From assembly GCF_902713615.1 (NCBI RefSeq), contig NC_052154.1, forward strand, positions 159,318,754 to 159,382,753: a DNA stretch of 64,000 nucleotides, read 5' to 3'. Under the pieces are notes generated by a model that ran no database searches, had not been told where the DNA came from, and saw only the letters and a list, made by a program, of their open reading frames with translations. Source of the stretch: Scyliorhinus canicula. Its lineage: Eukaryota. Of the stretch, positions 1 to 64,000 are shown one piece after another (position 1 is the stretch's first letter; every line of letters begins with the position of its first letter). Position numbers and translations under genes: made by a program.

Positions 1-256
1 AGGGGCCTTCAAATGAGCCCCCCTCCCCATTTCCCGTCCAAGGTGGAGAATTGTTTCTTTTCCGATTTCCCACCCTATGATCCAGCCTATAATTGACGCT
101 GGGCAGGGAAAGGCCCTTCAGTGGCCTCTTGGGAAAGGGCAGGTTTCCCACCCGAGTCTGCCCACCTAATTGTGAAATTGCACCTGGGTTGGGGTGGAGT
201 TTTACATTCACCCGGCCTCAGAACCCCCCGGGGGTGGGGGTGGACGTAAAATTCTG
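1..256. mobile_element. Right end of a GC-rich MITE-like element (Harbinger-like family), cut by the window edge
   Basis: Ends in GTAAAATTCTGC, resembling the GGGC-type terminal inverted repeats seen elsewhere in the window. The partner end is absent. Confidence 0.4.
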
Positions 257-289
257 CTTCTGGAAAAGTCTGTGAATTGAAAAACCCCT

Positions 290-745
290 AATTCAAGAAA
301 GGGAAGCAGAAAGTAGGAAACAATTGTCCAGTTAGTCTGACATCTATCATTAAGAAAAAGTTGGAATTCATTATTAAGGAAGTAGTAGCAGGACATTAAG
401 GAAAACAGGTTGATTATAGTTTTATTAAAGGGAAATTATGTGTGATAAATGTGCTACATTCTTCGAGGGTATATGGAGCAAAGTGGACAAAGGGAGTGGA
501 GTAGACATAATGCATTTGGATTTGCCAATAAGGTGACACACAAACGGCTACCACACAGATCAGAACTGATATATCAACATGGACAGAGATCAGCAGCAAA
601 TAGTCGGAATATGCGAGTTATTTTCAGGTTGGCAGCAGCAGGCTGCTACACAGATCAGTGCTGCATTTACAACCTCTTAATGGCTTGGATGAAGGGACCG
701 ATTGCGTTGCAGGCAAATTTGCTGACAATACAATGATAGGTGGAA
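290..745 (+). mobile_element. Old, degenerate CR1 LINE RT fragment
   Basis: Remnants matching the LTNLLEFFE / [13 protein letters not shown] / KFADDT region in nucleotide sequence, heavily disrupted. Confidence 0.7.
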
Positions 746-774
746 AAGCAAGTAGGGAGAAGAATGCAGAGTCT

Positions 775-2316
775 GTGAAAAACTACACCCCAGGGTTCTA
801 AAAGAGATAGCTGAGAGACTGTGGAAGCATTGGTGGTGATCTTTCAGGAATCACTAGAGGCAGGAAGGGTCCCAGAGGACTGGAAAATGGCTAATGTAAC
901 ACCGTTGTTTAAGGGAGGGAGGGAGGTAGAAGACGGGAAATTATAGGCCTGTTAGCCTGACTTTGGTCATTGGTACGATTTTAGGGGCCATCATTAAAGA
1001 TGAGATTGTGGAGTACTTGGAAGTGCATGATGAAATAGGACTGAGTCAGCATGCCTTCGTCAAGGAGAAGTCATGTCTGACAAATCTGTTAAGAGTTATT
1101 TGAGGAGGTAACAAGGAAGTTAGACAAAGGGGAACCAGTGATCGTGATTAATTTAGATTTCCAGAAGGCCTTTGACAAAGTGTCGCATAGGCGACTGTTA
1201 AATAAGTTAAAAGCCCATGGTGTTAAGGGTAAGATCCTGGCATGGATAGAGGATTGGCTGACTGGCAGAGAGTGGGGATAAAAGGTTCGTTTTCAGGATG
1301 GCAGCCAGTGACTAGTGGTTTTGCCTCAGGGGTCTGTGCTGGGACCACAACTTTTCACAATGTACATTAATGATCTGGAAGAAGAAACTGAAGGCACTGG
1401 TGCTAAGTTTGCAGATGATACAAAGATCCGTAGAGGGACAAGTAGTATTGAGGAAGCAGGGGGCTGCAGAAGGACTTAGACAGGTTAGGACAGTGGGCAA
1501 AGAAGTGGCAGATGGAATACAATGTGGAAAGTGTGAGGTTTTGCACTTTGGAAGGTGGAATGTAGGCATAGACTATTTTCTAAATGAGGAAATGCTTAGG
1601 AAATCAGAAACACAAAGGGACTTGGGAGTCCTTGTTCGCGATTCTCTTAAGGTTAACGTGCATGTTCAGTTGGCAGTTAGGAAGGCAAATGCAATGTTAG
1701 CATTCATGTCAAGAGGGCTAGAATACAAGACCAGGGGTGTACTTCTGAGGCTATACAGGGCTCTGGTCAGACCCCAATTAGAGTATTGTGATCAGATTTG
1801 GGAACATTTCCAAGGAAGGATGTGCTGGCCTTGGAAAGGGTCCAGATGGGGTCCAAAAGTATGATCCTTGGAATGAAGAGCTTGTCGTATGAGGAACATT
1901 TGAGGACTCTGGGTCTGTACTCGGATTTTAGAAGGATGGGGGGGGTCTTATTGAAACTTACAGGATACTGCGAGGCCTGGATAGAGTGGACATGGAGAGG
2001 ATGTTTCCACTTGTAGGAAAATCTAGAACCAGAGGACACCATCTCAGATTAAAGGGACGATCCTTTAAAACAGAAATGAGGAGAAATATTTTCAGCCAGA
2101 GATTGGTGAATTTGTGGAACTCTGCCGCAGAGGGCTGTGGAGGCCAAATCAGAGTGTCTTTAAAACAGAGATAGATAGGTTCTTGACTAATAAGGGGATC
2201 AGAGATTATGGGGAGAAGGAGAACGGGGGATGAGAAAAATATCAGCCATGATTGAATGGCAGAGCAGACTCAATGGGCCGAGTAGCCTAATTCTGCTTAT
2301 ATGTCTTAGGGTCTTA
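775..2316 (+). mobile_element. 5'-truncated CR1 LINE (RT C-terminal half and 3' tail), frameshifted
   Basis: [27 protein letters not shown] and QRDLGVLV motifs across ORFs 1370-2174. The 3' tail is ATTCTGCTTATATGTCTTA. Confidence 0.92.
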
Positions 2317-2524
2317 AAGGATGTTTAGAGACTAAGTGTGAGTTTTACTTTTGGAATGACAGCCTTCAAGATGAAAGCGGTCAGTCCGAAGGGTGAAATT
2401 GTTTTTCCCAACTTAGTCTCTGGTGTCAATACCAAATATTCCCAAGTCAAAGTCTAGTAAATCCAGTTTATGAATAAAACCCATTCAATCTGCCAAGGAT
2501 TGTAGCTCCAGCTTCAACTGCAGT

Positions 2525-2695
2525 AATGAAATGAAATGAAATGAAAATCGCTTATTGTCACAAGTAGGCTTCAAATGAAGTTACTGTGAAAAGCCCCTAG
2601 TCGCCACATTCCAGCGCCTGCTCGGGGAGGCTGGTATGGGAATTGAACCGTCTGCTTTAAAAGCCAGCGATTTAGCCCTGTGCTAAACCAGCTCC
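2525..2695 (-). mobile_element. Short tRNA-derived SINE with (TTTCA)n tail
   Basis: Same sequence recurs at about 34110-34285, 35930-36112, 46635-46815 and 33366-33432 (partial). B-box-like GGTTCAATTCC. Confidence 0.85.
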
Positions 2696-3074
2696 TCGGC
2701 ATCAGTATGAACTTTTCTGCTTGCTACGATATTCATTCTGGCATTGCCTCTACATTCCCATTTTTGTCATGAATTTTAAGGGGTAATTTTACACTTTTGT
2801 CAACTAGAAACTGACTGGACCGTCTCAATTTTATTTCACAGAAGACTGCAGCCAACAAGGAAAATTAGATTTTTATTTGAACAATCTGGCTGATATTGTA
2901 TCACAATCCAGGGATTAAAATAGTGCATGAGCCCAGTATGTTATCCATTTCACCAAGTTCCTTTTCTTTTTGCAAAAGGTTAACAAAATCCATTGTATAT
3001 AGTGCTGCCGTTCTCTGATGAAGACTAGAATGTTTGAAAATAATATATTAACAAAAATAAAATATCTTACTTAC

Positions 3075-3386
3075 CCAATGGAGTCAGTGAACAAGTAGTC
3101 TTTCCACAATCTCTGATACTTGCATGTCGAAATTCACAAGTTAATATTTTCCCAAAGTCTTCCCGAACAGGAATGAATTTCAAATGGCTTGTAAAATAAC
3201 AAAGGCCATCCTTTCCAAAGGCCGCTTCAGAATCAGCATTCATTTCCTCCAATACGATGTCACCCTTCCTCCAAATAACTGTAAGATCTTTTGGAAAGAA
3301 GGAATGTATTCTACAAGATGCATATGCCTGTTCATCTACAATTGGAATGTCTGGTGACAGTTTTATGTCATCACATTTTGGGATAG
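3075..3386 (-). CDS. Exon 7: third post-TM C1-like Ig domain ([12 protein letters not shown]...[10 protein letters not shown]...LTCEFRH)
   Basis: Acceptor TTTTTCCTCAG, donor TGG|GTAAGT, 312 nt. Both Cys and the Trp are present. Confidence 0.9.
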
Positions 3387-6300
3387 CTGAGGAAAAATGA
3401 GAAAATTGTAGAATTTTGATAGGAATGAGCAATAGTGAAACAGACCGCAGCAATTTTTCAAAACTGATTTTAGATCGAATCATTAAAAGGGAGCAGATAA
3501 TCACTAATTGTTAAACAGATACCGACTTCAGCTCGGCTACTGTGATACAAACGTACAATTTTAATTATGCATCTACATGGCCACTGCTTCACACAATGCA
3601 ACAAAGCAAAGGAAAAACAAATGGCTACTTATCTATTCTAGCACTGGATAGGCCCATTAGTTATCATTCCCTGGCCATTTCTCAAATGTACCTCGACGAG
3701 GAAGTATATTCAAACTTTGCAGTGCTGGTCCGTAGGCTTTGAAACTCCTCCACCTCTCCATCTCCTTCTGCTCTTTCAAGATTCTCCTTGCCCTCCCAAT
3801 ACCCGATTCTCTGACTGATTACACCTCTATGAAGACACCACAACAAGCACAAGAGAAATTGGAGACTAGGAAAGTGCAAACAAGTCAGGAGAAAGTAACG
3901 CCTGCCCAAGTCAGTCTGATATCAAATTCAGCATAATTTGAAGTTGAAACAGATCAGTTCCGAATTTTAGACAATTGTTGAATAAATTAAAATCAATGCA
4001 AATATGGATTCACTATTGAATAACCAAACTTGGTCACAACTTTCAATTTTCTTCACTTCATTATTTTACTGCAGAAAGGTGGCCTATGAGAAGTGCTTCA
4101 CTATTATAGCAAAAGTCTTTCTCTCCCTCAGGGTGAAATATTTCACTATTCCAGGTTGTTCCACCTACCACCTTATCCAAGATCTTATAAACCTGATCAC
4201 ATCTTAAGGAACAACCTACCACCTTATCCAAGATCTTATAAACCTTGTCGCATCTCAAGGAACAATGAGTTCTCGGATTGCAATACCAGCAATATTAGAT
4301 CATCAATCTTGCTGATAATCAATGACTTATCCAACCCAGTATTATTTTAACCTCTTTAAAAGTGCATTGCAATTATTGATTCTATGCTGATTTTGAAAGA
4401 ACTTAAACATTGTAGCTAAATTTGTAGAAAATCTTAAATAAAATGGAGAAATGCTGACAATACCTTTTATATTTAAATTAACCTCTTTACTTGTTACTGA
4501 ATCCGTGGCTGGATGTTTTACTTCACAAATATATACTGCTTCATTGTCTTCCTTAATGGTTGGTATAAAATGCAAAACACTGGCGACACTGTGCGTCTTG
4601 TCTTCATATTCCAGCTCAGTTATACTGTGGACATATTTTGGTTGCTCCGTTTCACTCCCTTCAACGAAATCTGCTCTTTCCGGGTGAAGTTTCACAATTT
4701 CTTTTGTTATATTGTCCTTCTGTTTGTACCAAGTGATGGCCAGTGGTCTGGGTTTGAATCCATTAATTGGGCAGGTCACAGCGAGCACTTCTTCATGAAT
4801 AATACGAGGAGGTATCACTATTTCAGTCATCCTCGGTTCAACTTTGTTTTTATGAAAAAGGGAAAAATAGAATTATGCTTTGAAAGTTCTCAAACAAACA
4901 GAATACAGACTATCTTAAACCAGAGATTTTATAAAACCCATTACCCCATCAAATATATATCAAGTACAATGGGCACTTCTACAATCCTGACAAAGAAATG
5001 CTGCAGCACAAGGTTCAAACTGTGTGTTGGCAGACTTGTAGCATTCGGCGAGGCCAATTGACAAAACAGCCAGGAACATAACTTCAGTCTTATTCAGAAC
5101 ATCTAACTATCATAGAACTTACAGTGCAGAAGGAGGCTATTCGGCCCATCGTGTCTGCACCGGCCCTTGGAAAGAGCACCCAACTTAAGCCCATGCCTCC
5201 ACCCTATCCCCGTAACCCCACCTAACTTTGTAGGCACTAAGGGGCAATTTAGCATAGCCAATCCACCTAACCTGCACATCTTTGGACTGTGGGAGGAAAC
5301 CGGACTATGGGAGACCATACTCGATATCACAACTGTATAGTTCTTTAGGCTCAAATTTAAAAGGATGTACCCACTTAAAGGAAATGGCCAAATAACAAAT
5401 AATTGTGCAAAGTTCTGAAATTAAGTTTTTAAAATTTTAAGCTTTACAAATTTAGGGGAAAAGAGCAAGAATTAATCTGCAGGATCAGACAACAAATGTG
5501 GGCTAAGATCCTAAACTTTAACGGGTCGTGCGAGCTAATTGATCCCAAAGTATCATCTATTTGCTAAACAGCAAGTCACAAAGCATTGCCTTGCTCATCC
5601 ATGCCAAGTTCTAGACTATAAGCATTGGAAAGGGTACAGAGGAGATTTACAAGGATGTTGCCTGGTATGGAGGAAAGATCTTACGAGGAAAGGCTGAAGG
5701 ACTTGAGGCTGTTTTCGTTAGAGAGAAGAAGGTTAAGAGGTGACTTTTGAGGCAGACAAGATGATCAGAGGATTAGATAGGGTGGACATTGAGAGCCTTT
5801 TTCCGCGGATCGTGATGTCCAGCACAAGGGGACATAGCTTTAAATTGAGGGGCGATAGATATAGAACAGATGTCAGAGGTAGGTTCTTTACTCAGAGAGT
5901 AGTACGGGCATGGAATGCCCTGCCTGCAACAGTAGTGGACTCGCCAACACTAAACACATTCAAATGGTCATTGGAAAGGCATATGGACGATAAGGGAATA
6001 GTGCAGATGGACTTTAGAGGGGTTTCACAGGCCGGCGCAACATCGAGGGCCGAAGGGCCTGTACTGCACTGTAATGTTCTATAAGACCATAAGATATAGG
6101 AGCAGAATTAGGCCACAGTCCATCAAGTCTGCTCCGCCATTCAATCATGGCTGATATTTTCTCATCCTCATTCTCCTCCCTTCTTCCCGTAACCTCTGAT
6201 CCCCTTATTAATCAAAAGCCCATCTCTGTCTTAAAGACACCCTTGTGATTTGGCCTCCACAGCCTTCTGCGGCAGAGTTCCACAGATTCAGCACCCTCTG

Positions 6301-9300
6301 GCTGAAGAAATTCCTCCTCATCTCTGTTTTAAAGGATCGTCTTTTTAGTCTGAGATGGTGTCCTCTGGTTCTAGATTTTCCTACAAGAGGAAACATCCTC
6401 TCCACGTCCACTTTATCCAGGCCTCGCAGTATCCTGCAAGTTTCAATAAGATCCCCGCTCATCCTTCTAAACTCCAACGAGTACAGACCCAGGGTCCTCA
6501 ACCCTTGCTCAGATGACAAGTTCTTCATTCCAGGGATCATTTTTGTGAACCTCCTTTGGGCCCTTTCCAAGACCAGCACATCCTTCCTTAGGTACGGGGC
6601 CCAAAACTGCTCTCAATACTCCAAATAGGGTCTGACCAGAGTCTTACAGCCTCAGAAGTACAACCCTGGTCTTGTATACTAGCCCTCTTGACATGAATGC
6701 TAACATTGCCTTAACTGCTGACTGAACCTGCACATTAACCTTTAGAGAATCGTGAGCAAGGACTCCAAAGTCCCTTCGTGCATATGAATGTCCTCTCTCA
6801 CTGTTACACTTCTTTCACTGTCTCACATATAAACCCACACCTCTGCAGAACAATCAAGTTCTAGTACACAACTGAAAGCCTTGTAGAACACCTCTAATGG
6901 ATCATTCGATAATCCGTGGAAAGACGATCTTAGTCACTTGCTTCACATAGAATGAGGTTTCAGTCTGGGCACAGGTCAGCCATCAGTGTCCTCCCACACC
7001 CACCTTACTTTGCAAGGTGAAGCAGTGTGGCGACATGGGGAAGCTGCGCTATGCAATCCAGTATGAAAGGAAATTGTTTGCATTTGTGGGTACCACATTC
7101 AATACTGGAATCAAGAGCAGGTGTCATAACGGAATGGACTGTTGATCCGGTCAACCGTTAGGACTGCCACATGCACGTTGCAAGGTGCCTGCAACTTCTC
7201 TTTTTATAGAGGATATAATGCTAGAACGGATTCCTGCTAACCTTGAGATGGGTGTTTTTGACCATTTGCAAGATGATGTGCCATGGTCTATACAGTATTA
7301 TGATTTGGTTCCTATTTATCCCTGGTCATGATTTATTTTATTTATCAGTTGATTAAAAAAAAAATAGCACATGAGGCAGTCTGTTAAAATGACAACATAG
7401 TAAATAAAAAGTAGCTCCTAAAAATGGCTCCAAAATGCATAAAGAAAATTTCCAAAATCAATAATGGTCAGATCTGCAACCAAAAGCCCCTTCGCTTCTC
7501 GCTTGCTCTTCTTTTAGACGGATGAAGTACTTGTGCAGGTTTTATGTCTTAGTGTCATTTACATCAAAGGTTATATGAAAGAAAATTTTAACTCAGTCGC
7601 AATTCTGTGACTGTGAAAATTTAAACTCAGTCGCAAATATGTGCCAGGTTTGCTCATTTTCCTTTCTGAATTGATGAGGACCATCAATTCAGAAAGGAAA
7701 ATGAGCAAACCTGGCACATATTTGCGACGGAGTTTAAATTTTCAGTCACAGAATTGCGACTGAGTTAAAATTTTCTTTCATATAACCTTTGATGTAAATG
7801 ACACTAAGACATAAAACCTGCACAACTACTTCATCCGTCTAAATCAGAGATTGGCAACCCCCAGCTCCAGCTCCAGGGCCACATGCGGCTAATTAACATC
7901 TAATTTTCAGCTCCCAACCTTCTGCAGTTTGTTGGAATTAACATGAAAAATAACACCAAAAAATTAAGTCAGGAACATTACAAATCGAGAGCAACAAAAT
8001 CTTCCTATTGCGCCATTCATTTGCTTCATCAGCGCTTTTGTGCTGTCAGCTTTCAAAATGGCATCTTTAGAAATTATTCTAAAAAATAAAAAAGTTAATT
8101 GGGCTTCACCTTATGTCTTCAAATAATTATTTTAACAAAAAAAAAAACCTCACTGTCGCGGTAATAAACTGAGTGGCCCACGTATAACATGGTTATCACA
8201 GAATTTACAGTGCAGAAGGAGGCCATTCGGCCCATCGAGTCTGCACCGGCTCTTGGAAAGAGCACCCTACCCAAGGTCAACACCTCCACCCTATCCCTAT
8301 ACGGATGCTTTTGGCTGGAGAATTAGGTTTTGTGGGTGCGACCATTAATGTTTCCAGCATGGGTAAAACAAATTAAATGGCCTTAAAATCGGTCTTTTAT
8401 CATTAAAATCAATAGTTGGGGAAAAAAATAGCTGCAATTCTACTCTAAAAGAAACATGCCGCTATGATTCTCCAGGAAATAATTGACAAAGTTGAAGGCA
8501 TATTTAAGATCTATGAAGCATTAAGATTTAATTTTGAAAGCAAAAGTAACTTATCATCTATCCCAGGGATAGAACATAGAACATAGAACAGTACAGCACA
8601 GAACAGGCCCTTCGGCCCTCGATGTTGTGCCGAGCAATGATCACCCTACTCAACCCCACATATCCATCCTATACCCGTAACCCAACCTTACTTTTTTAAG
8701 GACACTACGGGCAATTTATCATGGCCAATCCACCTAACCCGCACATCTTTGGACTGTGGGAGGAAACTGGAGCACCCGGAGGAAACCCACGCACACACGG
8801 GGAGGACGTGCAGACTCCGCACAGACAGTGACCCAGCCGGGAATCGAACCTGGGACCCTAGAGCTGTGAAGCATTTATGCTAACCACCATGCTACCGTGC
8901 TGCCCATGTAGGAACTGGATTTTTGCTGAACCTAAATACAAGGTGGTATTAAAGCAATTAATAAGAGATTAAAGCAAATTATTTTTTACAACATCAAATA
9001 TGTGAAAAATATTAATAAGTATCTTTATTGTCACAAGTAGGCTTACATTAACACTGCAATGAAGTTACTGCGAAAATCCCCTACTCGCATATTCCAGCAT
9101 CTGAGGGAGACTTCAGAATGTCCAAATTACCAAACAGCACATCTTTCAGGACTTGTGGGAGGAAACCGAAGCAGACACAGGGAGAACGCGCAGACTACGC
9201 ACAGACAGTGACCCAAGCTGGGAATCGAACCTGGGACCCTGGAGCTGTGAAGCAACAGTGCTAACCACTGTGCTACCGTGCCGCCGAGGTCCTCAATAAA

Positions 9301-12300
9301 CAACTGTTCCCTCTAAAGGAATGCCTATGCCTTTATTCCATGGACTTGAGGGTCGGGATTCTCCGTTGCCCGTCGTAACGCGGGTTTCCGGTGAGAAAAA
9401 TCGGTGTTAATCACTCCGGCGTCGGGGCCTTCTTTTAAGCTGGCAATCTCCGTTCCCGGAGGGGCCAGCAGCTGACTGACGCGATACGCGTCAGTTTCAC
9501 CAGCTGCGGAAGTGGTGAGACCCGGCGTTTTTTGGAGGAGGAGGAGGAGAGACACAGACCCGGCATTTGGGGGGGGGGGGGGGGGAAGAGACCCGGCATT
9601 TGGGGGGGGGGGAAGAGACCCGGCATTTGGGGGGGGGGAGAGACCCGGCATTTGGGGGGGGGGGGAGAGACCCGGCATTCGGGGGGGGGGGGGAGAGACC
9701 CGGCATTCGGGGGGGGGGGGGGAGGGAGACCCGGCATTTGGGGGGGGGGGGGGGAGGGAGACCCGGCATTTTGGGGGGGGGGGGGGGGGAGACCCGGCAT
9801 TTGGGGGGGGGGGGGAGACCCGGCATTTGGGGGGGGGGGAGACCCGGCATTTGGGGGGGGGGGGGGTTGCGGCATGGGGGGGGGTTGCGGCATTGGGGGG
9901 GGTTGCGGCATGGGGGGGGTTGCGGCATGGGGGGGGTTGCGGCATGGGGGGGGGGGTTGCGGCATGGGGGGGGGGTTGCGGCATGGGGGGGGGGGTTGCG
10001 GCATGGGGGGGTTTGCGGCATGGGGGGGGTTGCGGCATGGGGGGGGTTGCGGCATGGGGGGGTTGCGGCATGGGGGGGGGTTGCGGCATGGGGGGGGTTG
10101 TGGCATGGGGGGGTTGCGGCCAGCGGCGTGCAGAGAGGGGGGGCGACGGATGCCCGGGGCCAACGCACCGTCGCCCCCCCCCCCTCTGTACGCCGCTGCC
10201 CCCTACCCCAACCCCCCCTCACCACCCCTACCTCCCTCCCCACCACCCCCCAACGCCGCACCCCCCCCCACCCCCCACTAACGCCGCACCCCCCCCCACT
10301 AACGGAGGAAGGAGGGGGGGTAGGAGGAAGGAAGGGGGGGAGGAGGAAGGAGGGGGGGAGGAGGAAGGAGGGGGGGAGGAGGAAGGAAGGGGGGAGGGGG
10401 GAGGAGGGGGGGGAGGAGGAAGGAAGGGGGGAGGAGGAAGGAGGGGGGGAGGAGGAAGGAAGGGGGGAGGAGGAAGGAGGGGGGGGAGGAGGAAGGAGGG
10501 GGGAGGAGGAAGGAAGAGGAGGAGGAAGGAGGGGGGGAGGAGGAAGGAAGGGGGGAGGAGGAAGGAGGGGGGGAGGAGGAAGGAGGGGGGAGGAGGAAGG
10601 AAGAGGAGGAGGAAGGAGGGGGGGAGGAGGAAGGAAGGGGGGGAGGAGGAAGGAGGGGGGGAGGAGGAAGGAGGGGGGAGGAGGAAGGAGGGGGGGAGGA
10701 GGAGAGAGGGGGGGGGGGGGGATGTGTGGGTACCGGCCCTTCAGAGGGAGGGGGACGGGGTGTGGGTACCGGCGTTGGGGGGGGGGCGGGGGGGTGTGGG
10801 TACCGGCCTTCAGAGGGAGGGGGACGGGGTGTGGGTACCGGCGTTGAGGGGGGGGACCCGGCGTTGAGGGTGGGGGGTTGCGGCGTTGCGAGAGATGGGG
10901 GGCGGCGTTGGAGGGGGGTAGGGGTGGTGGGGAGGGGGGTAGGGGTGGTGGGGAGGGGGGTAGGGGCGTTGGAGGGAGGTAGGGGTGGTGAGGGGGGGGT
11001 GGTTGGGGTAGGGGGCAGCGGCGTACAGAGGGGGGGCGACGGTGCGTTGGCCCAGGGCATCCGTAGCCCCCCCTCTCTGCACGCCGCTGCCCCCAAACCC
11101 CCCCCCATGCCCCCCCCATGCTGCAACCCCCCGATGCCGCAACCCACCCCCCCGATGCCGCAACCCACCCCCCCATGCCGCAACCCACCCCCCCATGCCG
11201 CAACCCACCCACCCCCCCGATGCCGCAACCCACCCCCCCGATGCCGCAACCCACCCCCCCCGATGCCGCAACCCCCCCCCCCCCCGAGGCTGCAACCCCC
11301 CCCCGATGCCGCAACCCACCCCCCCCGATGCCGCAACCCCCCCACCCCGATGCCGCAACCCCCCCCCCCCCGATGCCACAACCCACCCCCCGACACTGAA
11401 CGGCGTCAACCATCATCAATGGTTGACGCCGTTTTAAAGCAACTGTGATTTTCGCCGACGTGACCAGACTTCGGCCCATCCGGGCCGGAGATTTGTGGAC
11501 ACTTAAAAAAAAATGAAATCCCGCCGGCGCCAGCTGTTTTCAGAGGCTGCCGGCGGGATTTGCACAACGCCGGTTTTTGGCCGGTGGGAGATTTAAAAAC
11601 CCTGCGGGAGTGGAAATAACGCCGCTGCCCGCCGATTCTCCGACCCTGCGTGGGGTCGGAGAATCCCGCCCGAGGTTCATAATGGTCTGTATTTTTATTT
11701 TAAAATGCGCTTCAGCTAAACGAAACGTGCCAACCCCTATTGGAAATGCACAAGATTGGTGAATTGCAGACCGATGGGTAAGAAAAAAAGCATCTGCACT
11801 CTAAATGTTGCAATCCTGCTGCATCTATTTCACAACTGCTCTTAATGCAAAGATAATTCTAAACACAAGGGCTGTGGCATTAAAGGGGGCAGTATAAAAT
11901 TTACAGAATAATTAGGTTAAATACATAATGGGCAGAGCTATTTGTGGTTTAATATGCCAGTGACATGTTTTACACTATTGTAAGGGTGGATCATTTTACC
12001 CAAAGAATTCTGGAAACCATTCTGTTTTTTTAATAAATTTAGAATCCCCAATTAATTTTTTTCCAATTAAGGGGCAATTTAGCGTGGCCACTCCACTTTC
12101 CATGCACATCTTTTGGGTTGTGGGGGCAAAACCCGAAACACGGGGAGAATGTGCAATCTCCACGTGGACAGTGACCCAGAGCCGGGATCAAATCTAGGAT
12201 CTAGGCGCCATGAAGCCGCAGTGCTAACCACTGTGCCACCTTGCTGCCCTTGGAAACCATTCTTTAACAAGGTAGCTTCATCTGGGTCAAAAAAGATGTG

Positions 12301-12961
12301 CATGAATATCTCTTTAAAAATAAGAGTTATTTGGTTATGTTCACTTGACATCACTTGTAATTAACACTTACTTCCTTCAACTTTCAGCGTGTCCATCTTA
12401 ATTATTGGCTTTCCAAGAGTACTATGTTCAACGTGAACCTGAAGGATAGCTCCATCATCTTTATAAATATCAGGCCAGAACATAACTTTGCAATTCACAC
12501 TGGAGCTACTGTCATTGTTGCGCTGAACAATTGGCACCTCAAATTTGAAGGATTCATCTTGTATATCAAATTGAGATTCAGGTGTTGAAATAAATGTCTG
12601 GTGGTCTTCTGGTACAGGGTCCTGCATGTCCCCGGGTGTGTAGGTCCATTCAAAAATTAGACTTGGTATCTCATCCCGTCTTCTTTGTAGTGACCAGCGA
12701 ACAGTAATATTCTCAGGCCTATACCCAGTAATCTGACAATTCAGAAGAGCCTCTTGCAAATGTACAATCCGTGGAGGTATACCAATATCAGAAACTTTGG
12801 GAGGAACTAAAAAGAAAAATAATTCTCAGTTTATCCATTCTTTGTTACAGGATCTGTCATTTTTTTAAAAATCAGCATGAATCCATCCTATGACTGAATA
12901 TTATTTCTGGAATAATAAGTATATATATATATATACATACATACATACACATTATTTATAT

Positions 12962-13002
<41 letters not shown>

Positions 13003-16000
13003 AGTAAAATGAAATCAAATAACATGTTTCTTATTGAAACAAATTTGCCTTGACCACAAATATTATTAGCATTCCCAAGTCACAATAATGATGATAGAGA
13101 GAGAGAAAGACAGAGAGATCGGTGACTAAACAAAGCAGCAGAGGTCAGTAATGCATGAAGGAAGCTAGTGTTTCACAAATCATCCAAGAAAAAGCTAGAC
13201 CCAGACAGAACAGAGATCTGGGCATGGTGCGGAGTTCTGTGGGAGCAAGCTCGCCGGGTGGGGCTGCACCCGCACCCATTTTGGTGGATATGCTGGCCGA
13301 GGTGATGCCAGTGCAGTTTGAGAGGCAGTTTGCTAAGCATTTCGAGCAGCATGGTAAGGAGATGACAGGAACGCTCAAACAGTCGGTGGAAGATACTCTG
13401 GCCCAGATAAAGGAGGCTCTTGGAATGACGGTGGGGGAGCATTGTGGGGTGTTGAAGGGGGTGGAGGAGACATTTTCACGGCACACCGACTAGCTTGCCA
13501 TGCTGTTAAAAGGAGCTAATGTGCAGGACAGTAATATAGGGCTGAGAGCCTAGGTAGAGGATCTGGAGAACAGGTCACGGGGCAGAATCTTCAGATCATG
13601 GGGATGAAGGGCTCAAGGCTGACAAGAGTATTTATCGGGATGTTTGCAAAACTGCTGGGGAGGAGGATAATACCTCCCTCTTTGAGCTAGATAGTGCTCA
13701 CTCGTCACCCCGGCTGAAGCCAAGGGCAAATGATCCACTAAGAGCTGTGATAGTCTGTTTTCTCAGCTATTAGACAAAGGAGAAGGTCTTGACATGGCGA
13801 ATCCGGAGGTCACGTGGGAAGGCAGTGGTATTCAAATATATCAGGACTTCACAGTGGAACGGGCGAGAAGGCGCACAGCCTTTAACAGAGCAAAGGCAGC
13901 ACTTTACAAGAGAGGTGTGCGGTTGGGGGTGGTCTACCCGGCGAAGCTGAGGGTTACTCATAACTCTAAGGACCATTTCTTTGAAATGGCGAAGGAGGCG
14001 CATCTTTGGGTACCCCCCAAATACTAAAGCTGGGGAGCCAGGAAGTTACCAGCTAAAAACTCCAACAGAGGTGAGCCATCTCGGCGCAGATCAAGAATAA
14101 TCATTTATACTTTTTCTATTTCTAAAGTGAAAGATATTTTACCTTTTTTGAGATACTTCAAATACACTAAAAATCCAATGCCAACGAGTGCTGTACACGC
14201 CAGAATGCTAATAAATACACATGCAGTTATTATCCCTGCTGGTACTACAACTTCGGGCTCTGTAGATAAAATAAACATTTATTTCAATTGTAAGTATAAA
14301 AATGGAGCAATATCTGCAAATTGAGACTTATTCCTAAGCAATGGTTTATATTCAACCATCAAAACTAAAATATTCAGCAAGTTAATTGAGAAAGTTTAGC
14401 ATTTCATGTCAAAGGTTCCTCAGAGTTCTGCTTAACATTAATCTATACCCCTCAAATGGTAGATAGCCTTTGCATAATTTCAGGATTTGATTTTACTTGA
14501 GCTCTAGAATTTGAGGATTAAAATCGACACAATACGTTAACTGTGACGTAGCTTCCTTAACTCATTGTACACTGCACAACAATAAGTCACATCAATTAAA
14601 AGTAAACAACAAATGGGCAGATACCAGAAATTTGAAACAGGAAATGCTACAAGCATTAATATCAGTGGAGAGAGATCAGTGAAGTTATTTTTTTGGGTGC
14701 TGAATCATTATCAATGTCGAGGCAGGCAGTCATGCAATGGGGGAAAATTTTTTAAACAACTGCCGACCCCATTATTGAGTTATTAAGTTCATGAGATCAC
14801 AGAACTGTACCAAAACATTAAATAAAGAATGTGACAAATGAATACTGAAAAGGAACATCCAACAACGAGACAAAAGGAAGCCAAAGATATATTCTAGGAC
14901 TATACATTACATAAAGTTCATGTAAACAGCTGAGGCTGTGGGAGGTTAAACAGACCGAATTACAGCACAGAAAACTGATAAAAAGGAGTAAAGTCCACAT
15001 CTCAAGAACCTGGCAAAAGAATAAAAGGTTAACACCAATGACGCAGGCTGCCTGCCAATAGAGCACTTTCTAACCTGGAAATGTAAGCACATCTACCACA
15101 ATCGCCAGTACCTCCTGACGAGAGAAAATGGGAGTAAAGTCAGTTAGTAAAGTCAATTTTAAGGTTAAAGGATTAAAGAGTGTCACGGTGCTCTTGCTGG
15201 AGCTGATCTTGAGCTTCATTAAAACAATATAAAAGGTTAAAGACAGAGAGGTCAGTGTGGAAATAGGATCGAGAAAGTAGCAAGCAAAGAAACTTTAGAG
15301 CCATATCTGTGAACAGATTAGTGATGTTCAGCAACATGATCACTGAATCTGATGTTGGAACTGATGGAAATAGAGGATGACCATTGACTGAACGTGGAAG
15401 TGGACCCAGCAAGACAGGAGGAGCAAGAGCAGACTCAAAATCAAATTTGAACTTAGCAAAGCGTGCGAACCAGAGTTAAAGGCGAAATGCGAAAATGCAA
15501 ATTAAAGATATGTTTTACTGGCTGCTCCTTCCACCTTTGATTAAATAGTGAGCAAAGGAACTTTAGAACTGTTTCAAAGTAGAAAAGTGTAAACAAAAGA
15601 GAAATGGGAAAGGTTATGGGCGCGATTACCGGCCGCGTCCTGCCGGAATCGGGACGGGGCGTAGCTGGTAGATCCTGCAAGCGGCCTCTTCCGGGATTCA
15701 CAACGGTCGTTATGCCTCGCGAGATTTAACGGGATGTCGCGATCAGTATCCCACAATGGGCGGGACCCAGAGGTGCAGAGTTAAATGAGCTTAGGCGTGG
15801 TTTAGCACTGGTCCCCACCAACGGGGACAAGGCGGAAAGGTACTTTTTGGAGGGGGGGGGGGGTCTCCCCGGTGATCGGAGGCCCCCAGTTGGTTAGTAT
15901 CAGGGCCTGGCACTGTGAATGCCACTGGAGTGCTGCCAGGGCCAAGGTGCCCGGATGCACTTTGCCTGTGCGGGGGTGCCCTGCCCTTATGAGGTTGGGT

Positions 16001-19000
16001 GCGGGATGGCTTGGATGCATTACCTCACATTTGTCCGGATTAAACTCCATCTGCCATCTCTCCGCCCAAGTCTCCAAATGATCTAATTCCTGCTGTATCC
16101 TCCGACAGTCCTCATCGCTATTCGCCACTCCACCAACCTTTGTGTCTTCCGCAAACTTACTAATCAGACCAGTTACATTTTCCTCCAAATCATTTATATA
16201 TACTACGAACAGCAAAGGTCCTAGCACTGAACCCTGCAGAACACCACTAGTCACAGCCCTCCAATCAGAAAAGCACCCTTCCATTGCTACTCTCTGCCTT
16301 CTATGACCGAGCCAGTTCTGTATCCATCTTGTCAGCTCACCTCTGATCCCGTGTGACTTCACCTTTTGTACCAGTCTGCCATGAGGGACCTTGTCAAAGG
16401 CCTTATTGAAGTCCAAATAGACAACATGCACTGCCCTACCTGCATCAACTATCATTGTGGCCTCCTCGAAAAACTCTTCATCAAGTTAGTGAGACACAAC
16501 CTCCCATTCACAAAACTGTGCTGCCTCTCGTTAATACGTCCGCTTGCTTCCAAAAGGGAGTAGATCCTGTTTCGAAAAATTCTCTCCAGTAATTTCCCTA
16601 CCAATGATGTAAGGCTCACCGGATTAAGCCGGCCTGTAGTACCCTGGATTATCCTTGCTACCCTTCTTAAACAAAGGAACAACATTGTCCTTTGGGACAT
16701 CATCTGAAGACAGTGAAGATCCAAAGTTTTCTGTCAAGGCCTCGGCAATTTCCTCTCTTGCCTTCTTCAGTATTCTGGGGTAGATCCCATCAGGCCCTGG
16801 GGACTTACCCACCATAATATTTTTCAAGACACCCAACACCTTGTCTTTTTGGATCTCAATGTGACCCAGGCTATCTACACACCCTTCTCCAGACTCAACA
16901 TCCACCAATTCCTTTTCTTTGGTGAACACTGATGCAAAGTATTAATTTAGTACCTCGCCCATTTCCTCTGGCTCCACACATAGATTCCCTCACCTGTTCT
17001 TCAGTGGGCCAACCCTTTCCCTGGCTACCCTCTTGATTTTCATGCGCGTGTAAAAAGCCTTGGGATTTTCCTTAACCCTATTTGCCAATAACTTTTCGTG
17101 ACCCCTTTTAGCCTTGCTGAATCTTTGCTTAAGTTCCTTCCTACATTCCTTATATTCCACATAGTCTGTTCTCAGCCTTCTAGCCCTGACAAATGCCTCC
17201 TTTTTCTTTTTGACGAGACGCACAATATCTCTCGTCACCCAAGGTTCCTGAAATTTGCCATATTTATCCTTCTTCCTCACAGGAACATGCCGGTCCGGAA
17301 TTACTTCTCAACTGACATTCGAAAGCCTGCCACATATCAGATGTTGTTTTGAGTTCCTCAGTGCAGGAAATACAAACTAGGGTGTTTCCCATTGAGGCCC
17401 AAAAAAAAGTGCCATTACATAACAGACCCCGCCCAGAACAGACCCTTTTTTTGGGTTAGATTGCGCCGGATGTTTCTTCTCTAATGTTGGTCTGTATGAT
17501 TATAGTGTTGTCTTTTTAACTGTTTTTGTCTTTAACTTTAAAGTTGTACCGAAAAAAAATAATCTTGGGTGAGAAACTTCCAAGAAAATGTTGAGATATC
17601 AAATTTAAAATGTTTCAAAGCCTGCCTAAGTTGGGGCAAAGTGAAAAAAAAACAATTTTTTTAAAAAATGGAGTTTGGATGTTCTGATCAGAGATCTGTT
17701 CAAAATAAAAAGTTAAAGACGCAATTGTGCGCATTTGAGAATGATTTGCTTCAGCCCTTGGAAAAACAAGCAGGGAAGTAAATTATTTCTCCTGACAGCT
17801 GCTTTAAAAATTCAACACACAACTTCCATACTCCTAAATTCACATATTTTTGACATTACTGAAATTTAACTTCCTAATTTTACAGATATTAGAGACATTT
17901 GCAGACATATTAACCCTTTGGCCTTCTGAAAGGAGCTAAAATGGGTTCTGTTTTCAGTGTTTCTTTTTTAAAAAGAGGTTTCCAGGGCCCCACGAGTACT
18001 GATAGCACAGTAAGAGACCCAACCATCTGACAAATTCAAGAGCTTATCTTCAGACATCACACTTGGACTGAAGGCTTTGCCTTCAAACTTCGTTTTAACC
18101 ATTTAGGCCATTTGTTACCATTTATTGTTTTTCGAGACAAAGGTGTCACGCCCTGACTGAAAATTGGTGTCTCTCTCCAGGCGCACAGCCGAGTTTTCAG
18201 ACCATATTTTCACAGAAAAGCTGAGGGCTGGCTTTACGCTGTCGCTCGGGCGAGGCCTGATAAGAGCCAGCAGAGATCAGGACGCCATCAATAAAGGGCG
18301 CCCCAATCTGTGCAAAAAAATAAACTCTCCCCACCCCCACCACAACCATCGGGGCAACCATACCCATCCCCACAACCCCGGAAGTATTGGAGGTTCTCCA
18401 CACTCCTCCCCACAACGACAAAAGTACCCTGGGTTCTCCCCCATAAATCCCACAATCACTAATCAGGGGCATTGTTAGCATCCTCCCACCCGTCATAATC
18501 TTCAGCCCACAAACCCCCATTCCATGGTGCTGCCCAGAGAACCCAACTCTGGCACTGCCCCCTGGCACTGCCGGAGGCAGGGACAGGCATGTCCGTCTCC
18601 CCCAAGGGCTGTATTTACATAAGCATCACTCGAGGGTTCCCCTCAACTGAAACCCTTTTTTAAATAGCCTAGTATTAACTGAGGCTAAGATTTACTAAGA
18701 TTGAAATTTATTGGACTTCCAGTGGCGGCCATGAAGTGAGAGCACATGAGGGGCCTCACGGTAGCATGGTGGTTAGCATCAATGCTTCACAGCTCCAGGG
18801 TCCCAGGTTCGATTCCCAGCTGGGTCACTGTCTGTGTGGAGTCTGCACGTCCTCCCTGTGTGTGCGTGGGTTTCCTCCGGGTGCTCCGGTTTCCTCCCAC
18901 AGTCCAAAGATGTGCGGGTTAGGTGGATTGGCCATGCTAAAATTGCCCGTAGTGTAAGGTTAATGGGAGGATTGTTGGGATACGGGTTACGTGGGTTTAA

Positions 19001-22000
19001 GTAGGGTGATCATTGCTCGGCACAACATCGAGGGCCGAAGGGCCTGTTCTGTGCTGTACTGTTCTATGTTCTAAGGTGACTCCTGCTTGGGGATGCAGTT
19101 TTTAATCCCTTTTTGCCAGTTTAACAGGGGCTGTTCAGGTAGAGCAGTGAAATAGTGATGAGTTTGGGTTCTTCCTCTGGAGTGGGCTATCTGCAGGCTA
19201 CAACACGAGGAATAAGTCGAGTAAGGGATCCTCTTCAGACTCTGAAGGCCTGGTTGGAGCAGGAGGGGAGAAAATGGCAGAGGTCTCTGCATTGTTCTGG
19301 CCCTCTGTAGACAACTGAGGGGCTGGTGAAAATGTTGGCTTCGGACACAGAGCCTGGTGGTCGCGGGCGATCTGCCAAAGGTGACTGAGCCTATTTGGGC
19401 AGCTCGGGACAGGTTGGAACAACATTTGGAGATGCAGGGTTTAAGGATCCAGAAGGTGGAAGAGATGATCTCAGACCATGATGATCGGATCGCCTCCTTG
19501 GAAACAGAGGTGCTGTTGTTGGGGAGGGGCAGTAAACATTAACAGCCAAGGCCGACCACCTGGAGTGTCATTCCCGATGCCAAAATTTGAGGATTGTTGG
19601 GCTGCTGGAGGCCATAGAAGGCACAAATACCCCGGACTATGTGGCAAAGACGTTCGGGAAGCTGGTGGTGGAAGAGGTTTTCACAAAGCGGATCGTGCCC
19701 ACCGGTCATTACGACAGAAACCCAGATCTGGGGAGCTGCCACAGGCGATCACAGTGCGACTCCACAGGTACTTGGGCAAGGAAAAGGTCTTGAGGTGGAC
19801 AAAGGAAACACGAGAATGCAGATGGGAGGGATCACACAGTCAGAATTTACCAGGAAGTTGGAGCAGAATTGGGGCGAAAAGGCGAACGGGGTTCAATAAG
19901 GTCAAGGTGGCTCTTTATAAGAGCAGAGTGAGGTCCGGAGTGGTGTACCCGGCCCGCCTGCGGGTCAACTGTTTGTGGAATAACTGAATCTATAACTTGC
20001 GTTTTCCCCAGGTGGGGGTCACCCTGCTAACAGAAAAGTGGGGAGGGAGCCGCGGCTGGTATTCTGGGGGGGGGACGGGACGGGACGGGGGGGCACTTTG
20101 TTTTCTTTGTTCATTGAGGTAACGAGCCGGAGGTGGTTGGGTTTCTTTGTTTGGGGTGGGGTGGGTGGGGTGGGTGGGGAGGGGACAGGCCGATGGGAGA
20201 GGAGTGGGTTTGCGGGGGGGGGGGGGGGGGGGGGGGGGGGGGTGGCGGGTTGCTAATGAAGATCTCTTTGCTGCGATACTGGTATGAGGGGGTGGTGGCA
20301 GCCATCTTGGGTGGGCGTCGAGCCAGGGAGAGGAGAGGTGGGGCCATGTCAGTCTTCCTTGTGGTTGCGATATGGCCGATAAATATGTGGGGAGGTCAGC
20401 AGTGACCCCCAACCAGGCTCGTCACATGGAACGTAACGGGTCTAAATGGGCCAGTTAATTGGGATCAGACAAGGCTGAGGAAGAGGTGGATGTTACAGGT
20501 ATTCCATTTGAGCTTTGATGCATGCACAAGTGGGAACTATGGTTCTGATTAATAGGATGGTGGTTTTTGCAGTGGTAATATAATGGCAGATTCAGGGGGA
20601 ATGGGGTGTTGGGGGGACTCCAGGTTTGGTGAATGTATACTGGCAGTACACAAATTTTACTAAGAGGGTGTTGGCAGTCATCCCTGACCTGGATTCACAT
20701 CAGTTGATCATTGGGGGAGAAGGCGGGGGTAGAGAGGCCGTACACGAAGGCATCTGGGGTGACGAAGGAGCGACGAGTGTTTATAGAGCAATGGGGGGAG
20801 TCGGACTAGTGGAGATTCTAATACCCGAGTGAGAAAGAGTTTGTTCCCTTCTTTTCAGATGTACACAGAGTCTACTCCCGCATTGACGTCTTTGTCGTGA
20901 GTACGTCGTTGCTCTCGAGGGTGGTGGGGACAGAGTAATTGGAGTTCGTCATATCTGATCATGCTGCGCACTATGTGGCTTTGTGTTTGGAGGAGAGCTG
21001 TGCTCAGCGGCCCTATGGAGGCTGGATATTGCTCACATTTAAGGGTACTTGTAAGAGGATAGCTTACGTTAATTGGAGCTAAAGAATGAGGAGTTCTCAT
21101 CTTCCACGCTCTGGGAGGCATTAAAGGTGGTTATTAAGGAAGAGTTAATTTTGATTAAATCTCACAGGAACAAGTCAGGGAGGGTAGAGTGGCAGGGATT
21201 GATGGAGCCTATTGTGGGGAGGCATTGGCATTGTCACTGGACTAGTAAACCCAAAGACCCAGAGTAATGCTCTGGGACCCCAGGTTCAAAATCCTGCCAC
21301 GGTAGATGGTGAAATTTGAATTGAATAAAAATCTGGAATTAAAAGTCTATTGATGACCATGAAGCCATGATCAATTGTTGTAAAATATCATCTAGTTCAC
21401 TAATGTCCTTTTGGGAATCAAATCTGCCATCCTTTACCTGGCCTGGCCTACATGTAACTCCAGATTGACTCTTAAATGCGTCCTCAAGAGCAATTAGGGA
21501 TGGGCAATAAATGCTGGCCCAGTCTGCGATGCCTGCATCCCATGAACAAATAAAAGATATATCATCTGGCAGTGGACCATCAATACACTGATACCCCAAC
21601 AGTAGAGTTGGTGGCAGAGAGGAAGAAGCTACAGGTGAAGTTTAGGTTGGTGTTGACGGGAAAGCAATTAGACAGCTTTGGCATGCAAGGGGGGCTTTTT
21701 ACGAGTATGGAGAGAAGGCTAACCATTTACCAGGGGTTGTACAGGTCGGATTCTCCGGAGGAAGACACCAATTTGACAGAGTTCTTGGGATGGGTTGGAC
21801 TTTCCGGTGCTTAGAGAAAGAGTGCAGGACCTGGAGGCACCGCGTGGGCTGGAGAAATGATGAAGTATATCTTCGAGGTAGTCTGGGAAGGCACCGGGCC
21901 CAGATGGATTCCCGGTGGAATATTATTGAAGATTTGCAACAGAACTGACGCCACATCTGTTGGACATGCTTACATGCTCAACAATTCACTGTCTCAGGGG

Positions 22001-25000
22001 ATACTGCCAGCCACACTGATGCAGGTTTCCATTTCCTTAATACGGAAGTAGAAATAAAGATCTAATGAAGTGTGGGTCATATCAGCCTCTCACTCTGTTG
22101 AATGCAGACACAAAGCTGTTGCCAACTCGTTTGGAGAGGTGCCTACCGGAGTTAATTCCTGAGGATTAGACGGGATTTGTTAAGGCTCGGTAATTGGCGG
22201 CCAACATTAGGAGGCATCTGAACGTGATGCTCTTGCCCACATTGGAGTTTGAACCGGAGGTAAACATCTCCATGGTGTTATGGGCCAGGGTTTAACAACT
22301 CCAAAATGTATTATGGAGTCCACCTGACCTAAAACCTTTCATTGATTTTGGCTAGGATGAGCACAAGAGCCTGTCCTTCAGATGTTATTCACAGACTTCT
22401 TGGGCACTTCTAATCAAAAAAACATGTGGAGATGCCGGCGTTAGACTGGGGTGAGCACAGTAAGAAGTTTTACAACGACTTCCAGTTGCGGTGATGCGGA
22501 GCTAAACCGCACATTCGGTAGCTCCTGCTATTTTCGGTCTTTTGGGCTCTTTTAAGGGCCCGTTGTGGTGCTGGTTGGACTTTTCCCGGTGTGGGAACAC
22601 AGCCACGGCGCTCTTCCACCGGTGGATGGACTGGACCAGGAGCGGAGCGGTTTAAAAAAAAAAAATCGGCTTTGGAGCAGAAAAAGGTGTGAGGCAGGAG
22701 AAACAAGATGGCGGCGGGCGGGGAACCGGCAGCGTGTCAGCAGTGGGCGCAGGAGCAGCTTCAGCGCTGCTTCAGAGAGCTGAAGGCTGAGCTGCTGGAA
22801 CCGTTTAAGGCCTCGCTGGACAAGCTCATGGCGACTCAGACGGCCTAGGGTGTCGAGATCCAGGAGCTACGGCAAAAGGCCTCGGAGAGCGAGGGACGAA
22901 ATCCTAGGCCTGGCAGTGAAGGTGGAGTCGCACGAGGCGCTCCACAATAAATGGCAAGCGAGGCTGGAGAAGATGGAGAATCGCTCCCGTTGGACGAACT
23001 TGCGGATTCTGGGAGGGGGGAGGGGGGGGGACCGGGCTGCTGCTGGAGGGGCTGAAGGGGAACTGCTGGTGATGGGGGGAGTTGGGAGGAGGATCTGCCA
23101 CCATGGGGAACGGGCCTGGGGGGTTTTGTGGGCACGTGGTGAGCCGAGGGACAGTCATGGCTGACCGGCGCAGATGGCGGGGGAGGACCCTCCGATTCGG
23201 CTGGTCACTTGGAACGTGAGGGGGCTGAATGGGCCGGTGAAGCGGTCCCGGCACACTTCAAGGGGCTGGGAGCGGACGTAGCCATGCTCCAGGAGACGCA
23301 CCTTAAGGTGGCGGATCAGGTGAGGCTGAGGTTGGGTAGGCGTTCCACTCGGGGCTAGACGCGAAGAATCGAGGGGTGGTGATTTTAGTTGGTAAGATTG
23401 TCGTTTGTGGCGTCGAGTGTGGTGGCGGACAGTGAAGGTAGATACGTAATGGTGAGTGGTAGACTTTAAGGGGAGCGGGTGGTTCTGGTTAATGTGTACG
23501 CCCCAATTGGGATGATGCAGGTTTCACGCGGCGAATGTTGAGCCGGATTCCGGACCTGGAGTCGGGGGACTTGATTTTGGGAGAGGATTTCAATACGGTG
23601 CTGGACCCAGCTCTGGATCGTTCGAGGTCTAAGACAGGCAAGAGGCCTGCGGTGGCCACGGTGCTGAGGGGGTTTATGAATCAGATGGGAGGGGTAGATG
23701 CTTGGAGGTTTTTGAGGCCGGGAGATAGAGAGTTCTCCTTTTTCTCCCATGTCCATAAGGCTTATTCCCTGTTTGATTTTTTTTGTACTCAGCAGGGCGC
23801 TAATCCCGAGAATGGTGGGGGCGGAGTATTCGGCGATAGTCCATATCTGACCACGCTCTGCATTTGGTGGACCTGGAGCTGGGGCAGGGGAAGGATCAAC
23901 GCCCGCTGTGGAGGCTAGATGTGGGGCTTCTGTCCGAGGAGGAAGTATGTGGGTGGGTCCGTAGGTGCATAGAGGGGTATTTGGAAGCTAATGATAATGG
24001 GGAGGTGCAAGCTGGGGTGGTCTGGGAAGCGTTGAAGGCGGTGGTTAGAGGGGAGCTGATATCTATTCGAGCTACAGGGAAAGGGGGGAGAGGGCTGAGA
24101 GGGAGAGGTTGGTGGAAGAAATGGTAAGGATGGACAGGAGGTATGCGGATGTCCCGGACGAGGGGCTTTTGAGGAAGCGACGTAGTCTCCAAGCGGAGTT
24201 CGATATACTGACCACCCGGAAGGCGGAGGCGCAGTGGAGGAGGGCACAGGGAGCGGTGTACGAGTACGGGGAGAAGGCAAGTCAGATGCTGGCCCACCAG
24301 CTCCGGAAGCGGGAGGCAGCGAGAGAGATAGGGGGTGTTAGGGATGTAGGAGGGAACCTGGTGCGGGGTGCTAGGGACATTAATGGGGTGTTCAGGTCCT
24401 TCTACGAGGAGCTGTACCGGTCGGTGCACCCTAGGGAGGGGGGCGGGATGGACCACTTTCTAGACAAGCTGGAGTTCCCAAGAGTGGACGAGGAGCGGGT
24501 GGAGGGGATGGGGGCCCCAGTCAAGTCGGAGGAGCTGACTGAGGCGCTGGGGAGCATGCAGACAGGGAAAGCACCGGGACCTGATGGGTTTCCGGTGGAA
24601 TTTTATAAGAAGTTCTCAGACCTGCTGGGCCCGCTGTTAGTGAGGACCCTGAATGAGGCGAGGGGGGGGGGGGGGGGGGGCTTTGTGACGATGTCCAGCG
24701 CAATAATTTCACTGATTCTGAAGCGGGATAAGGACCCCCTCCAGTGTGGGTCTTACAGGCCAATCTCGCTCCTCAACGTGGACGTAAAGTTGTTGGCTAA
24801 GATACTGTCCAGGAGGGTGGAAGATGTGGTCCTGCTGGTTATCCACGAGGACCAAACGGGGTTTGTGAAGGGGAGGCAGCTGAATGTCAATGTGCGGCGG
24901 CTACTTAATGTTATAATGATGTCGGCTGCGGATGGGGAGGCGGAAATAGTAGCATCGATGGATGCGGAGAAGGCCTTCGATAGGGTGGAGTGGAGCTACC

Positions 25001-28000
25001 TGTGGGAGGTGCTGAGGAGATTTAGGTTTGGTGAGGGATTCATTAGGTGGGTGAAGCTGCTGTATAGTGCTCCGGTAGCGAGCGTGGTGACAAACGGGAG
25101 GAGGTCGGAGGATTTTCGGTTGTCCCGGGAGACGAGGCAGGGGTGCCCCTCGTCTCCCCTGCTCTTCGCGTTAGCGATTAAACCCTTGGCCATGGCACTG
25201 AGGGATTTGAAGACCTGGAGGGGGATTGGGAGGGGGGAGCACCGGCTGTCGTTGTACGCGGATGATTTACTATTGTACATTGCGGACCCGGCGGGGGGGG
25301 ATGCCTGAGGTGTTGAGGATACTTGGGGAGTTTGGGGATTTTTCGGGCTATAAGCTCAATGTGGGAAAGAGTGAGCTGTTTGTGCTGCACTTGGGGGACC
25401 AGGAGAGGGAGATAGGGGAGCTCCCGTTGAAGAGGACGGAGAGGAGCCCTTCATTAGGCTAAACTTTGAGGCTGGTGGAACAGATGGAGGAGGAGTTCAG
25501 GAGGTGGGATGCGTTGCCACTCTCCTTGGCGGGCAGGGTCCAGTCGGTTAAGATGACAGTGCTCCCGAGGTTTTTGTTTCTCTTCCAGTGTCTGCCCATC
25601 TTGATCCCAAAGGCTTTTTTTAGGAGGGTGAATAAGAGTATTCTGGGGTTTGTGTGGGCGCAGAAGACCCTGAGAGTGAGGAGGGTATTCTTGGAGCGAG
25701 GCAGGGAGGTAGGTGGTTTGGCGTTGCCCAACCTGTGTGGGTACTACTGGGCTGCAAATGTGGCGATGATCCGTAGGTGGGTGATGGAGAGGGAGGGTAA
25801 CGCATGGAAGAGGATGGAGGTGACGTCCTGTGTGAGGCACTGGTGACGGCCCCTGCTCCCACTCCCCCCCCGGCAAGGTATTCTACGAGCCCAGTAGTGG
25901 TGGCTTCCCTCATAATTTGGGGCCAGTGGAGGCGGCATAGCGGGGAGGTGAAGGCCTCAATCTGGACCCCGATACGGGGCAACCATCGGTTTGCACCAGG
26001 GAGAATAGATGGTGGGTTTTTGAGTTGGTATAGGGCAGCATCATGCGGATGGGGGACCTCTACCTCGACGGGAAGTTTGCGACTTTAGAGGAGTTGGAGG
26101 GGAAGTGGGGTCTTCCCCCACGGGAATACTTTCAGGTATATGCAGGTTAGGGCGTTTGTTAGGCGGCAGGTGGCGGAGTTTCCCGCTACTGCCGCCAAGG
26201 AGGGTGCAGGATAGGGTGCTCTCGGGGACATGGGTCGGTGAGGGTAGGATCTCTGCAATTTATCAGGTGATGCAGGAGGGGGGAGGAGGCCTCGATGGAG
26301 GAGCTGAAAGTGAAGTGGGAGGAGGAGCTGGGGAGGAGATCGACGAGGGGACGTGGGCAGACGCCCTGGGGAGGGTGAATTCGTCCTCTTCTTGCGCTCG
26401 GCTCAGCTTAATTCAGCTGAAGGTGCTGCATAGGGCGTATATGACTGGGACCAAGTTGAGCTGATTCTTTAGGGGTGAGGACAGGTGTGGGAGGTGTAGA
26501 GGCCCATATGTTCTGGGTGTGTCCGGCTTTGGAGGGTTTCTGGAAGGGGGTGGCGGGGATCCTGTTCAGGGTGGTCGGTTCCAGGGTGGAACCGGGCTGG
26601 GGGCTCGCTATTTTTGGGGTGGCATCGGAGCCGGGAGTGCAGGAGGCGAGAGAGGCTGGTATTCTGGCCTTTGCGTCCCTAGTAGCCCGGCGCAGAATCT
26701 TGTTACAGTGGAGGGACGCGAAGCCCCTGAGCCCGGAATCTTGGATCAGCGACATGGCTGGGTTCATTAAACTGGAGGGGGTCAGGTTTGCCCTGAGGGT
26801 GTCGGTGCAAGGGTTCTTTACGCGGTGTCAGCCTTTTCTTGATTTCCCGGTGGAGTGTTAGAGGGTGGTCAATTTCAGCAGCAACCAGGCCCGGGGGGGG
26901 GGGGGCTATCAGTCTGTTAAGGGGGTTTGGTTTGCAACTACATGTTTGTTATTTTATTTTCTTTCTTTTTGTGTTGTTAATTTATTGCTTTGTATGGAGG
27001 GGGAAGGGGCTTTTGTTTCTGTTTTTTCTACGCCTTGTTTATTTTATTGTTGGGAGAAAATTTGTTGTCGAAAAATTTGAATAAAAATCATTTTTTTTTA
27101 AAAAAGACTTACAACATCAGGTTAAAGTCCAACAGGTTTGTTTCAAACACTAGCTTTCGGAACACTTGTCCTTCCTCAGGTGAATGGTGATTCACCTGAG
27201 GAAGGAGCAGTGCTCCGAAAGCTAGTGTTTGAAACAAGCCAAATCAAAAAACAAGCTTTATTCTAAGAACTTAGTTAACATTTGTATAAACACACACAGC
27301 CAGAGGTTTTATAAATTACAAACATAAATACCCCACACAGCTACAGTAAATCTATGTATAATCCTTAATGAATTCCCCCTTAACTGTTCCAATTCAATAA
27401 CAAAATCCAAGTAAAACCAGAAACCCCTTTTCAAAGGCGTGGCCAGCACATTGCATTCTCATTGGTATAAGACTGTTGTTATTGATACTCTATTCCCCTT
27501 TTCAAACAGCAGATTTGAATTCCTTCCAGAAAGCAATTATCTCTTTAAGATACCAAGCAGTCTGGGACAGCTTTTAAAATGAAGACAGAGAAAGATACTT
27601 TCAACCTGTGCAGTTCAAACCAGTCAAAAACTCAAAGCAAAAGTAAAAACTCAGAGCCACAGCCCAGCTCCACCCACACAAATGACATCACTGAAGCCAT
27701 GTGATTAGACAAAAACTTTCTTAAAGGGACGCTCCCATGTCAATGGACACAGAGAAAGCGTTCGACTGGGTGGAGTGGGGGTAAACTTTTGAAGTACTGG
27801 AGCATTTTGGCTTTGGGTCTTGGCAATTGAGCCATTGGCTATCGCACGTTGACCAGGTGCAAGTGTATAGAGAGAGTAGGTCGGGAGCATCTGGTGCCCC
27901 TTTACCCAGACAATCACGGACCCTCTCTCTATTGTGGGAAAGATAATGGAAGCGCTAAGAAAGTTTAGTTCTTTTTCAGGATATAGATTAAACGCTGGCA

Positions 28001-31000
28001 AGAGTGAGGTATTTGCAGTGAACCCTCTGGGCAAGGGAGTTGGTCTGAAGAGTTTCAACTGACCAGGAATGTAAATTGTGAGGAGCTCACAAAAGAGGCT
28101 GCAATGAGTTATGGGCAGGTTAAGTGAGTGGGCAACAAAGTGGCAGATGGTGTAATGTGAATGAGTGTTTAGTTATTCAGTTTGGCTGTAAGAATAGAAA
28201 AACAGGATTTTCTTTTGATTTTTTTTTTAAAGGTGTGAAACTTGCAAATGTTGATGTTCAGAAGGACTTGGGTTTCCTCGTATATGGTTAAATGTGCAGG
28301 TTCAGCAAGCAATTGGAAAGGCAAATAGCATGTTGGCCTTTACTGCAGGGGGATTGGAGTACATGAATAAATAAATCTTGCCACAATTGTAGAGTGTTTT
28401 GGTGAGAACCCTCCTGGAATATTGTGTGCAGTTTTGGTCTCCATATTTATGAAAGATATAATTATATTGGGGGGCAATACAGCAAATCTTCACTTGTCTG
28501 GAATGCTGGGTTGAGAGGATTGTCCTATGATGAGAGGCTAAGTAAATTGGGCCTATATTCTTTGGAGTTCAGAAGAATGGAAGTTGATCTTATTAAAACA
28601 TACAAGATTCTGAAAGGACTTAACAGGGTAGGCCTAGAGGTTGTTTGCCCTGGCTAGGAAACCAGAAATACAGTCACAGGATACCGCAGCTCAAGATAAA
28701 CACCAAAGTTAAATCCAAGAATTAAATCCAGGTTAGATCAAGTACGGTTAGATGAGGATGGCCAGTCACTTAAGTATGTTTGAAAGTAACAGGAGAAGTT
28801 AGTCTGATGAGAATTACCTTGAAAAAAATCTGCCCGAGTACACCATCTTAAGATGACTGTGATGGGGAAAGAGACAGTCTACTTCCTTGTGGAATGTGCC
28901 TTTGTAAACAAGGTCCAGAGAAAGATGCAGAGATTTATGTTGAGGCTTTTCCTGAGCAGATCTATGACACAGGACCCAGTGCTCTATGGGCTGTTCCCAG
29001 GAACGCACACCAAGGTAAACATCAGCTGCATCAGTAAAATCATCAACTTGGCGAAAGACACTCATTGACCGGCCCGGAATTTGCTGTCTTAAAGTGCAAG
29101 AGTTGTCCTCAACCATGTATTGCAGACTGCACAATCTAAGGGCCAGGACTACGAGCTTGGGGCAGCCACTGCAGAGGCACAGTGGGGAAAGGATGTTATC
29201 CAAGGCCTTTCAGCCATAGTACACTGAGGGACTGGAAACTTTATTAAACATCTTTGGCTATACGCCTGACAAATAACGTACATTATGAGCACAGGTGTAT
29301 TGACATTGTATTGAAGGACCTCAGAGTTGAGCATGCTGCATAGAAAAAAGTCGAATTCTATGTCACTTACTTTAATGTTCAATTTGTGATGTTTTGCCTA
29401 AAGATTGAATTCTTGGCGTATAATGTATGGAGGACAAATTAATTTTATTACACTTTCTGTAACTTAAAGTCAAAATGTTTTGCAATATACTTCTATAAAT
29501 TTTATGAATAAAGTATATTCCTGGGGGGAAAAAAATCTGAAAATCTAAAAAAGCTAAAGCGGGGGAAGAATCTTCCTCCCAACCTGTTCAAACTTCAAAT
29601 TCACCAGAGAACTGACCTCCTGGCAATTCAACTGTAAGAACCTCACAGATCATTGAGAATACTCCGCTTTACCTAAACTCAACTTTAGCTACAGATCAAT
29701 TCAGCCAAGAAACTACAGGCCTGCTACAAAGGGACTAATATCATTACAACTTGTAATTGTATTGCGTTTCTCCTCAGCTCATCTATGCTGTGTTTGATAA
29801 CTTGTGAGAGTGTTAAAACCTCAGGGTAAGAGTGTGATAATAAATAATATTTATCTTTAAATTTACAAACGCGTGATACTGGAAATTATTTAAATCAAGA
29901 CAATTCACTGAGTTTAATACAATACACATACCTCATAAATAAAAGATACTATGATCAAGGACAACAATAAAACACAAATTCTGTCCATGACTTTATATAA
30001 TCAGAACTATTGAAATGCTCTACACACTTGTATTTTTTTCCCTCATCATATTTGTTCCAGAAAGTTTCATGAGCGATAGTTAATCAGACATCAGTCAAGC
30101 AGCCACTGCTGATATGACAAATTTGACATCCAGTCTGGGCAGGCTGTTTAATTGAGGAGATTTTTAGTCAAATTCCAGAAGCACAAACCTTCAACCGGGG
30201 TCATTTAGTTCAGATCGGTAATTGTGGTAGGAGCTGAAAAGAATCGGAGCACTGAATTTTCAGTTTTAAATATGTGACTGAAAGAAACTTTTCCCATTTT
30301 GGTGATATCAGAGCAAAATTTTAGCATTCATTTTGTATCTGAATTTTCTAACACAAAGCACGCCTCGTGTGCAAGTACATCAAAATGTTAAACTTACCTT
30401 TTACAGTCAGTTGTGTCATCAATTGTAAAGCTCCACTAAGTGATCGGTGGTTTACATAGCATATATAAGTATTGCCATTGTCTTGGAGAGTTGGGCGCAA
30501 TCTCAAACGGCTAGAAACACTGTAGGTTCCATCATCATTTTTAACTGGGGATTCTGTGCAGATGTGTTTTGAAATGATCTTTTCCCCATCTTTTGTTTTC
30601 TGTCTCCAATTCATCTCAATTGAGACAGGGTAAAAGCCAGAACTGACACACTTCACTGACTTCTCTGTACCGTTCTCAATTGTGATTGCAGGTGAGGATA
30701 ATTTCACCATTGGTTGGGCTGTGAAGATCAATACAACAGATGTTTAATGCTTAATACGAGCATATTTTTTTCATTATTTCACATTGCATGGTCATGTAAT
30801 GACTGTACACATTGAAATCAATAAAGCTGAACATATCCTTTCCTCACAACTCGAGAGAAAGGGTTACAATGTGTAGGGGAAAGCAATACATCAGCAAAGC
30901 GTATGGTATTCTACCCTAAGAAAACAAGACACTTGAGGATGTTTAATTCAAAGAAAATTCATACAAACAAAAAGGTGCACTCGAAGCTGCGGGATTTTAG

Positions 31001-34000
31001 ATATCAGACCGGTGTGTGGTATATTGTTGAATACCTTTGCATGACCTGTTCGAACTGACCTGTTTTAAATTTAATGCAGTAACAATTAAACAGATTGCAT
31101 GAGCAAAGAAAGAAATAATTGTTAGTGACTCTTACCCGAAACAGTCATTGATGATTTCCCAATTCCATTATCTGGGGTTATAAAAACAACACAAGTGTAA
31201 TCTCCTTCCTCATTAAATTGCACACGTGGAAGAAAGAGAGAAGGAATTCCCTTCTTCAACTCATCATCAAAAATTGTTGCTCCTTGTCTATACGGCGTAT
31301 GTTTTCCACTAGTGAATTGATACACCTCTCGTTTTTGTGAATCGGGTGTGCCTAATGCTTGGAAGAGCCACTGGACTCCCACATCTTTAAGGTCAATTTC
31401 TTTTGTATAACCAGATACACGGCATTCGAGGAGAACATCTTCATTTACGATGGCTTTCACAGTTCTTGAATTCATTGTCACAATTAGGTTACCTTGCTCT
31501 GCAATAATTGAAACCAAAGTTATCAGCACGTAAAATTTATCCAACAGTAGGGAAATCAAAATTAAAATGATCACTTTTTTTAATAATCTTTATTGTCACA
31601 AGTAGGATTACATTAACACTGCAATGAAGTTATCGTGAAAAGCCCCTAGTCGCCAATCCGGCACCTGTTCGGGTACACAGAGGGAGAATTTAGAATGCCC
31701 AAATTACCTGTCAGCGCGTCTTTCAGGACTTGTGGGAGAAAACCGCAGGAAACACACGCAGACATGGGGAGAACGTGCAGACTCCGCACAATGATGTAAG
31801 CCGGGAATCGAACCTTGGACCCTGAAGCTGTGAAACACCAGTGCTAACCACTGTGCTAGTGTGCTATAGTTTTTCAATTGTTGTAAATTAATGACCCTAA
31901 AGTTATTCCTTTCATAGCATGAATGTGCATCTCACAAAACAACTCCATTGTGAGATTTCCTAATATTTCTTCATAAAGATGCTATGGATTTTTTATATTT
32001 AGTCTTGCACAGCACACCCACGAGCAAAATACTTCCCGTCATCTTAACAACAGCTTGCATTTATACAACACCTTCAAAACAACACCTTCAAAATAGGATA
32101 ACATCCCAAGCGCTTCACAAAAGCACAGTCAAACTTTAGCAGAGAAGAGGAGGGCGCTTTTTTGGCCTGCCCACCAGGGGACGCATACACAGTTATGGCT
32201 GCTAAATCTCGCCATAACGGGATTTGCACCGGGAGATCTCACTTTGAGATCTGCTCCGCAGCCCCCAGCAACGTAATCAGGTTTACGCCTAGTGAAGGCA
32301 TCACCCTGATTATCATGCATTTGCTTGGATTTTAATATTCAAAAAACAGCTTTTATGCCATTGCTTCTGGATTAACTAAAGTTCCAGCATGCCAGCAGGA
32401 ATCACTACTGGTTTCCAAAAACTCACCATGCCGGCGACACAGAGGTGAGGTCCTCCAGGTGGTGAGAGACATTGGCATTTCCAGGAATGGTGCCTCCAGG
32501 GAACCCTATTGGGGACTGACCACTTTTGGGGGGGGGGGGAATGCCAGCGTTGTTGTGAACTGATGTTTATAGATGGTGCAGAGTGCCTTTGCCTCCCTGA
32601 TCGCCCACCGTAGAATCCTGTTCGGCTGGCGGTCAGCAGCACCACCCAAAGCTGCAGACTGGCTGTCCGACCGATCAGAATCTCTCCAAATGGAGAAAAT
32701 CAAATTCTCCATCCAAGGATCAGACGACGGCTTCCACAGAACATGGGAGCCATTCACCCAACTGCTCCGGGACCTGTTTGTGGCCAACGAGCAAGCAGAA
32801 GAACAGCCAGGGAGCCAAGAATCTGGGGAAGTAGCCAAGGCGTGAGAGAGAGGGATAGACCGGGGGGACCAGCTAAACCTAGGAGAAAAGAAAGACGAAC
32901 AACAGGAAAACAGGGGGGGGGGGGGGGGGAAGGAGGAGGAGACAGGGAACAATAGAGGGGAACCAGGGGAGGGGGGGGGGGGGGGGGGAGGCATGGAAAT
33001 GATAGCCGGAAGGACTATAACAAACTTGGCAAATACAGGAACAGAGAGCAAGGAAAACATGGGACGAATGGCCGAAGCGGAGGTGAGCGCAACGACAAGC
33101 AGCAAAAACCGGGAGAAGCAAGTAACAACACCAACACCAGATCCATTCTCATATTGCCCTCTCTGCATTGGACATAACCAATGTAATTGTTTCTCTGGCA
33201 CCCAAATGTATATGTACCTCCCCAGTCCCCCCACCGCCCCAAACAGCTGCCTACTTATGTGTTTAAAATATTGCTAACTGTACAGAGTTGCTGTTGTTGA
33301 GCTAGTGCGCAATATCGTCCCAGTTTTTAAAAAAAAAACTTTTCTTCTCTTCTATGTAGATAAATTAGGGGCCTTTCACAGTAACTTCATTTGAAGCCTA
33401 CTTGTGACAATAAGCGATTTTCATTTCATTTCAAATTTTATTCTGTGTGCATAATATACTTTGTACAAAAAAATTTATTAATAAAAAGATGGTGTAGAGC
33501 AGGCAATGAGTGTTTTTACAATAGTAGAGCCTGGGAGTTGACAAAAGCATCATTGAGGCTTCGATAACAAATTAAATCCAAGCCGAAATAGGGAATATTA
33601 TAGATGTGGAAGTAGGCAGCCTTTGGAATGGACAGAAATGGGGTCAGAAATTCAGCTCAGAACTAAATAGGACACTGCAGTTGTGAACGGTCTGATTCAA
33701 CCCAAAACAGGAGTTGAAAATAAGATCCAATTGAGATAAATGTACCTCTACATGAATCTGTGGTAGGGGCATTGTCTTTATTGATGTCCAATTTGAATAA
33801 TCTGCAGCCCACCCATGACTAAGTGCAAGACAAGCATGCTGAGAGAAGCAGGGGAGATCAGAGATGGTGGTGATGTAAAATTGATTGTCACTGGTATACA
33901 GGTAGCCAAAGACAGTTGGCTGGATCCCAGCTGTCGGGATTTTCCACTGTGCCTGCAGCCCAGGGATTTCCCTCAATGGGAAACCCCATTGGCCAGCTGG

Positions 34001-37000
34001 CGAGACGGAGCATCCCGCCATGTCTTCAGATGACATAGCCGAGGCAACATGAGGAAAACGTTGTGTCCAGGATGGAGCAACTCCAGAGAAAGTGTTGTAC
34101 ACATGTCATAAATAATAATAGTAACTTATTGTCACAAGTAGGCTTCAATGAAGTTACCGTGAAAAGCCCCTAGTCGCCACATTCCGGCGCCCGTTCGGAG
34201 AGGCCGGTATGAGAGTTGAACTCGTGCTGCTGCCTTGTTCTGCATTACAATCCAGCTGTTTAGCCCACTGTGCTAAACCAGCCCCAGTATTTGTGGCACA
34301 TTTTAAGCAATAATTTGTGGTGACATATATTTCCTGAAATAAATAAATAAAGATGACAGGTGCTGAAATGCAAAAGGTACTGAAATGCAAACGGTCATTG
34401 CGTTCAAAGACTGCAGACAAGAGCAACACTTCATTACTTTATACTCTATACCTTTAGCTATGAACGGTCAAAATTTAATTTGTCTTCCTTATTAGCATGC
34501 AGGTGCAACAGGTAGTTTTCTGCAATTCATTCACGAGGACACCCAGATCCCTCTGTGGCGAAGCACTCTGAAATTTCTCTCCATTTAGATAATAAATATA
34601 AATTTCTCTCCATTTAGATAATAAATAAGCTTTCCATTTTTCCAACAAAAATGGATAATCTCACACTCACAAACTCTATCTGCCAAATTTTGGCCCACTA
34701 ATCTAATCTATAATTTTTTTAATAGTTCATGGAACGTGGGCATTGCATGCTGGGCCAGCATTTATTGCCCATCCCCAATTGCTCCTTCGGGGGGGGGGGG
34801 GGGGGAAAGAGTCAATCACGTTGCTGTGGGTCTGGAGTCACGTGTAGGCCAAACCAGATAAGGACAGCAAATTTATTTCCTTGAAGAACCTTAGTTAACC
34901 AGATGGGTTTCACGACATTCAACAGTGGTTTGTGGTCATCATTAGACTTTTAATTCCAGAATTATATCGAATTTGAATTTTCACCATCTGAAATGGAGAG
35001 ATTTGATCCTGGATCCCCAGAGCATTTACCCTGGTTTCCGGTTTTACTAGTCCAGTGACAATACCATTATGCCACCCTTCCCATATATCCATTTGTAAAT
35101 TTTGTATTTCCTCATTGCAACTTACTATCCTGTATTTTAGCATCATCTGCAAACTTGCCCATAGGACCTACTATCCCTACATCTAAGTCATGAATATATT
35201 ACATAGACATAGAAAAGAGGAGTGGCCATTCGTCCCTTCCATAAAACCTTGAGACATAGGAGCAGAATTAGTCTATACAGCCCAGAGTCTGCTATGGCTG
35301 CTAAATCTCACAAGAAAGCCATAACAAGGGCAGCATGGTGGCGCAGTGGGTTAGCCCTGCTGCCTCACGGAACCGAGGTCCCAGGTTCGATCCCGGCTCT
35401 GGGTCACTGTCCGTGTGGTGTTTGCACATTCGCCCCGTGTTTGCGTGGGTCTAGCCCCCACAACCCAAAAATGTGCAGGCTAGGTGGATTGGCCTTGCTA
35501 AATTGCCCTTAATTGGAAAAAAATGAATTGGGTACTCAAATTTAAAAAAAAAAAAGAAAGCCATAACAGGATATATCTAATTGCTTCTTGAAAACATGCA
35601 ATGTTTTCACCTCAACTACTTCCTGTTGTAACAAACTCCACAGGCCGACCACTTTCGCCTCATCTCTGACCTAAATAGTCTAACACGTTTCCTCAGACTT
35701 TGACCCCTGGTTCTGGACACGCCCACCATCAGAGCAACCTTCCTCCATCTATCCTGTTTGTCCTTTAGAATTTTATAGGTTTCTATGGAGATTCCGCCCT
35801 CATTCTTCTGAACTCCAGAAAATACAATCCTAACTGATTCAATCTCTCCTCATACGTCAGTCCCGCCTTCCCAGGAATCAGTCTGGTAACCTTTGCTGCA
35901 TTCCCTCTCACGCAAGAACATCCCTCTTGAAATGAAATAAAACTCGCTTATTGTTGTCACAAGTAGGCTTCAAATGAAGTTACTGTGGAAAGCCCTGAGT
36001 CGCCACATTCCGGCGTTTGTTCGGGGAGGCTGGTACGGGAATTGAACCCGCGCTGCTGGCCTGCCTTGGTCTGCTTTAAAAGTCAGCTATTTAGCCCTGT
36101 GCTAAACCAGCCCCTGCTGATAAGGAGGAGACTTATCTTCAGAAATGGAGACCAAAACTGCACACAATATATCGGGCCCCACTAAGGTCCTGGATAATTG
36201 CAGCAAGACATCCCTGTTCCTGGATTCTAATCCACTTGCTATGAAGGTCAACATACCATTTGCCTTCTTTACCACCTGCTGTACCCACATGCTTACCTTC
36301 AGTGACTGGTGTATGAGGAAGCCCAGGTCTCGTTGCACATTCCCCCTCCTAATTTACAACCATTCTCGTTTTTTGCTGCCAAAATGATAACCTCACATTT
36401 CTCCAAATGATACTGCATCTGCCATTCATTTTCCCACTCACTCAACTTGTCAAAATTACACTGAAGGATCTCTGCATCCTCCTCACAGCTCACCCTCCCA
36501 CCCAACTTGGTGCCATCTGCAAATTTAGAGCCATTTCATTTGTTCCCTCATCTAAATCATTTATGTTGTGAATAGCTGACGCCCTAGCACCGATCCCTGC
36601 AGTAACCCACTAGTAACTGCCTACCATTTGGAAAAGACCGGCTAATTCTGACTCTTTGTTTCCTGTCTGCCAACCAGTTTTCTATCAATCTCAATACATT
36701 ACCCCAATTCCATGTGCTTTAATCTTACACACTGATCTCTTATGTGGGATTTGTCAAAAACAATTGTAAATAGTCAGGGGCCCCAAGGAACAAACCCTTT
36801 GGCATCCCACTAGTTACATCTTGCCAACCAGAAAAATACCCATCTGCCTACTGTTAGATCAACAGTCCTCTATCCAAGCTAATAAAATGTTCCTAATCCC
36901 ATATGATCTTACCTTGTATATTAACCTTTTGTGTGGCACCTTATCAAATACCTTCTGGAAGTCTAGATATACTACATCTACCCCATTATCCACTTTGCTT

Positions 37001-38173
37001 GTTACATCTTCGAAGAACTCTGGCAAATTAGTCAAACATGACTTACCCTGCATAAAACCATGCTGACTCGGATGGATTTTCTTCTGACTTTCCAAATGCC
37101 CTGTTATTACTTCCTTAATAATGGATTCCAACAATTTCCCAATGACATGTTCAACTAACTGGTCTATGGTTTCCTACATTCTGCCTCACTCTCTTTTTGA
37201 ATAAAGGCTTTAAATTAGCATTTTTCCAATCCATTGGAACCTTTCCCGCATCCAGGGAATTTTGGATTATAACTATTAATTCCACTATCTCTGCTGGCAC
37301 TTCTTTCAAGACCCTTGGATGAAGGTCATCTGGCTCGGGGGACTTGTCTGCCCTCAGTCTGCCCTCAATCCCAATAATATGTTCGGAATTTTTTTTGCTA
37401 TTGATGAGGATTGTTCTCAAGTTCCTCCCAAGAACACCAACCTCCCCACCCGAAGACTCATTAGGTCGGGTCAGCGCAGGTCTCCCACCAAGCACAGGCA
37501 CCATGCTGGCATCAGGGTGACCCAAGGCAGCGGCACACTGGCTAACACTGCATCCTCACAGCACCAGGGCCCCGGGTTCAATGCCAGCCTCAGGTCACCG
37601 TCTGTGTGGAGTTTGCACGCTCTCGCCATGTCGGTGTGGGTTTCCTCCGGGTGCTCCGGTTTCCTCCCACAGCCCAAAGATGTACAGGTTTGGACTGATC
37701 AATGCGTGTGGTTACGGGACATGGCGGGAGGGTGGGACGAGGTAGGGTGCTCTTTCAGAGGGCCTGTGCAGAAGCGATGGGCCGAATAGTCTCCTTCTGC
37801 ACTGTAGGGATTGTAGACGATCCCAAAGTGAGTTCTCCCCGGCGCAAATCCGGTTATAGCCCTCTCACGATCTGCGTCCACAGCGAACATGGACATTGCC
37901 CCCTTGTTTTTTTGGAGTGAAGCTACTTCGTCACAAAAAAGTCAGGAACAATGAATTTACATTTGATCTAAACTGCATTGACTTGCAATCCGAAAAGGTA
38001 CATCAGGATGCGGGAGGGTCGGCTCTGCTCCAATGTCCATTTACACCTGCGGAAACATCCACGACCAAACCCAGCTTCACACCAGCCGCTCCCGCCGCCC
38101 GTCCTTTACCTGAAAACCGTGCCAGAGTCACCAGCGCCACCAGAAGCGGCCACGAGTTCCCGGTCCGGCCCAT
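3075..38173 (-). CDS. Multi-exon Ig-superfamily membrane protein, B7/NCR3LG1 (B7-H6)-like: SP-IgV-IgC1-TM-(C1-like Ig)x3, 3' end not located. Exons: 38110-38173, 31136-31498, 30398-30718, 14143-14259, 12372-12806, 4464-4841, 3075-3386
   Basis: Seven minus-strand exons (64+363+321+117+435+378+312 = 1990 nt) each bounded by AG/GT. All introns are phase 1 and the spliced frame is open. V-C1-TM with one Ig domain per phase-1 exon is typical of the B7 family. The NCR3LG1-like assignment is from recalled motif similarity and has not been searched. Confidence 0.88.
4163..4264. repeat. 51-bp tandem duplication (2 copies)
   Basis: ACCTACCACCTTATCCAAGATCTTATAAACCT... starts at 4163 and again at 4214. 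Confidence 0.95.
4464..4841 (-). CDS. Exon 6: second post-TM C1-like Ig domain ([31 protein letters not shown]...YICEVKH)
   Basis: Acceptor ...TTTTTCATAAAAACAAAG, donor AAG|GTATTG, 378 nt. Both Cys and the Trp are present. Confidence 0.9.
5110..5310 (-). mobile_element. tRNA-derived SINE with CR1-like tail (HE1-like), partial
   Basis: Shares the core CCAATCCACCTAACCTGCACATCTTTGGACTGTGGGAGGAAACCGG with many copies in the window. Confidence 0.85.
5612..6083 (+). mobile_element. CR1 LINE 3' fragment
   Basis: ORF 5740-6084 reads [33 protein letters not shown], followed by the CR1 3' tail. Confidence 0.92.
6084..6780 (-). mobile_element. CR1 LINE 3' fragment, tail-to-tail with the preceding copy
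   Basis: ORF 6208-6579 reads [26 protein letters not shown]. The tail begins immediately at the end of the + strand copy. Confidence 0.92.
7513..7843. repeat. Near-perfect long inverted repeat (164/162-bp arms, 5-nt loop)
   Basis: 7513-7676 is the reverse complement of 7682-7843 with 2 substitutions and one 2-nt indel. Confidence 0.97.
7845..7900 (+). mobile_element. Possible hAT (Charlie-like) transposon left end
   Basis: CAGAGATTGGCAACC...GGGCCACATGCGGC resembles hAT MITE termini. The other end was not identified. Confidence 0.4.
8571..8905 (-). mobile_element. Full-length tRNA-derived SINE (HE1-like) with (TTCTATG)n CR1-type tail
   Basis: tRNA-like head GGGCAGCACGGTAGCATGGTGGTTAGC...GGTTCGATTCCC. 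Near-identical copy at 18750-19073 on the + strand. Confidence 0.92.
9020..9285 (-). mobile_element. tRNA-derived SINE (second subfamily)
   Basis: Same head as above with a different tail. A similar copy lies at 31580-31860. Confidence 0.85.
9351..11671. mobile_element. PIF/Harbinger-like MITE expanded by internal G-rich tandem repeats
   Basis: 15-bp TIRs GG(T/G)CGGGATTCTCCG at 9351-9365 and 11657-11671. 3-bp TSD GAG at 9348-9350 and 11672-11674. Confidence 0.8.
9528..11395. repeat. Compound G/C-rich minisatellite: (GAGACCCGGCATTT-Gn)n, (GGTTGCGGCAT-Gn)n, (GGAGGAGGAAGGA-Gn)n, (GTGGGTACCGGC..)n and the inverted (Cn-ATGCCGCAACC)n
   Basis: Units are directly visible. They account for all the Pro/Gly-rich ORFs at 9325-11479. 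Confidence 0.95.
12024..12250 (-). mobile_element. Short A-tailed tRNA-derived SINE with 13-bp TSD
   Basis: TGGAAACCATTCT at 12011-12023 and 12251-12263. Confidence 0.92.
12372..12806 (-). CDS. Exon 5: first post-TM C1-like Ig domain ([29 protein letters not shown]...)
   Basis: Acceptor TTTTTCTTTTTAG, donor GAA|GTAAGT, 435 nt. B-strand Cys and C-strand Trp present. The F strand reads [10 protein letters not shown], without the canonical Cys. Confidence 0.9.
12921..13002. repeat. (TA)n-rich microsatellite
   Basis: Direct reading. It lies about 115 nt from the exon 5 acceptor. Confidence 0.95.
13150..14030 (+). mobile_element. L1-clade LINE ORF1 remnant (no ORF2)
   Basis: [31 protein letters not shown] and [10 protein letters not shown] are L1 ORF1 (RRM/CTD) motifs. 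Disrupted by stops. Confidence 0.85.
14143..14259 (-). CDS. Exon 4: transmembrane exon ([39 protein letters not shown])
   Basis: Acceptor TTTATTTTATCTACAG, donor AAAAAAG|GTAAAA, 117 nt, phase 1/1. About 25 uncharged hydrophobic residues followed by a basic KYLKK stop-transfer. Too short for the ORF track, so read manually. Confidence 0.88.
15618..17468. mobile_element. Harbinger-like MITE interrupted by a CR1 insertion
   Basis: Left end GGGCGCGATT at 15618, right end GATTGCGCCG at 17468. Flanks TAT/GAT form an imperfect 3-bp TSD. Confidence 0.55.
15980..17345 (-). mobile_element. CR1 LINE internal ORF2 fragment
   Basis: ORF 15802-16455 reads [23 protein letters not shown] and KFAEDTK. Also [13 protein letters not shown]. 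Confidence 0.92.
18750..19073 (+). mobile_element. Full-length HE1-like SINE inserted in the L1 5' region
   Basis: Near-identical to 8571-8905, with a (GTTCTAT)n tail. Confidence 0.92.
21221..21560 (+). mobile_element. Deu-domain SINE (SacSINE1/AmnSINE-like)
   Basis: Core CATCTAGTTCACTAATGTCCTTT...CTGCCATCCTTTACCTGG..GGCCTACATGTAACTCCAG recalled as the DeuSINE central domain. A second copy lies at 34720-35075 (-). Confidence 0.75.
22477..27103 (+). mobile_element. Younger near-full-length L1/Tx1-clade LINE (ORF1 internally deleted, ORF2 frameshifted)
   Basis: EN ([12 protein letters not shown]; GEDFN), RT ORF 24109-25308 ([40 protein letters not shown]), C-terminal HMFW.CP, A-rich tail. Degenerate 12-bp TSD AAG(TT/AC)TTACAAC. 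Confidence 0.95.
27148..27182 (-). ncRNA. Second hammerhead motif on the opposite strand, with a degenerate stem II
   Basis: Reverse complement reads CAC-CUGAGGA-A-GGACAAGUGUUCC-GAAA-GCUA-GUG. There are three substitutions in stem II. Confidence 0.5.
27193..27227 (+). ncRNA. Minimal type I hammerhead ribozyme motif
   Basis: CAC-CUGAGGA-A-GGAGC(AGU)GCUCC-GAAA-GC-UA^-GUG: catalytic core boxes, 5-bp stem II, 3-bp stem I (CAC/GUG), predicted cleavage after A27224. Confidence 0.75.
28065..28655 (+). mobile_element. Degenerate CR1 LINE 3' fragment
   Basis: [32 protein letters not shown]. Confidence 0.85.
28800..29535 (+). mobile_element. Tx1-like LINE 3' end (ORF2 C-terminal zinc-knuckle region, 3' UTR, A-tail)
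   Basis: ETV.FLVECAF and [10 protein letters not shown] motifs. AATAAA followed by an A-rich end at about 29530. Confidence 0.7.
30398..30718 (-). CDS. Exon 3: IgC1-set domain
   Basis: Acceptor TTCACAG, donor AAG|GTAAGT, 321 nt. Motifs [23 protein letters not shown] and YICYVNH are canonical C1-set. Confidence 0.95.
31136..31498 (-). CDS. Exon 2: IgV-set domain
   Basis: Acceptor ATTGCAG, donor G|GTAAGA, 363 nt. B-strand Cys (VLLEC), C-strand Trp (VQW), F-strand EEGDYTC. Confidence 0.95.
31580..31860 (-). mobile_element. tRNA-derived SINE next to the exon 2 acceptor
   Basis: Similar to 9020-9285. Confidence 0.85.
32570..33490 (+). mobile_element. L1-clade 3' fragment (ORF2 C-terminus and 3' UTR)
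   Basis: [26 protein letters not shown] matches the minus-strand L1 at 59526-59708. Confidence 0.88.
34110..34285 (-). mobile_element. Short tRNA-derived SINE
   Basis: Same family as 2525-2695. Confidence 0.85.
34720..35075 (-). mobile_element. Deu-domain SINE
   Basis: Reverse complement resembles 21221-21560. Confidence 0.75.
35327..35553 (+). mobile_element. Short poly(A)-tailed tRNA-derived SINE with 15-bp TSD
   Basis: AAGAAAGCCATAACA at 35312-35326 and 35554-35568. Confidence 0.93.
35930..36112 (-). mobile_element. Short tRNA-derived SINE inside CR1
   Basis: Same family as 2525-2695. Confidence 0.85.
37530..37815 (+). mobile_element. HE1-like SINE in intron 1
   Basis: Head GGCAGCGGCAC..., core GGTTTCCTCCGGGTGCTCCGGTTTCCTCCCACAG, CR1-like tail. 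Confidence 0.8.
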
Positions 38174-38340
38174 GGCGCCCCCCTCTCCCGGTCCCGGGCT
38201 TCTCTCGCTAGGGCCCAGAATCAGGAAGCTCCTCTGCCTCGCCCAAGTTTCACTTTTGCCGGGCACGGCCGCCGGCGGCTGGGGAGCTGCGCGCGCACCC
38301 TCTGCTTGCAGCCTCCACCACTGGAGAATGGGAAAGAAAA
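38050..38340 (-). promoter_or_regulatory. CpG-rich island over exon 1/5' UTR; probable promoter region
   Basis: Local GC- and CpG-rich non-repetitive patch in AT-rich flanks, overlapping the start codon. The TSS cannot be determined from sequence. Confidence 0.6.
38110..38173 (-). CDS. Exon 1: start codon and signal peptide ([21 protein letters not shown])
   Basis: ATG in a strong Kozak context (GGCGCCATGG), hydrophobic core LLVALVTLA, donor CAG|GTAAAG after 21 codons + 1 nt, inside a GC/CpG-rich island. Confidence 0.85.
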
Positions 38341-38659
38341 CTTGGTCGATGTGAATCCCCAAGCCATCATCACCACAAAATAAAACACAGATCAAGCATA
38401 CTAATAAACACTATATAACATATCCGTTTCAATAAGAATATGTACAGTTCTCTATAATTCCTCTAGCGTGAAACAACACAATTTAAATCTATTTAAACAA
38501 AATGAACCAAACAACCTAAAGAGGTAGAAGTCCTTCAAGTTTATTTTTAATGTGTTCCATCAGATTAGACCATCTGTACTTCAGCTCACGCTATACGCCT
38601 TTCAAAGTGGAAGGTGATTTACTCCTTGAGAGAACAAGTTAAATCTGATAGCAGGAACA

Positions 38660-39165
38660 ACACAGTTGTCAGCACTGCTACCTCATCGCTCCAGGATCCC
38701 AGGTTAAATTCCAGCTTTGGGTGACCGTGTGGAATTTGCACTTCCTCCCTGTGTGTGGGTTTCCTCGGGTGCTCCAGTTTCCTCCCAGAGTCCAAAGATG
38801 TGCAGGTGGATTGGCCATGTGTAAAAAGTTCACAGAGGCAGAAGTCCCTTCACCAGAATTCCTTTTATTTACAAAACCAACAGTTGAACAACCATATGCA
38901 TTCCTCTTGCTGTCTACACTGGGAGCACAGAGGAGCTAACACTCCCTATTATATACAGAAAAAGAGGTTTCCTGATTGGGCCACTAATCAAGGAACTTGT
39001 ATTCGAATTGGCCAATCTCAAAGACCTGGCCTACATCATTACAACATGCTAAAATTGAGCTGTAAATTAGGTGGGGTTACGAGTGCGGGAGTGTGTTGAG
39101 CTTAAGGGGCTTTTTAGAGTGTCATTGCAGAGCTCATGGGCTGAATGGCCTCCTTCTGCAATGTG
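38660..39165 (+). mobile_element. Old HE1-like SINE split by an insertion of about 220 bp
   Basis: The core ends GGATTGGCCATG at about 38818 and resumes ATGCTAAAATTG at about 39046. Confidence 0.65.
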
Positions 39166-39719
39166 GGGATTCTATAATTCTAGGAATCAGAAAACTGCTG
39201 ATGGCACAGAAAGATGCCAGCCACTTGGCTCATCGTTCCTGCAGTGTGGCAATGTGTCATTTTTTGGATATTATATTGATGCCTGGCCCTAGCTGTCTGT
39301 GGATTCAAAAGATCATATGACACTTTTTAAAGATAAGGAAAACTGTAAACATAGATCTTATCCAGAGATAAGAACAGGTCATGGACATAAATGTACATTT
39401 AGCCAATTGATGACAAATTTGTTTTGCTGCCCAGTCAAAGGAAGATACTTCTTCCATGATAAAGTAACATTAGGATCAACTGTTGATTCCTCCATTTCGG
39501 ACATAGTTGATATAGTTATGCTGGACAAAGGGAAGCAGGTAGTTTATACATACTAAACAGGCGATATTTAATGCAAGTGCATAATATTTTTGTATATTAT
39601 CAATGAAAGCTTTATTTGCACATGATCAGATACAAGTAATCTCTTATGTGGAACTTTTCATTGTCAATGCCCTGATTCTTACAAAGCATGCATCCTGTTA
39701 TGGTAACATATTACACAAG

Positions 39720-40157
39720 GGGCGGGATTCCCCCCCTACCCGGCGGAGTGGGGGTCCCGGCGGGACGGAGTGGCGTGAACCACTCTGGCGTTGGGCCGCC
39801 TCAAAGGTGCGGATTCCTCTGCACCTTTAGGGGCTAGGCCCGTCCCGGAGTGGTTGGCGCCCTGCCGGCTGTCATGGAAGGCCATTGGCGCCATGCTAGC
39901 CGGGGCCGAAGGGATCGCTCCCCAGGGCTCCAGAGCCCGCCCGTGCCACCAGGTCCCACCGGTAAGGGACCTGGTTCAATTCACGGTGGTGAGACTGGCA
40001 TAGAAGTAGCGGGACTTCAGCCCATCGCGGGCCGGAGAATCGCCGGGCGGGAACCCGCCGACCGGCATGGCGCATTTCCCGCCCCTGCCGAATCTCCAGT
40101 GCTGGAGTTTTGGGGCGGGATTCACGCCCCCCCCCCCCCCCCCAGAGAATCCCACTC
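39720..40157. mobile_element. Harbinger-like MITE
   Basis: TIRs GGGCGGGATTC / GAATCCCACTC. 3-bp TSD AAG at 39717-39719 and 40158-40160. Confidence 0.78.
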
Positions 40158-40339
40158 AAGATGTCTTGAACCCAGTGGTAGCTGCCCCAGGTCCAGGCAG
40201 TAATAAATGGCATGTATGGTGCCTTGCATGCACTGGAGCATCAGGGAGTTTCCTATATCAACAGAAGGGGTTCCACTCCCTGAACGTCCAATTTGTGTGC
40301 AACCACCACATGAAGGTAATGCAAGGAAGGTGAATGGAG

Positions 40340-41250
40340 TGTTTGAAACCTTCTTACATGGGCTGTACAGATTGGAACCCCTGGGGGGGAACTCAGGTAT
40401 GAAGCAGTTTCCACCTTCTACCGGCCTCCAAGCCCCCCAACGGGGAGGCAGGGATGAAACAGACTAGAATTACCAGTTATGGGGGAAGACAGAAGTGCGG
40501 GGGAGCTGGAAGCACCAATAGACCTGGGAGAAATTATGGAGAGCCTCAGCTCCATGCAGGCAGGGAAGCCAACGGGTTCCCGGCAGACTTCTCCAAATAA
40601 AACTCTTCCTCCACAAAGAGAAAGTAGGGTAGCCCAGGACCCAGAAAACACACTACTAGAGGACCTGATAGGCACAAGCAGTGAGAAAGGGGGGCTATGT
40701 GGAAAAATATACAAACAACTACTGGACAGAGCTCAACACCATTAAACAAGACCAGACAATAATGGGAGGACGAACTGGGGACAGAGGTAGGGTGGGGACT
40801 TTGGAGTGAAGCACTGAGTAGGGCTAACTCCACCTCCTCCTGCGCAAGGCTAAGCCTAATGTAGCTCAAAGTGGTGCACAGAGCGTACCTGACCAGAATC
40901 TGAATGAGCAGATTCTTCCCAGAGCTAGAGGATAAATCTGAATGGTGCCATGCACACCCACATGTTTTGGGCTTGCCCCAAACTTGCTGGGTTCTGGACA
41001 GCCTTCTCCGAGGCAATGTCCAAGGTTGTGGAGGTAAGGGTGAAGCCATGCCCAATAGTGGCAATCTTCGGGGTATCGGAGCAGCCAGAGTTACACATGG
41101 GGAAGGGGGCTAACACCCTTGCTTTCGCTTCCCTAATCACACGCCGAAGAATCCTGCTCGGCTGGCGATCGGCAGCACCACCCACGGCTGCAGGCTGGCT
41201 CGTTGATCTCTCGGAATTTCTCCACCTGGAGAAGATTAAGTACACAATCT
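40340..41250 (+). mobile_element. L1-clade ORF2 fragments with internal deletions
   Basis: PIDLGEIMESLSSMQAGK, HTHMFWACPKL and [21 protein letters not shown]. Confidence 0.85.
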
Positions 41251-42049
41251 GAGAGTCGTGCTTATTTAAACAGTTGCATAATTTTCAAGACTCACAGCTT
41301 GGATCAAAATATACTACCTGATTAGAGAGCGCATGGCCAAGTTCACTCTTGAGGGGTGTGTGCTGATGGGCCTTGAAGTTTAGGTCTGAGCGTACGACCG
41401 TCGATCCTAGGTTATCATTGGTCATATATCAATGGTACCATATTTTATATGGTTTCAATTAAATAATCCTTCCAGCTCCAGATGTCACCGAGCTTTTCCT
41501 TCACTTTCTATTACTAAGGATGTTATACTCAATGTCATCCGAGACTGACCTCCATGTTCCGAAAACAAGGGTGTTATCAGCGATTTTATTGTCCCTGGTT
41601 CTCATGAAATCCATTTTGTAGCGAGCTGCAGCTTTCTCTCACAGACGAGTCTATTGGCATCTTTACCACGCTGCTTCATGGGCCATTGTCCTCTTTAACC
41701 ATCATGCCTTTTGGCTCAATGTTGGCAATTGTCCCACTCAGCATGCCCTCCTGTTGATCCACTGAATTGGACAAAGTGGATCACAAAGGACTCTAGCTGG
41801 CCCCCTCCACCAGGCAGACACTAAAAATTCAAGCCGTGTTACAACTAATTATCACTTCTTAAAGCAATTACATATATATATATATATAATTATTGGCATC
41901 TAATTTTTGCATCAATTGTTCCCGTTTTTGTAAAAACAATTCCACCTCGAATTTCTTGTCCATCTTAACTTTCCAACACTTGAACATAATCATAATATAA
42001 GTTTGGTACAACAAAATAATAAGCATGGCTGTTATTATTAAATGCGATT

Positions 42050-43043
42050 AAAGAAACTGGACCAAAACTAATTCAGAACCTTTTGAATAAGTCTGCAGAC
42101 CCCATAAGGTGGAAGGCATATGACGGCAGTCACCGAAATGGACACACCGTTTACTATCCGGGCCAGAGAGACCTACGTGATATTTACAACGGTATTAACA
42201 TGAAATACCTGACCCAGGATGAGAGGCTGGATGCTCTTTTAACATTAAAACACACAGTCAAGGAACATGACTGTAAGTTCACGCAAGAAATTGTGGAATT
42301 GATTGACAGAGAGGTAGATCTTCTGCTAAGGCAAGTAAAGGAATATTACCTGGAAGGATAGACAGAGAATATTGACACTCTTTCTTCAGTATATCAAAAC
42401 ACCAACATTTAACCCAGAAGTTGCCAGATTCCTTCAGGTTCCACAGGATCCAATGCAACTGCGCAAAAATGTTCATTTCTGTTCAAGTTGTGGAAGTTAT
42501 TTACCATCCACGGAGTTCCCCTTGTCACTAACTTCACAGACGCTTCGAATGTGCCGACAGTGCTTTAAGGTGAATAATGAAGCTCGCCGCCGTGAAGAAG
42601 CAACCATGTACCAACTGATCCTGAAGCGGCTGAGAAAAACCGAGGCAAATTTTCAAGATAGCTCACAGCTGGCATTCTTATTACAGGAACACGATTTGAA
42701 ACATCTGGTTGACAGTATTTGGGGTACGCAGTCTGCGATGAGTGCTTCGAACAATCTGAAAGATCTTACAATGATAAGGTGGGATAAAAGGTTTGAGTGG
42801 TGACCATGGAACTGCATCCCCCTGACAGAAGAGGAAGCTGTGGCTCATCTTAAAATTAGCAACACTGAAAAGAATTATGAAGCCACATTTATTCGCAGGA
42901 TTAAGCACCGACACACTTCGGGAAAGACCTATTTTTCTCGGAGTCCTGAAATAGTGAATTATGCACGCACTTGCTTGATGCAAGACTTGACTTCCAAGAA
43001 TGACCTCGTTCATTTCGTGCTAAACAGAAGTCGTAGTTGTTAG
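42050..43043 (+). pseudogene. IQUB: 5'-truncated processed pseudogene of IQ motif and ubiquitin-like domain-containing protein
   Basis: QDERLDALLTLKHTVKEHDCK.TQEI.ELIDREVDL, YIKTPTFNPEVA.FLQVPQDP, FCSSCGSYLPSTEF and W*PWNCIPLT.EEAVAHLK match the IQUB C-terminal region as recalled. Intronless, with frameshifts near 42129, 42170 and 42359 and a TGA at 42801-42803. Confidence 0.9.
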
Positions 43044-43779
43044 ACAACCATGTTTTAATATTTGATTTCAATTAAAAATGGCAAATTTGTTGAATAAAAT
43101 GTTGTAATGCTACTCCATTCCCTCATCATAGATTATTAACAAAACTTTCCAATTGGTATCTATATAGCTGATATTTTATTCCAAGCTCTTCGACGCAAAG
43201 AGAAGTGAACTAAAGTGTAACTGGAATCAAATTTGAACATTTTTTTGTATGACATCTTCTTCAATGTAATGGTATTAAAACCCACTATTTCCTCAATTAC
43301 AAGAGTAATTTCCACAGGAACGGAGCTGCAGACAGTATCTGGGATGGTATTCTCACAGGTAAAACAACAAAGCTTTCAATCATTTTGCTATGCACTGGAA
43401 ATAGCGTGGGCTACACACCATGAAATCCAGATGTCGTCACAGTGGTGAAAAACACTACCGTTTCATCTTAAAGCAAACAAAAGAATACAAGGTACATTTC
43501 CTGAGAAATAAAATTATACCCAAGCAAAAAAAAATTATTAAATGTGATTTAAATTGCTCCCATGGGTACAGCTGTGTATTTATTACCCAGTTCCAAATAT
43601 CATCCCAACAACTAGTTTCTGTAATTTAAATTGTGTCGGTTTTGATTACACTTACTTCTTGTAACACTTTCCGATACGTTATATGAGCATATTTAAGGTG
43701 CTTTATAATATATCTTAAAGTTTCTGGCTACAATTGTATATTTGTCACATATTTTTCCCAATAATCCTTAAATTCAGAT

Positions 43780-45010
43780 TCAATTTCTTCCGTGACATCA
43801 ATTCGCTCATGGTTTCACTACAGCCCTGTTTGAATTTTGTCCTTGTCTTACTGCCTACCACTTTTCTTATTCCCCCTTTCTACCTATCGGTGTTGTCCTT
43901 GCTCCCCCCTTCTCTGACTCCATACACAGTATGCAGTCTAAGGTGGCCTGCTCTCTAGTTGGTTCCTTCACATATTGGTCAAGAAAACCATCCCATATAC
44001 AGTCCAGGAATTCCTCCTCTATGTTACTATGGCTAATTTGATTTGCCCAATCTATGTACAGATTAAAATCACCCATGATCACAGATAGTTCCTTATCACA
44101 TGCATCTCTAATTTCCTGTTTAGTGCCATTCCCAACATCACCACTGAAGTTTGGGGGTCTATATATGATGCTCACTAGTGATTTTTGCCCCTTGGTATTT
44201 CTCAACTCTACAAATACAGACTCCACATTGTCAGAGCTAATATCCTTTCTCACTATTGTGTTAATTTCCTCTTTAACCAGCAAAGCCACTCCACTACCTT
44301 TTCCTTTTTGCCTGTATTGCCTATATACTGAATACCCTGGGACATTCAGTTCCCATCCCTGGTCACCCTGCAGCCATGTCTCCGTAATCCCAATCCGTAA
44401 TCCATAATCCCAATTATATCGTATCCACTTACATCTATTAGTTCATCCACTTTATTGCAAATGCTCCATGCGTTAAGGCACAAAGTCTTTAACTTTGTCT
44501 TTTTAAAATTGCTTGTCTTGCTCCCAATTTTTCACTACAGCCCTGTTTGAATTTTGTCCTTGTCTTACTGCCTACCACTTTTCTTATTCCCCCTTTCTAC
44601 CTATCGGTTTTGTCCTTGCTCCCTCCTTCTCTGACTCCTTACATAGGTTCCCATCCCCCTGGAATATTAGTTTAAACCCTCCCCAAATGCACTAGCAAAC
44701 ACTCCCCCTAGGACATCAGTCCCAGTCCTGCCCAGGTGTATCCTGTCCAATTTGTACAGGTCCTACCTCCCCCAGAACCGGTCCCAATGCCCCAGGAATC
44801 TGAAACCCTCCCACGACACCATCTCTTCAGCCATGTATTCATCCAATAGATCCTGTCAATTTCTACTCAGACTAGCACGTGGTACCGGTAGTAATCCTGA
44901 GATCACTACCTTGGAAGTCCAATTTCTTAAATTTCTTCCTAGGTCCCTGTACTCTGCTTTTAGAACCTCATTCCTTTTTTTTACCTATGGCGTTTGTACC
45001 GATGTGTTCC
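43780..45010 (-). mobile_element. CR1 LINE fragment (ORF1 end and APE endonuclease)
   Basis: ORF 43867-44289 reads VELRNTKG..IYRPPN..IMGDFN..FLDQYV.EPTR. Confidence 0.9.
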
Positions 45011-45749
45011 GACTAATGTTTTGCTCCTTCTCAAGGGGATGCAACAAATATAATATAATTCTCACACTTGTTCCAAATTCTTCTGGTCTATGCTTAAAAT
45101 ACCACATTGAACTGGTCTTGTTGAATTCCCACAAATTCATAATTAAATTTGTATAAATTAACATAATGCGATTTAGAACTAATCAGCTGTCTGCTGAAAT
45201 GGTTAATTTTCCTATAGAACCTAAGGGGGTGGAGAGTGGGCGGAGAATGATGTAGGCCATTGCATCATTTTACGTCATTTAAAAACTTATTTTGTTGTAT
45301 TCCTTCAATTTTTCACGAATTTCGGCTCTTTTTTTTTCTATTGTTTCCCTAACCAATTTTAATTTCCAATTCTTGCTTCCGAATCAAGTTACAAGAGATA
45401 TTTTTGGTGAAACTTTTTTTTAAACTGACCCTCAAAATTTCTTTTACAGCTTAAATATTTTGGAAGGCTGCCAAAAGTCGCCTTAACTTTTTGTTTTGAA
45501 ACAGACTTTCACACTTTGAAATTTGCCCTGCTTGTTTTGCCTCAAACCCAAACACAATCCTTCAGAATTTATTTTAAACAGAAACTCACAGCATTTTAAA
45601 TTAAATGATTTTTTGTTCCCTTTCCAAACTAATTCATTATCCACATCTTCCACATATCCCCTCGATTGCTCTGTCATCCAATTTCCATAAATACTGCAAA
45701 GCATTTGATTCTAATTCTGGCCTCAATCATTACCTTTCTCTTTTACTAC

Positions 45750-46085
45750 GGTAGCATTGTGGATAGCACAATGGCTTCACAGCTCCAGGGTCCCAGGTTC
45801 GATTCTGGCTTGGGTCACTGTCTGTGCGGAGTCTGCACATCCTCCCCGTGTGTGCGTGGGTTTCCTCCGGGTACTCCGGTTTCCTCCCACAGTCCAAAGA
45901 TGTGCAGGTTAGGTGGATTGGCCATGCTAAATTGCCCTTAGTGTCCAAAATTGCCCTTCGTGTTGGGTGGGGTTACTGGGTTATTGGGCTAGGAGGAGGT
46001 GTTGACCTTGGGTAGGGTGCTCTTTCCAAGAGCCAGTGCAGACTCGATGGGCCAAATGGCCTCCTTCTGCACTGTAAATTCTATG
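45750..46085 (+). mobile_element. Full-length HE1-like SINE
   Basis: tRNA-like head, shared core and CR1-like tail ending TTCTATGA. Confidence 0.9.
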
Positions 46086-46634
46086 AAAATCTGGTTATTT
46101 GGGGTTTTCTTTTAGATAATTTGTTCAACATTTTTGTTTAATTTCCCTAAAATATTTTTCACCTGCCTTGTTAAAACTCTCAATTTTTCATTCAGATTTT
46201 GTTATAAGTCTTGTATCGTGCATTTCATCTCTCTTTCTTGTCATTCAGGCCTTCAGCCTGCGTCGCCAGTGCTGCCTTCTCCGGTGTCCGGCTGCCTGGG
46301 CTGCCACCCTCTGCCTGGGCTTCCTCTGCGGGACCGACACCATCATCCATTTTGCTATCTGTAAGGAATTGGAGAAGGAGAGAGATCGACAATCAGTTAG
46401 GGCTTCCACTCTGGGACCATCAAATCACTCAAGCCTCCCCACCTTTACGTGTCCCACTTGCACTCAGAGTGCCATCCACCAAGCCAGTTGTGCTGGAATA
46501 CCTCGCTCTGCACATTCACCCCTGGCCACAGCAGGAGCCCCTAGACCCCAGACACATGCCGAGAACATTGGGGAGACTGTGCTCAGGTACCCTCCCCTGA
46601 TTCACACACTCACCCTTTGATCGCGAGGATATCC

Positions 46635-46815
46635 TTGCTAGTTTAGCACAGCAGGCTAAACAGCTGGCTTGTAATGCAGAACAATGCCAGCAGCGCGGGT
46701 TCAATTCCTGTACCAGCCTCCCCGAACAGACTCCGGAATGTGGCGACTAGGGGCTTTTCGCAGTAACTTCATTGAAGCTTACTTGTGACAATAAGCAATT
46801 ATTATTATTATCATT
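46635..46815 (+). mobile_element. Short tRNA-derived SINE with (ATT)n tail
   Basis: Reverse complement of the family at 2525-2695. Confidence 0.85.
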
Positions 46816-47387
46816 ATCCACAGTGCTGAAGCCCAGATCTTGAATGTTTGATTATTTGCTGCTGCCTCTATGGTGCTGACACTTCCAGAGGTTGAGGCTT
46901 CAAAGTTTGATTGAAATGTGATGCAACAATCATCTAAGACATAGCACGTGTACGCACGAGAAGCCACCTGAGCTCTTTTTGTAGTGAATCTACTTGAGAA
47001 TATTTTTTTATTAAATGGTCAACAGTACCTTTATACACAAAATGAAAATAAACTACTTCACAGTCCATATATCACACTAAACATTAACCAGCGACAGAAC
47101 GGCACACACTCATTCTCACACACTCACTCTCACACAAACACACAATCAGTCTCTGTCCATGAGCCTCCATTGTACAGGCCTTCTTCAACGGCCTAATTTC
47201 ATCGGAATCAAAGCTCAGTATCCACATGTTCCATTGGCATTCCACGTGTAGTGAAACAGCCTCGACGTTCAGCGTCTTTGACTCGCAGCAACAGGTTAGT
47301 CGACATGCAGCATTCACCACACGAACAATAAAACCACCAGCAATCTGCAAAAGCATTTCTTCAGCACCTTCACCAAGTTGTTCATTC

Positions 47388-47835
47388 GGATCAATCTGCC
47401 TCTCTCACTTTCTCTCCCTTCTGCAGCTCCCAGCAGTAGACTCCTCAACAGTGGAAAATCGTACCGATCCAGAGCACACCAGAAGAACGAAAGAGCTCCC
47501 CACCTCCAGCCTAGGCAGCAACTCATCTTACCAGCCTCCTTTTCTTTATTCCAGGCCACGGAAGCAAAAAGGTGGCAGCAAACAAACACACAGCCTCCAG
47601 GCCACTGCAGCTGCATTTGGATCAATCTGCCTCTCTCCCTCTCACAGTTCCCAGCTGTAGATGCCTCAACAGTGGAAAATTACACAGACCTAGAACATGC
47701 CAAAAGAGAGAAAGTGCTCCCCTCTCTCCAGCTCAGACAGCAGGTCATCTGACCAACCTCCATTTTCTCATTCCAGGCCACAGAAGCAAAAGCAGTAAAC
47801 AAACCCACACCTCCAGGCATTTGCAGCTGCTAGCA
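47388..47835. repeat. Diverged tandem duplication of about 231 bp
   Basis: GGATCAATCTGCCTCTCTC at 47388 and 47619. CTCAACAGTGGAAAAT and ATTCCAGGCCAC.GAAGCAAAA are repeated at matching offsets. Confidence 0.85.
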
Positions 47836-48589
47836 GGATCAAGCAGCAAACACAACCTGCAGCTGTTAAGTGCTCTCACAACTAACAAGGCCAATTCCTT
47901 ATTAGCAATAGCCTTCAGCTGTAAAGTTAGAGGCTGCTCACTGTCAAAGGGAGTTAAAGTGACCGTCATAATAACCAAGAATGTGGCTCTGTACTGGAAG
48001 TGTTTGGTAGGACAGGCAGCAGCCGTCTTTGCCCCTCTTATAGGTATCCACCATATTTAAATATGGTTTGAAAGTCTCACAGCCAAAAAGCCGCTCAACC
48101 CACCATTTTCTCCTAGCCTAGGGGCAACCCCCGACCTGGAATGCTTCACTCCCCCAACCAAGGCCAACCATCACCCCACCTCACGCCCCACCACTCCGAG
48201 CACTGAGGCAGCAGCTCCAGTGCCCTTGTGCTGCATGCCCTAAAATGGAAATGGTTACTCATCTCCTCAGTTCCCCTCAGCAGCCATTGCAACAGCTTCC
48301 CGATTTTAAAAACAACGTCTGAGTGATTTCTCGCTGGAGAGCCGGTTAATTCCCAGGAGGCTGTTGCATTCGACTTCAATCTCGCTAATGAGATGGAAAT
48401 TCATGCAAATTGGGGTCAATCATATGCTCGCCAGATTTGGGTCAGATCCAGAACTGGCCATCGGGAGTGGGCCGGTTAAATGGCAAACTGAATCGCGCTT
48501 GGCATGAATCTCAATTTTGGCTTTTCCCGCTATTTAAATGATTTGCCCAGATTTGCACCGGGTGCCAATCGATGGTTAAATTGCACCTT

Positions 48590-50880
48590 TCAACTATGAA
48601 GATAGTCGGCCTATCTACATATTGAGTCAGGAATCCTTCCTGTACACACCTGACAAAATCTGCTCCATCCAAACCATTTGCAGTAAGGAGGTTCCAGTCA
48701 ATATTAGGGAAGTTGAAACCACCCATTACAATAACCCTGTTACTTCTGCACCTTTCCAAGATCTGCCTCCCAATCTGTTCCTCCATCTCTCTGCTGCTAT
48801 TGGAGGGGGGTATAGAAAACTCCCAATAAACTGACTGCTCCTTTCTTGTTTCTGACTTCCACCCATACTGACTCAGTAGACAAACCTCCTCGACTATCTC
48901 CTTTTCTGCAGCTGTGTTGCACTCCCTAATTATAAGTGCCACTCCCCCTTCTCTTTTACCTCCCTCCCTATTCTTCTTAAAACATCTAACAACCATTCCT
49001 GCCCCTGTGAAATCCAAGTCTCCGTAATTGCCACAACATTATAGTTCCAAGTACTGATCCATGCTCTAAGTTCATTTACCTTATTCGTGACACTCCTTGC
49101 ATTGAAACAGGCACACTTTAACCCATTCCACTGAGTGCAACTTTGCTCTATCAACTGCCTATCCTTCCTCACAGACTCGCTGCATACTATTTCCGCCTGT
49201 TCAACAACTACCCTATCCTCTCATCCATAGCTCTGGTGCCCATCCCCCTGCCAAACTAGTTTAAACCCTTCAGAAGAACTCTAGCAAATCTCCCACCCAG
49301 GATATTGGTGCGCCTCCAGTTTAGGTGCTATCCGTACTTCATGTACAGGTCCCGCCTTCCCCAGAAGGTATCCCAATGATCCACATATCTGAAGCCTTCC
49401 CTGCTGCACCAGCCTTGTAGCCATGTTCAGGTGCACTCGCTCTCTGTTCCTTGCCTCACTTGCACGTGGCACCGGTAGCAATCCTGAGATCACTACTCTG
49501 CTTGTCCTGCTCTTAAGCTTCCAACTGAACTTCCTAAAATCAGTTTTTAGATCCTCAACCCTTTTCTTACCAATGCCGTTGGTGCCTATGTGCACCACGA
49601 CTTCTGGTTGCTCACCTTCTCCCTTCAGACTCCTGTAGACACGATCCGACACATCCCTGATCCTGGCACCCAGGAAGCAACATACTTTCTGGGAGTCTCG
49701 TTCGCGACCACAGAATCTCTTATCCGTTCCCCTAACCATTGAGTATTGCTTTTCTATTCTCCCTCTCCCTTCTGAGCCACAGAGCCAGGCTCAGTGACAG
49801 AGACCTGGTCGCTAGGGCTTTCCCCTGGTAGGTCCCCCCCCCCCCCCCCCCCCCACCCCCCAACAGCATCTAAAATGGTATACTTGTTTTGAAGGGGAAC
49901 AGCCACGGGGGATCCCTGCACTGTCTGCCCGTTCCTTTTCCTTCCCCTTACTGTAACCCAACTACTCTTGTCCTGCACCTTGGGTGTGGCTACCTCCTTG
50001 TAACTCCTCTCTATCACCCACTCTGTCTCCCGGATGATCCGAAGTTCATCCAGCTCCAGCTCCAGCTTCCTAACACAGTCTCTGAGAAACTGGAGTTGGG
50101 TGCACCTCCCGCAGGTGTAGTCAGTGGGGACACCAGTGGTGTCTCTCACCACCCACATCCTACAGGAGGAGCATGCAACTGCCCTAGCCTCCATCCCCTC
50201 TGATCTGAATTTGCAAAGAGATTTGAAAGGAAAAAAAAAGATTAAACACCCTTTCGGCCTTTGAAAATATATATAGATATATACACTGCTGCTACTCTCT
50301 CAAGTGAACCCACTAAAACTGGTGATTCTGCTAAATGATACAAAGATAGCTTGCTGCCCCCCAAAAACAAAAACAAAACAAAAACAACTAAACAAACAAA
50401 CAACTCTTACCTTACAGAATGTAGCTGCCCTGTGAACCAACCGGAACGCCACCCTCCGACTTTGCTTCCAGTCAGTTGCACTCTCTGTAAACTCCCGACT
50501 CCCTTCACACTCTTTGAGGAAATGTAGGAAATTAAATAAAAGGAGCACCTTGCTCCCTCCTCATCTAACTCCCTCAGTCACCAAACTCCCACTATAGCAC
50601 TCTAACGCACCCAAATTGAGCACTCCAGTGCAAACAAAGTCAGCACTGTACGATGGCTCATCTTCATACTGTCTGTCTCTAGCCTCTGAAAACTGTCTTA
50701 ATCCAATTAACTAATTAACAAGCTACAGCTGCAAATAAGAACCTGAGTGAACTCTGTTTAAAGCTGGTTTAAAACTTACCTTCTTCTAACCCAAACAGCA
50801 ACTTTTAAGTTAATTTATTAAATAAAAGAAAGACTAGACTTTAGATAAAAATTAACACTTAATATCCCACAGTCACCAAA
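48590..50880 (-). mobile_element. CR1 LINE 5' half: 5' UTR, ORF1 (Cys-rich zinc finger and SGNH esterase) and start of ORF2 endonuclease
   Basis: VACSSCRMW...YTCGRC, VCCFLGARIRDV...VVVHIGTNG, ACFNARSV.NK and IVMGGFNFPNIDW. Confidence 0.92.
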
Positions 50881-51041
50881 CATGATGTGCCTAATGGCCT
50901 TCTTCTGCCCTATAACAATTCTGTGGGATGTATTCGCTGGAATTTCGAAAGTTTAGTATATTATGGGATACAGATAGTTTCCCTATCTCCTCTAGTCAGA
51001 GTCCCGGATTGTGGGGGAACAGTCTAATAATCAGGGACATG

Positions 51042-51710
51042 GGGCGCGATTCTCCGCTGCCCACGACGGGTCGGAGAATAGCGGGAGGGCGTCCCCGACA
51101 TTGTTCACGCCCTCCCGCTATTCTACCCCCCCACGACCGCCCCACGACACGAATCACTGCTCGCCGTTTTTTACGGCGAACAGCGATTCTCCTCAGGCCG
51201 ATGGGCCGAGTGCCCAGGCCTTTACGACCGTTTTTACTGCAGCAAACACACCTGCTTGCTGCCGTCGTAAAAATGGCCGCAACATGCCCGTCCTGGGCAT
51301 CCAGTCCCCGATTGGCATGGCAGTACCACGGCCGTGCCAAGGGGGGCATGGGCCCACGATCTGTGCCCTCCGATCGCGGCCACGGACGCACTCTTTCTCC
51401 CTCCGCCTCCCCGCAGGATCAGTCCGCGGGGCGGCCGAGGGAGATGACAGCCCCGCGCATGCGCGGGTTGGAGCCGTCCAATCCACGCATGCACGGCTGA
51501 CGTCATCGTGCGCGTCAGCCGGTGTGAAGCTTGGCACGCGGACTTAGCGACGGTCGCTAAGCCCGCGATGCCGTGCTTCACGGGGCCCCACTGCTAGCCC
51601 CGCCCGGGGGGGAGATTCGGGTCCCGGGAGGGGGTGCGGAGGCTGCCATGAAACACGGCCAGTTTCACGGCAGCCTTTACGACTCGCCGCATTTGCGGAG
51701 AATCGCGCCC
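51042..51710. mobile_element. Intact young Harbinger-like MITE
   Basis: Perfect 15-bp TIRs GGGCGCGATTCTCCG / CGGAGAATCGCGCCC. 3-bp TSD ATG at 51039-51041 and 51711-51713. CpG-rich. Confidence 0.92.
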
Positions 51711-51771
51711 ATGGCCTTGACTTTTCATCCTGAGAGTAGGCGGGTAAATCCATCGCTGCTGATCCTGCTTC

Positions 51772-52173
51772 TGATGTGTTGGGTAAGCTGGGTCTGCGAG
51801 GACTGCGTTTACTGCAGTGGTGAGAGAGACAGGCTTCCAACACGAAGAAATGCAACTCCATTTTATTGAACACTTAACTATCATACATACTTTAACTGTG
51901 GGTTGACACTATGCTGACTTGACTGGAGACCTGAGGCTAACCTGACCAGACTATCTTACTACCACATGGTGGATGTTCTAGTTGTTGCTCACAGGCTCTG
52001 ACTGTCTCAGAGGCTGGATCCCGAGAGAGCGGGAAAACTAGTGCCCTCTGGCTTTATAGTGGTCGTGCCCTGTCTGGTGATTGGCTGCTGTGTTCTGGGT
52101 GTTCACTGGTCATCCTGTGTGTCAATCACTGCCTGTCTGCACACTATCATATACCTGGGTGTATATTATGACA
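51772..52173. mobile_element. Probable solo LTR
   Basis: About 400-bp TG...CA segment interrupting a GC-rich MITE-like sequence. Contains TTTTATT and TTTATAG (AATAAA- and TATAAA-like on the - strand). No clear TSD. Confidence 0.55.
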
Positions 52174-52800
52174 GCTGCCATTTCACGTTGAGTGTTAGTT
52201 AGCAGCAGGCGGGACTTCCATTCACCATTTCAAGGAAGTCCCAGCTTAGAGAACTGTCAGCCAATCAGATAGGCCAACAGCTCTCCAACCCCTCTAGGAA
52301 AAGCACTGCAGTGGCCAGAAGAGGTCCTACAGTGCTGTGCCTGAGTCTAAGTCCCAGCACCACAGTTCAGGTAGGTACAGAGGGCCCATAGACAGGAGGG
52401 TGTGGGATACCTGGGGGAAATTGGAGGTGAAGTGGAAGGCCAGATCTCCAAGTCCAAGAGGAAAGGCTGACCCAAATCAGTAGGGGCATTCAGATTGAGG
52501 CACTCCCCCTTTCCCGCCCAACATAGAAATTTGTAACTTTTTCAGATTCCTACTCTGTTCCATCAACATCTGCCAGCCTAAAATCTTGGGCTGGTTGAGA
52601 AAAGGCCTTTAAGTAGCCATTAAGTGGCTACTTCAAGGCCTTAAAAGGGATAAGGGTAAGCTTCCTGCCCGAGGCCCTGTTCCCCACTGTGAAATTGTAC
52701 CTGGGTCAGGCTGGGCGGGATCATAAAGGGAATCCCGACCATGCAATTTTACGCTCCCCATGCCTCAGAACCCACCGGGGAGAATAATGCTCTGGCCATG

Positions 52801-55800
52801 TGATGCTCGATCAATGACAATTGAAGGCTTTATTGGACTAGATGTTTCCCCCAGCAGCGCAGGTACAGAATGCAGCTGCTAGGGAGACACAGACTCTTAT
52901 ACTCCGCCTTACTGGGCAGAACCAGCAGGCAGGCTTCACCAATGATATTGCTGTCTCAGGTACATCCCACACCAGTGGTCTTACAGCATCAACCTGGGTA
53001 CCGTAGTACCACTAATACCGACTACCACATTCACCCCCTGTTTAAGAGTCCGGCGGGGGTGGTGGTCTCGCGTTATACAGTGGTAGAGGTTGAGGTTATG
53101 GTGGTACCCGGTATACATTAGTACAATGTTTTGCCTTGTTACATGTCATAACTATTTACAGTATTTATTTACATTCAAAATGAAGCAATTAGTCAATTGG
53201 GAGCCCTGGTTGTCCTCTGCGATCGTCGCAGTTTCGGCGGTGATGCAGGCGCTGGCTCGGCATCCGTGGCTCCAGGAGTGTGGCTTTGGCTTCTTTGGCA
53301 GCTTCATCGCCCCTGGATGGGACCGGTGGGAGGACCGATCCACCTGGGAAGGGGGCGGCTGTGGGGTGCACCGGTGGGAGGGAGGGTGAGGGTTCTGGTG
53401 GGGGTGTGGGTGGGGATCCAGCAGGCGGCAGGTCCCGAAGGGAGACCGTATCCTGTCGGCCGTCGGGGTACGCCACGTAGGCGTATTGAGGGTTAGCGTG
53501 AAGGAGGTGGACCCTCTCGACCAATGGGTCCCACTTGTGCGCCCGCACGTGTTTGCGGAACAGGATGGGTCCAGGAGCTGCCAGCCAGGTTGGGAGTGAG
53601 GTCTCAGAGGAGGACTTCCTAGGGAAGACAAGGAGACGTTCGTGAGGCGTTTGGTCAGTCGTAGTACACAGCAGTGATCAGGTGGAGTGGAGAGCATCAG
53701 GAAGGACCTCCTGCCATCGGGAGACTGGGAGATTCCTGGACTGTAGGGCCAGTAGGACGGTCTTCCAGACCGTTCCGTTCTCCCTCTTTACCTGTCCGTT
53801 TCCCCGAGGGTTGTAACTGGTCATCCTGCTCGAGGCAATGCCCTTGCTGAGCAGGAATTGACGCAGTTCGTCACTCATAAAGGAGGACCCCCTATCGCTG
53901 TGTATGTAGGCGGGGAAACTGAACAGTGTAAAGATACTGTGGGGGGCTTTTATGACGGTGGCTGCGGTCATGTCGGGGCAGGGGATGGCGAATGGGAACC
54001 GGGAGTACTCGTCAATCACGTTCAGGGAGTACGTGTTGCGGTCGGTAGAGGGGAAGGGCCCTTTGAAGTCCATACTGAGGAGTGCAAAGGGACGGGAAGC
54101 CTTTACCAGGTGCGCTTTCTCTGGCCTGTAGAAGTGCGGCTTGCACTCCGCAGATTTGGCAGTTCCTGGTGGCGGTCCTGACCTCTTCGATGGAGTAGGG
54201 CAGGTGGCGGTCCTGATAAAATGGAAGAATTGAGTGACCCCCGGGTGGCAGAGGTCCTCAAGGAGGGCCCGGAGTTGGTCCACTTGTGCGTTGGCACATG
54301 TGCCGCGGGATAGGGCATCAGGAGGCTCGTTTAGCTTCCCGGGACAAGACAAGATCTCATACTTGTAGGTGGAGAGTTCGATCCTCCACCGCAAGATCTT
54401 ATCGTTCTTTATCTTGCCCCGCTGTGCATTATAGAACATGAAGGCGACCGACCGTTGGTCAGTGAGGAGAGTGAATCTCCTGCCAGCCAGGTAATGCCTC
54501 CAGTGTTGCACAGCTTCTACTATGGCCTGGGCCTCCTTTTCAACGAAGGAATGGTGGATTTCTGAAGCGTAGAGGGTGCGTGAGATGAAGGCCATGGTTG
54601 AGGGTGGCCGCCAGAGCTACGTCGGACGCATTGCTCTCGACTTGGAGGGGAAGGGATTCATCGATTACGTGCATCGTGGCCTTTGCAATGTCTGCTTTGA
54701 TTTGGCTGAAGGCCTGGCGGGCCTCTGCCGACAGGGGAAAAACCGTGGACTGAATTAGTGGGCGGGCCTTGTCCGTATAGTTGGGGACCCACTGGGCATA
54801 ATATGAAAAATATCCCAGGCAACGTTTCAGGGCCTTGGAGCAGTGGGGGAGGGGAAACTCCATGAGGGGGCGCATGCGTTTGGGATCTGGGCCTATAACT
54901 CCATCATGCACTACGTAGCCGAGGATGGCTAGACGGTCGGTGCTGAACACGCATTTGTCCTTGTTGTAAGTTAGGTTAAGGATTTTTACGATATGGAGGA
55001 ATTTATAGAGGTTGTTGTCGTGGTCCTGCTGGTCGTGGTCGCAGATGGTGACGTTATCGAGGTAGGGAAACCGTACCGGTCAACCATTCAGTCCATCTCC
55101 CGTTGGAAGACTGAGACTCCATTTGTGACACCGAAGGGGACCGTTAGGAAGTGGTAGAGCCGCTCATCTGCTTTGAATGCAGTGTATTTGTGGTTGCTAG
55201 GGCAGATGAGGAGCTGATGGTAGGCGGATTTTTAAAAATTCCCTTCTCTGGACTGTGAGGTTCGCTACGCAGAACCCTTTGATCTCTACAGAGTGAGACC
55301 CGGAGGCCAGGGAGAGTAGTTGATTAACTGGGTGGATGGGAAGAGAACAGCGCCTTACCGTGTTGCGGTGTATGAAACTCTCTGTGCTCCCCGAGTCGAT
55401 CAGGCAGGACGATTTATGCCCATTGATGAGCACGGTCGTCGTCGCGGTCGAGAGCGTTCAGGACCGAGTCTGGTCCAGAGTCACCGAGGCAAGTCATGGC
55501 AAAAGCTGGAGGTTTTCTTCGGGCTATGTGTGGTCTTCCGAATCAGGGTCCTGAGACTCCAGCCAAGATGGCGGCGCCCATCCATCGCACGTGGTCCCTG
55601 GGGAACAAGATGGCGGCGCCCGTGGGCCGCACGTGGCTTGGGAAAAGGAAGATGGTGGCGCCCGCTGGCCGCACGTGGCTCATGGAGACGGTTGGGGTGG
55701 CGGTCCCGGTTCGCCCCCGGAGACCGCGGTGACCGCCCGGGCCTGGCATACCGCCATGAAATAGCCCTTTTAGCCACACCCTTTGCAGTTGGAGGAGCGG

Positions 55801-56705
55801 GCCGGGCAGCGCTGCCGGGGGTGCTTGGCTTGCCCGCAAAAATAGCAACGGGGTCCCCCGGGGTTGCCTGGTAGTCGTGCAGCACAAGCTTGTGGGGGGA
55901 TAGGGGTGCATTGGAGTCAGCCGCGGGGGGTTCCACGCTGCCCAAGAGGCTGCCGCGCGGTCGGGGATGAATGGGCGGGCGTTTCGGGAGGTCACATCCA
56001 GGGAGCTAGAAAGGGTCGTGCTTCCTTGAAGCCTAGTGTCTCTTTTTCTTGCAGCTGCTGGCGGATTTGGGAAGACAGCATACCTGCAACGAATGCGTCC
56101 CGGATTAAAAGTTCTGTGTGGTCGCTGGCTGAAACGTGCGGGCAGTCACAGTTCCTAACACCAGGAGCGCACAGTAGAATTCCTCCAGCGATTCCCCGGG
56201 GATTTGTAACCTCGTCGCTAGCAGATGTCGGGCGTAGACCTGGTTTACTGGGCAAAAAAAGTGTCCTTTCAACAGGGCCATCGCGGCCTCGAAATTGTCC
56301 ACATCCTCGATGAGGGTGTAGATCTCTGGGCTCACCCTCGAGTGAAGAACTTGCATCCTCTGGTCCTCCGTGGGTGTAGTTGTGGCCATCCTGAGGTACC
56401 CGTTGAAGCATGCCAGCCAATGTTTGAAGGTTGCCGCGTAGGGGCTGAGTTGCTTGATTCGGAGCTCCATTCTTTAAAAACTAGTCCAATAAATTGATCC
56501 TCGATCAATGACTCCAGAAGCGAGATTGGACGGCATTTGAAGGCTTTGTTGGACTAGATGAGACACAGACTCTTATACTCCGCCTTACTGGGCGGAACCA
56601 GCAGGCAGGCGTAACCAATGGTATTGCTGTCTCAGGTACCTCCCACATCAGTGGTCTTACAGCATTAGCCTGGGTACCGTAATACCCCTAATACCGACTA
56701 TCACA
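52801..56705 (-). mobile_element. Compact, degenerate Ty3/Gypsy LTR retrotransposon (gag-PR-RT-RNaseH-IN)
   Basis: LTRs at 52801-53029 and 56495-56705. PPT AGGGGGTGAA abuts the 3' LTR. Protease LIDSGS, RT PFGV..YLDN, RNase H EKEAQAIV..FTLLTDQ, integrase D..D..E (MDFKG, HSDRG, GQVKREN). TSD-like CCATG/CCGTG. Confidence 0.95.
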
Positions 56706-57679
56706 CCGTGAAATTGGGGAAGTATTCTACACACAAAGTATGGTCGAAATTTGGAACACAATTAATCAAATTCACTATCAATTGTTTATTTTAAATCTGT
56801 AATTGACTGAATTTGTTAACCAGATGTATTAAGGAATATGGGCCAAATTAAAGCAGGTTTATGGAGTTAGGTTGCAGATCAGCCATTAAGTGGAATAACA
56901 GGCTTGACGGGCTAAGTAGCTGACTATTGCCTCTCTTTGCAATGCCTCAAGGTGTTTAAATTCCAAACATACATTCTGCAGCTTCTCGCCACTTCTTAAT
57001 CCGGCCGTACTTGCTCTTTCACTCAATGTTTCCACACACTAATCCAGCGACATCTATCCTCAATATTAACACACCCAACTATTTAATTGCATCACGACTT
57101 TCAATCCTTCCCAACCTCAGTGGTTCAACCCCTTCCATGATCAAGTGCTGTGAAGTAGTATGGACTGAAGGCAATAATCTTCAAATATTTGAATCCTCAA
57201 GTGTATCAACTCTCTGTTGTGGTCAGATGCAATCGAATCCTTGTCCCAGCCCTCCATTGATCCCAGGACTTACTGTTCAGTCCTGTCCGTGTACTGCCAA
57301 ACCTACCCGATTCCCAAAAGTCCTCCCGAACTCTTTACTGCATTCCAAATCTCATAGAACACCCTCATGTCGAGAGACAGAAACAAACCGTGGAGAGGAG
57401 AAAATTGTGCAAAGGTACCGAAAAAAATACAAAAAGCAACATTCCCTTCAAAAGATGGAGAAAGCAAGTTGACATGGACAAAATACAAAAGTCACTTCCA
57501 TATTGTCCTTTTAGTTTAGGTTCCATGAGCCTGTCGTCATCACCAACTGACAGCATTTATTTCATTAAACCCAATGAACATAAACCAAAACCAGACATCC
57601 ATATGACAAAGTTACATAGCTACAGAGAAGATCGGAGCAGGAGGAGGCCTTTTGGTGAGTGGGCGAGTATTTCTACGAA

Positions 57680-58130
57680 ATTCATCTCTAAACTCCGTGG
57701 CCTGGGCCTTGGCTCCTTCCTCTGCGACTGGATCCTGAACTTCCTAACCAACTGACCACATTAAGTAAGGATAGGCAACAACTCCTCCTCCACGATCATC
57801 CTCAACACCGGTGCCCCACAAGGCTGTGTCCTCAGCCCCCTACTATACTCCTTATACACCTGTGACTGTGTGGCTAAACTCTCCTCCAAATTTGCTGATG
57901 ACACCACCGTAGAGGGTCGGATTTCATACAATGACGCGGCAGAGTATAGGAATGAGATAGAGAATCTGGTGAACTGGTTCGACGACAATAATCTCTCCCT
58001 CAATGCCAACAAAACGAAGGAGATTGTCATTGACTTCAGAAAGCGTAGAGGAGAACATGCCCCTGTCTATATCAATGAGAATTAAGTATCAAGGGTCGAG
58101 AGTTCAAGATTTTAGGTGTCCAGATTACCA
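57680..58130 (+). mobile_element. Rex1/Babar-clade LINE RT fragment
   Basis: LCDWILNFLTN, LNTGAPQGCVLSPLLYSLYT.DC, KFADDTTV.G.I and LSLNANKTKEIVIDFRK. Confidence 0.85.
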
Positions 58131-58199
58131 ACAACCTGTCCTGGTCCCCGTATTCCGACATTATAGTACCGACACATGTGACAATAATAAATCAAATCA

Positions 58200-58762
58200 A
58201 ATTCTCCGTTCCCCGACGCTGATTCCGTAATCGGCGATCGGGCAGAGAATCCTTTTTGATGGCAAAATCGGGGCGGCGCCTGTTTGACACAGGTTTCATA
58301 CTCTGCGCCCCCCCCCCCCCAAAATGGCGTCATCAGAGTGTGCACCGCACGCTGTTGAGACGGCCTCAGTGCGCCCCGAAGGCCCTTTCTAATGCTCCGC
58401 CCCCAATCGGCCAAGTTCACGATGCCGCAGTTCACTTGTGGTCTCAGCCATGCGGAAGCCTGGCGTGGCGGCTGCGGACTGTGTCCAGCTCGGCCACAGT
58501 CGGCTGGGAGCCGTGCTGCTGTCCAGGAGAGGTGGGGGGCACTATCTGGCAGGTCAGGTCCACGCACAGCTGGCGCCATGTTTTACGGCACGACCACTAC
58601 AGGACCTGGCCATTCATTTCGTGGAGGTCAGGGTTTTATGTGGCGCGGCTGCTAGCCCCTCACCGGTGGCAGCATCGGTGAGGGGGCGGTCATGATTATT
58701 TTCCACGTAAAACACCACAGATCATCCTCTGCACTTAGCCTCAGAATCGGAGAATCTGGCCC
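58200..58762. mobile_element. Harbinger-like MITE with the left TIR truncated
   Basis: Left ATTCTCCG, right CGGAGAATCTGGCCC. Confidence 0.7.
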
Positions 58763-58914
58763 ATTATGTGCCACAGGTAGAACACTCCTGTGACTAGAAA
58801 ATAGAATGGGCTTGAAATCACTTTCTGGGGCATGAAGCACCACTGGCAGGTACCTTCATGTCCATTGAGGGGTTGCTGAAGGATAAGAGTGCACGCAGAT
58901 CCAGAAGACATCAA

Positions 58915-61900
58915 TTGTTTTTTTTATAAATGTTTTTTATTGGATTTTTGCACAGAGTATATTTTCCCGTTATGTATACAGGATATGATATATCTATATA
59001 TATGTAAGTAGGCATCCGTTTGTGCCGGCGAGGCACTTCCAGAGGGCAATCCTCGAGTGGATCGGATGTTGGTGTTGCCCCTCGCTTCTCCCGGTCGGAT
59101 TTCGCCGCCGTTGTCTTCTCGTGCGTGCTGCCGCTTCATCTGGCCCTCCCGTCCTCCGCCTGTGTTCTCCTTTTCCTCTGTTCCTGTGGATGTCAGGTTG
59201 GTTAACGTTTCTCTGCCTCCCCCCATTTCCCTGGCTCTCCTCTATTGTTCCCTGTCTCTTCCCTCCTCCCCCCACCCCTTGCGGTTCGCCTTTCCTCCCC
59301 CCCGCCCAGTTTGCCTTTCCTTCCTCTTAGACTTGAGTTGGTCCCCCCCCTCCACCTCTCCCGTTCTATCTCACCCTCTCATGCTTTGGCTGCTTTACCC
59401 TGGTTCCTGACTACCTGGCTATTCTTCTGCTTGTTTGTTGGCCACAAACAAGTCCCGGAACAATCGGGTGAATGGCTCCCACGTTCTGTGGAAGCCGTCG
59501 TCCGTCTGACCCTCGGATGGAGAATTTAATTTTCTCCATTTGGTGAGATTCCGAGGTTGGGCAGCCAGTCTGCAGCTTTAGGTGGTGCTGCTGACCGCCA
59601 GCCGAACAGGATTCTACGTCGGGCGATCAGGGAGGCAAAGGCAAGGGCCTCCTCCCCACGAATAGATCTGGCTGGCCTGAGACCCCGAAGACCGCCACTT
59701 TCGGGCATGGCTCCACCCTCACCCCCTCCACTTTGGACATTGCCTCAAAGAAGGCAGTCCAGTATTCCACAAGTCTGGGGCAGGACCAGAACTTGTGGGC
59801 ATGGTTGGCCAGGCCTCCTGGTGAGGTTCCATTTGTGGATCCCTTTCCAGTCGTGGGTATTTTGGATCCCCAGGTAGCGGAATTTGAGTCGGGCTTGTTT
59901 AAACGGCAGTCCCGTTAGTGCTGCTCCATCTACTTGTGGGTGTACCGGAAAGATCTCGTTTTTGCTCATATTGAGTTTGTAGCCCGAGAAGGCGCCAAAC
60001 TCTTTCAGGAGCGCGATGATTCCGTCCATGCTGCTCTGTGGGTCAGAGATGTAGAGGAGCAGGTCATCTGCATAGAGTGAGACTCTGTGCTCTCTGCCGC
60101 CCCTTCGGATCCCCCTCCAGCTTTTTGCAGCTCTGAGCGCAATTGCTAGTGGCTCGATCGCTAGGGCGAACAGCAGCGGGGACAGTGGGCATCCTTGTCT
60201 GGTTCCATTGTGCAGCTGGAAGTATCGGGAGTTGGTGTTGTTGGTCCACACGCTCGTCATGGGAGCGTTGTATACGAGTTTTACTCAGGAGGTGAACCCT
60301 GTTCCCAGCCCGAACCGCTCCAGTACCTCTATGAGGTATTTCCATTCGACTCTGTCTGCGTCCTTTTCTGCGTCTCGGAGACGATCACCTCTGGTGTTCT
60401 CTCACCGGAGGGGGTCATTATCACGTTCTGCAGGCACCTGATGTTGGAGGTAAGCTGTCTACCTTTGACAAAGCCCATCTGGTCTTCTGCGATCACCTCT
60501 GGCACGCAGTCTTCTTGCCTTTCGGTTAAAATCTTGGCCAGTATTTTGGCATCTGCGTTCAGCAGTGAGATGGGTCTGTATGACCCACATTCCGTTGGGT
60601 CTTTATCTTTCTCAGGTATCAGCGAGATTGAGGCCTGTGCTAGCGTGGGTGGCAGTGTGCCGTTGGCCAGTGAGTCTGTGAACATCTCCCGCAGGTGGGG
60701 GCCAGCGCTGTCGCAAATTGTTTGTAGAAGCGCTGGGAATCCGTCTGGTCCCGGTGCCTTCGCCGCCCGCACGGAGCTAATGCTGTCCATGATCTCCCCC
60801 ACTGCTAGTGGTGCTTCCTGACCCCGTTTTCTGCCCTCCCCCACGACTGGTATGTCCAGTCCATCAAGGAACCATTTCATTCCAGCCTCCCCCTTTGGGG
60901 GCTCCGAGGTGTACAGCCCTTGATAAACGGTCCTGAATGCCTTGTTGATCTTTTCTGGCTCTGTTTGTAATGCCCCTCTAGTATCCCTGACTTGTGCAAT
61001 TTCTCTGGTGGCTGCCTGCTTGCCTGCCTGTTGGTGTGCCAGCAGGCAGCTGGCTTTGTCTCCGTGTTTGTATAGGGTCCCAAGTGCCTGGCGGAGTTGG
61101 TGCACTGCTTTCCTGGTGGAGAGCAGGTCAAAGTTCCTTTGTAATTCTTTCCTCTCCGCCAGGAGCTCTACGGTCGGGGCCTCGGAGTATTTACGGTCTA
61201 CCTCCAGTCTGAAGTCGACCAACTGCTGCCTAGCCACCCTTCCCTCCCTATCTCTTCGCGCTTTGAAAGCGATGATTTCCCTTCTTAGTATGGTCTTTAA
61301 CACTTCCAGAATGTGGAGGGTGAGACCTCCCCGTTCTGATTGTTCTCCCTGTATTCTGCTACGGCCCACGATATCTTTTCGTTGAAGGCCTTGTCAGCTA
61401 GTAGGGCAATGTCCAACCTCCATGTGGGGCGTTGGCCCCTGCCCGTTTCCAGCCTCATGTCCATGTAGTGTGGAGCGTGGTCTGATATCACAATTGCGGA
61501 GTATTCCACTTTGTCCATCCCCGGAAGCACCGTCTTCCCCACCACAAAGAAGTCAATTCTGGTGTGTACGTTGTGTACTGGGGAGAAGGAGAACTCCTTC
61601 TCACCTGGGTGGGTGAACCTCCAGGGGTCCACCGCTCCCATCTGTTCCATAAAGTGACCGAGTTCCCCTGCCATTTTTGCGATTTTCCCCGTCTTAGGGT
61701 TCGATCTGTTAGTCATTGGGTCCTGTGCACAGTTGAAGTCCCCCGCCCCCCCCCCCCCCTCCCCGGCCATGATTAGCCGGTGCGTCGCTATGTCTGGGAT
61801 TTCTGCCATGGTCTTCTTGATGAAGGTCGGGTCGTCCCAGTTGGGCGCGTACAAGTTAACTAGTTCTTACCGGTGCTCCATCCAGGATCCCGCTTACCAT

Positions 61901-64000
61901 GAAGTACCATCCCCCTGGGTCCGTAACCATCTTTGTCACCCTAAACATCGTCCATTTGCTGGTCAGTTGCCACCCCCCTGGCCCTCGGCCCGTAGCAGGA
62001 ATGGTAGGTCTGTCCCACCCAGCCCTTTCTTACCCGCAGTCGGTCCTGCTCTCTCAGGTGCGTCTCTTGAAGGAAGATTATGTCTGCCTTCATGTTTCTT
62101 AGGTGGTTGAGGTCACTGGGTCGTTGAGTCCCCTTACATTCCAGGTGATTATCCTGGTGGGGGGCTTCTGTCTCCTCGCTCCTGTGGGATTAACTATATT
62201 CACCTGGTGGACGCGCCCCTGCCCTCCGGGGTTCCCCCTTGTTCGGGGGCTGTCCAGGATGGTCGCTGTCACTGCTCTGTCCATGCGGTTGGGCCCCTGC
62301 GCTCCGGAGCTTCCCTCCGTCCAGGAGGCCCCCAACATGGTCGCCCGCTGTGCAGCCGCCACGCGGGTAGCCCCCTTCACTTTGGGGTTTCCCTTTGCCC
62401 AGAGGCTGTACTGGGTGGATGCTGGCAGCGATTCCTTGTTCCGAGCCCTTGGTTGCAGCACTCTGTAGCCCTATTGCTGTTCCTTTTCTAGCCTTTTTTG
62501 TCCCTCCGTCCCTGTGTTCCGCCACCCCCCCCAATCCCTCCCTTTCCTCCCCTTTCTCCCCCTCTCCCGTATATCCCTCCTTTGTCCCTCTTTCCCCTGC
62601 TCCTGTCCCCGTTTGCCCTCCCACCTCTGTTGAGTGGTTCCTCCCTCCTCTGCCTGGTGCCGTCTCCTCTGTTGGGGGCACGCTGCGGCCCTGCTTTTTT
62701 GCATGTCCCCGGTGCTAGCTTTCTTGCTAGTGCGGCGACCCCCCTCTGGGGAGTTACTGTCTCGCTTCTCCCCTGCCCAGCCTCTGTGTTTTTTCGCCCA
62801 CTCTTCCCCTGCCCTACCCTGTTTGCTCACCCTTTTCCGCTACTCTCATACCCTTCTGCTGGAGCCTGATTTCCCACCTATGTCGGTTCGTTGGGTAGCG
62901 GTTTGCTTTTTGTTCAGGGTGCGCTTTCCATGTTGGGGATGGCGTTGGGGGCGGGGGGGGGGGGGGGGGGGCTGCGTTACCTGGGGCCCCGTGTTTCTAC
63001 CCTCGCTGTTCACCAGCCCATGTTCTTCGATAAATTTGTTTGCGCCGCCGGCGGCTGTGAAGAAATACTCTCTTTCTTGGTATGTGACCCAGAGTTTCAT
63101 TGGGTACAGCATACCAATTCGCACATTGTTCCTGTGAAGGGCTGCTTTTGCTCTATTGAATTCGGCCCGTCTCCTGGCGAGGTCTGCCCCAATGTCTTTG
63201 TACACTCTAATGAGGTGTCCTTCCATCTGCAGGTTCTGCTTTGCCTGGCCCAGCGCAGGATTGTTTCCCTGTCTTTGTACCGGTGCAGTTTGGCTATAAC
63301 TGCTCTCGAGTGTTCCCCTGCCCTGGGTTTCGGGCGCAGCGACCGGTGTGCTCTGTCCATTTCTGGTGGGTTGGGGAAAATTTCCCTCCCCAGTAAGTTG
63401 CCCAGCATCTCCGGTTGCTCATGTCAGTCGCAGCCCTCTCCAGCTCCTTAATGGTCACCTTTTGGGTTTCCAGTTTCTCCTCATGGGCTTCCAGTTTCTA
63501 CTCTGCTCTGCCCAGGGCAAGCTGCACCTCCGCCAGTGCCTTGGCCATTGCTACAGGCACTGCGGCCTCTATGTCTGCTTTGGCCCCTGCCTTGCTTTCC
63601 TGCTGGTATTCCCTCAGTGCCTCGGCAAAGGCTGCCTTCTAGTACCCCTCTGGCCTAAGGGGTAGAAGCTCCTGTCTGCCCAGTTCTTTTAGTTGCGGTG
63701 AAGCTTCCATTCCGCCGCTTTGTGTGCCAATTAGCTCGTCTGAGTGGGCTTGTGTATTGCTCCGTTTGCTCTTGGTACCCTTTCTCCCTCTGCTTTGGCT
63801 CCCTTCTGGCATTTCCCACCCCCCTTTTTTTTCCCCTTTTCCCCCTCCTTTTTTTCCCTCTTCCACCCCCACCCCCTTTCCCCTCTTTTTCTCTCCTCCC
63901 TCCCTTCTGAAGACTCTTTTCAGGTAAGTTTGGTTTTCTTTTTTGAGAAGTGTGGAAGGGGAGAGGGAGTGTTCTGTCCCTTCAACAGTTTTATTTTTCT
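58915..64000 (-). mobile_element. Near-full-length L1-clade LINE (ORF1, EN, RT, 3' UTR), frameshifted with an internal deletion, running to the window edge
   Basis: ORF1 ([27 protein letters not shown]), EN ([11 protein letters not shown]), RT ([32 protein letters not shown]) and an A-rich tail at about 58915. Confidence 0.95.

What the first reader, a model, noticed from the sequence alone, without database searches (positions are those of the whole stretch)
3075..38173. B7-H6-like receptor/ligand whose transmembrane helix is followed by at least three C1-type Ig domains that would be intracellular
Seen in sequence: a 117-nt phase-1/1 exon (14143-14259) encoding about 25 hydrophobic residues plus KYLKK lies between the IgC1 exon and three more Ig exons. 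The signal peptide and the positive-inside cluster give a type I topology, so the downstream C1-like domains would face the cytosol. Established: C1-set domains are normally extracellular or lumenal hallmarks of adaptive-immune molecules (MHC, TCR, Ig, tapasin, some B7), and mammalian B7-H6 has no Ig domains in its tail. Inference: this may be a lineage-specific B7-family signalling system in which repurposed cytosolic Ig folds act as scaffolds. I have an unverified recollection of similar architectures among amphibian B7-family genes, so novelty needs a literature check.
Basis: partly seen in the sequence, partly recalled or inferred. Interest (0 to 1): 0.9.

Follow-up and report, generated by a model that had tools for sequence, protein, structure and literature searches.

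The report
Shark B7-H6 with intracellular Ig tail
This is the small-spotted catshark's B7-H6-type immune ligand gene, and RNA data confirm that its membrane-spanning segment is followed by antibody-constant-type domains that should sit inside the cell, an arrangement conserved from chimaeras to frogs and not described in any paper I could reach.

Summary
On the minus strand lie a leader, a V exon, a C1 exon, a 117-nt transmembrane (TM) exon and three C1-set Ig exons, all phase 1. The 663-aa splice product is 100% identical to Scyliorhinus canicula XP_038663979.1 (LOC119971842, 773 aa). A fourth tail Ig exon lies off-window.

Spliced RNA contigs from four runs join C1>TM>d1>d2>d3, so this is one transcript that includes the TM exon.

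The ectodomain is B7-H6-like: best PDB sequence hit is human NCR3LG1 at 3e-30, and the fold match has TM-score 0.9. The nurse-shark orthologue is deposited as B7H6.

The architecture (signal peptide, V, C1, one TM, 2-14 Ig domains, no second TM) recurs in 130 of 156 relatives, from chimaera, sharks, rays, coelacanth, lungfish, bichir and frogs. Each tail domain position forms its own clade, so the array is ancestral and not lineage-specific.

A cytosolic tail is inferred from type I topology and from ancient loss of the canonical disulfide in four of six tail domains.

Caveats: RefSeq isoforms in two sharks and a frog skip exactly the TM exon, which would give a fully secreted form. The sequon statistic is weak. 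Tail function is unknown.

The parts
38110..38173 (-). Exon 1, coding part: start codon and signal peptide ([21 protein letters not shown]), ending in phase 1
   Evidence: ATG at 38173, donor GT after 38110. Identical to the N-terminus of XP_038663979.1. The X2 RNA contig extends 711 nt 5' of the TM exon, which equals C1 + V + 27 nt.
31136..31498 (-). V-set Ig exon (ectodomain)
   Evidence: Pfam V-set 5e-10. Both canonical Cys are present (C47, C124). Together with the C1 exon it is the best PDB sequence match to human B7-H6.
30398..30718 (-). C1-set Ig exon (membrane-proximal ectodomain), with an NGT sequon
   Evidence: Pfam C1-set 5e-14. The loose end at the TM exon in four runs reads the last 30 nt of this exon. 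Foldseek places V+C1 on B7-H6 with TM-score 0.88-0.91 and rmsd 2.1-2.9 A.
14143..14259 (-). 117-nt transmembrane exon (39 codons, phase 1-1): EPE, about 31 hydrophobic residues, then KYLKK
   Evidence: AF2 predicts a helix at 266-286. Included in the RNA contigs of all four runs. The orthologous exon is skipped precisely in RefSeq isoforms of Carcharodon, Cetorhinus and Bombina.
12372..12806 (-). Tail Ig domain d1: a C1-set derivative with an acidic insert that AF2 predicts at low confidence. The F-strand Cys is replaced by Val.
   Evidence: Joint 14143>12806 in four runs. Pfam C1-set 2e-4. Cys pattern C-V, conserved across lineages. AF2 pLDDT >90 outside the 348-371 loop.
4464..4841 (-). Tail Ig domain d2: C1-set with both canonical Cys. 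It is the tail domain most conserved at deep divergence.
   Evidence: The loose end at 12372 reads the start of this exon. Joint 4464>3386. Pfam C1-set 2e-9. 52% identical to coelacanth, against 42% for V.
3075..3386 (-). Tail Ig domain d3: C1-set with both canonical Cys plus four further Cys. Donor GT at 3074-3073.
   Evidence: Joint 4464>3386 in four runs. Pfam C1-set 1.6e-6. RNA contigs continue 611-1532 nt beyond it into sequence that is not in the window.

Best explanation
What it is:
- The locus is the Scyliorhinus canicula member (LOC119971842) of the B7-H6/NCR3LG1 family.
- Its main transcript encodes a type I membrane glycoprotein. The signal peptide and a V-C1 ectodomain face outward. 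By homology the ectodomain is the ligand face for an NKp30-family receptor.
- One transmembrane helix follows, and then a tail of four Ig domains derived from the C1-set (d1-d4; d4 is off-window). This tail lies in the cytosol.

How old it is:
- The layout is ancient. At least six tail domains in fixed order were already present in the common ancestor of jawed vertebrates.
- Catsharks and their relatives later lost d5-d6.
- Mammals have a GAG-like tail in that place.

Soluble form:
- The 117-nt TM exon is symmetrical, so skipping it keeps the reading frame. RefSeq isoforms in two lamniform sharks and a frog skip it.
- That probably yields a soluble form, much as TM-exon skipping does for Fas (from my own knowledge). 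In that form the tail would be carried out of the cell.

Shown: exon structure, splicing, family membership of the ectodomain, Ig fold of the tail, conservation.
Inferred: cytosolic location, from topology rules and disulfide erosion.
Speculative: the tail acts as a cytoplasmic scaffold or sensor that couples the cell's interior to display of the ectodomain, as the B30.2 domain does in butyrophilins.
For: Gene structure and transcript:
- Exon model with AG/GT sites and phase 1.
- 100% identity to XP_038663979.1 over 663 aa.
- Spliced RNA contigs in four runs with joints C1>TM>d1>d2>d3 and no intron depth.

Ectodomain:
- Best PDB sequence hit is human NCR3LG1 at 3e-30, against CD276 at 1.5e-21.
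- Foldseek TM-score 0.88-0.91 on B7-H6.
- The nurse-shark orthologue QTT61907.1 is named B7H6 by its depositors.

Tail fold:
- Pfam C1-set hits.
- Nearest solved sequences are SIRP C1 domains, Ig heavy-chain constant domains and UrIg2.
- AF2 pLDDT >90 for every tail domain.

Topology:
- One hydrophobic segment, an acidic flank before it and a K/R-rich flank after it, in all aligned relatives.
- 130 of 156 relatives of 500 aa or more have one TM followed by 2-14 Ig domains. None has a second hydrophobic segment.

Signature consistent with a reducing compartment:
- Both canonical Cys are present in 90% of ectodomain C1 domains but in only 48% of 603 tail domains. The replacements are V/L/F/I.
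- The pattern d1 C-V, d2 C-C, d3 C-C, d4 C-V, d5 C-F, d6 V-C holds in most representatives from sharks to coelacanth, bichir and frog, with a few substitutions.
- Several frog paralogues end in long charged low-complexity tails after the Ig array.

Antiquity:
- C1e and d1-d6 each form a single clade across nine proteins from eight species (SH-aLRT 86-99).
Against: - No experiment shows the topology.
- d2 and d3 keep both canonical cysteines in every orthologue. That would be expected if a disulfide forms in an oxidising compartment.
- TM-less isoforms are annotated in three species. They would put the whole array into the secretory pathway.
- The N-glycosylation sequon density of the tail does not differ from that of the ectodomain in ten lineage representatives (0.81 vs 0.88 per 100 aa). 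The difference seen in the whole family rests mostly on frog paralogues.
- The catshark tail has three sequons against 1.5 expected.
- Logan contigs drop rare variants, so TM-exon skipping in the catshark itself is not excluded. One contig (run X11) ends 26 nt into the C1 exon. I read that as possibly a graph branch at that exon junction.
- No function is shown for the tail.
Confidence: 0.7

Rival explanations
1. The tail Ig domains do their work outside the cell. The functional product would be the TM-less splice form, a secreted V-C1-(C1)n protein resembling a non-rearranging Ig such as UrIg. The TM-containing mRNA would only be a tethering or regulatory variant whose tail is incidental.
For: - Exact in-frame TM-exon skipping in RefSeq isoforms of Carcharodon, Cetorhinus and Bombina.
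- Nine relatives have a signal peptide but no TM.
- d2 and d3 keep both disulfide cysteines in all orthologues.
- The tail domains are bona fide C1-set, a class otherwise known only from extracellular or lumenal proteins.
- Tail sequon density is not below that of the ectodomain in orthologues.
Against: - The TM-containing form is what assembles in all four catshark runs.
- It is the only or first model in most species. 130 of 156 relatives carry the TM.
- The TM exon and its positive-inside flank have been kept since the gnathostome ancestor.
- Four of six tail domains lost the canonical disulfide long ago, which is very unusual for secreted C1-set domains.
- TM-exon skipping to make soluble decoys is common and does not define where the tail normally works (Fas precedent, from my own knowledge).
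Confidence: 0.2
2. The tail is an evolutionary passenger without function of its own. Ig exons would have been captured behind a B7-H6 TM exon by exon shuffling, which is easy because all exons are phase 1-1, and are translated into the cytosol as inert or poorly folded mass.
For: - Phase compatibility makes such a fusion easy.
- The number of tail domains varies from 2 to 14. Galeomorph sharks lost d5-d6. One Hemiscyllium isoform skips d1.
- Mammals have a different tail in that place.
Against: - Position-specific clades for d1-d6 across about 450 million years.
- d2 is more conserved than the V domain at deep divergence (52% vs 42% to coelacanth).
- There are invariant residues in every tail domain.
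- All tail domains are predicted as confident Ig folds.
Confidence: 0.06
3. There are two neighbouring genes, or an assembly or read-through artefact. A B7-H6-like gene would end at the TM exon, and a separate Ig gene would supply the downstream exons.
For: Phase 1-1 exons of neighbouring Ig genes can be joined in silico without breaking the frame. There is a 16-kb transposon-rich intron before the TM exon.
Against: - Single RNA contigs in four independent runs cross C1>TM>d1>d2>d3.
- No leader or V exon lies between 14143 and 12806.
- The same continuous open reading frame is modelled in more than 20 species and was deposited for nurse shark.
Confidence: 0.01

Closest known systems
Human B7-H6 (NCR3LG1), ligand of NKp30
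   Same: - Signal peptide, V domain, C1-type domain and a single TM. Type I membrane protein.
- The catshark ectodomain's best solved relative by sequence (3e-30) and by fold (TM-score 0.9, 30% identity).
- The nurse-shark orthologue and several frog models carry this name.
   Different: The human tail is about 170 aa, homologous to retroviral GAG, and carries ITIM-like and SH2/SH3-binding motifs (PMC2715080). The catshark tail is four Ig domains (six to eight in other fishes, up to 14 in frogs) with no such motifs noted.
Butyrophilins (BTN/BTNL), B7-related V-C proteins with a cytosolic B30.2 domain
   Same: A B7-like V-C ectodomain, one TM, and then a large folded cytosolic domain. In BTN3A1 that domain senses intracellular ligands and changes what the ectodomain shows (from my own knowledge). 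This is the best functional analogy for a folded intracellular module behind a B7-type ectodomain.
   Different: No B30.2/SPRY domain was found here (Pfam). The tail consists of Ig domains of the C1-set. The analogy concerns architecture only. No sensing function has been shown.
Shark UrIg/UrIg2 and SIRP family: V followed by several C1-set domains
   Same: A V domain followed by a run of C1-set domains. UrIg2 and SIRP C1 domains are among the nearest solved relatives of both halves of the protein. The TM-skipped isoform would look like these proteins.
   Different: In UrIg2 (nine C1 domains, then TM and cytoplasmic tail; PMC12227049) and in SIRP, the TM comes after all Ig domains, so they are all extracellular. 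Here the TM sits after the second domain, and four of six downstream domains lack the canonical disulfide.
Cytosolic Ig-fold arrays: titin/obscurin I-set domains, and the FN3 domains in the integrin beta-4 tail
   Same: Tandem beta-sandwich domains that fold in the cytosol without the B-F disulfide. The titin fragment I65-I70 is the top whole-chain Foldseek match. Integrin beta-4 is a precedent for Ig-like-fold domains in the cytoplasmic tail of a type I receptor (from my own knowledge).
   Different: Those domains are I-set or FN3, not C1-set. The tail domains here keep C1-set hallmarks: the G-F/Y-x-P motif, a Trp in 94% of domains, and the x-V-x-H motif after the F-strand position.

Membership tests
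B7-H6 / NCR3LG1 family | V-set plus C1-type Ig ectodomain whose nearest characterised relative is B7-H6 rather than another B7 member | tested here: met
   phmmer against PDB: NCR3LG1 3e-30, CD276 1.5e-21, TAPBPR 8e-14. Foldseek: B7-H6 chains at TM-score 0.88-0.91, rmsd 2.1-2.9 A, 30% identity.
B7-H6 / NCR3LG1 family | Type I membrane protein with leader, V, C and TM each on its own phase-1 exon | tested here: met
   Exon model, hydropathy, RNA joints.
B7-H6 / NCR3LG1 family | Binds an NKp30 (NCR3) family receptor | not testable with these tools
Shark NCR3 genes exist according to Kinlein et al. 2021, which I know only from reference lists.
B7-H6 / NCR3LG1 family | Orthology by conserved synteny with human NCR3LG1 | not tested
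   The window holds no informative neighbour, only an IQUB-like frameshifted copy and transposons. The genomic locus could not be fetched.
B7-H6 / NCR3LG1 family | GAG-like cytoplasmic tail with ITIM/SH2/SH3 motifs (mammalian form) | tested here: not met
   The tail is four Ig domains. Pfam finds only Ig families. The feature belongs to the mammalian protein and need not define the family.
Immunoglobulin C1-set domain (tail domains d1-d4) | Significant match to the C1-set profile, with nearest relatives among C1-set proteins | tested here: met
   Pfam PF07654: d2 2e-9, d3 1.6e-6, d1 2e-4 over part of the domain. Three stretches in the catshark protein and up to seven in coelacanth pass the threshold on their own. 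PDB neighbours are SIRP C1 domains, Ig CH domains, UrIg2 and beta-2-microglobulin/MHC alpha-3.
Immunoglobulin C1-set domain (tail domains d1-d4) | Canonical B-strand and F-strand cysteines forming the intradomain disulfide | tested here: inconclusive
   Present in d2 and d3. The F-strand Cys is Val in d1 and d4. Family-wide, both Cys occur in 48% of 603 tail domains against 90% of ectodomain C1 domains. Whether any disulfide forms cannot be told from sequence.
Immunoglobulin C1-set domain (tail domains d1-d4) | Extracellular or lumenal location (true of all characterised C1-set domains, from my own knowledge) | not testable with these tools
   Topology rules place the tail in the cytosol in the TM-containing form and outside the cell in the TM-skipped form.
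Butyrophilin family | Cytosolic B30.2 (PRY/SPRY) domain after the TM | tested here: not met
   No SPRY/PRY hit in the catshark protein or in five relatives.

The most novel reading that the evidence does not exclude
C1-set Ig domains are regarded as an extracellular hallmark of the adaptive immune system. Under this reading they have worked inside the cytosol since the origin of jawed vertebrates, as a conserved module of 4-8 domains on the tail of B7-H6. The module would link the interior state of a cell to the display of, or signalling through, an NK-receptor ligand. Mammals have a GAG-derived tail in its place.
Probability: 0.4. Interest if true: 0.85.

Novelty: new variant of a known kind. 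Interest (0 to 1): 0.68.

Why it matters
B7-H6/NKp30 is one of the few NK receptor-ligand pairs traceable from sharks to humans, and the function of the B7-H6 tail is obscure even in humans. Three points follow from this locus:

- If the ancestral tail was a fixed array of C1-set Ig domains in the cytosol, a domain class thought to be purely extracellular has an intracellular use.
- B7-H6 would then resemble the butyrophilins in pairing a B7-type ectodomain with a large folded cytosolic module.
- The mammalian GAG-like tail would be a later substitute.

The question is directly testable: topology assays, partner pull-downs and structures of d2-d3. The cassette TM exon also predicts a soluble B7-H6 form in cartilaginous fish and amphibians.

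Tried and rejected
- **N-glycosylation sequons.** Across 109 relatives the ectodomain looked enriched (obs/exp 1.74) and the tail did not (1.13). In ten lineage representatives the two densities are the same (0.88 vs 0.81 per 100 aa, Fisher p = 0.69). I do not use this as evidence for location.
- **Odd or unpaired cysteine counts per domain.** No useful difference between the ectodomain C1 and the tail.
- **TM-exon skipping in the catshark itself.** One contig ends 26 nt into the C1 exon, which is only suggestive.
- **Literature.** Nine full-text searches found no description of Ig domains in a B7-H6 tail. The three most relevant papers are not held: Flajnik et al. 2012 (PMC3709836), Ohta & Flajnik 2015 (PMC4594805) and Kinlein et al. 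2021 (PMC8273117). Prior description cannot be excluded.
- **The search for homologous proteins** with the coelacanth tail found few relatives because of its word index. The taxon spread therefore rests on the roughly 70 proteins whose source names I saw. None is from an amniote or a teleost, and one weak hit (E ~6e-13) is a mussel Ig protein. Absence from those groups is not shown.
- **Fetching the genomic locus** for the off-window exon and neighbours failed because the file is too large.
- **Whole-chain Foldseek** is dominated by generic multi-Ig chains and says little about the tail.
- **Rfam** found nothing in the window.
- **No complex prediction was run**, because I claim no binding partner.

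Full report
**Observation**

The gene lies on the minus strand.

| Exon | Window coordinates |
|---|---|
| leader | 38173-38110 |
| V | 31498-31136 |
| C1 | 30718-30398 |
| transmembrane (TM) | 14259-14143 |
| d1 | 12806-12372 |
| d2 | 4841-4464 |
| d3 | 3386-3075 |

Every internal exon has AG/GT sites, and all introns are phase 1. The last exon ends at a GT donor, so the gene continues past the window.

Pfam calls V-set for the V exon, C1-set for the C1 exon, and C1-set for each of the three downstream exons. The 117-nt exon gives the only hydrophobic segment of the product, about 31 residues followed by KYLKK.

**Transcript evidence**

Four runs from four studies hold the d1 exon. Laid on 12200-14400 and on 1-5000, their contigs cover the exons and not the introns, so they are spliced RNA.

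- All four carry the joints 14143>12806 and 4464>3386, with GT..AG ends on the gene's strand.
- At the 5' edge of the TM exon the contigs run on into letters that are the reverse complement of the last 30 nt of the C1 exon.
- At the 3' edge of d1 they run on into the first 30 nt of d2.
- One contig reaches 711 nt upstream of the TM exon, which is C1 + V + 27 nt.
- Others reach 611-1532 nt beyond d3, and none of that maps to window 1-3074.

So leader-V-C1-TM-d1-d2-d3 and more is a single mRNA.

**Identity**

A phmmer search of the d2 exon against 1.84 billion representatives gave only 188 hits. The best are proteins of 600-2158 aa with 3-13 matching stretches. This is a distinct family and not generic Ig noise.

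My 663-aa model is 100% identical to residues 1-663 of XP_038663979.1, 'uncharacterized protein LOC119971842' of Scyliorhinus canicula, 773 aa. The gene spans about 50 kb in that assembly. The extra 110 residues are a fourth tail Ig domain.

Orthologues exist in at least 20 cartilaginous fishes. [quoted passage not shown] More distant members come from Callorhinchus (two tandem loci), Latimeria, Protopterus, Erpetoichthys/Polypterus and many frogs. Some of the frog models are annotated NCR3LG1.

**The two halves of the protein**

The V-C1 ectodomain's best solved relative is human B7-H6, by sequence (3e-30, ahead of CD276 at 1.5e-21) and by fold (TM-score 0.88-0.91, rmsd 2.1-2.9 A, 30% identity).

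The tail's nearest solved relatives are all C1-set: SIRP C1 domains, Ig heavy-chain constant domains, UrIg2, and beta-2-microglobulin/MHC alpha-3.

An AlphaFold2 model built on 30 homologues has mean pLDDT 85. It shows a TM helix at 266-286. All four tail domains are beta-sandwiches with pLDDT above 90, apart from an acidic loop in d1 and a short loop in d2.

**Conservation of the architecture**

- Of 156 relatives of at least 500 aa, 130 have one TM followed by 2-14 Ig domains. None has a second hydrophobic segment.
- In many relatives the protein ends right after the last Ig domain, with a recurring ...LKLS-type C-terminus.
- The TM flanks follow the positive-inside rule in every aligned relative, acidic before and K/R-rich after.
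- In a tree of 69 domains from nine proteins (chimaera x2, catshark, nurse shark, sawfish, coelacanth, lungfish, reedfish, frog), the ectodomain C1 and each of d1-d6 form one clade apiece, with SH-aLRT 86-99.

The array and its order therefore predate the split between cartilaginous and bony vertebrates. 'Lineage-specific' is wrong. Catsharks, houndsharks, lamniforms and bullhead sharks have lost d5-d6.

At deep divergence d2 is the best-conserved part of the whole protein, at 52% identity to coelacanth against 42% for V.

**Where is the tail?**

The signal peptide, the single TM and the charge flanks make the TM-containing form type I. The tail is then cytosolic. This is inference from established topology rules.

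One sequence signature fits that reading. The two canonical cysteines are both present in 90% of ectodomain C1 domains but in only 48% of 603 tail domains, replaced by V, L, F or I as in cytosolic Ig folds. The loss is position-specific and old. The pattern d1 C-V, d4 C-V, d5 C-F, d6 V-C holds in most representatives from sharks to coelacanth, bichir and frog, with a few substitutions, while the C1-set x-V-x-H motif stays. Several frog paralogues also end in long charged low-complexity stretches.

Three points count against it or leave it open:

- d2 and d3 keep both cysteines in all orthologues.
- The sequon test that looked good on the whole family vanished in a set of lineage representatives, so I discard it.
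- No experiment exists.

**The cassette exon**

RefSeq isoform pairs differ by exactly the TM exon: Carcharodon carcharias (781/742 aa), Cetorhinus maximus (781/742 aa) and Bombina bombina NCR3LG1 (1085/1051 aa). Skipping is in frame and would give a signal peptide followed only by Ig domains, that is, a secreted protein.

This is the main rival reading, namely that the tail works outside the cell. I rate it lower for four reasons:

- The TM form is what assembles in all four catshark runs.
- The TM is present in most models.
- The TM exon and its flanks have been kept for about 450 million years.
- In-frame TM-exon skipping is a common way to make soluble decoys that carry their cytoplasmic domain along as a passenger (soluble Fas, from my own knowledge).

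Skipping in the catshark itself could not be tested with the calls I had.

**Comparison with what is known**

Human B7-H6 is a 454-aa type I protein whose intracytoplasmic domain is homologous to GAG polyprotein (PMC2715080). The shark protein shares the ectodomain and TM but not the tail.

Butyrophilins offer the closest working analogy: a B7-type ectodomain with a folded cytosolic domain. They use B30.2, which is absent here.

UrIg2 and SIRP have a V domain followed by runs of C1 domains, all before the TM (PMC12227049).

Titin-type I-set arrays and the integrin beta-4 FN3 tail are precedents for beta-sandwich domains in the cytosol, but none of them is C1-set.

**Novelty**

The gene model and its orthologues are already in public databases, and the nurse-shark protein is named B7H6. 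The locus is therefore a member of a known family.

What seems undescribed is the conserved tail of C1-set domains behind the TM, and the cassette TM exon. Nine full-text searches found nothing on either. The three papers most likely to mention it are not in the library, so I cannot exclude prior description. I file it as a new variant of a known kind.

**Verdict**

| Claim | Status |
|---|---|
| Observation | confirmed |
| One gene, one transcript | shown |
| B7-H6 family ectodomain | shown |
| Tail made of C1-set-derived Ig folds | shown |
| Ancestral and conserved architecture | shown |
| Cytosolic location in the main form | probable (about 0.7) |
| Function of the tail | unknown; a cytoplasmic scaffold or sensor role is speculation |

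Noticed in passing
window 42083-42803 (+): Two adjacent open frames, split by a frameshift near 42361-42372, together match the IQUB-like domain (PF25805, 7e-33 and 6e-9). There is no intron between them, so this looks like a processed, decayed copy of an IQUB-type gene upstream of the B7-H6-like gene's first exon.
   Followed up: partly
window 9575-11391: A block of G-rich (C-rich on the other strand) minisatellites with periods 17, 18, 21 and 26-27 nt and 10-23 copies each. It lies inside the 7.5-kb intron between d1 and d2. GC rises to 0.65, and the block creates long spurious open frames on both strands.
   Followed up: partly
window about 2506-2839, and a shorter piece at 12205-12254: Repeat with very high depth in RNA contigs (84,000-356,000 at 2506-2672). 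The sequence looks to me like a tRNA-derived SINE in reverse orientation. Rfam gave no match at gathering score.
   Followed up: partly
window 24109-25308 (+), 15805-16455 (-), 60335-61393 (-), 53684-54616 (-): Transposon remains: three reverse-transcriptase (RVT_1) fragments of LINE type, two of them inside the 16-kb intron before the TM exon, and one RNase H plus integrase fragment of an LTR element.
   Followed up: partly
relatives: P0199/P0174 (Hemiscyllium ocellatum isoforms X1/X2): Isoform X2 lacks exactly the 145-aa d1 exon while keeping the TM exon. Exon-level alternative splicing of the tail may therefore go beyond the TM cassette.
   Followed up: no
relatives: frog proteins P0006, P0019, P0037, P0047 (1700-2158 aa): Anuran paralogues have up to 14 tail Ig domains followed by long acidic or K/R-rich low-complexity C-termini. 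Some models lack both signal peptide and TM, and at least some of those start inside an Ig domain, so they look like fragments. The family is greatly expanded in frogs.
   Followed up: partly
window 3325, 4572, 4597, 4669 (tail exons d2, d3): Single-base differences between the assembly and the RNA contigs. 4669 A>T appears in all four runs, 3325 T>C in three, and 4572/4597 in one. These are probably alleles. No DNA from the same animals was checked.
   Followed up: no
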